A DNA stretch of 64,000 bases from Macrostomum hystrix (GCA_950097015.1 CATNEN010000039.1:1178001-1242000), one strand, 5' to 3'; shown: positions 1 to 64,000, numbered from the stretch's first letter. Program-made: numbers and translations. Notes: generated from the sequence alone by a model not told the origin.

Positions 1-585
1 CACGACAACTGCCTGCACGACAACTGCCTTCACGACAACTGCCTGCAGCGACAACTGCCTGCGCGACAACTGCCTGCACGACAACTGCCTTCACGACAAC
101 TGCCTGCAGCGACAACTGCCTGCACGACAACTGCCTTCACGACAACTGCCTGCAGCGACAACTGCCTGCGCGACAACTGCCTGCACGACAACTGCCTTCA
201 GCGAAAACTGCCTGCGGCGACGACTGCCTGCGCGACAACTGCCTTCACGACAACTGCCTGCACGACAACTGCCTTCACGACAACTGCCTGCAGCGACAAC
301 TGCCTGCGCGACAACTGCCTGCACGACAACTGCCTTCACGACAACTGCCTGCAGCGACAACTGCCTGCACGACAACTGCCTTCACGACAACTGCCTGCAG
401 CGACAACTGCCTGCGCGACAACTGCCTGCACGACAACTGCCTTCACGACAACTGCCTGCAGCGACAACTGCCTGCACGACAACTGCCTGCAGTGACAACT
501 GCCTGCAGCGAAAACTGCCTGCGGCGACGACTGCCTGCGCGACAATTGCCTGCACGACAGCTGCCTGCACGACAACTGCCTGCAT
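1..585. repeat. 15-16 bp tandem minisatellite (CACGACAACTGCCTG variants), runs off window start
   Basis: Directly visible tandem units; ORFs over it are repeat artefacts. Confidence 0.95.
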
Positions 586-1666
586 TTCGTTAATGACGTT
601 TACATGTAGGTGGCAGTGAATTAAACCAATTCTCTATAAGTATTATGGTACTTTGTGGCATTGATTTATTGCTGCTTCCTTTTTTAACGTTAAAAACTGC
701 TGGTGCTGGTGGTATGGAAACTACCATCATTAGTGCCCACTGCCCACCCCAGAAGACGACTGCAGCAAGCACAAGAGCAGCAATTGGCGAAGAAACAGCG
801 AAGAGGTCAGGGAAGGCTGCAAAGCACTCCCCCCGAGTATATTTCAGCCCGATTAAAAGAAAACATTCAAGCAATATTGACAACTGTTAAAACGGTTTAA
901 AGCAGGATACTAGAAAAGCAGGAAACAAAAAAAACTTTTCAATTGCCAAGCGACAGACAGCGAGCCCAGAGAGCCCACCTCGGAGCATAAAACCCCGCCA
1001 CGCAGCCCACCCCAAACACCGGGGGTGGGGGAAGCCGCGGGGGGCAGGGGTGGGCAGCGTACACAAACGCCAGTTAGCGCAGCCCGCGCAAACTAGTCAA
1101 CAGACCCATGATGGCAGATAGCTTCAATTGAAAAACTTTCTAATCTCTGCATGGCCAAAGATCATTGTCATCCTGTTCAAGTTCCATCTGTTGTTGCTGT
1201 CGTAGAATTATTCTCATTGTCATTGCCCATGGCCATGTCAATGTGACAATGTCACCACCACCAGTCAGTCAGTCATCACTCACTAGTCGAATATGTCAAG
1301 TGATGTGAGATGAGATCAGAGATGTCACTATAGGATAACTAAATTACTACAATATGTCACTTCACTAGTCACTACTTACTAAAGAAAGGCTAATTGCAGT
1401 TCAATTTATTGGTGTAGTGTAGTCCACTGGCAATCAATTACTGGTTAGTTGATTGATTAATGACTTGAATTTCTTTGAATTTGTAAAATAATGTTTATAT
1501 AAATTTAAATTTAAACTTTTTTACGGATTTACGTACTTTCGCATTAGAGAAAAAAAGAGCAAAAATATTACAATTTTTAGCAAAAAATGTCTTTTTGATG
1601 ATTAAAAAATACATATTTTTTCTGTTTATTGCCTTTTCGTGGTTTTAAATTCAGCATTTGTTAAAA

Positions 1667-1903
1667 GTATCGGACTATTGAGTATCGGACTATTGAGTAT
1701 CGGACTATTGAGTATCGGACTATTGAGTATCGGACTATTGAGTATCGGACTATTGAGTATCGGAGTACCGAATATGATAAAAGCATCGCTCGATACCATA
1801 GTCCGATACCGTCAAAAAAGTATCGAGGTCCGATACTCCGGTACCCAAATTGTATCGTCGATAGTATCGGAGTATCGGAGTATCGGACCTGTGCCCAACA
1901 CTG
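1667..1903 (-). mobile_element. Probable hAT-type element end: 15-bp array (AGTATCGGACTATTG x~6), GTATCGG/CCGATAC motifs, terminus ...CCCAACACTG
   Basis: Reverse complement begins CAGTGTTGGG, a typical hAT terminus, with subterminal short repeats; partner end not identified. Confidence 0.45.
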
Positions 1904-2529
1904 TAGAGTACTAAGAAGTTGGATCTTGTCAAAGCACATAGAGAGTATCCTAGCATCTAAAACTACATTGGTTCAGCGACGAATATACTGTATGCATACT
2001 AAGTTATGGGTCAGACAGGTTTTGTTGTGTGGGCCAGCCTGCGCTAGATGGGCAGACAGACTGTGCGCAAGATACAAGTTTTATACTTTAAGCTTTGCAT
2101 TGGAAATGCAAAAACACATAAAACTGCACACGGCTCGAAGGCACTTTCTCAAACTCTCAAACTCTTCATTCCTTACAGTTTCAGCTGTGCGGGCTGATGT
2201 TTTCGAGTCGAGAGGCTAGCAATAAGGCCCGCACCAACCCAGATGCTACTGCGAATGCCGAATGCTTGAGCTGAAAATAGCAAGCCCCGACACGACTCAT
2301 GCAGCCCCCAAGCCAACCAAAATACGACGAAAGCCTACTTCTTAAAATCAAGAATCTTTTCGTCCCGATGCTGTGCACATGACGTACGCAGACAAGAACA
2401 TTTCCAGGAAATGGACTCCAAAAAACTGATTTATTATAAAACTCGAAGCTGCTTTTATGTGATTGCGTGCTCGTATTTCAGCATAAAGAAGGCTCAGCTA
2501 GTTTACTTGGACATCTTCTTCAAGAAAGC

Positions 2530-3978
2530 ATGCAGCGCGATCTGTACCAGGAATGGCTAACGGCAAAGAAAAAAGAGGACTTTAAGTACTACAGCGACCC
2601 CGAATTCCGAGAGGCCTACACGAGTGGGGAAATGCTCAGAAAGTCGAATCTGATGCGCACCCAATCTCGGGAAGAGGTGACGCAGGTGCTCAATGCACTT
2701 AGCTCTGAGGCTGCATCGCGTGAAATTCGAGTCTTGTCGCTTGGCTGCGGTCCCGGCAGCGATCTGCTCGGGATAACCTGGGCAATCAGGGACGCACTGG
2801 ACAGAAGCGCCGGTGCGAGCATCCAGTCCTGGAGCACCGGTTACCGAATTTCGCTGAGATGCACCGGGGTCGACGCGTTTCCGTGGGAGCGGAAGCAGTT
2901 TAACAAGAATTTTCGGAGGGCCACCTCCACAGTGCTGAGAGGCAGCCAGTGTGAGTTTATCGAGCAGGCGATGGAGGACTTCGTGCACAGCAGTCCAGTG
3001 AATTTGTTCGACATCATCAGTGTCAGCTTTGTTGATGCCGGCAGCAGTCTGAGCTTGGTGGGCGTGAAGCTGCCTCAAATGCTGAGCAAGTCTGGTCAGG
3101 TCTTTGTCATGGACAATGACATCAGAAGTGTGCAGCAGCTTGAGAACTTCGGTTTCAAACGTAGATTTACAGGAAAGCAGATCTGCCTGTACACCCGAGG
3201 CCAGGGCAACTTTGATTTGACATACACTCCTGCTGCCGACTCAGCAATTGTGAGATTTCGAGAGGCTAGACAATTGTTGCTAGAGCAGCAGCGACGGCAG
3301 GAGCGACTGCTTGATATGATGAGGCTGCAGGAACTGCAGAAGAGGCATCTAGAAAAGCAGAAAATTCAGGAGCAGCAGCGCCAGCAGCGAGTGCAGGAGC
3401 AACTACAGGAAGAACGCCTGCAGAAACTACAGGAAGAACGCCTGCAGAAACTACAGGAAGAACGCCTGCAGAAACTAGAGGAAGAACGCCTGCAGAAACT
3501 ACAGGAAGAACGCTTGCAGAAACTACAGGAAGAACGCCTGCAGAAACTGCAGGAAGAACGCTTGCAGAAACTGCAGGAAGAACGCCTGCAGAAACTGCAG
3601 GAAGAACGCCTGCAGAAACTACAGGAAGAACGCTTGCAGAAACTACAGGAAGAACGCCTGCAGAAACTACAGGAAGAACGCTTGCAGAAACTGCAGGAAG
3701 AACGCCTGCAGAAACTAGAGGAAGAACGCCTGCAGCGACAGCGGCAACAGCAACATCACGAGCTACTGGAGCAACAGCAACGTCAGCAGCGACAGCAGGA
3801 AGAACAGCGGCAGCGGGAACAACATCGTCAGGTGAGTCATCATATTCAGAAGAACGCGCAGCCACGCGAAGGGCAGTTTATCGGTCGATACGTCGATGTG
3901 CTGACTCCGGACAGACGAGTGGACTCAGTCAATATTTCTGCGAAACTAAATTGCTGCCCGTGCTGCACGTTTTTGTGA
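2530..3978 (+). CDS. Class I SAM-dependent methyltransferase-like protein with (LQEERLQK)x~14 helical repeat and C-terminal CCPCCTFL CaaX motif (copy 1)
   Basis: Motif I RVLSLGCGPGSDL, acidic motif CTGVDAFPW, FDIISVSFV; first ATG 2530 downstream of tttcag acceptor ending 2481; intact ORF; paralog at 43594. Confidence 0.85.
   Translation: MQRDLYQEWLTAKKKEDFKYYSDPEFREAYTSGEMLRKSNLMRTQSREEVTQVLNALSSEAASREIRVLSLGCGPGSDLLGITWAIRDALDRSAGASIQSWSTGYRISLRCTGVDAFPWERKQFNKNFRRATSTVLRGSQCEFIEQAMEDFVHSSPVNLFDIISVSFVDAGSSLSLVGVKLPQMLSKSGQVFVMDNDIRSVQQLENFGFKRRFTGKQICLYTRGQGNFDLTYTPAADSAIVRFREARQLLLEQQRRQERLLDMMRLQELQKRHLEKQKIQEQQRQQRVQEQLQEERLQKLQEERLQKLQEERLQKLEEERLQKLQEERLQKLQEERLQKLQEERLQKLQEERLQKLQEERLQKLQEERLQKLQEERLQKLQEERLQKLQEERLQKLEEERLQRQRQQQHHELLEQQQRQQRQQEEQRQREQHRQVSHHIQKNAQPREGQFIGRYVDVLTPDRRVDSVNISAKLNCCPCCTFL
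3403..3735 (+). repeat. 24-bp coding tandem repeat (CTRCAGGAAGAACGCYTGCAGAAA)
   Basis: About 14 in-frame copies encoding LQEERLQK. Confidence 0.95.
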
Positions 3979-4292
3979 TTGAAAATCACAAAAGGATGTC
4001 TCCCTTCAGCATAACGAAGATTTCAGCATACAGCCAAAGCAATTGCCTAGTGGGGATTTCAAGTATCTTTTTAATTCTAGCACTTGCTGTCAGCTAGCAA
4101 ATGCAGGTGGGCAATATATTTTAGGGTGACGCAAGCATGCAAAACCCAGCAGTACGGCTCGTACAAACTGTATCTATGTATGTTTGATGCTGCTCATTAA
4201 ATTTCCTTTCGTGCTCAGAAAGAATTTTTACGTTCTAGTGCTTATTTGCCTAATATTTAGAGCAGCAAATAAATAAAAGTACCAATATGTGA

Positions 4293-4772
4293 GAGTTAGC
4301 ATGCGTTTGTACTCAAATGTGTCATTTCTTGCTGTGTTTAGTTCAGCGTCTGCTATAGAGCTAATTGTTTATTGATATTTTACCGTCAGAATGTAAGCAA
4401 AAAGCCTGTTATTTCAATTCCGAAAGGAAAGAATTCGCATTTGTCGAAAAGTGATGAAACTGCACTTTTGCATTCCAGTGACGGGAATTCTCTTTTTAGC
4501 GAAGGGAAATTTTGTGAAAGTGAAATTCTTGCGGCCTGCGTTTGACTGCATGCAAGGCTGTGCTCAACCCTGAGCAGTCCATCTATAGTGTTTCTGGCTT
4601 TAAATATGCAGCTCTGCCTCATCGCACCTGTCGGCCTGCCCACAGGAATAGTCTCGATGAAGCTCAACGTTTGAGCATTCTGGAATCAGCTGACTATTGC
4701 TGGCTATTGGCGCGGAATGCAGCCGCGTGGTTATTTTATCTATTCAGCAGTTTGAGTTGGAAAGTTTTTGCC
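4293..4772 (+). repeat. 3' flank of methyltransferase copy 1, duplicated at ~45360-45882
   Basis: Near-identical text from agttagcatgcgtttgtactc to gtttttgccac in both places. Confidence 0.9.
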
Positions 4773-4789
4773 ACTGGAATGTATTACTT

Positions 4790-7700
4790 TGTGAGTGTCT
4801 TTTTCTCTGGCTCGCAGGTTGAAAGTCAGAGATAGAAATACTCTGAAGTGTAGATGGACATAGACAGGCATAGATAGACAGCAGGCGATATATTTTTGGA
4901 AAATTAACTTGCCTGCAGGCTCGCAAAGGCTCGCACCACAGTGCCTTCACGATCTTCGGAAGCGGCTGTTGACAACTGCTGACGCCACACTAGATACTCT
5001 TACTTAAGCACAGCAAACGGATCTGTTAACAGGCTGCTGTTGCTGGTTGGCTACTTCCTGGACAAGAAAAAGTTTGCGCATCAAAGCTTATGTCATCAAA
5101 ATTTGTTGTCAGAAGAAAGCTGGCCCGCTGTTGTGGCACTCCGAACAACAGCTTGATGTCGTCTTTAATAGCATCTACCGCCGGTAAATGCACAGCAGTT
5201 CTGTAGTAGTCTGCCGCACTAGAGATAACAGTCTGCGACTGCACCTGATTCACCTGCGCATTCTGATGACGAGCCACAGGGCGTCCCTGTCACGGCAATT
5301 TCTGATCTATGTCAAGCTACAGTGCAAGGGCCCGTGCTTCTCTAAATATACCGTGAAACTGCTTCTCGCTTCGCTAAGCCTCTAGCCTCTAGTACCTCCT
5401 TCACCTCATGGTCGGCCTCGACAAGCTCGTTGTCTGAGGCTTGAAGTCTTCAAGACGCTACAGAAGCAATCCAACAAGACTTTCAAGGATTATTGCCGAA
5501 TAAGAGACCGCCTCGTTGTTTCAGTGGTCATTAGCTTCCTCCCTACTGGGCGACGATGACCTTAAAGCGCTGAGAAAGATTGAGTGTGCTCACCATCATC
5601 GAGGATGGCAATTCCGTAGCACATTCTCAGATCTTTGAGGCACAGGTTCTTGTGTGGCAGGAGCTGGCGCTTCGCTGCCGCTCGGTGAAGTGTGAACCTA
5701 ATCCCCGCGTCGATAAGACGACGGATGTTTTTCGCTGCTTCGCTGCGGATAAAGATATCGAGCGGAAGGGGAGTTGAGAATGTTGAGAAAGGCGTTCAGG
5801 CCGTCAAAGGCGAGCGGATGGCGAGGCGCTTAAAATCATGCGACACACGCGCGGCCCTGCACTCTCCACAGAGTCTCATGGCAGGTCTTGAGCTGCAGGG
5901 CGCTGGCCCAGATCAGTCCGGCGTTCGAGACAGCCGGTCTGACCATAGCAGTGCAGATCCACCACAGGCGCTTGGGGTTGAGACCCCAAGTGGTGCCCAC
6001 CGCCCTGCGCAGCTGCGCCAGGATAGCGAAGGCTTTTTGGCTTTTGCGTGGACATGAGGAGACAAGATAAGCTTATGGTCGAGCCGAGGCATTTAGTTCG
6101 CTTCTGACAAGGAATGTCCTTGTGGCAAAGGGCACTTTCGCTGGATCGGCCCGCCCGAAAGGCGTGCTGGTTGCTGCTGAGCGGCTTGTGTTTCAACTCA
6201 ACGGAAAGGAGGCGCCGGAGCACCAACCTCTCCATCAGCTTGACCATGAAGGAGGTCAAGCTGATCGGCCTGAACGATTTGATAGATTGGTAGTCCGGGC
6301 GTCCTGGCTTGTGGATGAAAACTACCCTCGCCTCGGTACAGTCCTTCGGAACGTACTCGAGGATGATGCAGTGGGTTTGCCGTCGGCTTTCCTCACTGTT
6401 GACAGCTTAGATACTTTGTCTGGCGTGAGAGCTTTGACAATCTTGGAGGTGGGGCGGGTGCCCTCCAGTTCCTCACAGCATTGGGTTTGGCTTTTCTGAC
6501 TTCCTTCTTGAAGCAGTGGATAGCTTCGAGCCTGATCCGCCGGGTTTTTTTTTGGCTCTTCGGTGGAGCCTCTTTGCTTTTCGGCGGAGCTCACGAAGGT
6601 GGGGTTCCACCAAGGAGCCGACGCTTTGCCATGGTAGGCCTTAAGAGGGCAGGCGGCCTCGAAGGCGGCGGTCATCTAGTTTTTGAGGAAGCCCGCTAAC
6701 TCGTCCACTTCTTCGCAGGTGCTGGTAGGTTCTGTTGGGTTCCTTCAAGGTTGAACCTGAAGGCTTCCCAATCGGTGTTCCTCGCATTTCTCTTACAGGT
6801 GATCTGGTTTGCGCGTCGAGCGCTTGCCGGACGGAAGGACATAAAATTGTGGTCTGACAGAGTTGATCCGGGCATCACCTTCCACTCCCTGGTGCTCTGG
6901 AAGAGCCTAGGTGTGGCAAGTGTAGCGTTGTTCAGCTAGTTCTTCGACCATTATTGAAAGTTAGAGTATTCCCTGTGTTGCAGAACTCCAGGGTTGTGGT
7001 AATGATGTACGCAAGAAGGTGCTCGCCTCTGGGGTTGATATCAAAGCTTCCACAGTGGGTATGGTTGGCGATAAAGTCATCTTTCTTGGTGGCCAGGTAT
7101 CCACCAGGGCGGTAAGCTTCTAGAAGATGACCGGTTCGTCTCCCGGCAGGTAGGCTGAGGCGATCAGAATGGTTTACCGGGAGAATACTTTCGGATTAAA
7201 TGAGACAGAGATCTCGACTGGAAAGATCGGGTCTGTGCCAAGCATTAATGAAACTGGAGACGAGAGTGTAGGCTCTGGGAGCATGGTTCTCCCCAGTATA
7301 GAACCTTAACCAGTATAGAAACATTGGTACCCTTCCAGGAGCCCTGGTGGCGGGGATAGCTGCAGTGTTGTCGGGGGGCGTCTGCCTAATCCGTTCATCA
7401 CCACCGCCGTTCCCAGCCGCAGGGACTCCGTCCGTGCTCTCGCGCGCCTCGCCGTAAGTTACACGATGTTAGGTTCACACTCACAGGTACACGAAGTTGG
7501 GGACTGGCCGCATACCCTGTTAAGGTCAAAGGGTAGCACCTTTTCCTCTAGCCGTGGCCAGAGGTACCCAGTTTGGCCCGAGCTCGATTCAACGCTAGAT
7601 CGAGGAGGTCATTCTGGTTCCGTAAGGAAAAATAAGAAGCATTGGCAGCAGCGCGACCCACGTGGTTGACAAGTGCAACATCGCCACCTCGAGCTCGGTT

Positions 7701-8480
7701 ACGCAACATCGCGCGAAAGTTTCCATCATTTACTTCAGGCTCGCTTCCATCCAAGTGAAGTCGATGATTTTCCCCGCGATGACCTCGGAGTGCGATGTGC
7801 GATGTCAGGACGGAGTCAATAACCAGTGTTAAACCTGCTCGATTTTCCTGATTTTCCTGCCTAGCGGTCATAATCTATCGGATGATTATTATTATTATTA
7901 TTATCGGACGATCGGATGTCCTGGTCTTTTTCTAAATTGCAAACGCGCCTCTCAAACTGCTTCATTTTTCATATTTTGCAATATGATACGAGCTTTTCTT
8001 CACGCAGTGAGAGTACACCTTGCTTTCTTGTTAAATAACCAAACCTATGATCATCAAATCATCAAACCTGGGCGCCATCAACGGAAGCTTGGGTGCCATT
8101 AACGGGAGTTTGGGCACCATCATCAGGAGCTTGGGCGCCATCATCAGAGCTTGGGCGCCATCATCAGAGCTTGGGCGCCATCACCATCAGAATGCGCCAT
8201 CACCGAGAGCTTGAGCACCATCACCATCACCATCAGAATTGGTGTCATCACCAGTTCGCCATTTTCGAATTGCTTGTTAACAAGCAAGCAATAAATTAAT
8301 TACAGTTAGCTAAGCAGTGCACTGTCTAAGTGTCTAGTCTAGTCAAAGTCACAATGAATGACTTAGTGCTTCAAGCCCTCCTCGATCTCCAGTCCCTCAA
8401 CCTCGATTGCCTTCATGTCCCTGGCGATTGGCGATGGCCCCGGGATGCCCCGGTTTGCCCGCCTACGTTCGACAGCTAAT
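4790..8480 (-). mobile_element. Decayed hAT transposon (ZMYM1/DUF4371-type transposase), interrupted by a LINE
   Basis: IALRGH...NDGNFRAMLR...NASYFSLRNQNDLL (7548-7871); DYYRTAVHLPAVD (5026-5277); hATC-like FPKIYRLLSIYACL (~4860-4910); GC-rich hAT-like end near 8440-8480. Confidence 0.75.
5870..7460 (-). mobile_element. Truncated non-LTR retrotransposon (APE + start of RT; LOA/R1-like), pseudogenised
   Basis: LTSFMVKLMERLV...QHAFRAGRSSESAL (RT), AFEAACP...APWWNP, LSDH...RNTDWEAF, GSFDINPRGEHL (APE); frameshifts; boundaries approximate. Confidence 0.85.
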
Positions 8481-9378
8481 GTTTGCCAGCCGACGTACAG
8501 GAATACAGATTGTGATCAATGGGCTACCCGAATATAAAAATATTATAAATATTATAATTTTATTTTCTTGCGTTTATCGTCAGCAGGCAGTTCCAATAAC
8601 TCCCAAGCTTGTAATAATTTTGAGGCGAGAGATTTCATCTTCGGACTCTGACTCTGAGACATTGAGTCAAGTTTTATTTTCGAATTTCCTGTCGATCTGT
8701 TGATAGCACATAAGCAAGGAGATTCTAAGATTTCATTTAAGCACGGCTCACTAGATGAAACAGGTGGACCCACAAGCTTCAGCAAAAATACTAGAGAATT
8801 TATTCAGCTTTATAATAAGTATAAGGTATTCTATGGGTTTGAAGCCGGTATGAGATTAAGTGAAATACCGACCGAAAAAGCCATAGAATAACTTATTTAA
8901 ACTACTTTCATTTTGCGGGATGTATGCAGATAAATCCCGGAGCCAGTGTCTAGACATCTCTATGGTAAAAGTACATATGTTCTGTTTTATAAATGAGAAA
9001 CATTAGAGACGCGAACCCCAACACGCATTGCCTTAAAGTTTTAGAAAATTTCCGAGCAAAAAATAGGCCTCCTGTCCAGATTCTAACTCAGGGGTCGGCC
9101 TCCGGTCCGCTTAAGGATAGCCCATGTACATTGCCTGCCCCCTTCTATTGCGGGGAGGGCAGTCGTGTTTGCGAGTCTACATAGTCTATTTTTATTTGTG
9201 CAGTCAAGACGGGGAAACTCAGAAGTCAGAGCGTGGCATAACCACGACAATGATCCCCTAGTTCTCATTATCTATAGATTTTATTATGCACCGCTAGTGC
9301 ATATCCGGGTTTAAGGGGTGGTGGGCGTGAGCGTACACTCGTACAGTTTCGTTTAAATTGGCTCGTGTTAACCCTCTC

Positions 9379-11082
9379 GGTTTACTCCCTGATTCGCCGA
9401 AATTCCTGACTCACCGAATCACGATTCGCCGATTCCCGATTCGCCGAAATTCCTGACTTGCCGAATCCCGATTCGCCGAAATTCCCGATTCGCCGAATCC
9501 CGATTCGCCGAAATTCCTGACTTGCCGAATCCCGATTCGCCGAAATTCCCGATTCGCCGAATCCCGATTCGCCGAAATTCCTGACTTGCCGAATCCCGAT
9601 TCGCCGAAATTCCCGATTCGCCGAATCCCGATTCGCCGAAATTCCTAACTCGCCGAATTCCTGACTCGCCGAATTCCTGACTCGCCGAATTCCCGATTCG
9701 CCGAATCCCGATTCGCCGAAATTCCTGACTTGCCGAATCCCGATTCGCCGAAATTCCCGATTCGCCGAATCCCGATTCGCCGAAATTCCTGACTCGCCGA
9801 ATTCCTGACTCGCCGAATTCCCGATTCGCCGAAATTCCTGACTCGCCGAATCCCGATTCGCCGAAACTCCTGACTCGCCGAAATCCCGATTCGCCGAATC
9901 CCGATTCGCCGAAATTCCTGACTCGCCGAATTCCTGACTCGCCGAATTCCCGATTCGCTGAAATTCCTGACTCGCCGAATCCCGATTCGCCGAAACTCCT
10001 GACTCGCCGAAATCCCGATTCGCCGAATCCCGATTCGCCGAAATTCCTGACTCGCCGAATTCCTGACTCGCCGAATTCCCGATTCGCTGAAATTCCTGAC
10101 TCGCCGAATCCCGATTCGCCGAAACTCCTGACTCGCCGAAATCCCGATTCGTCGAAATTCCTGACTCGCCGAATCCCGATTCGCCGAAATTCCTGACTTG
10201 CCGAATCCCGATTCGCCGAAATTCCCGATTCGCCGAATTCCCGATTCGCCGAAATTCCTGACTCGCCGAATTCCCGATTCGCCGAAATTACTGACTCGAA
10301 TCCTGATTCGCCGAATCCTGATTCAATACATCTTACTTTATCATAAATTAAAATTAAAGCACATAACCATTGCCCTCTTTGAGTGTTGGTCAAATATTGG
10401 AACTCTATTTCTATTGTACTGAAATAAATTAAAAAACTAACTTAAATGAAATGCACTTTCTTCATTCATTAACTTGTAAACTTGCTTCTAAACTTTATTA
10501 GCTTTCTGGAACGTAGATTGAGTGAGCAAAGAAGAACATCACAGGTACTGAGGCGGCGTTTGATTTGAAGTGAATTTGAGTTGTTTGGTTTATTTTGCAC
10601 CGCAACTTGTTTAACTATATTTTGTTCTCACTTATTTTAATCCACTGCAAGTACATACTCATTTTCTCTAATACATTCTGTCTACCTGTGTGCGCCTAGC
10701 CCACCACCCCAAATATTGTCACCTTCCGCCACTCTACCCTGATCGCTATATAATATCTCGCTATTGATTATCGCACACTGAAATATAGAATTTTGCTCGC
10801 CTTGTTCTCAAACTAGCAGAATGAACTTTTCTCAGTCATTTGCGGCATGACAGGTACTTCGGAAAAAGCAAAACTTGCTGGACCTTGTAGAGCCGAAAGT
10901 AAAAGTGTAATTAACGGGAAAATAAAAGTAAAATTAAAGTGTGAGGTACGGTAGCTCAGCAAAAAATGTTCTTAGCATTTTTTTCGGCAAATAGGGAATT
11001 CGGCGAATCGGGAATCGGCGAATCGGGAATTTCGGCGAATCGGGATTCGGCGAATCGGGATTCGGCGAATCGGGAGTAAACC
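9379..11082. mobile_element. Non-autonomous Mutator-like (foldback-type) element with tandem-array TIRs
   Basis: Ends GGTTTACTCCC...GGGAGTAAACC; 9-bp TSD AACCCTCTC (9370-9378, 11083-11091); GATTCGCCGAA arrays at 9390-10325 and inverted at 10984-11075. Confidence 0.9.
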
Positions 11083-11320
11083 AACCCTCTCTCCCCCAGG
11101 CCTTCAGTTTTGGATTCGGAGTGGGGGAGTTTTAAGGGGGTTTGCGCACTGATAACCATTTGAAGCCGGCGTGGGGTGGGTGCAGAGACTTCTAGAAATA
11201 ACAACTGGACCCGCAAGGCACAGCGATGACTAATATTTTCCCTACAATTGAGGCCGACAAATAGGCTTCCTGTCCAGATTCTAACTAGAGATAAGAGACG
11301 TCCATGATTGGGGGCGGCGG

Positions 11321-11375
11321 CACAGACCAAGAAATATGACTTGGTCTTTATATTTCTTATATTTCTTGGTCTGTG
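11321..11375. mobile_element. P-element excision footprint / minimal remnant
   Basis: TSD GGCGGCGG (11313-11320, 11376-11383); 17 nt of each TIR (CACAGACCAAGAAATAT / ATATTTCTTGGTCTGTG) plus 21-nt filler. Confidence 0.8.
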
Positions 11376-13738
11376 GGCGGCGGCCACCCCTGCCCTCCCC
11401 CCTGCATTTGCATCTTTGCCCCACAGACCAAGTAATATAACTAGACTGCGCATGCGGGTGTTCCCCACACTAAGGGGTGCGTGTCTTGTTTGTCATAGAG
11501 GAAATGGCACCCTCAGTTTTCCTTCCCCCCCGATCGATAATGGAACAGTGGGATAGTGGCAGCTCGCGGCCGCCGGCTAGCCGACACTTCCACTAGTCAA
11601 AAAATACTCGGCTAGCCGGGTGAATCCATGTGGACCCACGGGGGGGTAGGGGGTAGGGGGTAGACGTCCGATAAATTTTACATGGATCATGCTACTCGTC
11701 TACTGCAAGTAGAAAGTATGAAATATGAAGTATGTAACTGGCTATCTAAATATTTTTCCTTTGCACTGATAATCATTTATTTCCAAACATATAGGCAAGC
11801 AAACCACAGTTCATACTAATTAATACAATACAACTAAAGCTGAATGAGTTTAGATGGGACTTACTGATTAAGTGGATTTTACGTGTAATAGATATATGAC
11901 GCTTTTCTATCGTGCTAAGTAAGAACCAAGAAGTGATCACCCCGTCTCAAACAAATGATACTTCCACCTTAACAGCGAGGGCTTAATGGCTTATCAGAAG
12001 CCAGAACTAAAATTACAACACATCCACTGTATAAAATGGCTATAAAACGAAATAATTAGTAAATATTTAGCATCACAATAAAATATCGGATCAAAAAAAT
12101 TCATTAGTAAAAATAATACGGAAAAAATTCGAACCCCCCTCGTAACACTCAAACAGAGCGCTCTTTCTATCAACACGCCACACAGGTTGAGTTATACATG
12201 CATAGAAAGACATATTTATACTAGTTATAAGACAAAAACAAAATCAAATCATATTTATTTTAATTTTAAATTACTCATATTTATATAACTTGGTTGCTAG
12301 ATTATATTGGCTTCATTTTTGACGGCAGTTAATTGAAAAATTAAATTAAAGCTGTTTTACCCAGCTCTCCAACCCGTAAAATAGGCTTTTCATTCTACCC
12401 AGAATTCCAGAACCAGAATCAGTTCTAAAATTCCAGAAAGTATAGCGGTATAACTCTACAGTGCCTTAAAAGAAACGAAACAGAAACAAGTAAGACTGAT
12501 TATGTACTCGTAATTATTTATGACAATGATCCGAATAAGGTATTAGCAAAAAATAGCTCGCTGTGGGTCTAGTGTCACTAAATGATGTGCCATTGCCCGC
12601 AGTCCTTCTGCAATCATTCTCAATATAATTGTATTCATTTGTCTATAGAATTCGTCACTTTTTTAGTGTTACATGGGAAGAAAGAATTGTATTTTTATAA
12701 ATACTCTTTTTACATGTCAAAAACGAGTCTGAATAGTCCGGATTTTACGTCAATTTCATAACTTTACGTGCGTATGGTATAACAAATAATTATACAGAAC
12801 TAAGTATGCGCATTAAAAAAAGTGTATTAGTACTTCTCAAAAAAAGATTTTCTTAGTTACGTTGTAGTATAATTTTTTATTTAAGTTTTTATTTAATAGT
12901 TTAGAATTGTTTAAATAAAAAACGCGCCCTAATGCGCTGCGCCACCAAACTAGTTTAGTTGGCATTTTACACTTAGGATATCATTACATCCATAACAGAT
13001 TGTACTTTACTGTGTCTAGAGAAGGTATTTTTTAAAGTTACTTTGTCAATTTAAGTATTGAAATTTTCTATTAATTTTTTTATAACAAAGGTAAGCAATG
13101 TTTTTTCGTTTTAAATTTAGTTACTAGTACTACTTATGCCAGCAAATCGAAATCCCAATCCAATTGTTTTGATTTTCAACATTTATTAACTGACACAATG
13201 AAAATGTTACATGTAAAGTTAATAATAGATGTTAGTTAAAACCTAAGACTAAACTACTAAGAGTGTTACTAATGCAACTTATATCCAAATTATCAGTCAG
13301 TGGTCTGGCTGACTAGCTAAATTTTTTAAACCAAAATGATAATTGCTATAAAGTATAGACTTCAAGTTTTTAATACATTTTAACTTTGCTTGCTTTTTGG
13401 GCTTCTTGAACTTTGACTTACTAGACTTAGCTGCAGGGTGGTCCATGGACCCAGCGGGGAGGCGAGGGTCTCTTGAACTTTAGGTCTATATAAAATAGTT
13501 CTTGTTTTGATAGGATGATAAATCTGTGGCTACTAAGGCTTTTTGATGTGCTGATTTCATTTTTAATCAGATTTGTTATAGCTTTAACCCCCTACCATGC
13601 CATAGTCAGAAAAGTGGTAGAGTGCATGTCAAAACAATTTTTTGCTCCTCCCAAAATTGTACAACGTTACTACCTGCCTTGCAACAATAATAATTAATAT
13701 ACCTGGCATAAATAATGTGGTGTGGAATTTTTCATAAT

Positions 13739-14222
13739 GGCAGTGCTTATCCCCATGGTACTGTAGAAATAATTTTTGTCTTTTTCCTATGGTACCGTGG
13801 GAATAATTTCCTGCTTATCCGCACGGCACACTGATAAGATAGCTGTCCTAATCATCTATCTTTTTATCGTGACTGCAATTTTTTTTTCTTCCGGTTTTTA
13901 AAAGCAAGTAAACAAATAAAAGTTTTCTGCTTTTTTCGCAATTAGTTAACCAATACGGTGGCTTTTTAAGTATAATATATAAATATTGCTATTATTTATA
14001 TATTTAAAAGAATACAACTGAAGTGTGTATTTTTCTAATCTTATAGCTCAAGCCTTCTAAGCCTATAATCCAGTCTATTACTTTACGCATCTCTGGAGCT
14101 ATGTTGAAGATAGGACAGCTATCTCGTCAGTGTGCCGTGCAGATAAGCAGGAAATTATTCCCACTGTACTGTAGGAATAAGACAAAAATTATTTCTACGG
14201 TACCGTGGGGATAAGCACTGCC
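13739..14222. mobile_element. Mutator-type MITE (copy A)
   Basis: ~110-bp TIRs GGCAGTGCTTATCCCC...; 9-bp TSD TTTCATAAT. Confidence 0.92.
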
Positions 14223-14912
14223 TTTCATAATTGTCTTTGGCCATAACCAGCTCGGCAGCATCCAAAGAGCAGAAAGAATCGCAGCTACATTTCTAACCTT
14301 TATTAGTGACTTCAATCAGGCAATATTTCCAAGCTTCCAACTTCCAAGCATTCTGTAGCATTTTTTACTAGATTTGTCACTATATACCCTGTGGCTATAT
14401 AACAGCCAAGTAAACTAAACTAAACTGAACTGAACTGAATTGAACTGAATTGTTACGAATACTATAAACTGAATTGTTTCTGCACTGCACTTTTTGTTTC
14501 ATTTAGCGCAATTTTAAATTTATTCATAAAAATAATTTTGCAAACAAAAGTAAATTTATGCCATGCGCTTGTACACCTTTTTATAGAACAGCAACCCTTT
14601 TGTGACATAATATTCTCACTAGGCCCTACCCCTATAATATTTTTATATTATTATGGTACAGGCATACATAATACAAGAGTTACAAGATGAAATAAGATTA
14701 TTATGGTCAGTACTGATTATATTATAAGAAATTGAGATTATCAAACCAAAAAAAGAAACAAAGGAAATTTAAATTTAAATTAACTCAAATTTTAAAGCAT
14801 AAAGTAGGCACTAAAGCTTCGTATTTCAGTTTGAGTCTTAAATTAAAGTGCATAAGAAATAGTGCAATAAAATGGTTTTATTTTGTAATTCTAATTTTTT
14901 TCTTACACACAG

Positions 14913-16164
14913 ATGGTTCTAACTGGTGCCAATGTGTTTTTGCAAAACAAAGGAAAGGCAGGTAAGTTTTCTTATGGTCAGTATTACTTAAAAATATACT
15001 ACAGGGATATATAGTAAGACTAGAACTCAAGAAATAGTAATGTATGAGTAGGCAGCATTATTTTTAATACAAAACATTTTAGTCCATTTATGCAGCATAA
15101 CATTGTTTTTTTCTAAAAGTCTTGAATATTGTTGTATTTTCTAGGCTACATCATATGTTATATTCTCTGTGGGGTGCATCTATTAATTTACATAAAAGCT
15201 AGAAATAAATAAATATAATAATTAGTCACTATGTTTTGGTAAAATTTAAAAATTCAAATCTTCCTTTAATTCTAGTGTGGACCGCCGAACTGCGTCGCGA
15301 GTATATGAGTCTGCCAATCGAAGAAAAGCGACGTCTTCAAGAAGAAGCTAAAAATCAGCAGAAGAAAATAAGAAAAGTGGTAAATGATTTAAAACGTACA
15401 GGTGAGACATACGTACTTATTATATTAACCCGACGTGGAACCGATTTTACCACGTCCAATGACATATCGCCTAATGTTAGAAGCGCTATGGAGCCCCATA
15501 TAAATAAAATAGCAGAACTAATGGATGACGCGAAAAAAGCAGAACAACAAAATATGGCAAATGAGCGCAGTGATGTTCAGCTTGCTGAAACTAGTCAGCC
15601 ACGAAACCTAGCTTCTGTTTATAGCGATGTGAAAAAAATGCGACAAGAAATTTTTTAAGGGCTAAAATTGCACATAAAACAGCGACAGGTTTCGACGGCA
15701 AGATTCCATGGAGCCTTGTCGGAAAAAGTTGCAAATTCATTCCAGAATTGAAGGACCCCCATCACTTATCCAGAGAAAAATGTGTAGCCATTTTAAAGGA
15801 ACTCGAAAATACAGAACTGACATTTTGTAATTCAGTTTCCATTGATGTATCACCTGATCATGATACACCAATAAGTGCCTCTCATCTGCATCAACAACAG
15901 GCTCAAGTGATGGAAGAAGGGCTACAAGTCGATGACTACCATAATATCACCACAAGTGACTTGGAGAGTGAAGGAGATACGGCACTGACTTCTGTAACCG
16001 CGAAATATCGGCAACACTTTCACGAAAGTGAAAGTTCAACAAATTTTAATCCTTTCAATACTCCATTTGTAGATGACGCAAATAGACTTGCTCAGTCATC
16101 TTTATATGGGGCGAGCTCTGCACCCAACATTACGCTTAGACTAGATACTAGACAAACGGAATGA
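14913..16164 (+). pseudogene. Transposon accessory gene with HMG-box-like N-terminus (exons 14913-14961, 15276-16164; one frameshift at T-run 15651-15656)
   Basis: GT-AG intron keeps frame, giving MVLTGANVFLQNKGKAVWTAELRREYMSLPIEEKRRLQEEAK; after one indel the frame continues KIPW...KDPHHLS to the stop at 16164. Confidence 0.6.
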
Positions 16165-16337
16165 AATTTTAATATGAAACAATTATTAGAGGCCCACACG
16201 ACGCCAATAGCTTAATATTAGATAGTATAATATTTAAGATGCAATATGCTATGGTTTTCAATGTTTTCAGCCGAAAATAGTCACTGTGCAGAGAGCTGCT
16301 ATCTTTACAGGGACTAGAGTCTATATTCTGTCAAATA

Positions 16338-17190
16338 TTGCTGGGATTGTCAATGTGCATTTATTGCTTTGACATTTTTCCTCTGCTTAAAACTAATGCT
16401 GGGATTGTCACTGTGCATTCATTGCTTTGACATTTTTCCTCTGCATAAAACTAATGCTGGGATTGTCAATGTGCATTCATTGCTTTGACATTTTTCCCTC
16501 TGCATAAAACTAATGCTGGGATTGTCAATGGGCATTCATTGCTTTGACATTTTTCCCTCTGCATAAAACTAATGCTGGGATTGTCACTGTGCATTCATTG
16601 CTTTGACATTTTTCCCTCTGCAAAAAACTAATGCTGGGATTGTCAATGTGCATTTATTGCTTTGACATTTTTCCTCTGCATAAAACTAATGCTGGGATTG
16701 TCAATGTGCATTCATTGCTTTGACATTTTTCCCTCTGCATAAAACTAATGCTGGGATTGTCAATGTGCATTCATTGCTTTGACATTTTTCCCTCTGCATA
16801 AAACTAATGCTGGGATTGTCACTGGGCATTCATTGCTTTGACATTTTTCCCTCTGCATAAAACTAATGCTGGGATTGTCACTGTGCATTCATTGCTTTGA
16901 CATTTTTCCCTCTGCATAAAACTAATGCTGGGATTGTCAATGGGCATTCATTGCTTTGACATTTTTCCTCTGCATAAAACTAATGCTGGGATTGTCACTG
17001 TGCATTCATTGCTTTGACATTTTTCCTCTGCATAAAACTAATGCTGGGATTGTCAATGGGCATTCATTGCTTTGACATTTTCCCTCTGCATTTGTCAGAT
17101 AAATTTTTCTTTCACGAACGTGACGCGCCTCATCGTGGCGTGAAAGTGAACAGTGCGCGTTTCAATCTTTTGCACTTGCCAAGACGTCAC
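16338..17190 (+). repeat. 58-59 bp tandem array (~13 copies) plus ~100-bp unique block; inverted copy at 30049-30961
   Basis: TGCTGGGATTGTCAATGTGCATTCATTGCTTTGAC... units; unique block ends GACGTCAC. Confidence 0.95.
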
Positions 17191-17670
17191 ATAGAATTGA
17201 TAATATGATGCTGCTGACTCATAGAATTGATAATATGATGCTGCTGACTTATAGAATTGATAATATGATGCTGCTGTCACATAGAATTGATAATATCATG
17301 CTGCTGACTTATAGAATTGATAATATGATGCTGCTGTCACATAGAATTGATAATATGATGCTGCTGACACATAGAATTGATAATATGATGCTGCTGTCAC
17401 ATAGAATTAATAATATGATGCTGCTGACTTATAGAATTGATAATATGATGATGCTGACACATAGAATTGATAATATGATGCTGCTGTCACATAGAATTGA
17501 TAATATGATGCTGCTGACACATAGAATTGATAATATGATGCTGCTGTCACATAGAATTGATAATATGATGCTGCTGACTTATAGAATTGATAATATGATG
17601 TTGCTAACTTATAGAATTGATAATATGATGCTGCTGTCACATAGAATTGATGAGGTGATGTTGCTGATGG
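17191..17670. repeat. 30-bp minisatellite (ATAGAATTGATAATATGATGCTGCTGTCAC)
   Basis: About 16 tandem copies; related inverted copies at ~20229-20350 and ~21500-21560. Confidence 0.95.
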
Positions 17671-17680
17671 TGTGATCCAG

Positions 17681-18528
17681 TTGAGCCTCTGCGCCTTAAG
17701 TATCGACCGAAGCCGCGCAGTCCGAACCACATATACAAATTGTCGCTAAGTTGTCGCTACCTGCTCTCGGATGAGCTAACCTACGCGGATTGCCAACTCA
17801 TGCCTAAACTGCATCATCTGAAAATGGCCGCTAAGGTAGAATTCCCTGTTTGTCTGCCAGGGTTCGAATGCTTTTTTAATCTCAGAGTCTATTTAGCTCC
17901 AGCGGGCTAAAGATAGATTCTAAAATGAATGCGGGTCGGTATTGACTGTGAAATCAGATAGGAAAGAGATGAGACAGGATAAAGATGAGACAGGCGAGAG
18001 ATGTGACATGGAAGATGTAAGACACGGCACAGTTTTATACAGAGGAGAGATAAGACGGGAGATAAAACAGGGAAGATATGAGACAGTGAAGACATGAATC
18101 AGGGCCAAGATGCATGTGACAGTGTTCAGATTAGACAGAGGAGAGATGAGACAGGGGTGAGGTGAGATCGGAGAGACGAGACAGGGGTGAGGTGAGATCG
18201 GAGAGATGAGACGTCTTGGGTGAGATCAGAGAGATGAGACAGGCGTGATTCAATTGTTCGCATCGTCGATACATTTCAGTTCTATCGCGACTTCGATGTG
18301 CCATCAGAGCTGCAGCATCTGCAAGCCTATTATTCGGCCATGTACGAATGCGAGGCCTTCCGTTGTAGCTGTCCGGCCGACCGTGACGTCTATCAGTTGT
18401 ACCACGACAAGCTGCCTCGCGCATTGGTTGCTAAGAGACCGCAGCCCAGCCTGATGGACGACTCGCGGCTGTTGCTAGGCGAGAGCGGCACCGGTGGCAT
18501 TGGCAACAATGGTGCCGGCGTACATTGA
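17681..18528 (+). pseudogene. CLIC: 3' fragment of a chloride intracellular channel (CLIC) gene, two exons (17681-17835, 18280-18528)
   Basis: RYLLSDELTYADCQLMPKLHHLKMAAK | FYRDFDVPSELQHLQAYYSAMYECEAFRCSCPADRDV matches invertebrate CLIC C-terminal motifs; phase-0 GT-AG intron; no N-terminal exons seen. Confidence 0.8.
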
Positions 18529-18828
18529 TGGGCTAACATTTATTTAGGTAGAAAATTAGGCAAGTTTTGTTCGTTTTTCTCTAGCGAAAATGCGACAGCT
18601 GCTTTTTAATTTTTTTAGTTTTTTTATGGTAAAAATGACTTTAAACGATTAATAATTTTAGTTTTTACTAATACTAATTCGGGTGTATCTCCGTACTCAG
18701 TAAGATAAAAACTGCGATTTTTGTCGCCGCTTGCTTGTCTGTAAACTACAATGCCTATAAGTACTTATACATTCATCCTTTGCGTGTGTTTTTCTGAACT
18801 AAAAGCATTCGATTTTTTATAAATATTA

Positions 18829-19110
18829 CGAGGGGTGTCCCAAAAGTTCCCGGAATGTCCAACGTTGCTCTTCAACGGAGCCATGAAATTTCACGCCCAT
18901 GGTGTCAAATGAAAGGAAATTTTGTCAGAAAGAAAACAAAATTAAAATCATGTTCATATCTTTTTCTATTCAGGAGCTGCAGCAAGAAACGTGCGCGAAG
19001 GTCAGGGGTAGTGTTACACAAGCTCAAAAATCTATGAAAATGATTTTAAACAATAAAACACAGAACAGTTCGTTCACACTTTCCATAGACACTGCCACGT
19101 CTTTCTGACA
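18829..19110 (+). mobile_element. Tc1/mariner-like left end
   Basis: TA followed by CGAGGGGTGTCCCAAAAG, a mariner-type TIR start; right boundary not defined. Confidence 0.45.
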
Positions 19111-19682
19111 CGTCAGTAGCAGTGCCAGTATCAGTATCAGTATCAGTAGCACTAATTCAAAATGGAAATATCCAAAAATGGAGATGAAAAATGATTGCCA
19201 TAAATTTTGGAGCTTGTGTTAGTGCTCCGAAAGTTATTTTACTAAGCTCCACGAATGTAATTAAGTATGAGCATATATGTTTACAATGTCTCGCTAATTA
19301 AATTCTATGCCAAATTAAATTCCCGTTCTTTTTTTTAACGTGCAAAGCTTTCTACAAAAATATAGTTAGCTAGTACAAACCTTTATTAATTAATATAAAA
19401 TTGTTATTCAGATATAGTGCACTGTTATTTTAATACTTTCTTATAGATATTGCAGTAGTAAAATACAAAAAACGTACCGTTCTTGTATTGTGTTAATGTT
19501 AGTTAGCTCTACTAATGCTCTGTTTTGTTATTTACTTATCGCTGCTCATCATATGCTCATTTTATTCCATTCAAATAAAGCAACAATTAGAAAAAAATTG
19601 TTGTTTGCTTCAATCATTTTGTGTAGTAAACAGCTGAGATAAGCTACAAAATTCCTACTCAATGAGCTTGTAACATTGGTTA

Positions 19683-19868
19683 GGGCCGGGTGAGTGGCAA
19701 ATCGGTCTAACGCGTTGGCCTCTCGCACCGAGGTCCCTGAGCTCGATTCCGCGGCGAGGCCACATTCATTTTGAACGCAGCCGCGGAGAGAAGACTTAGG
19801 GGCACAGCGATAGTGTACACTGCCAGACGATGAGAAAGTCGGGCCCTATAAGCCCTATCTTATTACTG
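19683..19868 (+). mobile_element. tRNA-derived SINE
   Basis: A-box-like GTGGCAAATCGG and B-box-like GCTCGATTCC in a tRNA-like head, followed by a non-tRNA body. Confidence 0.6.
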
Positions 19869-19956
19869 ACGAATTTCCATAATTATTTCGATATCGACTG
19901 CCTCTCTAAAAACATATTTGTTGAAATTAGTAAAATATTCTACTTTTGTTTTCCAG

Positions 19957-20200
19957 CCCGCCAGCCAGTTCGGCGATGTGGACCTCGGAGGGAAAGTACG
20001 TAGTGTCAACGAGCATCCAGTCTGGTAGATCAGTCACTGACTGGCTGACTGCTGACTGACTGCTGCTGCAGCATCATAGAAGCAACTATGATGCTTCTCT
20101 AGAAATCATCATAGTTGCTTTGTTTCACGTGTTAAGACTTGGCAGCCGAATATTCGTCATTGACAATGACATCGAGCCGGTGCGCCAGCGGGAGTGCTTT
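19957..20200 (+). pseudogene. Deleted methyltransferase-family fragment
   Basis: GSRIFVIDNDIEPVRQRECF (20142-20200) aligns to GQVFVMDNDIRSVQQLENF; same upstream acceptor context as 20578-20626. Confidence 0.6.
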
Positions 20201-20626
20201 AGTAAAATTGTTTGAAACCCGTTAAACATTATCAATTCTATGAGTAAGCAGCATCACCTTATCAATTCTATTAGTAAGCAGCATCACCTTATCAATTTTA
20301 TTAGTAAGCAGCATCACCTTATCAATTCTATTAGTAAGCAGCCTCGCTTATCCTCTGTGTTTTTTTAAGCAATATGACTTCTTAATTAATTATTATATAA
20401 TTAAGCCGGGTTAATCTCAATGTGTTTGATGTGTTTGTCTCCTATTTTCATTATTTTGCCTTTTCATACTCAGATAGAAATTCATGGCATAGACTCAGAT
20501 CTCATTGGCCTAGATAGGATAGACTCAGGTGCTGTAGAGACTCAGATTCCATAGCCTGTGCTCACAAAATATATTTTAAAAACATTTTTGTTGAAATTAG
20601 TAAAATATTCTACTTTTGTTTTCCAG

Positions 20627-21402
20627 TCAGTCAGGCGACAAAGGAAACTTAGGGTTCTACCAATCTAGTGAATTTAGGGCCGCATACACAGTGTGCGAGC
20701 TCCCGAAGAAGCGGTTGTCCATTCGCCAGCTGATTCAAGCTGAGCTCTATGACGCCATCATGGGCTCAAACACCAGCAGCACCAGCTATGAGGTCCTGTC
20801 ACTCGGCTGCGGCCCAGGCAGCGACCTTCTTGCCGCCATGGACGTGTTCCAGCTGGTGGCCAAGTCAGAGGGTCTGGGACCACTTCAGATGGGCGTCACC
20901 GGTGTCGACATGTTTGATTGGCTGCTCTAGCCATTCCATGAGGCAGCCGCAGCGTTAGCTCTGCAGTGGCTAATCAGCAGCTTCCCGGAGCAGTTTCACC
21001 TGGGCCACAGCCAGGGACAACTAAAACCCAAAGAAAAGTCTATAAGTCATGTCAGGTGCGCATCCGTTAACTTAATTTAATCTTGGTTTGTAGTTTGTAT
21101 TTTATATATTATTGAAACGTTCGTTATAAATATGTTTGTTATAAATAAGTATATAAGGAATTGGCCCACGATGGAATGTCCCTGATTTTACTTCTCTGCT
21201 CTATTTATTTATTATTTATTAATTTTATTTATTAAAAAACTTAAATATATTTTTCATAATTTTCAATTTTTTATTACTAACTAGCAGACTACGGAGACTA
21301 CGTGGGACTACGGATGTTGCTACGACCTTATCCTGCTGAGCTATGCCGAGGTGCGGCTCTAAGACAAGTTTCGTCACCGACTGGCTGCCGCAGCTGCTAA
21401 AA
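20627..21402 (+). pseudogene. Divergent, apparently intron-containing paralog of the SAM-methyltransferase gene; stops and frameshifts
   Basis: FYQSSEFRAAYT...EVLSLGCGPGSDLL...TGVDMFDW; downstream piece YDLILLSYAE...DWLPQLLK matches FDIISVSFVD...LPQMLSK. Confidence 0.8.
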
Positions 21403-22132
21403 GTGCAATAATTTGTGTTGTCATTTTTGCTATTAACGCTGTTGTTGATTATCTGCTGCTGGTGCTAGACGCAGATCTTAGGAAAATTGTTTGAAACCCT
21501 TATCAATTTTATGAGTAAGCAGCATCACCTTATCAATTCTATTAGTAAGCAGCCTCGCTTATCCTCTGTGTTTATTTGTTTATTAGGCTCTAACCTGTTT
21601 ATTAAGTTCATTGAGTCGTTTATTCCTTCGTGTGAATCATCCCTTGTGTGGTTTGAGTCTGCGTTATTAGTAAACCAGCTATTACTTGCATGAGCGAAAA
21701 CCCAGAGTCACTTGAGTTCAAATCTGAGGCGAGCAAAAGACATTACGCTCACCAATTTTAATACTTTTGGCCTTTCTATTACCAGCGTTCTTTATTTTAT
21801 TCGGCATTCTGCCTGAGCTCAGTGGGCAAGCTTCTACCCTCAACTTCATCTATCCCGTAACTTTCATCCGCTATGAGCTTCTAACGGAAGCAAGTGTAAA
21901 ACATACCGACCCCGGTGATAGCCAAATAGGGCCTTAGCTTTAAAATCTCTTAATTTTTGTTATGCGTTTTAGAAAATTAGCAATTTTATTCATCAAAAGC
22001 TAAAAGTTAGTTTTTTGAAGTGCGAATATCGTTATTTTTTTAAGTTTCGGATGCTGAATTTTTGACGGCACATCAGGGGCTATCCAATAACGGCATGCGC
22101 GATTCCAGATGTGCACCTGTTCTACAAACTTA

Positions 22133-24085
22133 GGGGGTACATTTACGGATTCATCAGTGGTTACACTGAGTTGAATATATACTGCTTATAGTTGACTATC
22201 TGAACTGTTGAAGTGGGGGTACATTTACGGATTCATCAGTGGTTACACTGAGTTGAATATATACTGCTTATAGTTGACTATCTGAACTGTTGAAGTGAGG
22301 GTACATTTACGGATTCATCAGTGGTTACACTGAGTTGAATATATACGGCTTATAGTTGACTATCTGAACTGTTGAAGTGGGGGTACATTTACGGATTCAT
22401 CAGTGGTTACACTGAGTTGAATATATACGGCTTATAGTTGACTATCTGAACTGTTGAAGTGGGGGTACATTTACGGATTCATCAGTGGTTACACTGAGTT
22501 GAATATATACTGCTTATAGTTGACTATCTGAACTGTTGAAGTGAGGGTACATTTACGGATTCATCAGTGGTTACACTGAGTTGAATATATACGGCTTATA
22601 GTTGACTATCTGAACTGTTGAAGTGGGGGTACATTTACGGATTCATCAGTGGTTACACTGAGTTGAATATATACGGCTTATAGTTGACTATCTGAACTGT
22701 TGAAGTGGGGGTACATTTACGGATTCATCAGTGGTTACACTGAGTTGAATATATACTGCTTATAGTTGACTATCTGAACTGTTGAAGTGGGGGTACATTT
22801 ACGGATTCATCAGTGGTTACACTGAGTTGAATATATACGGCTTATAGTTGACTATCTGAACTGTTGAAGTGAGGGTACATTTACGGATTCATCAGTGGTT
22901 ACACTGAGTTGAATATATACGGCTTATAGTTGACTATCTGAACTGTTGAAGTGGGGGTACATTTACGGATTCATCAGTGGTTACACTGAGTTGAATATAT
23001 ACTGCTTATAGTTGACTATCTGAACTGTTGAAGTGGGGGTACATTTACGGATTCATCAGTGGTTACACTGAGTTGAATATATACTGCTTATAGTTGACTA
23101 TCTGAACTGTTGAAGTTAGGGTACATTTACGGATTCATCAGTGGTTACACTGAGTTGAATATATACTGCTTATAGTTGACTATCTGAACTGTTGAAGTGG
23201 GGGTACATTTACGGATTCATCAGTGGTTACACTGAGTTGAATATATACTGCTTATAGTTGACTATCTGAACTGTTGAAGTTAGGGTACATTTACGGATTC
23301 ATCAGTGGTTACACTGAGTTGAATATATACTGCTTATAGTTGACTATCTGAACTGTTGAAGTGGGGGTACATTTACGGATTCATCAGTGGTTACACTGAG
23401 TTGAATATATACTGCTTATAGTTGACTATCTGAACTGTTGAAGTGGGGGTACATTTACGGATTCATCAGTGGTTACACTGAGTTGAATATATACGGCTTA
23501 TAGTTGACTATCTGAACTGTTGAAGTGGGGGTACATTTACGGATTCATCAGTGGTTACACTGAGTTGAATATATACTGCTTATAGTTGACTATCTGAACT
23601 GTTGAAGTGGGGGTACATTTACGGATTCATCAGTGGTTACACTGAGTTGAATATATACGGCTTATAGTTGACTATCTGAACTGTTGAAGTGGGGGTACAT
23701 TTACGGATTCATCAGTGGTTACACTGAGTTGAATATATACGGCTTATAGTTGACTATCTGAACTGTTGAAGTGAGGGTACATTTACGGATTCATCAGTGG
23801 TTACACTGAGTTGAATATATACGGCTTATAGTTGACTATCTGGACTGTTGAAGTGGGGGTACATTTACGGATTCATCAGTGGTTACACTGAGTTGAATAT
23901 ATACTGCTTATAGTTGACTATCTGGACTGTTGAAGTGGGGGTACATTTACGGATTCATCAGTGGTTACACTGAGTTGAATATATACGGCTTATAGTTGAC
24001 CATCTGAACTGTTGAAGCGGGGGTACATTTACGGATTCATCAGAGGTTACACTGAGTTGAATACATACTGCTTAAATTCGACTAT
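22133..24085. repeat. 82-bp tandem satellite, ~24 copies
   Basis: GGGGTACATTTACGGATTCATCAGTGG... period 82. Confidence 0.97.
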
Positions 24086-24190
24086 CATGACAATTAATTT
24101 ACACTTGCACTTCAGGAAACAGAGTTCTGACAATGGGGCTTTTGGCGTTAAATTCGTATCAGATTGAGATGAGAAATCCACTTCTATACT

Positions 24191-27100
24191 CCCTAGAAAA
24201 AAAAACAAGCTAAACTTTGTAAGTACTTACAAAGTAAACAATCAAAAGTCGTGACAAGTACCACCCAAGTGTACTAGGATGTTTTCATGGTTGACTTAGA
24301 AAGTAACCAAAGTTTGTTGCCATGACTTACAAAGTTTACCATGTTTGACTGCCATGTACTTAGGTTGACTTGTAAAGTATATATTGTTTTCGTAAGACGA
24401 CTTACAAAGTATGCAAAGTAGACGTTGCATATACCTAGATGACTTACAAAGTATGCAAAGTAGACGATGCATATACCTAGATGACTTACAAAGTATGCAA
24501 AGTAGACGATGCATATACCTAGATGACTTACAAAGTATGCAAAGTAGACGTTGCATGTACCTAGATGACTTACAAAGTATGCAAAGTAGACGTTGCATGT
24601 TACCTAGTTGACTTACAAAGTATGCAAAGTAGACGATGTATATACCTAGATGACTTACAAAGTATTCGTTACATTAGTTGGCTTACATTTGGCACATCAC
24701 TGACGGAGCCCAGTAAAACTGCATTACAAGCAATTCTAAATAAAATAAGAAAATGTAGACCGGATAATTTTTCTGCTAGAAACGCAAAAGCTCGTGTTAT
24801 CGAGAATGGAAGCAAAAAATACTTTATAACACATGATCGTCCTTATTCCAAAACTGTGTAACCTTTATTGAAAAAATTATGTTCAGAATGTGGCAGAAGT
24901 TCTGCGGACAACTATCTATCTATCCAGGCACAAGCTAACAGCTGCTGTTGACAAGTTGACAACTGACAACGCCAGGGACACCCAATTGCACAGGAAGCGA
25001 ATAAGCAAAGAAAAGAAAATTGATATGAAGCATGTTGCACAGCATTTAATAGCAACAACAGAACCAACATAATTGTTAGTTAGCTTGATAGTCGATTTCA
25101 CATCAAGATTTCTAAGGTCGCAATTGCGCAAGCTAGCTGGCAACAGATGGGATACAGATGACAATGTTGAGTAGGACTTATCTTCTTGAAAATATAATAA
25201 AACATATGAAACCATTGATGATTGCACTTCTGGTCTTCGGTCAAGAACCTTCTTGGTTCTTTTTGGCTCTTGCATTTCCTCAGAGACACTGAAATATAAG
25301 AAAATTAATTAGCCTGTTAAAATAAGTCCCATAACAAAGTAAACAAAATATTTGCATTACTCATTAGCTAAACATGAAATATATATAACAAATTCATTGC
25401 CCTTGGCCTAACTTTGAATTGTTTCTGCATACCAAAATTTGTTTTTATGCTATAATTGTAATAGGAAAATAGAGTTAGGACCTACATTCTATTATGGATA
25501 TAGTTTGATAATTAATATATGTAATAATAAACAGATTAAACAATTAAACAATTATACATAGCACTGAAGCCTTGTGTTTCAATATAATAGGTAGTAATGA
25601 GCAATCCAATATAATATAGCACCAAACATGTTATTGTGGATATAGATGCCACTAGAGGAATTCCTCCAGATGACTCTCAAAGAGATCTGGGTAGGTCCCA
25701 TGCATCTGGCAAAACTTGGCCTTTACATGTGCCCAGGTTCATTCTATAGGTTTCATTTAGGCCCCCTTGAGGCTTCATTATCTAACTCTTTAATTTGGTG
25801 TCTATCCAGCACAACTTCTAGAACCAAAATATACTTTATAGTTTGCACAAGTTACATAAATAACTTATGAATTTAGTGTTGTCTCTGGCACAACTTCAGG
25901 AACCAAAGAAAGACTTTTAAAGTTGCTACTTTTCATCTAAGAGTCATTAGAATTATTTAAAAATGAAAAAATATTAATGCAAATGAAACTTCACAATTGC
26001 CTAAAGTAGATATGACATTTATATCAAGGATAGATTTAAAGAGGGAGATACAAATGGTATCATCTTCCTAGCTAAGTTTTAATATTTTATAAAAAAGTAT
26101 TTAATGACAATATAATACATTATACTAAGACAAAGCATCATCATAAATATAAACATTATAATTTATAATTTATTTCTAATTGAGAAACTTATGAATTATA
26201 GGCCTACTATAGGGCTTCTATCTACCAAAGAAATTTTTAGACCACAAGAAAAATTTACTGGATCTACACCTATGTGACATTTATCATTTGCAATTTACAT
26301 TATATAATATAATATAGGCCTAGGTCTATCCAATTTCAGAATGTGAATTTCAATGTCCAAATCACCAAATGCATTTTCCCAGTAATAAGCAAGCTAAAAT
26401 CACAAAATCAGGTTGTGCATTTGCATCATAGGTTCAATTCCAGGATGCATAAGCTCTATTCCATAGTTGTATTAGTTGGCATATAAGCACTGAGCACTCT
26501 AGACTAATCACACAAAAAGCACTGACTGGCTGACAACTAGGCCTAATTATTTAAAGACTGAGGCAAAACTTAGAACTTAGACTTAGAGACATAGGGCGAA
26601 CCATTATGAAAAAAATCATTGGGGTCTAACGAATTATCGCATGTCACACAATTCTTAGTACGCTGGACAGCCGGCGTTGACATTGACATGCACCTAGCTC
26701 TCACAGGTCATACAAAACTAAAAGCGACAACACAACATGGCAATTCAGGCAATAGAGCAAGTAGACTTTGAAAGTAGAATTTGGCTCGTGCAAAAGGAGG
26801 CCATCAAAGGACTCAAGGAGTCAGTGCCAGTAAACCGGTAGTAGGCATTAGCAAGCCATTGAGGTATTGTTATTGTTATTGGCATCTATCAAGGAAGGAA
26901 TCAACTTATAGTTATAAATCAAGACTTCACTTGGTCTTGGTTGTGAAAGCGAAAACTTTTTTAAAAAGGGAAGAGGAACAAGTAACACGCGAATTAACAA
27001 ACTCCTATCTACGTTTTCTAAATTGCAGTCGCTACAAATGGAAAAAAACTGTTCCAAAACAAAGCACGTTTTGTTCTCTGTAAAACCTTATAGCTTAAAA

Positions 27101-28745
27101 AAGCATTTAACAATTTGATTTATTGTCGCTATGTCAACCGAAAGTTCGTCATTTTAAGCGTAACTTTTTGCCAAATAAATTGCTTAACTAAAATGTAACT
27201 ATAAAATTATACGTCAAGCCAGAAGAATGAGAATACTTGTTCTGGAACTTTTTAGTGCAATGATTGTGTTCATTCATATCTAACTATGGCTTCAAATCAT
27301 TTTCTGAACATAAAAAGAGCATTTCGAATTTTTTGACGTATCTGTGACCCTATTTGCCTAAATGTTATGCGAGAAAATGCATGTAGTGACTTTTAGGTAC
27401 AAAATTTCGTTATAATTCATGCAACAATGTGGGAAATTATATGGTAACAATGTGGTATTGCCATTGTACGTATACAGTACATGTTCCAGTAAGCTGTTTA
27501 TGGTATGGTCCACCTGTTTTAACTTTCAAAGTACATGTACATGTAGTAGACGTAGACACCGACATTGTATGCTCTGTAAGCACTACAAAGTAGATGGCAT
27601 GCGTCTACTTTGGATACTCTGAAAGTCAATCAAGTAGACACCGACATTTACTTTGTAAGTGCTACAAAGTATATGACATGCATCTACTTTGGATACTTTG
27701 AAAGTCAAACCAAGTATAGTATAGTAGACACACCGAAATTATATATTTTGTAAGTACTACAAAGTAGATGGCATGCGTCTACTTTGGATACTTTGAAAGT
27801 CAAACCAAGTATAGTATAGTAGACACACCGACATTGTATATTTTGTAAGTACTACAAAGTAGATGGCATGCGTCTACTTTGGATACTTTGAAAGTCAACC
27901 AAGTATAGTATAGTAGACACCGACATTGTATACTTTGTAAGTACTACAAAGTAGATGGCATGCGTCTACTTTGGATACTTTGAAAGTCAACCAAGTAGAC
28001 ACCAACATTTACTTTGTAAGTACTACAAAGTATATGACATGCATCTACTTTGGATACTTTGAAAGTCAAACCAAGTATAGTATAGTAGACACACCGACAT
28101 TGTATATTTTGTAAGTACTACAAAGTAGATGGCATGCGTCTACTTTGGATACTTTGAAAGTCAACCAAGTATAGTATAGTAGACACCGACATTGTATACT
28201 TTGTAAGTACTACAAAGTAGATGGCATGCGTCTACTTTGGATACTTTGAAAGTCAACCAAGTAGACACCAACATTTACTTTGTAAGTACTACAAAGTATA
28301 TGACATGCATCTACTTTGGATACTTTGAAAGTCAAACCAAGTATAGTATAGTAGACACACCGACATTGTATATTTTGTAAGTACTACAAAGTAGATGACA
28401 TGCGTCTACTTTGGATACTTTGAAAGTCAACCAAGTATAGTATAGTAGACACCGACATTGTATACTTTGTAAGTACTACAAAGTAGATGGCATGCGTCTA
28501 CTTTGGATACTTTGAAAGTCAACCAAGTAGACACCAACATTGTATACTTGGCAAGTAACTTTAAAAGTACGCATGGAAGTCTACTTTGTAAACTTTGCAA
28601 GTCAAAGTAAGTAGGGCAGAAACATTGCATACTTTATAAGTACTTGATTGCAACATGCTATGTACTTGGTAAACTTTATAAGTCAACTATGTCATGAAAG
28701 TACCATGATTGACTTACAAAGTTTAGCATGTTTTTTTTTTTAGGG
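24191..28745. mobile_element. Non-autonomous CMC/EnSpm-like element
   Basis: TIRs CCCTA(G)AAAAAAAAACA(A/T)GCTAAACTTTGTAAGT; 2-bp TSD CT; subterminal arrays with GACTTACAAAGT/ACTTTGTAAGT (42-bp units 24400-24662; ~73-85-bp units 27545-28560). Confidence 0.85.
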
Positions 28746-30048
28746 CTGACATCCAATTAATCTAATTTTTGCTGAGATTGAGGTACATGTAGAGCTACTT
28801 GTTACGATTGTACTCGATACGTACAGTACATTACCAGCAATCGACCTCAATGCCGTTACTGTTAAAATCTTAAACACGAAACACTTTCTTGTTTTTTCAA
28901 AAGTACAGTCGGCTGAACTTGGGTACTTAAGGCATCGGTTTGCTTGCTGTACATATCGAAAATTGATTAATTTTTTATTAAGTAACAAATTGTACACAAA
29001 ATTATTTTAATGCTGGAATGGCGATATGTTAAGCATATAATTTCCAAAGAATAACACGTCGTTATATACTATCAACCACTTTCATAGTAGGCTTCTCACA
29101 GTAGGTGTAACAAAATATGCGCCATTTAAGACTGGCTTTATACGGGATGGTATCGGGCGCATTTCGTAAGCTACTTATTTATTAGCAAGCAGTAAGACGA
29201 AGTACAATTTGTATATTTACTAGCTACTCGTAAATAAGAAAAATGTGCATATTGCAATAACTGCTCAACAGGGGGTAAGTACAGAGTACACGGACTTGAG
29301 AATGCGCAAAATAATATCAAATTAAGGTGAGAAGCATGTATCTTTGCAGTTAGCAACCAGTACTCAGTATTCCAGCGCTGCATTGGTGGGATGGCAGGCC
29401 CGCTAGTCGGCTAGATGGGTAGCTGCAGACAGTGCATAATATGCAATTATCTTCCGTCGTACATTGAGAAACCGCGCATCGCGAAGGTGGCCGACACTGA
29501 CGGCCGGCTACGGTTTCTGCTCGTGACAGACAGGCTTCGCCACTGTTTTTGCAAGGCTGCCTCCGAATAATCTAAACTGTCGAGTCCAGTTCGCATTTCC
29601 TGGCAGGGTGGGAATTGAACTTGAATATAAAATTCAATAAATAAGTCACAAATTTAAGTAATTAAAAGCATCTTTTACCTGTATTTAAGCCTAAAAGTGC
29701 CACTACATCTTTTGGTGCCGAGTGCGATTGTTCTCCAGTCCAGCAGTTGTGCACCACGGAACATAGGGAAAAAATGAATGAAAGCAGGAAATTATATTGA
29801 GAACACGCAGATTGAGAGCTGAATCGCAAATGATACTAAATCTTAAACTAAAAGTAGCGTTCATTGCTTTGATTTCTTGATTTACGTACCGGAAACAAGA
29901 CAAAATAGGTCAACTTTGTGAGAGGGAGTCTACTATAACAGCAAATTTCTGGGTATAAAGAATGTGAATAGATAGAATAAAATATATGAAGTGATTGGTT
30001 CGTGGATATTCAGTACAGAAGGTTGTAAAACACCTAGACTAACTAGTA

Positions 30049-30961
30049 GTGACGTCTTGGCCAGTGCAAAAGATTGAAACGCGCACTGTTCACTTTCACG
30101 CCACGATGAGGCGCGTCACGTTCGTGAAAGAAAAATTTATCTGACAAATGCAGAGGGAAAATGTCAAAGCAATGAATGCACATTGACAATCCCAGCATTA
30201 GTTTTATGCAGAGGGAAAATGTCAAAGCAATGAATGCACATTGACAATCCCAGCATTAGTTTTATGCAGAGGGAAAATGTCAAAGCAATGAATGCCCATT
30301 GACAATCCCAGCATTAGTTTTATGCAGAGGGAAAATGTCAAAGCAATGAATGCACAGTGACAATCCCAGCATTAGTTTTATGCAGAGGGAAAAATGTCAA
30401 AGCAATGAATGCACAGTGACAATCCCAGCATTAGTTTTATGCAGAGGAAAAATGTCAAAGCAATGAATGCCCATTGACAATCCCAGCATTAGTTTTATGC
30501 AGAGGGAAAAATGTCAAAGCAATGAATGCACATTGACAATCCCAGCATTAGTTTTATGCAGAGGGAAAAATGTCAAAGCAATGAATGCACAGTGACAATC
30601 CCAGCATTAGTTTTATGCAGAGGGAAAAATGTCAAAGCAATGAATGCCCATTGACAATCCCAGCATTAGTTTTATGCAGAGGGAAAAATGTCAAAGCAAT
30701 GAATGCCCATTGACAATCCCAGCATTAGTTTTATGCAGAGGGAAAAATGTCAAAGCAATGAATGCCCATTGACAATCCCAGCATTAGTTTTATGCAGAGG
30801 GAAAAATGTCAAAGCAATGAATGCCCATTGACAATCCCAGCATTAGTTTTTTGCAGAGGGAAAAATGTCAAAGCAATGAATGCACATTGACAATCCCAGC
30901 ATTAGTTTTTTGCAGAGGGAAAAATGTCAAAGCAATGAATGCACATTGACAGTCCCAGCAT
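30049..30961 (-). repeat. Inverted copy of 16338-17190 (unique block plus ~14 x 58-59 bp)
   Basis: Reverse complement match; I see only one difference in the unique block. Confidence 0.95.
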
Positions 30962-31062
30962 TTTTTTGTGTCAGATAGCAGATACTTAATAGTTAAGTGT
31001 TGCATTTTGACTTAAATATTATGAGACTTTTTGGTTTGATGCACTTAGCTGCTAATATATAT

Positions 31063-33744
31063 TTAACACGCGGTCTCGTCATCATCAGAATCATCTGATG
31101 CTGAATTGAATGAGTTATCTAGATCGTCCAGTCGTTCGTTAGAATCATTTTTGTCTAAACTGTCAACCGTGGGAGTTAAACTTTGGATTGAGTCTTGGTT
31201 GACTGAGAGCATTGCTATAGGGACACTTTCAATTTGCCGGTAAATAATCTGAAACAGTCGGTGAAAGTGTGCCGGTAGACCTGGTTGACCTTCTAAAGTT
31301 ATACAATGCTCTTGAATACGCTTCTGAATATCACGCCATTCATCAAAAAGAAAGTTTTTTTCCTCATCAAGCCTCTATTTTTTATGACTTACGTCAATGG
31401 CGCGTCTACGAAAGCTTCCTGTAAAATCGTTTTTAGCAATTCCGGAATAGAAGCTATGCTTAGGGTTTTGAAGTTCTGTAAAAGTTGGTCTATCGTTTTG
31501 TGGCATCTATTTGGAATAGAGTTTCTGCATTTCCGAAGTTAGACTAAAAACTCTACGAGCACAACTTTTTGTTCGACTTTGACCTGTGGAAGTACCAAGT
31601 TCTCTAAGCCAATATATTCTTTGAGTGGCAACTGACCTTAAAGAGCCCAGCGTATCTTCTTCAAGAGAGGCGTGACCCGAAATTGATTCCATATGCCATT
31701 GCTGGCCTAAGACCAGAATCTGCTCATCCGATACGTCAAAGCGAGTGTCAATACAACCAGAATTTTTTAAGACAGCCATTTCATGCATTAGAGCTTGAAT
31801 TTCGTTTTTTATTGCTGTAGAGGTAGTTGTAATCAATTTCAACCTTTGCGCAAACCACACATGTGCATTTAAAAGTTGTTGAGCATTGAAATTGTGTAAA
31901 ATATGGGATATGGACATTGTCCTCCGATCATTCCGCATGTACTTAAAAAACTTTCCATACGGTCTTAAGGCAGCCCAGGCTCGTTCAGAATGCTCACCGT
32001 CACACAAGCCAGCTCCCGGAGTAACGCGTACGGATAAATTCAGCTGACAGCTAGTTTTATGTCCAAGGACGTGAAACGCATTAACAGCACACATGCTGCT
32101 ATGGACATCAGCCCCGGACTGTGCAACGATAGACTTGACCCGATTGGAGACACGACAACCTGAAATTGAAACGATTTCGAGTATATTCGAGCAAGAAAAC
32201 ATTTTATGCCACTTTCAATATTTTTTGGAAAACTGTTAAAAATATTTTGCACGAAGTATGAATTATAATGATATGATTTAAACTGTACGCATGTTAAATC
32301 GGATTACTCACCAACGTCATAAATAAACAGTAGATGCTTTGACACTGGCGTCGTTTTTAAATAATGAAGCAGGCATTCCTCTGGATAGCAAAGACGCTCT
32401 CCTGGAGTATTTATATTACACCCTGTCACAAGCCTATTGTGTCTGCAGAACAGACCAAAGAATCCATAGACGTTGTTCCGTGAGGCACCTCTCGAGGTCT
32501 CTTTAGTTGTACTACCAGCTCTCCAGTTAGGACAACTGTCAGGCTCAGGATGATGGACAGTAGAACCTTGTTGAGAATTTCCATCTACGTAAATAAGAGG
32601 TTCAGGCAAAATACGACCATCACCTGGTAAATCCTTCTGCTTTCCACCCGACGCTGCAAATTGCTGCCAACCGAAGAGACCATCACCACATAGAACAGTC
32701 TTGCGTTTAGAGTTTTTTTCTGGGCAACTTAGGCATGTTTTTGGCCAACATGAATTATGGTTTTGCAACTCGCGAAAGCGCAAAAGTACACCGTACCGCT
32801 GAATACGTTGGTAGACACTCTTCGCTAAGTCTGGACTCCAGCAACCTTGTCCCACGACTGTGCCCTTAAAGAATGAGTGAATTGCTCTATGCATAGGCAA
32901 CTGTCCATCCATGCACATTGAATCAAGAAGTGAAAGGAAACTAAATGAAAAAAAAGTTAAACATTCGCCATCTGATGAAGCCGTTGCTGGGAAGTAGCCC
33001 TGAGACAGCAAAGCACAACAGGTGTCGCATGCTGCACATGTAAAAACTTTTGCCTGGACGCTTCCGGTTATGTTAATTAACTGCACGTTGCTCGCTGCAT
33101 TAAATACTTTGCCTCTCGCACAGTCATTACAGCAGTAAAGTTTTGGAAAAGATATGGCTGCCCCGGAAGTTTCCTCACTAAACATCAGTAGATCGATCTG
33201 CGGGAGGAAGTTACATTTTAGTTTACATTTTTGATTGGCATAGATTGCTAAAATTGCTGTTGAGATCTTTTTTTCTTGTTTCGTTTAAAAAAGTGCACTT
33301 ATGAGCTAAAGATCACTAAATATATGTAGGTTTGCTTACATTCCAGAGTAGAAATTTATGAGCAACGAAATCTCCATGAGTTACTTCCTTGCAGTCAGCA
33401 CATAGATCCACGTTACAGGTTATACAGCGAAAAATACCTTGGTTTTCTCGGCAGCGTATGCACTGGCTCAAAATAAATGACTTCCGATAACTCGGTGAAC
33501 AATTTTCAACAAATGAATCATAATTTTCCCACTCGATAAAGCAATCGGACGAACTTTCAAAGTCGAAATCTGCTTCTTGAAAAACAGAACTGGACGTGCC
33601 AGAAGTGTTTTGAACTGCAGATTTAGCACTATGTTGATTCCAACAGTCTTTACCGGCAGAGTATTTTGTTGATCTTGGTCGTCCACGCAGGCCAGAAACG
33701 TAAGTTACCTTGCGTGTTTTCTTCAGGGTTTTAAAACGGTACAT
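31063..33744 (-). pseudogene. KDZ (Kyakuja-Dileera-Zisupton) transposase with B-box-like and CxC domains; exons 33744-33340, 33197-32312, 32159-31063
   Basis: LLSQGYFPAT (CxC), VLCGDG, CRH...GE..YP, spliced YDVG|C, FH..GH...CQ, GAGLCDGEHSERAW; GT-AG introns keep frame; in-frame TAGs at 31507 and ~31375. Confidence 0.88.
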
Positions 33745-34517
33745 CTGAAATAAGTAAAATGTACTTACTTTAATTTGATTTAATGAAGTTTAATAATGCA
33801 ACAAATATCATGTTTGACCAGGACTATTTGAATCCTTATTATTTGTATCCACTACTTTAGGGCACCGCAAAATATATAATAATATAATCATAACGACTAA
33901 GAGTTAAATAATCTACCGGAAAATGCCTTTGAAGGTGAAAGCTCTTGGCTCGTCTGATTGATAGGTAGATCTGGAATTTATTACTTTTCGTTTTCATTTA
34001 TTTTTAAGTAGTTTCTGTTCAATATGTTGTAGCGGTTGAAATCATTGTGCCATGTTTCAACAGCTTGCAGCAACTGAGACCAATAAGTACTTTAAACAAC
34101 TTAGAGGTGAAGTCTGCAGTTCAAAGTGTTCCCAATATTGAATCAGATATTAAAAGTTCGCAGCCAATTAACGGCTGTGCTTCTATGTTTACTAATCTTG
34201 ACTAATCAAAAGGGAAACTAACGTTAGTATTTAAGTTGGCGATATTATACTTCTGGCGATTTGAGTATAATATCCCTACCAATTTCAGCTCAAATGAATG
34301 CGGCAGAAGGTAGCCTGTTGGGCGATTGAACTGCCAGGTTAGTGTTTTTTTACTAATGGAGCCGAGATATATATTTATGTACATCAGGAATTTAGGCAGC
34401 TATCATATGCTAAACTGTAATTGTTTTTGCTTGTTGTAGCCTAGTTCGGTAATTTACAGAATTTACAGAACTTCAAAAAAATTCGCTTAAAATACGAGCG
34501 AATACCAGATACACCCT

Positions 34518-35477
34518 ATCTGGTGACCGGCAATGAAACCTGGATACCGCACTTTGACCCTGAGACCAAGCAGAAAGCAAGGTGTGGGCGTTGAAGGGTT
34601 CAGATCCACCTGTGAAAGCGAAGCGAGACCAGCACTGCAAGAAGATCATGCTGACCCTTTTCTTCGATCAAGAAGGTTGACCTGACCCTTCTGGGTCTAA
34701 CCCTGACCATCGACTTCCTTGGGCCTAACAGCACGGTTAACTCGGACCGGTACACGGAGACGCTGACTAAGATGAAATCAGACATCCGCAACAAGCGCAG
34801 GGCTGCGATGAAGCCTCACCTCCTGTTGCACGACAACGCTCGACCTCACACGGCCAAGAAAACGCTTGATCGTATCAACGAACTCAATTTTGATCTGCTT
34901 GCGCACCCACCCTACTCACCAGACTTAGCTCCTTGCGACTACGCAATTTTCCCTCAGTTAAAGAAGCACCTGCGGGGGCGCATCTTTGACCATCGCGACA
35001 ACTTGGAAGGTGAATTCAGGCGGGTTCTGCTGCACGAAATTCCGCGTCGAGCTTATGCAGATGCCATCAATGCGCTTCTCACGCGATGGACTAAGTGCTG
35101 CGAGCTAAGGGGGACTTCGTCGAAAAGTCGTCAGTCGACGGCGATGGCGATGCTGCCAGGGGTTAGCGATATGGGCGGCACCGGCCGCCTCCTCGCTGCG
35201 TCTGTCATGGAGGCTCCCTGCCGCTAAGTCAAAGAAGTAGGTCAGCAATGGCGATGCTGCGTGACCGATTCCGCTGGCCTTGACTTGGTGTAACTCTACC
35301 CCTTACCCCTTGTTCTAATTTTAGCTAAAACTTTTTAATGAGTTGACATATTTACTTGATTTAAAAAGCATTAGAACTGCTGGATGTTTATATATCAGTG
35401 ACGTAAGTTTCAATAAACTATGTTGCACCAGTTTGCCTGTGCATCGATTTTTCCCGCTATTTCTGGGACACCCTACG
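34518..35477 (+). mobile_element. 5'-truncated mariner element (DD34D-type transposase fragment plus right TIR)
   Basis: LVTGNETWIPHFDPETK, LHDNARPHTA, HPPYSPDLAPCDY; end ...GGGACACCCTACG followed by TA. Confidence 0.88.
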
Positions 35478-35721
35478 TATAAAAACAAATATTTCAGAAA
35501 CGACTTTGAAAATTTTCGTCTTTACTTCCATGGATTTCCTTCCAATTTCAATGAGGTGAATATAATTTAACACATATTTTGTTAGCATGTTGCAGTAAAT
35601 TTTTAGACTACATGATAAAATTCTGTAAATTTCATTGCATTTTCTTATTTTAGAACAATGTCAAATGTCTGTTAGAGCAATTGGAATCCCATCGGATGTT
35701 CGCATAATCAGGCCGCTAACA

Positions 35722-35869
35722 GCAGCGACCTTCTTGCCGCCATGGACGTGTTCCAGCTGGTGGCCAAGTCAGAGGGTCTGGGACCACTTCAGATGGGCGT
35801 CACCGGTGTCGACATGTTTGATTTGCTGCTCCAACCATTCCATGAGGCAGCCGCAGCAATAGCTCTGCA
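35722..35869 (+). pseudogene. Second copy of methyltransferase fragment (duplicate of ~20818-20965)
   Basis: Near-identical text gcagcgaccttcttgccgccatgg...agctctgca. Confidence 0.85.
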
Positions 35870-38358
35870 ATGAGTTTTCTGATGTTGGTTACTCAAATGC
35901 CAATATCTGTAAAGTGACTGGTCACAGGCAGGTGAAAACAGTCAAGCAGTACCTGCAATTTGGAAGTCAATGCACATTCAAGATGTAGGCCACGTGCAGC
36001 GCACTGCATACATTTCTACATAGAGCTAACTCATCCATAGGCAACACAAATCAAGTGGAGACAAATGTTAATTTTTGTTTCTCTATTTATACTGTTAATA
36101 TACAATAGATTTTAAAAAAAGTTGAATATGTTTTTTGCTGCATGCATAAATGCATTGGCAACATTGCCATGCCAGTGTAATTATGTAGTGTGCATTATGC
36201 AGGCCACTGACCAATTTGTACACCACTGCATGCCACTTCTGAAAATACACACAGGAAAATTCTTGTCTGCACTACATGATCCACACTATGGATAGATATG
36301 GCATAGGCGTTATCTGCATGCTTAAGTGTTGTACAAGAAAAGTTTGTTTGAGACACTACAACCAACTATAGTCATCAAAACTATTGTGTCTTGAATGTTT
36401 TTGTACATATGATTGTTGGATTATGTTTATTCCAGTCTGGTGAGCTGGAAAGTCTAGGCAATCCTAGATTTATTGCATTGTGCTCCAACACTAAAACTTT
36501 TGTTGCTGATTCTTCAGGCCAGCTAGTGAGAGAGAATTGGCAGGTGATATCACTGTGAGGCTCCCTTTTTGTTCCGTTTTACATGGAGACTAAAGTTATG
36601 AGATTCTTGCCTTTTCAATTGATGGGTCTGTCTGTCTAAAAGCCCAGAGGGATTTTGATTTGCCAAAGGAAATCACAGGTCTTAGCTGTGACAGCAAGTG
36701 CCAGGCTCTCTACATTGCTCAGTGGAATTCATTTTCTGTGGCAGGTTTAATTGGCTGCAGTTTGAGGGTGATCGATGTAGGCAGCCAGCCAGACTGTTTT
36801 TAGGACTGATTGCAAAACAAAACACCAGCAGATAAGCATAAATTTTGAGCATGGATTCATATGGATAAAATTGAAATTATAAGCATAGGACCACGTGGAT
36901 AAAATTGAAATTATCAGCATAGGACCACGTAGATAAAATTGAAATTATCAGCATAGGACCATGTGAATTAGCACTTCCTATGGGACACAGCTAGGCCCTG
37001 GAAGCATGGTTAATAAAAAATTATTAATTATATTAGTTGTCTATACAACTACGGGCAACATATTTAAGGAAAATATGAGTGAATAGAAAGCACTGACGGT
37101 CATACTTACGTTAACAAATAGCTAATTTGACGATTTAATCTAAATTAATTAGAAACTTTATATTTACTATTTTGCTATAAAAATGCGCTGCGACAAAAAA
37201 ATTGCAATGCTTTTGACTGAGACTTCAAAATAAATTAAAGATTTAAGAATAGATCTATTATCTAGTAGTAGTATCAGTAGATAATTAACACAAGTAACCT
37301 AATCGGTTTAGGATAGCATAGTGTAGTGCGGCTGGAAATGTTCTTTTAAAATTGCGCTAAATATTTAATTGTTGCTATACAGTAACTATAGCGATTGCAA
37401 ATAACATTATTATGTTATTAATTTCTACTTTTATGACCCTTGAAAATAATGCAAATATTAATTATAAATTATTTTAATCGTTGTCTAATTAAAATATAAT
37501 CGCACCAGTTTGAAAAGCGCGCTGCAATCGATTGTAAGTGTAAGGCGCGGCGCGGCGTGTAAACTGAAGACGTTAAATTGCTGTAGTAAAACTGTTTAAA
37601 TTCGCGGCCTTCAAACCCAGTTATACTACAATAGAATAGGATAGAATATTGGATAGGAATAAAACAACCGCAAAAACTGTAATTTAAAATTTAAATTTCA
37701 AGTCAATAAAGCGCTTGTCTGTAACTAAAAACTGTTAAAGCAATTTTAATTTTTGTGCAATAAAATGAGATTTTTTACTAATTCTACGTTTTGTTTTTAG
37801 CGTTTGTTTTGTTTTAACGTGTTTACGTAACATTTTATCGTCCGGGAGTTTAGTTTGCGTGAAGGAATTGGGACGTACCAAAATAAACACATATGAACAC
37901 AAAATGAAGCAACGTTTAATAAAAACAGAATGTATATGAATAAATTTCGAATTTAGATTGCAGAAAACAAAAAATATCAAATAATTCACAATTGGTTATG
38001 ATCGATCGTGTAACCTTTCAATGGTCCCTAGCAATCGAAATTCATTACTAATTCATTTGTTGGCCGGAACTCGGGAGGGAGATAAGATACCAAACTATTA
38101 CCTTATTAATGTACGAAACACAGTCCCTCTTCCTCTATTTAGAATCTCAATCTTGTGCATCGGAACGCGCCAAATTTTTAAATTATGCATACTTACATAC
38201 CTAGCTTCTACTTATTCATTCCTATATTTATAATTGTATACTTATTCTCTCTTGTATCTTCTAAATTACAGATTTTAGGTTCAACTGTTACGGTATAGAA
38301 TAAATAAGAATGAAAGAACGATTAAGAACGATAAAGAACTTTTAAGTTGGGCTTTCTA

Positions 38359-39291
38359 CCAGCCAGTATAATAACATTTTTTCCCTTCACTTCTATCAAG
38401 TCCGTGTAGATTGTTGAGTAGCGCTGAATCCTCGCATGCGGAAGGTCCCTAGCTCGATTACCAATTACATTTGATTTTTGTAATTGACGAAATAAAACTT
38501 ATCACTTTTTGTCATTTATTCTTTTCATTCCTCCTTTCTATTGATCTGTCATCTATTTCATTTCTAAAATGCATATAATATGCCTGTGTTGTATTATAGT
38601 TCTTGCCGTTCTAGCCAAAAAGATATAATTCATTATGCAAGAGTTTTCCATATACGAAATTCGTTCGCCACTGCTTCGAGTTCTTTCGAGTTCTAGGGAC
38701 AAGTTTGGTTTCTTTTGAAAAATGGCTTTGTCATGTATGTATCTCATGTATCTCATTGAGCTACTTAGTCGAAGTTATTCTACACTACGCCGTAAAAATG
38801 GCTTCCCTATATGTTTGGAAATGTCTAGAAATGGCTAGTGTTATGGCCAGCCAGTATAATAATATTTTTTCCCTTCACTTGTATTAAGTCTGTGTAGATT
38901 GTTGAGTAGCGCTGAATCCTCGCATGCGGAAGGTCCCTAGCTCGATTACCAACCACTACTGATTTTTGTAATTGACGAAATAAAACTTTTTCACTTTTTG
39001 TCATTTTTTCTTTTCATTCCTCCTTTCTATTAATCTGTCATCTATTTCATTTCTAAAATGCATATATGCCTGTGTTGTATATAGTTCTTGCCGTTCTAGC
39101 CAAAAAGCTATAATTCATTATGCAAGAGTTTTCCATATCGAGTTCTTTGAGTTCTAGGGACAAGGATTCTAGTTTGGTTTCTTTTGAAAAATGGCCTTGT
39201 CATGTATGTATCTCATGTATCTCATTGAGCTACTTAGTCGAAGTTATTCTACACTACGCCGTAAAAATGGCTTCCCTATATGTTTGGAAAT
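38359..39291. repeat. Tandem duplication of a ~490-bp unit containing a tRNA/SINE-like head
   Basis: 38359-38846 repeated at 38847-39291. Confidence 0.85.
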
Positions 39292-39614
39292 AAGTTATTT
39301 ATATAGTTTCTTACTACATGCACGTGGGTTAGGAATGCAATTCCCCCAAGGCCACCGCCAGTAAGGCTAGCCCCCCGTGGGTCCACGTGGAATCACCCGG
39401 CTAGCCGAGTATTTTTTGACTAGTGGAAGTGTCGGCTAGCCGGCGGCCGTTAGATGATAGTGGGGTGCCCTGGTCCCCACGCAGTTCTTCTGACTAAAAT
39501 CTCATCAAGCACACATGGTTGAACTGACTGCTAAGTACAAATGAAATATATATATGGTTGATGAATTAAGAAAACTGATGAATGTGTAGCGAAAAATAAT
39601 TCAATCAGCATACC

Positions 39615-42466
39615 ATGCAGCAACCTAATAAGCCAGGAAACAGTCACTTCTGCACAGCATTTGGCTGTAGCAACAGGGCCTCAAGTTCGTCAGCAATCTC
39701 ATTTCACTCCTTCCCGAAGGACAATGATGTTAAGAAAAAATGGATAGCTGCTCTCCGCCGCAAAGATTTCAAACCTTCAAAGCATTCCAAGGTGTGCTCT
39801 GAGCACTTTACTCCAGAGTGTTTTGTGCAACCTGTAGAAGGATTTCGGCCATTGGAACGTAAGCGACTCTATCCGGAAGCAGTGCCCTCCATTTTTCCCG
39901 GCTTTCCGAGTCATTTGAGTAGCACTCCTGCTAGTGCTACTCAAATGTGCTACTCATGAGAAAGACAATGACTTCGGCTGCTGCTGGCCAAATCGACTTC
40001 TCAAGCTTCATCAAGGATGCCGAGGAAAATGCGCCCTCACAGCTGGCTGAAGAGGAAAGTGCGACGGCTCAATCTGAGGCCGCACCCGCTGATGACTGCC
40101 ACCAAAACTGTGTCAGTAAGGAGCAGTTTAACAAGAAAGTGAAGGCTTTGAAAAATCTTCGGCGCCGGTACAGGAGGCTTACACAGGCAAGTGACGATTT
40201 TAAAGTAATGACCCGTTCTTTGCAACTTGCGCGCAAGCAACTGGAGAGAAAATATGGAAGCATTCGCCGTCTGCGGTCCAAGAATTCGCGTTTAAAAAGT
40301 AAGGCGACATCACTGCTTCAGCTGATCACGTCGCTAAAGGGACAGAATGTCCTTTCTGCAGCTGAGGCTTCGCGACTGAACTTTCTGGCATCCAACTCTC
40401 CTTCTTAACAGTTTGGTGTCCCAGAAGAATCCGCGCTCTAAGAAATTCTCTCCTAATGTAAAGAAGTTTGCCTCGACATTGCACTTTTACAGTGCAAAGG
40501 CGTACCAGTATGTCCGTATCCGTAAATACTTTCAACTTCCTCATCCTGCTACACTTCGCCGATGGACATCAAATGTCAAATGTCTCCCCGGATTTTGCGA
40601 ATCATCCTTCCAAGAGCTTTCAAGACGACGCAACTTGCCTGGTGCAGAAGCATTTGCCTACTGTAATGTGGTGGCAGATGAAATGTCGCTTGAGAAGCTG
40701 ATCGAATGGGATTCCTGTGAAGGCAAGTTCTTTGGCTACGTGGACAAGGGCGACGGAGCAGTGACGGAAGAAGAGGCCACCTCTTCGCTTGTAATTATGG
40801 CCGTTGGACTCAAAAGCAACTGGAAGCTGCCTCTTGGTTACTTCTTAGTCAATGGCGTCAAGAGTGACTTTCTGTCCAATGTAATTGAAGAGGCCATTGC
40901 ACGCTTGTATCAGATTGGCATCATTGCGGCATCTTTCACGTGTGACGGAACGCAGCATAACATCAGAGCAATGGAAATCCTTGGCGCTAGTCTTGGTGCA
41001 ATTGATGGAATCAGGGTCTCGTTCCAGCACCCGTGCGACCCGACGATCTCTGTTGCAACTTTTCTGGATGCGGCTCACATGCTCAAGCTGCTGTGCAACC
41101 AGTGGCAAGCACTTGGAACGATTGTGTGGCCAGGTAGAGGGAGAATTGAATGGCAGTACGTGAGCCTTCTACAGGAAGTTCAAGAGCGCCACGGCCTTCG
41201 CCTGGGCAATAAGCTGAGCAGGTTTCACATTAATTTCAGCAATCTAAAAATGTAGGTCTATCTGGCTGCACAGCTCTTCAGCAAGTCGGTTGCCGACTCA
41301 CTGCGCTGGGTCCATCAAGCAATTCCCTGGATTCGAGCATCCTGATGTACTCGTAACCGCAGACTTTGTCGAACGCATCAACGATCTGTTCGATGCATTC
41401 AATTCAAAACAGCTTGTGAACTACAAATTGAAGGTGGGCCTGAGAGGTGACAATGAGCAAAAGTGGAAGAACTTCTTCAATGACTGCATCAGTATGCTTG
41501 CGAGCCTGGAAACAGTCAGCAGTCAGAAAATCATTTCCACTCAAAAGAAAACTGGCTTTCTCGGCTTCATCAGCAACAGCCATGCAGTGATGTCACTCGC
41601 TCAGTTTCTCTTTTCAACTGGTGACTTTTTTTCCTGTTGACATACAAGTTGTCCCAAGATTTTCTCGAATTGTTTTTTAACGCCATTCGGCTTCGCAACG
41701 GATGGAATCACAACCCCACTCCGAGACAATTCTGATTTGCTTTTCGCCAGCTGCTGGTCCACGCAGGCACTGGAATCATTCCATCAGCAGGTGCCAACGT
41801 CAGACAGCAGGATGAGACTGTACAACTGTCTCTACTTTGCAGTCATCAGCGGAATCCAGTTCTCAACTTCTACGGAGTCTTATGCCTGTGCTGAACTCAG
41901 TTGGAAAGCGTGTGGATTCGATTCAGCACTGCAGCTCCTTGTCAACTTGCGAGATGTGCCAGTCCGTTGTGCACTATATAGGAGGAGCTGTGGTTCGCAG
42001 TGTGCTGAAGATCCTGGACTGTGCACCGTGTCGTTGCGCCCTACTTGGCAGCTCAAGCTTATCTGATTCCGATGATTCGCACCTTCCGTCCTCCCTCGCC
42101 CTGCAAAGAATTCAACGAATAGCGAAGGCCGTGGAGGACTTGTGTTTCCCAGCGCTGATGCATTCCGACTCCCGAGTGTTTCTGCATGCAGAGTATGTTA
42201 TCCGGCGATCCTCTTATGACTGCAGCTTTCGGAGCGCACTCGCCATCCAGGAGATTCTGCGGCTGTCAGCCAATCTATTCGGTGATCTGGATTCTCATTC
42301 AGCTGTCTCCAGCATCGGCATTGAATCCCACAAGCTGCACCTAATTCGAGTTCTCAGCCAGTTTTTCATCAACGTGCGCATGAAGAAGGTAGCCAAGGAT
42401 CTCTCCACTGTCAAGTCTGGAAGGAGGCAGAAACTGCTAAGAACAGCTATTTTTCTTAACTTGTGA
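39615..42466 (+). pseudogene. THAP-domain P-element transposase (THAP9-like), multiple frameshifts and stops
   Basis: THAP CTAFGC...W...VCSEHF...AVPSIF; DEMSL, TCDG, DAAHMLKL, SQDFLELFF, GWNHNPT motifs. Confidence 0.93.
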
Positions 42467-43027
42467 ACATATTGCGTGCTAAAATTTCCTTGCTGTTGGA
42501 CTTTTCTTATCTTTTTTTGGTAAGCCATTGCTAACTGAACATTTGCATGCTTAATGCTGACTTAATTACAAGCTATTTTGTTTTTCTTGTCGCTGTTTTC
42601 GTCAATAATTTCTCTTTCGTTGTCAATTGTTTCATTATTGAAACTAACATTTTATCCACTTGAAAAGTAAATAATAATATATGCTTTTTTTTTGAAAACA
42701 TGCATCATATGAATCCTATAGAGTGCACATGAATAAAATTAGCCAGGCAGTATAGGGTGCTTAATGCTCGCATAAGGGCAGCGCCAGTGGGGGGAATCCT
42801 TTTTGGGGGGGAATCAACTTTAGTGCCATTATATCGATCGCGAAGGGGGGTTTCGCGGGGGACCCATTTTTTCTACACTAAAACTGACACGCCCCTCTCT
42901 CCCCCGTGCGCAGCCTAGTTATATTACTTGGTCTGTGCTTTGCCCCTACGCGCAGGCAAGAAAATTTCCAGGAAATTAACTCGAAAAGAGCGGATTCTTA
43001 TATTGCCTCTAAGACGCTTTAAATATT

Positions 43028-43534
43028 GGCAGTGCTTATTTTTGTCTTATTCCTACGGTACCGTGGGAATAATTTCCTGCTTATCCGCACGGCACACTGA
43101 CGAGATAGCTGTCCTATCATCTATCTTTTTTATCATGACTGCAATTTTCCTTTTTTTCTTCCGGTTTTTAAAAGCAAGTAAACAAATTAAAGTTTTCTGC
43201 TTTTTTCGCAAGTAGTTACCCAATACGGTGGCTTTTTTAAGTATATAAAAATATATTTCTATTATTTATATATTCAAAAGAATACAACTGAAGTGTGTAT
43301 TTTTTAAATCTTATAGCTCAAGCCTTTTAAGTCTATAATCCAGTCTATATTACTTTATTCTAAGCCAAGTTAAAATAGGTCCATAAAAAATGTCTGACAG
43401 TGCCAACGGAATATGTTGAAGATAGGACAGCTATCTCGTCAGTGTGCCGTGCGGATAAGCAGGAAATTATTCCCACGGTACCGTAGGAATAAGACAAAAA
43501 TTATTTCCACGGTACCGTGGGGATAAGCACTGCC
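43028..43534. mobile_element. Mutator-type MITE (copy B, same family as 13739-14222)
   Basis: Same TIRs; 9-bp TSD TTAAATATT. Confidence 0.92.
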
Positions 43535-43593
43535 TTAAATATTATTGCTGGCTTGTTTCAGAACAAACGAGGAACTTGCTTATTCAAGAAAGC

Positions 43594-44778
43594 ATGCAGT
43601 GCGATCTGTACCAGGAATGGCTAACGGCAAAGAAAAAAGAGGACTTAAAGTACTACAGCGACCCCGAATTCCGAGAGGCCTACACGAGTGGGGAAATGCT
43701 CAGAAAGTCGAATCTGATGCGCACCCAATCTCGGGAAGAGGTGACGCAGGTGCTCAATGCACTTAGCTCTGAGGCTGCATCGCGTGAGATTCGAGTCTTG
43801 TCGCTTGGCTGCGGTCCCGGCAGCGATCTGCTCGGGATAATCTGGGCAATCAGGGACGCACTGGACAGAAGCGCCGGTGCGAGCATCCAGTCCTGGAGCA
43901 CCGGTTACCGAATTTCGCTGAGATGCACCGGGGTCGACGCGTTTCCGTGGGAGCGGCAGCTGTTTGACAGTCATTTTCGGAGGGCCACCTCCACAGTGCT
44001 GAGAGGCAGCCAGTGCGAGTTTATCGAGCAGGCGATGGAGGACTTCGTGCACAACAGTACAGTGAATTTGTTCGACATCATCAGTGTCAGCTTTGTTGAT
44101 GCCGGCAGCAGTCTGAGCTTGGTGGGCGTGAAGCTGCCTCAAATGCTGAGCAAGTCTGGTCAGGTCTTTGTCATGGACAATGACATCAGAAGTGTGCAGC
44201 AGCTTGAGAACTTCGGTTTTAAACGTAAATTTACAGGAAAGCAGATCTGCCTGTACACCCGAGGCCCGGGCAACTTTAATTTCAGATACATTCCAGCTGC
44301 CGACTCGGCGATTAAGAGATTCAGAACCGCTGAACGATTGTTGTTAGAGCAGCAGGAGTGGCAGCACCAGCCACTGCTTGATAAGATGAGGCTGCAGGAA
44401 CTGCAGAAGAGGCAGCTAGAAAAGCAGAAAGTTCAGGAGAAACAGCGCCAGAACCGACTGCAGGGGCAACAGCAACACGAGCTACTGCAGCAACAGCAAC
44501 GTCAGCAACGACTGCAGCAAGAGCAACGTCAGCAGCGACTGCAGCAAGAGCAACGTCAGCAGCGACTGCAGCAAGAGCAACGTCAGCAGCGACTGCAGGA
44601 ACAACAGCGGCAGCGGGAACAACATCGTCAGCTGAGTCACCATATTCAGGTGAACGCGCGGCCACGCGAGGGACATTTTGGCGGTCAACACGTCGACGTG
44701 CTGACTCCGGACAGGCGAGTGGACTCAGTCAATATTTCTGCGAAACTTAATTGCTGCCCGTGCTGCACGCTTTTGTGA
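43594..44778 (+). CDS. SAM-methyltransferase-like protein with Q-rich repeat and CCPCCTLL CaaX tail (copy 2)
   Basis: Intact ORF, near-identical MTase domain to copy 1; tttcag acceptor ending 43561. Confidence 0.8.
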   Translation: MQCDLYQEWLTAKKKEDLKYYSDPEFREAYTSGEMLRKSNLMRTQSREEVTQVLNALSSEAASREIRVLSLGCGPGSDLLGIIWAIRDALDRSAGASIQSWSTGYRISLRCTGVDAFPWERQLFDSHFRRATSTVLRGSQCEFIEQAMEDFVHNSTVNLFDIISVSFVDAGSSLSLVGVKLPQMLSKSGQVFVMDNDIRSVQQLENFGFKRKFTGKQICLYTRGPGNFNFRYIPAADSAIKRFRTAERLLLEQQEWQHQPLLDKMRLQELQKRQLEKQKVQEKQRQNRLQGQQQHELLQQQQRQQRLQQEQRQQRLQQEQRQQRLQQEQRQQRLQEQQRQREQHRQLSHHIQVNARPREGHFGGQHVDVLTPDRRVDSVNISAKLNCCPCCTLL

Positions 44779-46708
44779 GCATCTTCTGTTTGGTCGCTTT
44801 GGTTTAGGAGAAGCTTAGGAGAACACTGCGGCAGTCTCTGAAACTGATGCTATATTCTTTGCTGCCATGATTGTTTTAGTAATTTTTTTATAACTGCAGA
44901 GGCCCTTTTCCTCCCCTCTGCATTTTGATCAGCCCAGCCAGTTCTGGCCGGTTGGCCTGTCTGACCTTTGGCTGAGTCCCACCTTTTCCTGCCCCGGAAC
45001 TCGAGGCGATTGGCTGGCCCTCCTGCTCGATCTCTCGCGTTTCTCTCAGGCCTGCGTTGCTTTGCCTTCTTTTTGTGCTAATCAGCTTTGTCATCCCTTC
45101 ATTGTTTAAGCCAGCCTTGTGTCGCTATGGCCCTCCCTAGCCTCTGCGTGTCTCTCTCGCAGAGGGGCTCTCTTTTGCTGATATATTGCATTGACCCGGT
45201 TTTTCGTGAAATTCAGCAAACACGAACTGTTTCTGCATGTTTTTTATGTTGCTCATTCGATTTCCATTTTCTGCTCAGATCTAGAATTAATACTCGTGCT
45301 TATCATAATTTAAAATTTATTGCCTAATATATTGAGCAGCCAGCGTGTGTATGAGCATAAGTTAGCATGCGTTTGTACTCAAATGTGTCATTTCTTGCTG
45401 TGTTTAGTTCAGCGTCTGCTATAGAGCTAATTGTTTATTGATATTTTACCGTCAGAATGTAAGCAGAAAGCCTGTTATTTCAATTACGAAAGGAGTCACG
45501 ACTTAATCATTTTTACTGGATCATTTAGTGACTAGAAAAGAATTCGCATTTGTCGAAAAGTGATGAAACTGTACTCTCTTTCCAGTGACGGGAATTATCT
45601 TTTCAGCGAAGGGAAATTTTGGGACAGTGAAAATTCTTGCGGCCTGCGTTTGACTGCATGCAAGGCTGTGCTCAACCCTGAGCAGTCTATCGAGTGTTTC
45701 TGGCTTTAAATATGCAGCTCTGCCTCATCGCACCTGTCGGCCTGCCCACAGGAATATAGTCTCGATGAAGCTCAGCGTTTGAGCATTCTGGCATCAGCTG
45801 GCTTTTACTGGCTATTGGCACGGATTGCAGCCGCGTGGTTATTTTATCTACTCAGCAGTTTGAGTTGGAAAGTTTTTGCCACGGCAGTGGAATACTTTAG
45901 CTTAGAAGGACTCATCTGGCTGCTCTCACGATGCCATCGCTGAGGCCGATACGGCTGCTGCCTCTCACGGCACGTCATCGAGCCGCTTGGCGCCACGCAA
46001 CACTTCCACAATGTTCCACACCTGCGCTTTAGCTTGTTTTCCATAGCTACTCTTACCTGATCTATACCTCTATTCTCTGTTCTTTTCTGTAATGAGCCGC
46101 TCGACTCTATAGCATCGATCGTCCCGAGTTTGAATCCATGACTAGTGTAAAGATCTACTCCAAAATTTTTTTGAAGTTTCCGGCGAGGAGTCTTTATGTC
46201 TCATATAAAATTTGATTTGAGTTAAAAAAATTCAGTGCGTTGGAGATGGTGGGAGAATCGGAGATTGGAGAATCGGAGATGGGAGAATTGGAGATGGGAT
46301 ATGTGCAATAGTGTAACAGTACAGTACTCAACAGTTCTTTCTTTTTCTGATGCTTTCAGTTTTTCTTCTCATGCTTTCAGTTTCAGCGCGCATCAACTGA
46401 CATGCAAAACTCACTGCTAAATGTTTTTTTCTATTCGGCTGAGCCTGAACTGGTTTGCGATCGACTAATCAGAGGGTTGCCATGGCAGCATGCGCAACAA
46501 TAGCTTAGTTTCAGTTCTATCAACTCCCCACAACTGTGGGGAGACAGTCGCGTCTCCCTTCACAGTCTGCTCATTTTACCTGCTCTGTTTGGAGACGGGA
46601 GCGCTTATTAGGACTCCATCAACACCCCAGCTCAGCAAGAGCAGCCGAATCTTTCTAGCTAACTTCGATTACAATGGACTAAAAACGAGTCCATTGTTTT
46701 TAAAAAAA

Positions 46709-49363
46709 ATGCGAATTTTCTTCGAGACAAGCATGCTCACTGTAATTGTCTGCTCGAGTATTCTTCAAGGTGAGTCTGAGCATGTCCCTCTGCCGCACTA
46801 AATCTACTAGCGACTGTACAGTCTGTCGCTGTATTTCAGTCGCAGCCAGCAAGACTCCGCTGAGCATCACTCAGCCGCCCTACTCCATGGCTGTCGGCCA
46901 AGTCCTCATCGAAGCCTCCGTGAGCAGCGGCATTCTGAACATGACCGGCTCCCGCTTCGACTGCCTGGTCCACTGCCAGGCTCTGGGCTGCGCAGCCGCG
47001 GTCACCCCCAGCTCCGGCAGCGGTGCCTGCCAGCTGCTGATCATCAACAACGAGTCCTTCGTCGACCAGCCCGGCGACACGCACCAGCTGCGAGTTCTGG
47101 GCTCTGAGCTAGGGCTCAGTGTCTGGAAGGCGGCCGACTTTGAGGCCCAATTGCTGGCGAAGACGAAGCCGGAGCTCGTGCCCAACTATGCACTGAGCTT
47201 CCAGAGTGAGTCGAATCTCTGTTGCTAGCCTTCTGGTGCCATTGAAGTGCTCAAATGTATTGTGCTCAGCCAATGACTACTTAACAACACAGGACGCTAA
47301 TATTGACAGAAAATCTAAGAGGCCGCTTTGATTCCTTGTGTCCATGGTTTTATGCATAAAGTTTCCTATAAATACCCAAAATGCGAGCAATAAAGAACGT
47401 GTATATTTACGCGAAATAAGCGAACGCAGCTCGAACGAAAGACTAAATTGAACAAAGAAAATAACAAAATATGTACTATTCATTAAGGTTGTTCCTTGTT
47501 TACTGTACCGCCTTCCTCCAGCCATCGGGTTCTAACTGATCTTTTGGAAGCCGTAATACTGAGTATACTGAGCATAGTCTTGTAATTTCTGGTAAAGCCA
47601 GCAATTACATTGGGATCTCGCGATTTTCTCGCGAAGGAAATTTTCTTATCATTTGGTATGAACTATTGCTTTACAAGAATCTCTATTAGACTAGAACGCT
47701 TCTCTTCTTAGTCCATGTTAAAATACATGGGATTTCGGCCCTCGAGGCATACTAAAACCATTAACACAAATAATAAAAGCTGCCCTTTTGACTTTGTCAA
47801 CATTAGCGAGTGCAACGTCCCGTGTTCTCAAGTTGTCCTCGTGCTCAGCTCTTTGCAAGTTTTATCCAGTGAGTAAGGCAAAATCCCGTTGATTCTGTGG
47901 TACTTTTAGACACGGGCGCTGGCCGAACCGGCAGTGCTCAGCAGGCGGTGCTCAACATCACTGGCTGTTTTGCTATCGAGGCCGTAGGCGCCAGTGGAGG
48001 AGCTGGTGCCACCAGAGTGCCCGGGGGCCGGGGCGCTCAGGTGTCCGGCCGGTTTTACCTGGCAAACGGCACGCGCCTGGAGGTTATTGTCGGCCAGCAG
48101 GGCGGCAAAGGTGCCATGAGCAGCGTCGGCGGTGGAGGCGGCGGCGGCAGCTTTGTGTACCGCCTTAACGACAGCATGCCGATGGTGGCTGCTGGAGGAG
48201 GCGGAGGAGCAGCGCCGGCATACTATAGTAAGCGGGTGTGGGCAGACACTGGCAGCTAGCTAGAATTCTTATTTTAAAAGTGCGTCTGCCCCAAAAAACT
48301 ATAGGGCTTTGGTCTCAACTTGGAATACTGTGAGAGTGAAAGTGCGGGATATGCCCATCGTGCGATCTTCATCCTTGAGGACCAAACCTTATTGGGCCAG
48401 TTGAGTTGTGCATCTGCCTGACGATGATAGTATCAGCGCAAAGCTTTCAACCTTTCTACTGGATATCAAAGTCGATTGTTATAGTTATTATTTTTTTAGC
48501 TCTGTGTTAGCGACATTTCGTGCGGTCGAGAGGGCATTAAGCTCCTACTCAAATTTGTACTCAACTTTTTGTAAATTTGTAATTTTGTAAAGGCGGCATC
48601 AATGGTCAAGCCGGCGAGAACGGCACCAGAGCCCGCGGCGACCCCTTCCTGGATCAGTTTGGCGGCTTCGGCGGCGTCAACGGGCAGCCAGGTGCGGGCA
48701 CTCCGGGATTGCCTCCACCCCAGTGCAATCCGGGCGGCAGCGGCGCCGGCTGGTTTGGCCGGCCCAACGAGACCCGGCGCAGCGCGTACGACGGCGACGT
48801 CGGTGGAGGCCCCGCCGAGGGCTGGGCCGGAGGCGTCGGCGGCCAACTGTTCGGCTCGGGCGATGGCGGCTTCGGAGGCGGAGGCGGCAGCGGCTGCTAC
48901 CAGGAAAGTTATCCTAGTCAGTTGCGGATTTCTCATAAAAAAATGCAACGGTCTTCTAGCTCACTAAGAGCTCTAGTCTTAGTGAAAGACTGATTACACA
49001 AAACGAAGTAAAAACCTAATATTGAATATTATTGCACTTTTTCTTCTTCATGTCGAGAAAACCCACGCCTTTAAGTTTACCGCGATTCGCGACTGTATAA
49101 TAGCTTTCTATCTGAGCCTTAGTCCAGGTGAGCTTCTGCCAATCTGCATCTTCCAGGCTCCTAGCACGTCTGGCGCTGCTGGCGCCGGCGGCGGCTTCAG
49201 CGGCGGTGCCGCCGGCTTGTCGGCTTCGCTTGGCGGCGGCGGCGGAGGCTCCTGGTGCGGTGGCTTCGCCTGCCTGGCTGTCACCGGTGGTGGCGCGACG
49301 GCCAGTCACGGCCGTGTAACGATGCGCCTCGTCTCCTTGCTAACCAGGAGCTGTGGGGGCTGA
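46709..49363 (+). CDS. Putative secreted protein: PAN/Apple-like Cys domain plus ALK/LTK-type glycine-rich domain (exons 46709-46769, 46840-47205, 47910-48227, 48593-~48916, ~49157-49363)
   Basis: First three introns GT-AG, phase 1, frame-consistent; IEAVGASGG..GGRGA..G.F.L..G..LEVIVGQQG..GGGGGSFVY..AAGGGGG motifs; last junction uncertain. Confidence 0.75.
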
Positions 49364-50890
49364 TGTTTTATCAGAAGTACTACATAGTGTTCATGATACA
49401 GACAACGGGATTGGATCGATGACAATGAGTTTTTGTTTAAGTAATTTTGAGAGCCCTCAGTACATAACTGATCATCTTGGGCCTGTGTCAAAAACACACC
49501 AAAAATGATCGGAATCCCCCCAAAGCTTGTATTTAGCTGTGCTCTTCGGACATGTTTTACGCACTTGCCGGGATAATCCTGCTAGCAAAATAAGTTCTTA
49601 CGATTTTTTCATTTCCTCAAATAAAAATTACTAAAATAATCAAAACGGCGCATGAAATTTCTGTGTTTCTTCTATGTTGTTGTGACATCTTCAAATGTTT
49701 GATTGATTTCATATCCAGAAGTCAAGATATGATTTTATTAAGATTCACCTAATTTTTTGTATGCATACAGCAGCTGCGAAAAAGGGATTATCAAAGAAAA
49801 ATAATAGCATACAATCCAAATGGTAATTGTTGTTCTCGAAGGAAAGAATCCGTCTTTTTAATCTGAAGATATTTCAGAGTTAAAGCTCGAAACCAGAAAC
49901 CATGCAGAAACAATCATGGTTTGTTTCTCTTGTTTCTCGTATATATATTATTCTCTTGATACAGCACTACTGATTAAATACTGAGTCATCACCTTCAAAG
50001 CACAGTGACTCAGAGTGTGATAAAAGTAGTTCAGGCTCTTTAGTTTTATTTAATGGACTGAAATTCAGATATGTAAGTTTTGTTATAGTAAATAATGTAA
50101 TTTAACGCTCACATTTAAACTCGTACCCTTAAATGTGAAACGTGCTGACAGGCTCTCTATATATTGAATTAAATTAACTTATTGTAGAACAAAGCTTATC
50201 TTGTATATTGATTATATTGATAGTATGAATGGTTATACACAACCACAAATTATTTTTCTGTAGGTAAAGTAGTTACTGTAAAGTTTTTATTACAAGCATC
50301 TTCAGAAGCAAGTTTGATAAACTGATACTTTAGGCCTACTATATATATAATATATATTTCTGCATTCAGTTCCAGAATTTTTGCAGTCAATTTAAGAATA
50401 GCAGTCTAAGCCTTCTTATGGCCAGAATTTTTATATGTATCACAAAATCCTCCTTTTTGTGACTTGTGACTTTTGTGACAATGCAGATTTCAAAGTGTTC
50501 AAAATTGCGACAATGTTTTCCTCCCAGTAAGGAAGTGAAAGTTGAAAGTATGGATCAACCATAAGAATATTGATAAACACCCTACCCAGACCCAGACCTA
50601 ACCAGGCCTTGGTAGAAACATGTACACTAAGAAATGGAGAAAGTGTTGTAGGCCTAACTTCTTAGTAAAGTCTTAATCCCAATTATGCCATGAAATTTGT
50701 CCTAGGGCTGTTCTTATAAATATGTTTTTGGAAACAAATAATTAAAAAATTGTCTAATGACAAACTTATGAGTGTCTTTACTTATTTACTTAATGTTCTT
50801 CTTATTTTAAATTCAAATTGGTAGCATTATATATTTAATCTGGTAGCATTATATGTTCAATATGGCCGATATTTATACTTTCTGTTTACT

Positions 50891-52183
50891 GGTAACCAGT
50901 CGTTTTGGCCATAGCCGTTTTGGCCTCAAACCGTTTCGGCCTCAAACCATTTCAGCCACAAACCAGTTCGGCCCCAAACTCACAACATACTTATTTAAAG
51001 CAGTATTCTTACGGCTAATTTCTAATTTATTTAAGAGTTGTTAATTTTATTTGATAGGCCTAGCGACGATGGAAAGCATGAATTTGAATTTGACTTTTGC
51101 GCAGCATAAAAGTAATAAAAGAAGAGTACTTGGTATTTTGTGTACAAATTGACTGGTTCTTCCGGCCGAGCCGCTTGCCGCGCTCGTCGGCCCATCCGCT
51201 CCAAATTTCTTGGGTTGGGCAAGCTTGGAGCTTCAGCTATCAGCCTGTCAGCTTTTTCAACGAATTCATTATCAACAACGGTACTAGTAGGTTCAAATAC
51301 ATCGGCACGACACCTGTCTTTGATTTGGACCTTCATTGACACGACACAGACTGATTCTCCAGGGCTATCATGAATGTGGTCTTTTCCATTGCTAATAAAC
51401 ACTCTGTTTCGTTCCTTAACTGTTACGGGGCAAACCTGACCTGCCTTTGGATTACGCTTCGAGCAGTGGCAGTAATATTTGTCTTGGAATGACTCTTAAC
51501 TACGAAGGCGAATCCATCTGACGAGATCAGCCGCTGTTTCTCACACTTCGTCCCTCGATCAACTTTAATAAAAGTCTCTTGTCTGTTGTCTTGTAGCAGG
51601 GCTCATTCAACGGCATTGTTTGGATCAGCCATAGCAATATCGTCTTTGTCGTCATCTCCGCCGCCATCTTTGTTGCCAGCATTGTCGCCAGCATATATCA
51701 TGCCACCTCTCAGCCCCATGGAAAAATATTTTGCTGTATATCTAATTGTAAAATTAAGCAGTTATTTTATGCGCGATGGATAGCTATATGCACAGGCATT
51801 GAATTGTTGATTCTAATCAAATGACGAAAGATAACTTACAGATGTACAGCCCTTTAGGCTTCAACTCATTTTAAGGACTGCTTAAATGTACTGAAAATTA
51901 CAGACAGAACTCTTTATGTTCCATTTTCTACTATCAGTAGTCCATGTAGCATTATTATGCTCATCTGTGTTGTAAATATTGTATAAGTTGAATTCGTGCC
52001 ATAGCATCGTTGTTTAGAAAGTTAACAAAACTGAAAAAGTTGTGCCAAAAGAAGTTCCTGGACAAACAAACAATACAATAAAGCTGCTTAATAAGTATGT
52101 GGGCCGAAATGGCTATGGCCGAAACGGCTTTTGGCCGAAATGGCTATGGCCAAAACTGCGTATGGCCGAAACAACCGCAATTC
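50891..52183 (-). mobile_element. Internally deleted Mutator-like element with repeat-type TIRs and a FLYWCH-like transposase N-terminal remnant
   Basis: Inverted TTTTGGCC/GGCCGAAA arrays at the ends; remnant ...DHIHD...LPNPRNLERMGRRARQAARPEEP; clean TSD not found. Confidence 0.7.
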
Positions 52184-54130
52184 ATTTACTTGCACTTATA
52201 AAATTACTTTATTATTTCTGTAAGTACTCTTTATCAGTCTTTATCACTATTTATCCATCTTTAGTCTTCTTTATTGTTCTTTAACAATATTTCTTAAGTC
52301 TTATCACTCTTCAGTTACTCTTCAATCAATTTTCAATTATTATTCAGTCTGTCTTGGGCTTACCAGTGGATCTAGGGTTGCAACTCTCCTTTCACATTTT
52401 TCTTAATGTCTATTGAAATAACTTGAAGACAAAGACTTCTGTTGTAGGGCTAATTTAATCCTACTGCTGTTACCAAAGTTGTTGTAGGCCTCTTTCTAAT
52501 TTCTTACTAAACTCTAATTCCAATAATGCCAATCCTACTATTGTCACCAAAGTTGTTGTAGGGTTTACACTTGATTCAAATATTATCTTTATATCAATCT
52601 TATTTATGTCTCTACTTTATTTGCTTTATGCACTTTCTTATTTCATTAGGTGCAATAAAAAATGTGAATTTTAAACAAAGTATTTATTCTTTGGAAAAAA
52701 AATTTTAAGAAAGAGGCCCTATTTCAAAAGAGAGAATTTAAAGGTTTGCAAAATCCCAAAGGAAATTTTGCAAAAGCAATTCTGTGTAGTGTCTATAGCT
52801 CATAGATTTTGTGCCTCAATTACCATGGCCCTAGAAGACACAATACTTTCCTATTTTTAACCCAAAAGGTCAAGCCATCAGTTGCTTTAAGGCAAGCATC
52901 AAGCTGCTACTGGTTGATCCAGTAGTTTAGCCTTCAGGCTGAGCTGTCTGCTCTGCCAAAAGGCATGAATCTGATGAAGTGGTGATAGTGTTTTTGTTTA
53001 ATTAAGCTTTGGGTAGTTTGCTAACAAGTGAGGGGATAATTGTTTTTGGGATTATTGGTAAGCTTCCATGAGTTTATTGCAATGCTTCCATGACAATCTA
53101 TAAGATTAAAGAAATGTTCTATTCAATTATTTCAAGTAAACTATTTAAAGTTGTTTTAAAACATAGAAATGGTTTAAAGCAGCAATCAAATCAAATCAAA
53201 TATAGCTAATTGAAAACGTTTGCAGCTTTATGTAATTCCCTGAAAGGAAGCCTGTGAGAAAAAAGAATTTATTTTATAAATTAGCTCAATGGGAGAGTGA
53301 ACATTTACCTGCTTTGCTTAATCAGCCAGCTTTGGGCAGTATTTTTTATAAAAAGCAGATTAGCTAATCAAAAGGGAGTGTTGGGCACATTACCTGAAAG
53401 TTATGGTAATAATTATAAGAATTATTACTGGCCATTTGGTAACAATAAATACCAAAAAGAGTAACCATTTTTTATTGTTACTTTCTGCTTTTTACACTTT
53501 ATTATTTTTTCTAAAGATCTATTTTTATGAAGGCATGTTATTAACATGTTTTGCTTTGTTTATCAGGCATTAATCCAATAATATATTGTAATTTACAACA
53601 TCATCGATTTTTTTGACTTTATCATTATCACTCTCACTGATCTTAACCATTTTGGATTGGGTTTAGCAGTACCCATGAAGATAACAACATGGATATTTTA
53701 GATTAGATGGATGGTTTTTATGATTGATGATTATAAAATAGTTTTGTCAGAGTAAATTCACAAACTTTAGTCAGTCTATGGATTGACCAATAAATATTTC
53801 ACAAAGTTTGCAGTTCGCAACAAAACAAAAAACTTTATATCAAAATTAATGTGCTATGTTATCAATGTAAAACAAGGAAATCAAAAGATATATTTGATAA
53901 TTATATAAATTAGACAATATTTATACTAGTTATAAAAAATAAAATAGCAAAACAAATAGTTGACAGTGCTGCTAATTTCTTTATAATTATTTTGGAAGCT
54001 GGTAACCAAAACAGTTAACAAGAAATACACTCTGTTGGTAACAACTTGTTACCAGCCCATGGCAATGGGAAAAAGTAACATTGCAAAACAGAAATGATCA
54101 TTCTCAAATTGGTGCGATTATCTGCTGCAG

Positions 54131-57100
54131 GACATCAACAGCCGGGATTTGGTGTGCGGTCTGGCGCCCGACAGCCTTGAAGCCAGCCTGTTGCCACAGC
54201 CTTCACCGTCTAGCAATCAGGCAGCTCTCGCCAGCCTGCCAGCTGTGTCTGAGCCTGGCGGCCAGGAGCCAGACCTGCTGCAGCCCAACTGCGGCCCCGG
54301 CATGCGGGTCCGCTGGACTGTGGTCTGTGGCCACTGCGGCCAGGCCAGGCCGACGCTGATCCTGCCCTGTGGCCACCACTACTGCGCCGGGTGAGTGCGC
54401 CAGTTTCCCAGTTTTTTCATCCTAGGAGGGTGTCCAAAAGTCTTAGCACTTTTCACATAGCTGTTTTATTAACAGCCAGCAATAGTAACGGCAACTGCAT
54501 TTTTTGATTGATTGAATTCACGAACAGGAACTTGGAGGCTGGATATAGAGTACCAGGAAACAGTTGGTCCGCTGTCTTCCAAAAGATTTCAAATGTCTTT
54601 CTCAACATAGTCACCGAAGTTCCGCCTTACCTAACGCTGGTTCCTATTTTTTGAAACTGGCTAAACTAAAGTGTCTTGCTCGGATAAATTTTGTGTCTCT
54701 TTGGCTAAGAGTCGGAAATCCTGACCTGTTGGTCAGAATTCCAAAGCTCTAACCGTATTGGAGTACTACCCTAACCATGGTCCTGGGCTCGACTCCGGAG
54801 TTTGAGCTGTTCATTCAAGTCAGTCTTCCCGCACCCGCAGCTGCCTTCATTCTGGCCGGGCTGTCCACCTGGGCAGCGGGCTTGGCGAGGCCGCCTTCGC
54901 TTATCACTGCCGCCTCTGCCCGGAGTCCGAGTACATCCCGGCCTCCAGCGTACTTGAGAATTTCGCCGCCAAGCGCTACCTCACCAGCGGCGTCGCTTCC
55001 AAACCGGCGTCGACTTCTTCGCCGATTGACGACGAAGCAAGGCGGCTGGCTTTGCTGGGCCAGGCGGCGGCCTCCAGGCACCGGGTCCTCTCCGACTGCC
55101 ACGACCGCCTGTTGCCGGAACTGGAGGCCTCTCTGGCCGACGCTGTGGGCTCGGCCGCAGCGCGCATCGACCGCTGCTGTCAGGACTATGCCAGGTAAGC
55201 TTCGATTTTCAAAGCGATGAAGCCAGTGCGAACACATTCTCTATGGTCTTGTTTCACACCAGAATTCTAATATTCAAATCCTCACTCGCCGAGATTCTCT
55301 TCCAGACCCCCATGTCAACTATGCAGCACTTGGTGCAAAGGTCACGTGATCTAAGCGAGTCGCCCTCCCAATCCCAGATGCATACATTTTCACACGTTCA
55401 TAACAATGTCCTCATTTCAGGGAAGTGGAGAATCGCCGCGCCGAACTGCTTACCGAGCTGGCCACCTGGACTGCCGCCCTGGCCTCCGAAGTCGAGTCCG
55501 CCAGGCGCCGCCTGATGGCCGACAGGGGCACACTGGCCCGCTTGCAGGCGCTAGTGCGGGCGCACTCCGCGCTTGGAGCCTCGCCAGCTGAATTGGCCAT
55601 GCTGCTGGCCACTGTCGAGGGCCGCCTGGATGAGGTGACATGTCATGCCTTTGACTGCCTAGCTATCTGACACAGTCATACCTGACGCATCACACATATC
55701 ACACCTGACATATCGCCCATGCAACACCTGAAACATCACCCATGCAACACCTGTCACATCGCCCATGCAACACCTGTCACATCGCCCATGCAACACCTGT
55801 CACATCGCCTATACCACACTGTCATATCGCCCATGCAACACCTGTCACATCGCCCATACCACACCTGTCACATCGCCCATGCAACACCTGTCACATCGCC
55901 CATACCACACCTGTCACATCACCCATGCAACACCTGTCACATCGCCCATACCACACCTGTCACATCGCCCATACTACACCTGTCACATCGCCCATACTAC
56001 ACCTGTCACATCGCCCATACCACACCTGTCACATCGCCCATGCAACACCTGACATACGAGTATCGCCCATGCAACACCTGTCACATCGCCCATACTACAC
56101 CTGTCACATCGCCCATACCACACCTGACATATCGCCCATGCAACACCTGTCACATCGCCCATACCACACCTGTCACATCGCCCATGCAACACCTGTCACA
56201 TCGCCCATACCACACCTGTCACATCGCCCATGCAACACCTGTCACATCGCCCATACCACACCTGTCACATCGCCCATGCAACACCTGTCACATCGCCCAT
56301 ACCACACCTGACATATCGCCCATGCAACACCTGTCACATCGCCCATACCACACCTGACATATCGCCCATGCAACACCTGTCACATCGCCCATACCACACC
56401 TGTCACATCGCCCATGCAACACCTGTCACATCGCCCATACCACACCTGTCACATCGCCCATGCAACACCTGTCACATCGCCCATACCACACCTGACATAT
56501 CGCCCATGCAACACCTGTCACATCGCCCATACCACACCTGACATATCGCCCATGCAACACCTGTCACATCGCCCATACCACACCTGTCACATCGCCCATG
56601 CAACACCTGTCACATCGCCCATACCACACCTGACATATCGCCCATGCAACACCTGTCACATCGCCCATACCACACCTGTCACATCGCCCATGCAACACCT
56701 GTCACATCGCCCATACCACACCTGTCACATCGCCCATGCAACACCTGTCACATCGCCCATACCACACCTGTCACATCGCCCATGCAACACCTGAAACTTC
56801 ACCCATGCAACTCCTGACACATCGCCCATGCCACACCTGACTCCTTTGCAGATCCTGAACCGCCGCTATCCGCTGCTGCAACGCAATCCATACGATTGCA
56901 TTCGCTACGTGCAGCCAATGTCCATCCCAGCGAATGCCCACCTGCTAATGGGCAGCCTCGCCTGCAGTCCGCCTCTGCAACTGCAACAGCAGCAGCCAGT
57001 CTCTCATTCTGTTTCACCTCTTCTTGCTGCTGTTGGTGACAGAAACAATAACAACAATGGCAGCTTTGACAACAACAGCAGAATGCAAAGCATCACAGGC

Positions 57101-59550
57101 TCAATGTACAATGACAAGGAGAACATGTCCACTGCAGCCGGCGATGCCGCATGTCCCCCTGAGAAGACACTCGGTCTACAGCCGCAGCGAAAGCAGTTTT
57201 ATTTCAAATTGTGAGCGCTTTTAATCTGTCTTCAAAAATGCATGCAGTTTTCCATTAAAATTTGCCGCTACTACTTAAAAAGTAGTACAGTTTGTACTTT
57301 GCTTTAGATTACTTTTTCACAATTCTTCGAAACTCGCAGCAAGTTAAACATTGCCGGCAGCCACCAACCAAGCTGCTTGGCCTTTGCGCCATCAGGCGAG
57401 CTAATCGTGGCCGATGGACCGGCCGGCTTCGTGTACGCCTTCTGCATGACTAGCGGGAAGCAAATGTACCGCCTTGGAGTCGGTAGCCGCAGGGACAGCA
57501 TAGGAGCCGGCGGAGGCGTGTCAGCAAGTCAGCAACACACTGAGCGACTTGTACATCCTGCGCTGGTAAGTTGGCTGGGAAGTAAGTTACGGTCGTGTAT
57601 CGGTCAGATGTGTTAAGGGTGAGGTGTCAGATGTGTTAAGGGTTAAGTGTCAAGATGTTTTAAAGGTGAGGTGTCAGATGTGTTATAGGTGAGGTGTCAG
57701 ATGTGTTATAGGTGAGGTGTCAGATGTGTTATGGGTGAGGTGTCAGATGTGTTATGGGTGAGGTGTCAGATGTGTTATAGGTGAGGTGTCAGATGTGTTA
57801 TGGGTGAGGTGTCAGATGTGTTATAGGTGAGGTGTCAGATTTGTTATGGGTGAGGTGTCAGATGTGTTATGGGTGAGGTGTCAGATGTGTTATGGGTGAG
57901 GTGTCAGATGTTTTAAGGGTGAGGTGTCAGATGTTTCAAGGGTGAGGTGTCAGATGTGTTATGGGTGAGGTGTCAGATGTTTTAAGGGTGAGGTGTCAGA
58001 TGTGTTATGGGTGAGGTGTCAGATGTGTTATGGTTGAGGTGTCAGATGTTTCAAGGGTGAGGTGTCAGATGTTTTAAGGGTGAGGTGTCAGATGTTTTAT
58101 TGGTGTGGTGTCAGATGTGTTATTGGTGAGGTGTCAGATGTGTTATGGGTGAGGTGTCAGATGTGTTATTGGTGAGGTGTCAGATGTGTTATGGGTGAGG
58201 TGTCAGATGTGTTATTGGTGAGGTGTCAGATGTGTTATGGGTGAGGTGTCAGATGTGTTATGGGTGAGGTGTCAGGTGAGTGATGTATGATGCCATCTGA
58301 TGACCACCCATTCCCGCTGTCAGGTGGCAGTGCACCGTGGCTCAGGCAGCATTGTAGTGTGCGACACCGGCCCGCCGACTGTCCGCCTGCTGTTGTATGC
58401 CTTCCACGGCTTCCGCCAAATGAAGCAATTTGGCGTTGAGTCTCAGCTGCACGCGCCGCGCTGCCTCTGCTTCGATGTGAACGGTCGCGTCCTGGTGATT
58501 GATCGGCCCCGTCTGCCGCGTGCTGCCCACCGAGACCGTCGGTCAGCCGGTTCGCAGGCCTTCCGGGCGGTGCTGTTCAACCCCGGCTGCCAGCTGCTCA
58601 CCACCTTCTTCTGCGCCGGACTCTCTGCACCCACCGGCGCCGCTGTTGACGACCTGTACAGGCTCTTTGTGAGCGACCGCTGCGGAGACTTTGGCTGCGT
58701 CATTGTGAGTTAAAGGCTCTGTTACTGAGATAATCACAAGTTATCTAATCCCAGTCTAGTTACTGCTCATGAGAACATGTGTCTATTTTATTTGCAGACC
58801 TTTTGTATAGTACCGGTGTCTGTTCATAGTACCCGAGTCTGTTTATAGTACCCGAGTCTGTTTATAGTACCTGAGTCTGTTTATAGTACCAGAGTCTGTT
58901 CATAGTACCCGAGTCTGTTTATAGTACCCGAGTCTGTTTATAGTACCCGAGTCTGTTTATAGTACCTGAGTCTGTTTATAGTACCAGAGTCTGTTCATAG
59001 TACCCGAGTCTGTTTATAGTACCAGAGTCTGTTTATAGTACCTGAGTCTGTTTATGATTCAGGAACGTGTGGGGGCTTTTGCAGTGCCTTTCTCTGTTTA
59101 TAGCGCCCAGGTTCTCCATTGCATCCTAGTCGCAAATCCTAGTAAAATTTTTGATTTGCCTCTCCTGATGTATTTCTAGCGAATGCCGCCCTATTTTGCT
59201 GCCTCACCTGTGCGCAGGTGTACAACTATGCCGGCGATTGCCTAGGCAAGCTGAGCTGCCTCCCCGGCCTCCCAAGCAGACCCTGCGGCGTCACGGTTCG
59301 CCACACCGACGGCGCGGCTGTTTTAGTCGGCTCCGGCAGGCGCCATGGCAGCCCGGTTATTGCGGCTCTGGCTCTGGACTGCGACGCCAGTCACGGCGGT
59401 TTGCGCGCTGCCGTGCTGCAGTCAGTTGAACTGGCGCTGCCTCCGCCAGTCGACGCAGCCGCCTCGATCGAGCATTTCGCTCTGAGCGAAGCCGGGCATC
59501 TGGCTCTGCTGGACAGCGCCAGCGGAGTCCATGTGTTTAGCCTGGCCTAG
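54131..59550 (+). CDS. RING (C3HC4) - coiled coil - NHL-repeat protein (TRIM-NHL-like E3 ligase); 5' exon(s) not located
   Basis: Spliced RING CGHC...LPCGHHYCAG|CL...CRLC (54131-54391, 54841-55194); helical exon 55421-55634; NHL-like PSCLAFAPSGELIVAD, PRCLCFDVNGRVLVID, PTGAAVDDLYRLFVSD. Confidence 0.75.
55700..56835. repeat. Intronic 23-bp minisatellite (ATCGCCCATGCAACACCTGTCAC)
   Basis: Tandem units visible. Confidence 0.95.
57603..58280. repeat. Intronic 23-bp minisatellite (GGTGAGGTGTCAGATGTGTTATG)
   Basis: Tandem units visible. Confidence 0.95.
58807..59055. repeat. Intronic 19-bp minisatellite (ATAGTACCCGAGTCTGTTT)
   Basis: Period 19. Confidence 0.92.
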
Positions 59551-60224
59551 CGCGGCTGATTTGCTGACATTTCTACTCACCGCAGTAGTGTAGTGCGGGT
59601 TGGCTGCTTAGTTTTCAGGTCGCGCGAATTTTTTGCGGAATATTAAGTTCTTCAGCAAGTGAAGATTTATGCATTATTAACGGTATGAGCACTGCATGAG
59701 CTCATAACTTACAATCTGACTAATGCACTTTTCTGCTCAATATGCCTGTATTTACACTGAATTTATATACTCCGTTGACGCCACCGACAAGCTCTTCAGT
59801 TTGAGAGCAATTTTTTCACAACCTTTGCCATCTTTTTGAACCGATTTCATTGTACTTATTTCTTGATCCGCTCATATTCAGCAGCTGATAAGCAGCTGTG
59901 CTCAACTGCTTTTCTTTGCCTTAAATTATTCTGTGAATTTCTAGGCGCTCAATTCTGGCCCTTGTCCTGTAAATTTCACCGCTTTTAGCACATTTTTACC
60001 TATTTTTCTGCTTCTTACTAAACTCGGCCCGCGCCGTTGCTTTGCCTCCGCTTTGCTCGCTGCACCGCCTGAGCTGCATTTTAGTTGCATGCATGAGCAC
60101 ATTGGCCTAGTTGCCTGATCCTCTGGCTTTTCCCTTCTCCTTGGGATAAATCGATTGCAAATATTTACTTATGTCTTCGATGCCCTGTTTTTCTCGTAAT
60201 AAGTATTTTCCCATTTCTTTAATA

Positions 60225-60595
60225 TTCCCTAATCCCTAGAATATTTCTTAATTCCCAGAATATTTTCCAATAAAAAGAATTCCAATTCCTAGAGTATTTC
60301 CCAATTCCTAGAATATTTCCCAATAAAAATAATTCCAATTCCTAGAATATTTCTTTATAATTAGTTCCTTATAGTTCCTAAAAATTTTCACCTCTGCTTG
60401 AACGTTCCCTATTCCTAGAATATCTCCCTATTCCTAGAAGATCTCCCTATTTCTAGAATGTCTACCTAGTCCTAGAATATCTCCCTATTCCTAGAAGATC
60501 TCCCTATTCCTAGAATATCTCCCTATTCCTAGAATATCTCCCTATTCCTAGAATATCTCCCTATTCCGAGAATATCTCCCTATTCCTAGAATATT
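60225..60595. repeat. Degenerate 19-bp repeat (ATTCCTAGAATATCTCCCT)
   Basis: Tandem units, cleanest at 60406-60592. Confidence 0.85.
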
Positions 60596-61039
60596 GCTAT
60601 TCACACTTAAGTATTTCCTCTGGCTGTATTTTATCCAGTTCCTATAATGAAAATTAATTGTTTTCTGACTGCCCGATTGGTAAACGGTCCGAGTCCCTCA
60701 AAGCATAGAAACTGTTGCTTGCAAGTGTTGCTCTACGCAACTCCAAAGTGTCTATAAATGTTTAAAAGTACCACATTTTTCTGGCAGCATTTTTCGCCCT
60801 GCTCATCGGCCTTTTTATTTTTGTTTACTCGCTTATTGGAACATCTCTTTGGTAGCTGCAGCAGTCAAGATTTAAACCGTTTTCTGTGCTAATCCACTGC
60901 TTCTTGCTTTTAGTTCCCGAAAGAAGCATTTTTTTACTTTGTTTTCGCGGGTTTGCATGAATTCCGCTCCTGTAGCCACGTGAGTCATCGCGATTTGAGC
61001 ATTGGGAGGCCTGATGATTGTGGGGTTTGGGAGTGTATG

Positions 61040-63454
61040 GGTAATGGGATTTGAATGTTTGGGAGGCTTAGAGTAATGGGATCTGAATGTCTGGGAAGCT
61101 TAGAGTAATGGGATCTGAATGTCTGGGAAGCTTAGAGTAATGGGATCTGAATGTCTGGGAAGCTTAGAGTAATGGGATTTGAATGTTTGGGAGGCTTAGA
61201 GTAATGGGATCTGAATGTCTGGGAAGCTTAGAGTAATGGGATCTGAATGTCTGGGAAGCTTAGAGTAATGGGATCTGAATGTCTGGGAAGCTTAGAGTAA
61301 TGGGATTTGAATGTTTGGGAGGCTTAGAGTAATGGGATCTGAATGTCTGGGAAGCTTAGAGTAATGGGATCTGAATGTCTGGGAAGCTTAGAGTAATGGG
61401 ATCTGAATGTCTGGGAGGCTTAGAGTAATGGGATTTGAATGTCCGGGAAGCTTAGAGTAATGGGATCTGAATGTCTGGGAAGCTTAGAGTAATGGGATCT
61501 GAATGTCTGGGAAGCTTAGAGTAATGGGATTTGAATGTCTGGGAAGCTTAGAGTAATGGGATTTGAATGTCTGGGAAGCTTAGAGTAATGGGATTTGAAT
61601 GTCTGGGAAGCTTAGAGTAATGGGATCTGAATGTCTGGGAAGCTTAGAGTAATGGGATCTGAATGTCTGGGAAGCTTAGAGTAATGGGATCTGAATGTCT
61701 GGGAAGCTTAGAGTAATGGGATCTGAATGTCTGGGAAGCTTAGAGTAATGGGATCTGAATGTCTGGGAAGCTTAGAGTAATGGGATCTGAATGTCTGGGA
61801 AGCTTAGAGTAATGGGATTTGAATGTCCGGGAAGCTTAGAGTAATGGGATCTGAATGTCTGGGAAGCTTAGAGTAATGGGATCTGAATGTCTGGGAAGCT
61901 TAGAGTAATGGGATTTGAATGTCTGGGAAGCTTAGAGTAATGGGATTTGAATGTCTGGGAAGCTTAGAGTAATGGGATTTGAATGTCTGGGAAGCTTAGA
62001 GTAATGGGATCTGAATGTCTGGGAAGCTTAGAGTAATGGGATCTGAATGTCTGGGAAGCTTAGAGTAATGGGATTTGAATGTCTGGGAAGCTTAGAGTAA
62101 TGGGATTTGAATGTCTGGGAAGCTTAGAGTAATGGGATCTGAATGTCTGGGAAGCTTAGAGTAATGGGATCTGAATGTCTGGGAAGCTTAGAGTAATGGG
62201 ATTTGAATGTCCGGGAAGCTTAGAGTAATGGGATCTGAATGTCTGGGAAGCTTAGAGTAATGGGATCTGAATGTCTGGGAAGCTTAGAGTAATGGGATTT
62301 GAATGTCTGGGAAGCTTAGAGTAATGGGATTTGAATGTCTGGGAAGCTTAGAGTAATGGGATTTGAATGTCTGGGAAGCTTAGAGTAATGGGATCTGAAT
62401 GTCTGGGAAGCTTAGAGTAATGGGATCTGAATGTCTGGGAAGCTTAGAGTAATGGGATCTGAATGTCTGGGAAGCTTAGAGTAATGGGATCTGAATGTCT
62501 GGGAAGCTTAGAGTAATGGGATCTGAATGTCTGGGAAGCTTAGAGTAATGGGATCTGAATGTCTGGGAAGCTTAGAGTAATGGGATCTGAATGCCTGGGA
62601 GGCTTAGAGTAATGGGATTTGAATGTCTGGGAAGCTTAGAGTAATGGGATCTGAATGTCTGGGAAGCTTAGAGTAATGGGATCTGAATGTCTGGGAAGCT
62701 TAGAGTAATGGGATCTGAATGTCTGGGAAGCTTAGAGTAATGGGATCTGAATGTCTGGGAAGCTTAGAGTAATGGGATCTGAATGTCTGGGAAGCTTAGA
62801 GTAATGGGATCTGAATGTCTGGGAAGCTTAGAGTAATTGGATCTGAATGTCTGGGAAGCTTAGAGTAATGGGATCTGAATGTCTGGGAAGCTTAGAGTAA
62901 TGGGATTTGAATGTCTGGGAAGCTTAGAGTAATGGGATTTGAATGTCTGGGAAGCTTAGAGTAATGGGATCTGAATGTCTGGGAAGCTTAGAGTAATGGG
63001 ATCTGAATGTCTGGGAAGCTTAGAGTAATGGGATTTGAATGTCTGGGAAGCTTAGAGTAATGGGATTTGAATGTCTGGGAAGCTTAGAGTAATGGGATTT
63101 GAATGTCTGGGAAGCTTAGAGTAATGGGATCTGAATGTCTGGGAAGCTTAGAGTAATGGGATCTGAATGTCTGGGAAGCTTAGAGTAATGGGATCTGAAT
63201 GTCTGGGAAGCTTAGAGTAATGGGATCTGAATGTCTGGGAAGCTTAGAGTAATGGGATCTGAATGTCTGGGAAGCTTAGAGTAATGGGATCTGAATGCCT
63301 GGGAGGCTTAGAGTAATGGGATTTGAATGTCTGGGAAGCTTAGAGTAATGGGATCTGAATGTCTGGGAAGCTTAGAGTAATGGGATCTGAATGCCTGGGA
63401 GGCTTAGAGTAATGGGATTTGAATGTCTGGGAAGCTTAGAGTAATGGGATTTGA
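61040..63454. repeat. 32-bp tandem satellite, ~75 copies
   Basis: GAATGTCTGGGAAGCTTAGAGTAATGGGATCT, period 32. Confidence 0.97.
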
Positions 63455-64000
63455 AAAAATGATTAGGAAGCCCTTGCATTTGTTGGTGCTGATTCGTATA
63501 GCCAACAATGGGGGCTATCAGGTGCGGAACTCACCTCTCCCTCGGCTGTTTAAAGCGTGCCTGCTGCTCCTGTACTTGGCTTTCTTCGCTGCTTAATCGA
63601 ATTTCGTCATGCCGTGTTGCTGACTGACGCACCGCAATCATTTGTTTTATTTTTAACCAAGAACTTCATCACCACTTTTCACTGTTTTTCTAGCAAATTA
63701 TTTTTCTGCCTAACATCTTTTTGATAAAATTTATTATATTTAGCTGAGAAATGCATTTCTCTGGTTTTTCATGGACGAAAAAAAATTGGAGATTAAGGCT
63801 TGCGAATTGCCTTTTGAAACCGAAATCCAGTTTGCTGATGACTTTCTGAGACCTGGCTTCTCTGACAGCCTCTTTACTTGCGGAAGGACTTCAGCCATCT
63901 GAAACCTAGTGCTGTGTTTTCTCTAGTTGTTATGGGCATTGCCCTGTAGTTCTGGTATATTCTTTAGTTGCTATGGTCATTTCCCTGCAGTTGTAGTGTA

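Follow-up and report, generated by a model that had tools for sequence, protein, structure and literature searches.

Animal genomes seldom carry DNA transposons of very large size, and the KDZ group with Kyakuja-type traits has been characterized mostly from fungi and algae. Host gene fragments are familiar as the cargo of Pack-MULE and Pack-CACTA elements, which are non-autonomous and carry varied sets of such fragments between their terminal inverted repeats (TIRs), multiplying them by transposition. Within the KDZ (Kyakuja-Dileera-Zisupton) superfamily, Kyakuja elements have 7-bp target-site duplications and 5'-CA..TG-3' termini, whereas Zisupton and Dileera duplicate 8 bp (Kojima 2025, PMC12730594). 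The Kyakuja elements of Agaricomycotina are large, combine a KDZ transposase with accessory genes, often including a TET/JBP dioxygenase, and are reported without TIRs (PMC12730594). Zisupton, known from fish, nematodes, lancelets, and mussels, has TIRs, 8-bp duplications, and proteins of up to about 1,400 aa encoded by many exons (PMC9297572, PMC12730594). The Dileera-clade elements KDZ1-3 of the fungus Cryptococcus, whose mobility was directly observed, measure 9-11 kb and have 236-bp TIRs, 8-bp duplications, a CxC1 cluster, and uncharacterized extra genes (PMC11343200). In algae, giant KDZ families of Ectocarpus reach 30.3 kb, with nested insertions that are fixed among copies and transposases that are often pseudogenized (PMC12477816), and an active 31.7-kb KDZ element of Chlamydomonas is cited in the same work.

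Here, we analyzed a 64,000-nt stretch of the genome of the flatworm Macrostomum hystrix (hereafter, the window), in which the original prediction had placed a Zisupton-like element. The window holds a giant, multi-copy KDZ DNA transposon of an animal genome, which is real and recently inserted, and we put at roughly 85% the probability that positions 11560-39456 are a copy of a young, multi-copy, giant KDZ family of this flatworm. Giant KDZ elements are already known from algae and fungi, so the family adds one to a known superfamily. With the Kyakuja elements of Agaricomycotina, it shares a KDZ transposase, 7-bp duplications, CA..TG termini, large size, and accessory genes, but it differs in its 90-bp TIRs, its unrelated second gene (ORF2), and its animal host; a scan of reading frames found no TET/JBP gene in the flatworm element. 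With the giant algal elements, it has in common a size of 20-30 kb, fixed unrelated nested transposons, extra genes, and frequently pseudogenized transposases, which imply mobilization in trans, whereas its host belongs to another kingdom and its convergent two-gene layout, array-bracketed core, and candidate Helitron hot spot are its own. Like Zisupton, it is an animal member of the superfamily with TIRs and a multi-exon transposase, but its duplication is 7 bp and its three-exon transposase gene is about 794 codons long. Large size, TIRs, and uncharacterized extra genes are shared with Cryptococcus KDZ1-3, along with a CxC1 cluster that in the flatworm element is putative. Judged by duplication length and termini, therefore, the family resembles Kyakuja and not Zisupton.

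Termini, target-site duplications, and empty sites

The following features define the element and its insertion site:

11560-39456, whole KDZ element, 27,897 bp
11553-11559, unstranded, left target-site duplication, ATAGTGG
39457-39463, unstranded, right target-site duplication, ATAGTGG
11560-11649, plus strand, left 90-bp TIR, tip CAGCTCG followed by an 83-nt core
39367-39456, minus strand, right 90-bp TIR, tip CATCTAA in reverse complement
38359-39291, plus strand, two ~466-bp direct subterminal repeats, 90.6% alike
11421-11559, plus strand, left 139 bp of a P element, the remainder of which resumes at 39457
39600-39956, THAP domain of the P element
40380-41252, Tnp_P/RNase H/GBD region of the P element

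The 83-nt TIR cores (11567-11649 versus 39449-39367) are 96% identical, and the left core, which 10 genomic copies share at 100% identity, contains the 10-bp palindrome CGGCTAGCCG twice, 35 bp apart. Inverted repeats of ~80 bp had been correctly predicted, but not their position 6-7 nt in from the ends: the outer 7 nt of each end (CAGCTCG, and CATCTAA in reverse complement) are invariant among all copies of that end and thus belong to a 90-bp TIR as its imperfect tips rather than forming an inset. All copies terminate in CAGCT...AGATG, i.e., 5'-CA..TG-3', and the right end of the window copy lies at 39456 instead of 39455. The predicted 8-nt duplication likewise gave way to one of 7 bp, found in 13/13 full-length copies. 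A duplication of 8 bp fits the window locus alone, by coincidence with the terminal G, and fails in all other copies, the apparent extra G being the element's own last base. This TIR structure, the 7-bp duplications, and the presence of multiple copies together constitute the structure of a KDZ-superfamily transposon. Neither Rfam nor tRNA scanning returned a match within the element.

The interrupted P element carries THAP, P-transposase HTH, RNase H-like, and GTP-binding insertion domains (E values of 4e-21, 1e-17, 2.5e-38, and 6e-11, respectively). As predicted, its two halves rejoin when the intervening block is removed, since alignment to an uninterrupted paralogue at G000:C34:4886644-4887016 joined both flanks with a single ATAGTGG. 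Further empty sites were provided by ~370 candidate uninterrupted copies of a Helitron (40 scored per search, 99-100% identical), at which the two flank matches overlapped by 8 bp, as expected for a single target copy.

Genomic copies and mobility

Searching the genome with the element's ends yielded 38 TIR matches, which formed 13 inward-facing pairs 22-32 kb apart. Every one of these 13 full-length copies, located at 13 loci on 10 contigs, was flanked by a perfect 7-bp duplication that differed from locus to locus, as the original prediction had anticipated. The 13 copies total about 335 kb, or 0.15% of the genome. Cargo was compared across seven copies; search matches were the basis for judging the other six (among them a more diverged copy on C7, copy B), the short 4-5-kb derivatives on C8 and C38, a second KDZ family that is 50% diverged (family 2; e.g., at C7:10.98-11.01 Mb, C25:9.64-9.67 Mb, and C26:1.25-1.28 Mb), and the C11 and C41 loci that are putative donors. 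The seven copies were colinear and 98.3-99.8% identical, differing only in satellite copy number and in nested insertions private to single copies: the window copy has one at 24191-28745, a C38 copy has 6.2 kb, and the C34 copy has a 0.6-kb segment.

Copy B, at 32 kb, is without transposase exons 1 and 2 and is inserted within the last 8 nt of copy A, also on C7, with its own GTTAGAT duplication. As read from this arrangement, the insertion of a transposase-poor copy into the end of its sibling indicates mobilization in trans. We also considered a head-to-tail "circle junction" for this tandem pair, which was rejected in favor of a nested insertion with its own duplication. In addition, five insertions fell within about 45 bp of one site in the Helitron. 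The family thus appears to prefer a single site in a high-copy Helitron, a candidate hot spot.

A defective transposase with conserved catalytic motifs

The predicted transposase gene comprises three exons:

33340-33744, minus strand, exon 1, with the ATG at 33744, a basic GRPR stretch, and a B-box-like zinc finger
32312-33197, minus strand, exon 2, with a putative CxC cysteine cluster and the first KDZ half
31063-32159, minus strand, exon 3, with the second KDZ half and the C-terminal tail

This three-exon model of about 794 codons, with its putative B-box/CxC/KDZ organization, was built from sequence and homology, which also form the basis for its splicing, expression, and assembly support. 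Both predicted introns (33339-33198 and 32311-32160) are bordered by GT-AG, and the ATG at 33744 lies immediately 3' of a TTTCAG acceptor, which may serve for a spliced leader. Searched exon by exon, the spliced minus-strand KDZ transposase of the original prediction was recovered: the Pfam KDZ domain (PF18758; cut-off 26.6 bits) is split over two reading blocks that join at profile position 125, of which the one in exon 2 scores 27.4 bits and the one in exon 3 scores 60.3 bits. For comparison, full-length relatives scored 110-169 bits to the same profile. The CxC1 match was weak (E 0.0016-0.0021; 18.6-19 bits, under the cut-off of 26.9), while lancelet and fish relatives exceeded the cut-offs for both CxC1 and CxC2. 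The closest relatives, at 49-54% identity, come from Macrostomum lignano, whose proteins of 808-830 aa align in three blocks at 35-54% identity, and the nearest named relatives are proteins of Macrostomum, Branchiostoma, Astyanax, and Tilletia.

Across 12 flatworm, lancelet, fish, and fungal proteins, which span four phyla, the motifs D, YD, CRH, FH..GH..CQ, and GL.DGE..ER were invariant. In the window copy, exon 2 retains D201, CRH, GE, and YD, and exon 3 retains FH..GH..CQ and GL.DGE..ER. Exon 2 of this copy is open, and exon 3 is interrupted by two in-frame TAG stops, one a 3-nt insertion at about 31509-31507 and the other at 31377-31375. As assembled, none of the 12 transposase-bearing copies had all three exons open, and hence no autonomous source was identified among them. 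A T8/T9 homopolymer difference in exon 2 (near 32956) was the most frequent transposase lesion and could be an assembly error. Exon 3 is open in the copies at C1:24.46 Mb, on C11, and on C33, and in copy A on C7.

ORF2, a convergent second gene

A second gene faces the transposase:

15209-16161, plus strand, ORF2, convergent with the transposase, 318-codon frame with its first ATG at 15302

A convergent plus-strand gene had been predicted and is present as ORF2, but its description as HMG-like was not borne out. No HMG box was found by Pfam in ORF2 or in any of 105 reading frames of at least 55 aa, nor did solved-structure sequences or Foldseek point to one in ORF2, and a three-frame reading upstream of the gene showed nothing obvious as an HMG box. 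Pfam, homologous-protein, solved-structure-sequence, and Atlas searches returned no domain of any kind for ORF2, and Foldseek gave no matches to a low-confidence single-sequence AlphaFold model (pLDDT 50). For a GTF2I repeat, there was no Pfam match; a low-score Atlas neighbor (0.75) carries PF02946, and a search with part of the protein came back empty.

In the window copy, a T-run near 15650 is 1 nt short and splits ORF2; the gene is open over its 318 codons in 6 copies, and copy B on C7 has a 305-codon open frame. Paralogues that are 30% identical lie beside the transposases of family 2, at distances of 9-26 kb and in convergent orientation in 11/15 cases. Judging from these comparisons, ORF2 appears to be part of the element's conserved design. 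It is probably a DNA-binding helper.

Cargo, satellites, and nested repeats

Between and around the two genes lie satellites, nested repeats, and host-type gene pieces:

13739-14222, unstranded, MITE-like nested insert with 112-nt inverted ends
16339-17091, plus strand, left 59-bp satellite array, inverted relative to 30148-30962
17188-17667, plus strand, 30-bp satellite array, with an inverted partner at 20229-20342
17668-17907, plus strand, CLIC-like fragment, a single exon-sized piece covering CLIC residues about 163-213
20093-20921, plus strand, two scrambled methyltransferase-family fragments with a 30-bp array between them
22133-24086, plus strand, 82-bp satellite array, copy number varying among element copies
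24191-28745, unstranded, nested 4.55-kb non-autonomous transposon, present in the window copy only and absent from the six others compared
30148-30962, minus strand, right 59-bp satellite array, inverted partner of 16339-17091
34655-35224, plus strand, Tc1/mariner transposase fragment (DDE_3), a fixed nested relic
35722-35869, plus strand, 148-bp duplicate of a methyltransferase fragment, 96.6% identical to 20818-20965

The host fragments of the original prediction, CLIC-like and methyltransferase-like, are present, albeit as short, scrambled pieces. The CLIC-like piece matched solved CLIC chains with an E value of 8e-5. Its nearest protein match outside the family is at C11:6208461-6208622 (72% aa identity), and C11 6205383-6208615 aligns with about 17750-19843 of the window in three blocks at 84-86% nucleotide identity. 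The methyltransferase pieces correspond to residues 217-253 (20093-20203) and to residues 57-164, including motif I (20631-20921), and the nearest host gene, at C41:768935-769231, is 93% identical at the amino acid level with an open frame of 248 aa, compared to 108 in the element. We therefore rejected an intact methyltransferase cargo gene, as its pieces do not follow the gene's order and the 108-codon frame contrasts with 248-439 codons in host paralogues. Among the nested repeats, the MITE-like sequence of 13739-14222 recurs outside the element at about 43039-43536, and the transposon at 24191-28745 carries subterminal repeats inside 34-nt TIRs (CCCTAG...CTAGGG) and appears to have duplicated 2 bp (CT). 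Since the seven compared copies are colinear and nearly identical, the host fragments, satellites, small nested repeats, and mariner fragment are fixed passengers.

These data bear on whether the element actively acquires and moves host DNA as a Pack-type KDZ transposon, as originally predicted, in which case cargo should differ among members. Consistent with such capture, the CLIC-like exon came with roughly 2 kb of neighboring DNA resembling the C11 locus (84-86%), the methyltransferase-family pieces were 93-95% similar to the C41 gene, and the 148-bp methyltransferase piece had been duplicated again into the right arm; as in Pack-MULE and Pack-CACTA elements, moreover, host gene fragments lie between TIRs and are spread by transposition. 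However, the same fragments occupied the same places in all seven compared copies, and a 4.5-kb central stretch was found at 99-100% identity in the other near-identical copies. Copies were distinguished only by how long their satellites were and by nested insertions private to one copy, and the fragments themselves are short and scrambled. Unlike Pack-MULE-type elements, the flatworm element carries one fixed cargo set and has kept its own transposase as well as ORF2. Ongoing Pack-type capture is thus improbable, and the same cargo in every compared copy argues against a new capture mechanism.

Alternatively, the element could be composite, a smaller KDZ element having been invaded by a 13-kb transposon ending in the inverted 59-bp arrays. 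While these arrays are indeed long, inverted, and placed so as to enclose precisely the core that lies between the two genes, a 4.5-kb core query matched at full length only within family copies or beside family ends, and never free. Furthermore, family 2, despite its 50% divergence, has a similar 9-26-kb gene spacing, which a built-in architecture fits better than a single accidental invasion, and we regard a composite origin as quite unlikely. That the locus is not a transposon at all, merely a segmental duplication or assembly artefact with a KDZ gene, is scarcely credible: satellite-rich, 99%-identical copies are prone to misassembly, but the copies at 13 loci on 10 contigs each have their own perfect 7-bp duplication and identical termini, the empty sites are independent, and one copy is nested in its sibling's end with a duplication of its own.

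Discussion

Our preferred reading of the locus is a copy of a young and giant KDZ family. Observed directly were the termini with their duplications, the empty sites, the structure of the copies, their domain content, and the conservation of catalytic residues. How the element is cut and pasted, where the transposase binds, what ORF2 does, and where active transposase comes from we infer. The transposase would bind the 90-bp TIRs, with two CGGCTAGCCG palindromes in each, excise the element, and paste it with cuts staggered by 7 bp. The large size is explained on this reading by a core of about 10-15 kb between the two genes, flanked by the inverted 59-bp satellite arrays; core and arms have gathered satellites, small nested transposons, the mariner relic, and short host-type gene pieces. 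These passengers were acquired before the latest burst and are now copied along, with no fresh capture per jump. As assembled, the window copy is defective, given its two tail stops, ORF2 frameshift, and private 4.55-kb transposon, and, like the transposase-poor 32-kb copy on C7, it would rely on transposase supplied in trans.

More tentatively, the flatworm KDZ elements might represent a distinct animal lineage, with a two-gene layout and an array-fenced 10-20-kb loading bay, a Helitron-site preference, and ORF2-mediated targeting, although we consider this extended reading doubtful. If its loading-bay part is true, satellites, small transposons, and host pieces landing in the core would get spread genome-wide.

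For genome annotation, the element accounts for several spurious "genes", which are fragments resembling CLIC, methyltransferase, and mariner sequences. Should the Helitron hot spot be confirmed, it would offer a directly testable site preference in the KDZ superfamily. The 32-kb copy is a natural case of an element that moved although most of its transposase is missing. Together, these results establish the flatworm family as a cleanly delimited, recently mobile giant with exact ends and empty sites, which adds an animal example of Kyakuja-type traits and constitutes a single carrier able to seed satellites and gene fragments across chromosomes.

Element ends and the empty site

The element occupies window positions 11560-39456 (27,897 bp). 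At its left end, CAGCTCG precedes an 83-nt core; the right end, reverse-complemented, has CATCTAA ahead of a core 96% identical to the left one. Left-type ends start with CAGCT and right-type ends with CATCT in all genomic copies. Since the same tip recurs at every copy's respective end, the 6-7 nt by which the repeats had seemed inset are the imperfect tips of a 90-bp terminal inverted repeat (TIR), and the termini are 5'-CA..TG-3'. The palindrome CGGCTAGCCG occurs twice in each TIR, at a spacing of 35 bp (four observed in the window versus 0.01 expected by chance), and G+C content is 31-45% inside the block versus 45-52% in its surroundings.

The interrupted P element starts near 11421, and its domains lie at the following positions:

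39600-39956, THAP domain of the P element
40380-41252, P-element HTH, RNase H, and GTP-binding domains

The heptamer ATAGTGG borders the element at 11553-11559 and again at 39457-39463. The direct repeat of the original prediction thus exists, but it is 7 bp rather than 8 bp long: the eighth base is the element's own terminal G, and an 8-bp reading fails in the other copies, where the 7-bp reading is perfect. The predicted empty site was found at G000:C34:4886644-4887016 (G000 being the assembly, C34 a contig), an uninterrupted P-element copy in which both flanks are joined by a single ATAGTGG. This copy is 97-99% identical and provides the empty site; the P element's ~39-bp terminal sequence (window 11421-11459) alone is common to many other loci.

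A family of near-identical copies

In the 220-Mb assembly (window, G000:C39:1178001-1242000), the TIR core gave 38 matches. On 10 contigs, 13 pairs of these face inward at a spacing of 22.3-32.0 kb; there are also two pairs only 4-5 kb long and several unpaired, solo ends. As anticipated for paired copies of the ends, all 13 large pairs carry perfect 7-bp duplications, each different; no clear consensus was seen among these 13. Seven copies (the window copy and six others) were compared at full length and proved colinear and 98.3-99.8% identical along their entire length, with variation in satellite copy number. Private differences were insertions of 4.55 kb in the window copy (24191-28745) and of 6.2 kb in one C38 copy, and a 0.6-kb segment plus a 0.1-kb gap in the C34 copy. 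A 4.5-kb central stretch used as query also gave 99-100% matches in the remaining near-identical copies, and the 13 copies sum to ~335 kb. The giant KDZ transposon family is thus real, well delimited, and recently mobile, and the original observation largely holds, the 8-bp duplication and the HMG label excepted.

The 24191-28745 segment is itself a non-autonomous transposon with 34-nt TIRs (CCCTAG...CTAGGG), an apparent 2-bp CT duplication, and subterminal arrays of 42-bp and 92-bp units. The short end pairs, at G000:C8:3599275-3604245 and C38:27980658-27984705, are probably deletion derivatives; no matching 7-bp duplication was found at the C8 pair.

The transposase

The spliced transposase model was searched one exon at a time, not as a joined protein. 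It comprises ~794 codons in three exons with GT-AG borders, and a TTTCAG acceptor immediately precedes the ATG:

33744-33340, transposase exon 1
33197-32312, transposase exon 2
32159-31063, transposase exon 3

The proposed KDZ identity was borne out by Pfam KDZ (PF18758), which matched two reading blocks above the cut-off (60.3 and 27.4 bits versus 26.6) that abut at profile position 125. A weak CxC1 match lies upstream of these, and a B-box-like finger lies in a third block. With the exon 3 piece as query, a full HMMER scan returned only 185 relatives (E ≤ 0.001) among 1.84 billion representatives. Macrostomum lignano proteins of 777-830 aa rank first, ahead of those from lancelet, fish, and fungi. 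The relatives' proteins align in three blocks (33732-33340, 33194-32310, and 32196-31171). The motifs D, CRH, GE, YD, FH..GH..CQ, and GL.DGE..ER do not vary among 12 proteins from four phyla, and the window copy has them too.

Coding state and mobilization in trans

Two in-frame TAG stops lie in the exon 3 tail of the window copy, downstream of the catalytic core; the first derives from a 3-nt insertion at ~31509-31507, and the second is at 31377-31375. We surveyed exon state in 12 copies by six-frame genome searches with each exon. Exon 2 is open only in the window copy and at C38:26.28 Mb, both of which carry the two exon 3 stops. Exon 3 is open on C34, C11, and C33, at C1:24.46 Mb, and in copy A on C7, where exon 2 has T9 versus T8. 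Hence, none of the 12 copies is fully open as assembled, although the T8/T9 difference affects a homopolymer and may be an error of the assembly.

Copies A (24.6 kb) and B (32 kb) abut head to tail on contig C7 (G000:C7:1385759-1442385; loci L013, L016, and L028). The junction reads ...GTTAGAT/CAGCT... and the far end ...AGATG/GTTAGAT/G/GAGGCGC, and GAGGCGC also borders the first copy on its left. These sequences indicate that copy B is nested in copy A, inserted within its last 8 nt with a 7-bp duplication of its own, GTTAGAT. Copy B retains a fragment of exon 3 only, with exons 1 and 2 giving no match in the six-frame genome search; from this gene content, the transposase that moved it must have come from elsewhere.

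A conserved second gene

ORF2 lies on the plus strand at 15209-16161 (318 codons, first ATG at 15302) and faces the transposase. In six copies the frame is open over its full 318 codons, and in copy B over 305; near 15650, the window copy reads T6, not T7. A convergent gene is therefore present as predicted, but its HMG-like identity was not upheld, as no domain, HMG box included, was found in ORF2; a GTF2I-like identity was likewise not borne out.

Genome searches returned ORF2 paralogues, 30% identical and with open frames of ~394 aa, and 11 of 15 of them face transposases of a second KDZ family in convergent orientation at a distance of 9-26 kb. The family-2 transposase is 45-51% identical to that of the window family and is present in at least 14 copies with mostly open frames. 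Family 2 is probably another giant two-gene family and possibly still autonomous. Its sites include C7:10980412-11005182, C25:9642241-9666734, C26:1253968-1278174, and many on C1. The position of the paralogues beside family-2 transposases indicates that the two-gene layout and a long core were kept across two diverged families, and, since both share this layout, that ORF2 is an element gene, not cargo.

Cargo

The following features lie between ORF2 and the transposase or in the arms:

16339-17091 and 30148-30962, inverted 59-bp arrays, between the genes
17188-17667 and 20229-20342, inverted 30-bp arrays, between the genes
17668-17907, CLIC-like piece, matching solved CLIC chains at residues ~163-213 only (E 8e-5)
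~18824-19071, small high-copy repeat, between the genes
20631-20921 and 20093-20203, methyltransferase-like pieces, in scrambled order relative to the protein
22133-24086, 82-bp array, between the genes
13739-14222, MITE-like insert, arm
34655-35224, mariner DDE_3 fragment, arm
35722-35869, second, 148-bp copy of the methyltransferase fragment, arm
466-bp direct repeats, arm

The nearest protein match to the CLIC-like piece outside the family is on contig C11 (72% aa), where three blocks in 6205383-6208615 match window ~17750-19843 at 84-86% nt. The methyltransferase-like pieces form a 108-codon frame versus 248 codons in their closest host counterpart (93% aa, C41:768935), while two paralogues in the window (2515-3975 and 43459-44775) exceed 430 codons each. 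The suggested Pack-type capture is thus right only in part: host-type fragments are present inside the element, but all copies compared carry the same cargo. This common cargo was acquired before the burst.

The two window paralogues belong to an intronless methyltransferase-like multigene family, marked by a long tail rich in Q, E, and R and by the motif CCPCC at the C-terminus, of which a cluster of ~10 lies at G000:C41:768-832 kb; Pfam did not recognize these genes. A short MITE-like inverted repeat occurs at window 43039-43080 and 43459-43536 and again at 13739-13850 and 14111-14222. The former lies just upstream of the open frame at 43459 and extends into its start, where the first 26 codons probably belong to the repeat rather than to a gene.

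Target choice

Three full copies, at C38:10.30 Mb (loci L003/L020), on C33 (L011/L023), and on C34 (L005/L022), lie within ~45 bp of one Helitron site, and two solo ends, at C3:13.39 Mb (L015) and C1:6.96 Mb (6960663-6961059), fall in the same ~45-bp stretch. The five insertions are at differing offsets and are independent events. A PIF1-like helicase frame starts ~50 bp from the site (L020:397-1446, minus strand). The target Helitron family is young, with ~370 candidate copies, and all of the 40 scored per search were 99-100% identical. Since 45 bp in ~400 Helitron copies amounts to ~0.01% of the genome, five insertions there among ~15-18 represent clustering far beyond chance (below 1e-10, estimated from the counts), and the Helitron site is a strong target preference. 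In element orientation, ~8 of 12 sites show at least four C or G in a row 8-15 bp to the right of the duplication, a sample too small for a motif.

Relation to known KDZ elements

Zisupton and Dileera are reported to make 8-bp duplications, and Kyakuja to have 7-bp duplications and CA..TG termini but to lack TIRs (Kojima 2025, PMC12730594). Cryptococcus KDZ1-3, of the Dileera clade, are 9-11 kb long with 8-bp duplications (PMC11343200), and animal Zisupton proteins reach ~1,400 aa (PMC9297572). The flatworm family differs from Zisupton in its 7-bp duplication and ~794 codons; it resembles Kyakuja in duplication length and CA..TG ends, unlike it in having 90-bp TIRs. By ends and duplications, it would be Kyakuja-like rather than the Zisupton-like element originally proposed. 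Ectocarpus has KDZ families of up to 30.3 kb whose copies share fixed nested insertions and whose transposases are often pseudogenized, and Chlamydomonas has an active 31.7-kb element (PMC12477816). The flatworm family works like these giant elements; of most interest are its hot spot in a Helitron family and its conserved two-gene layout.
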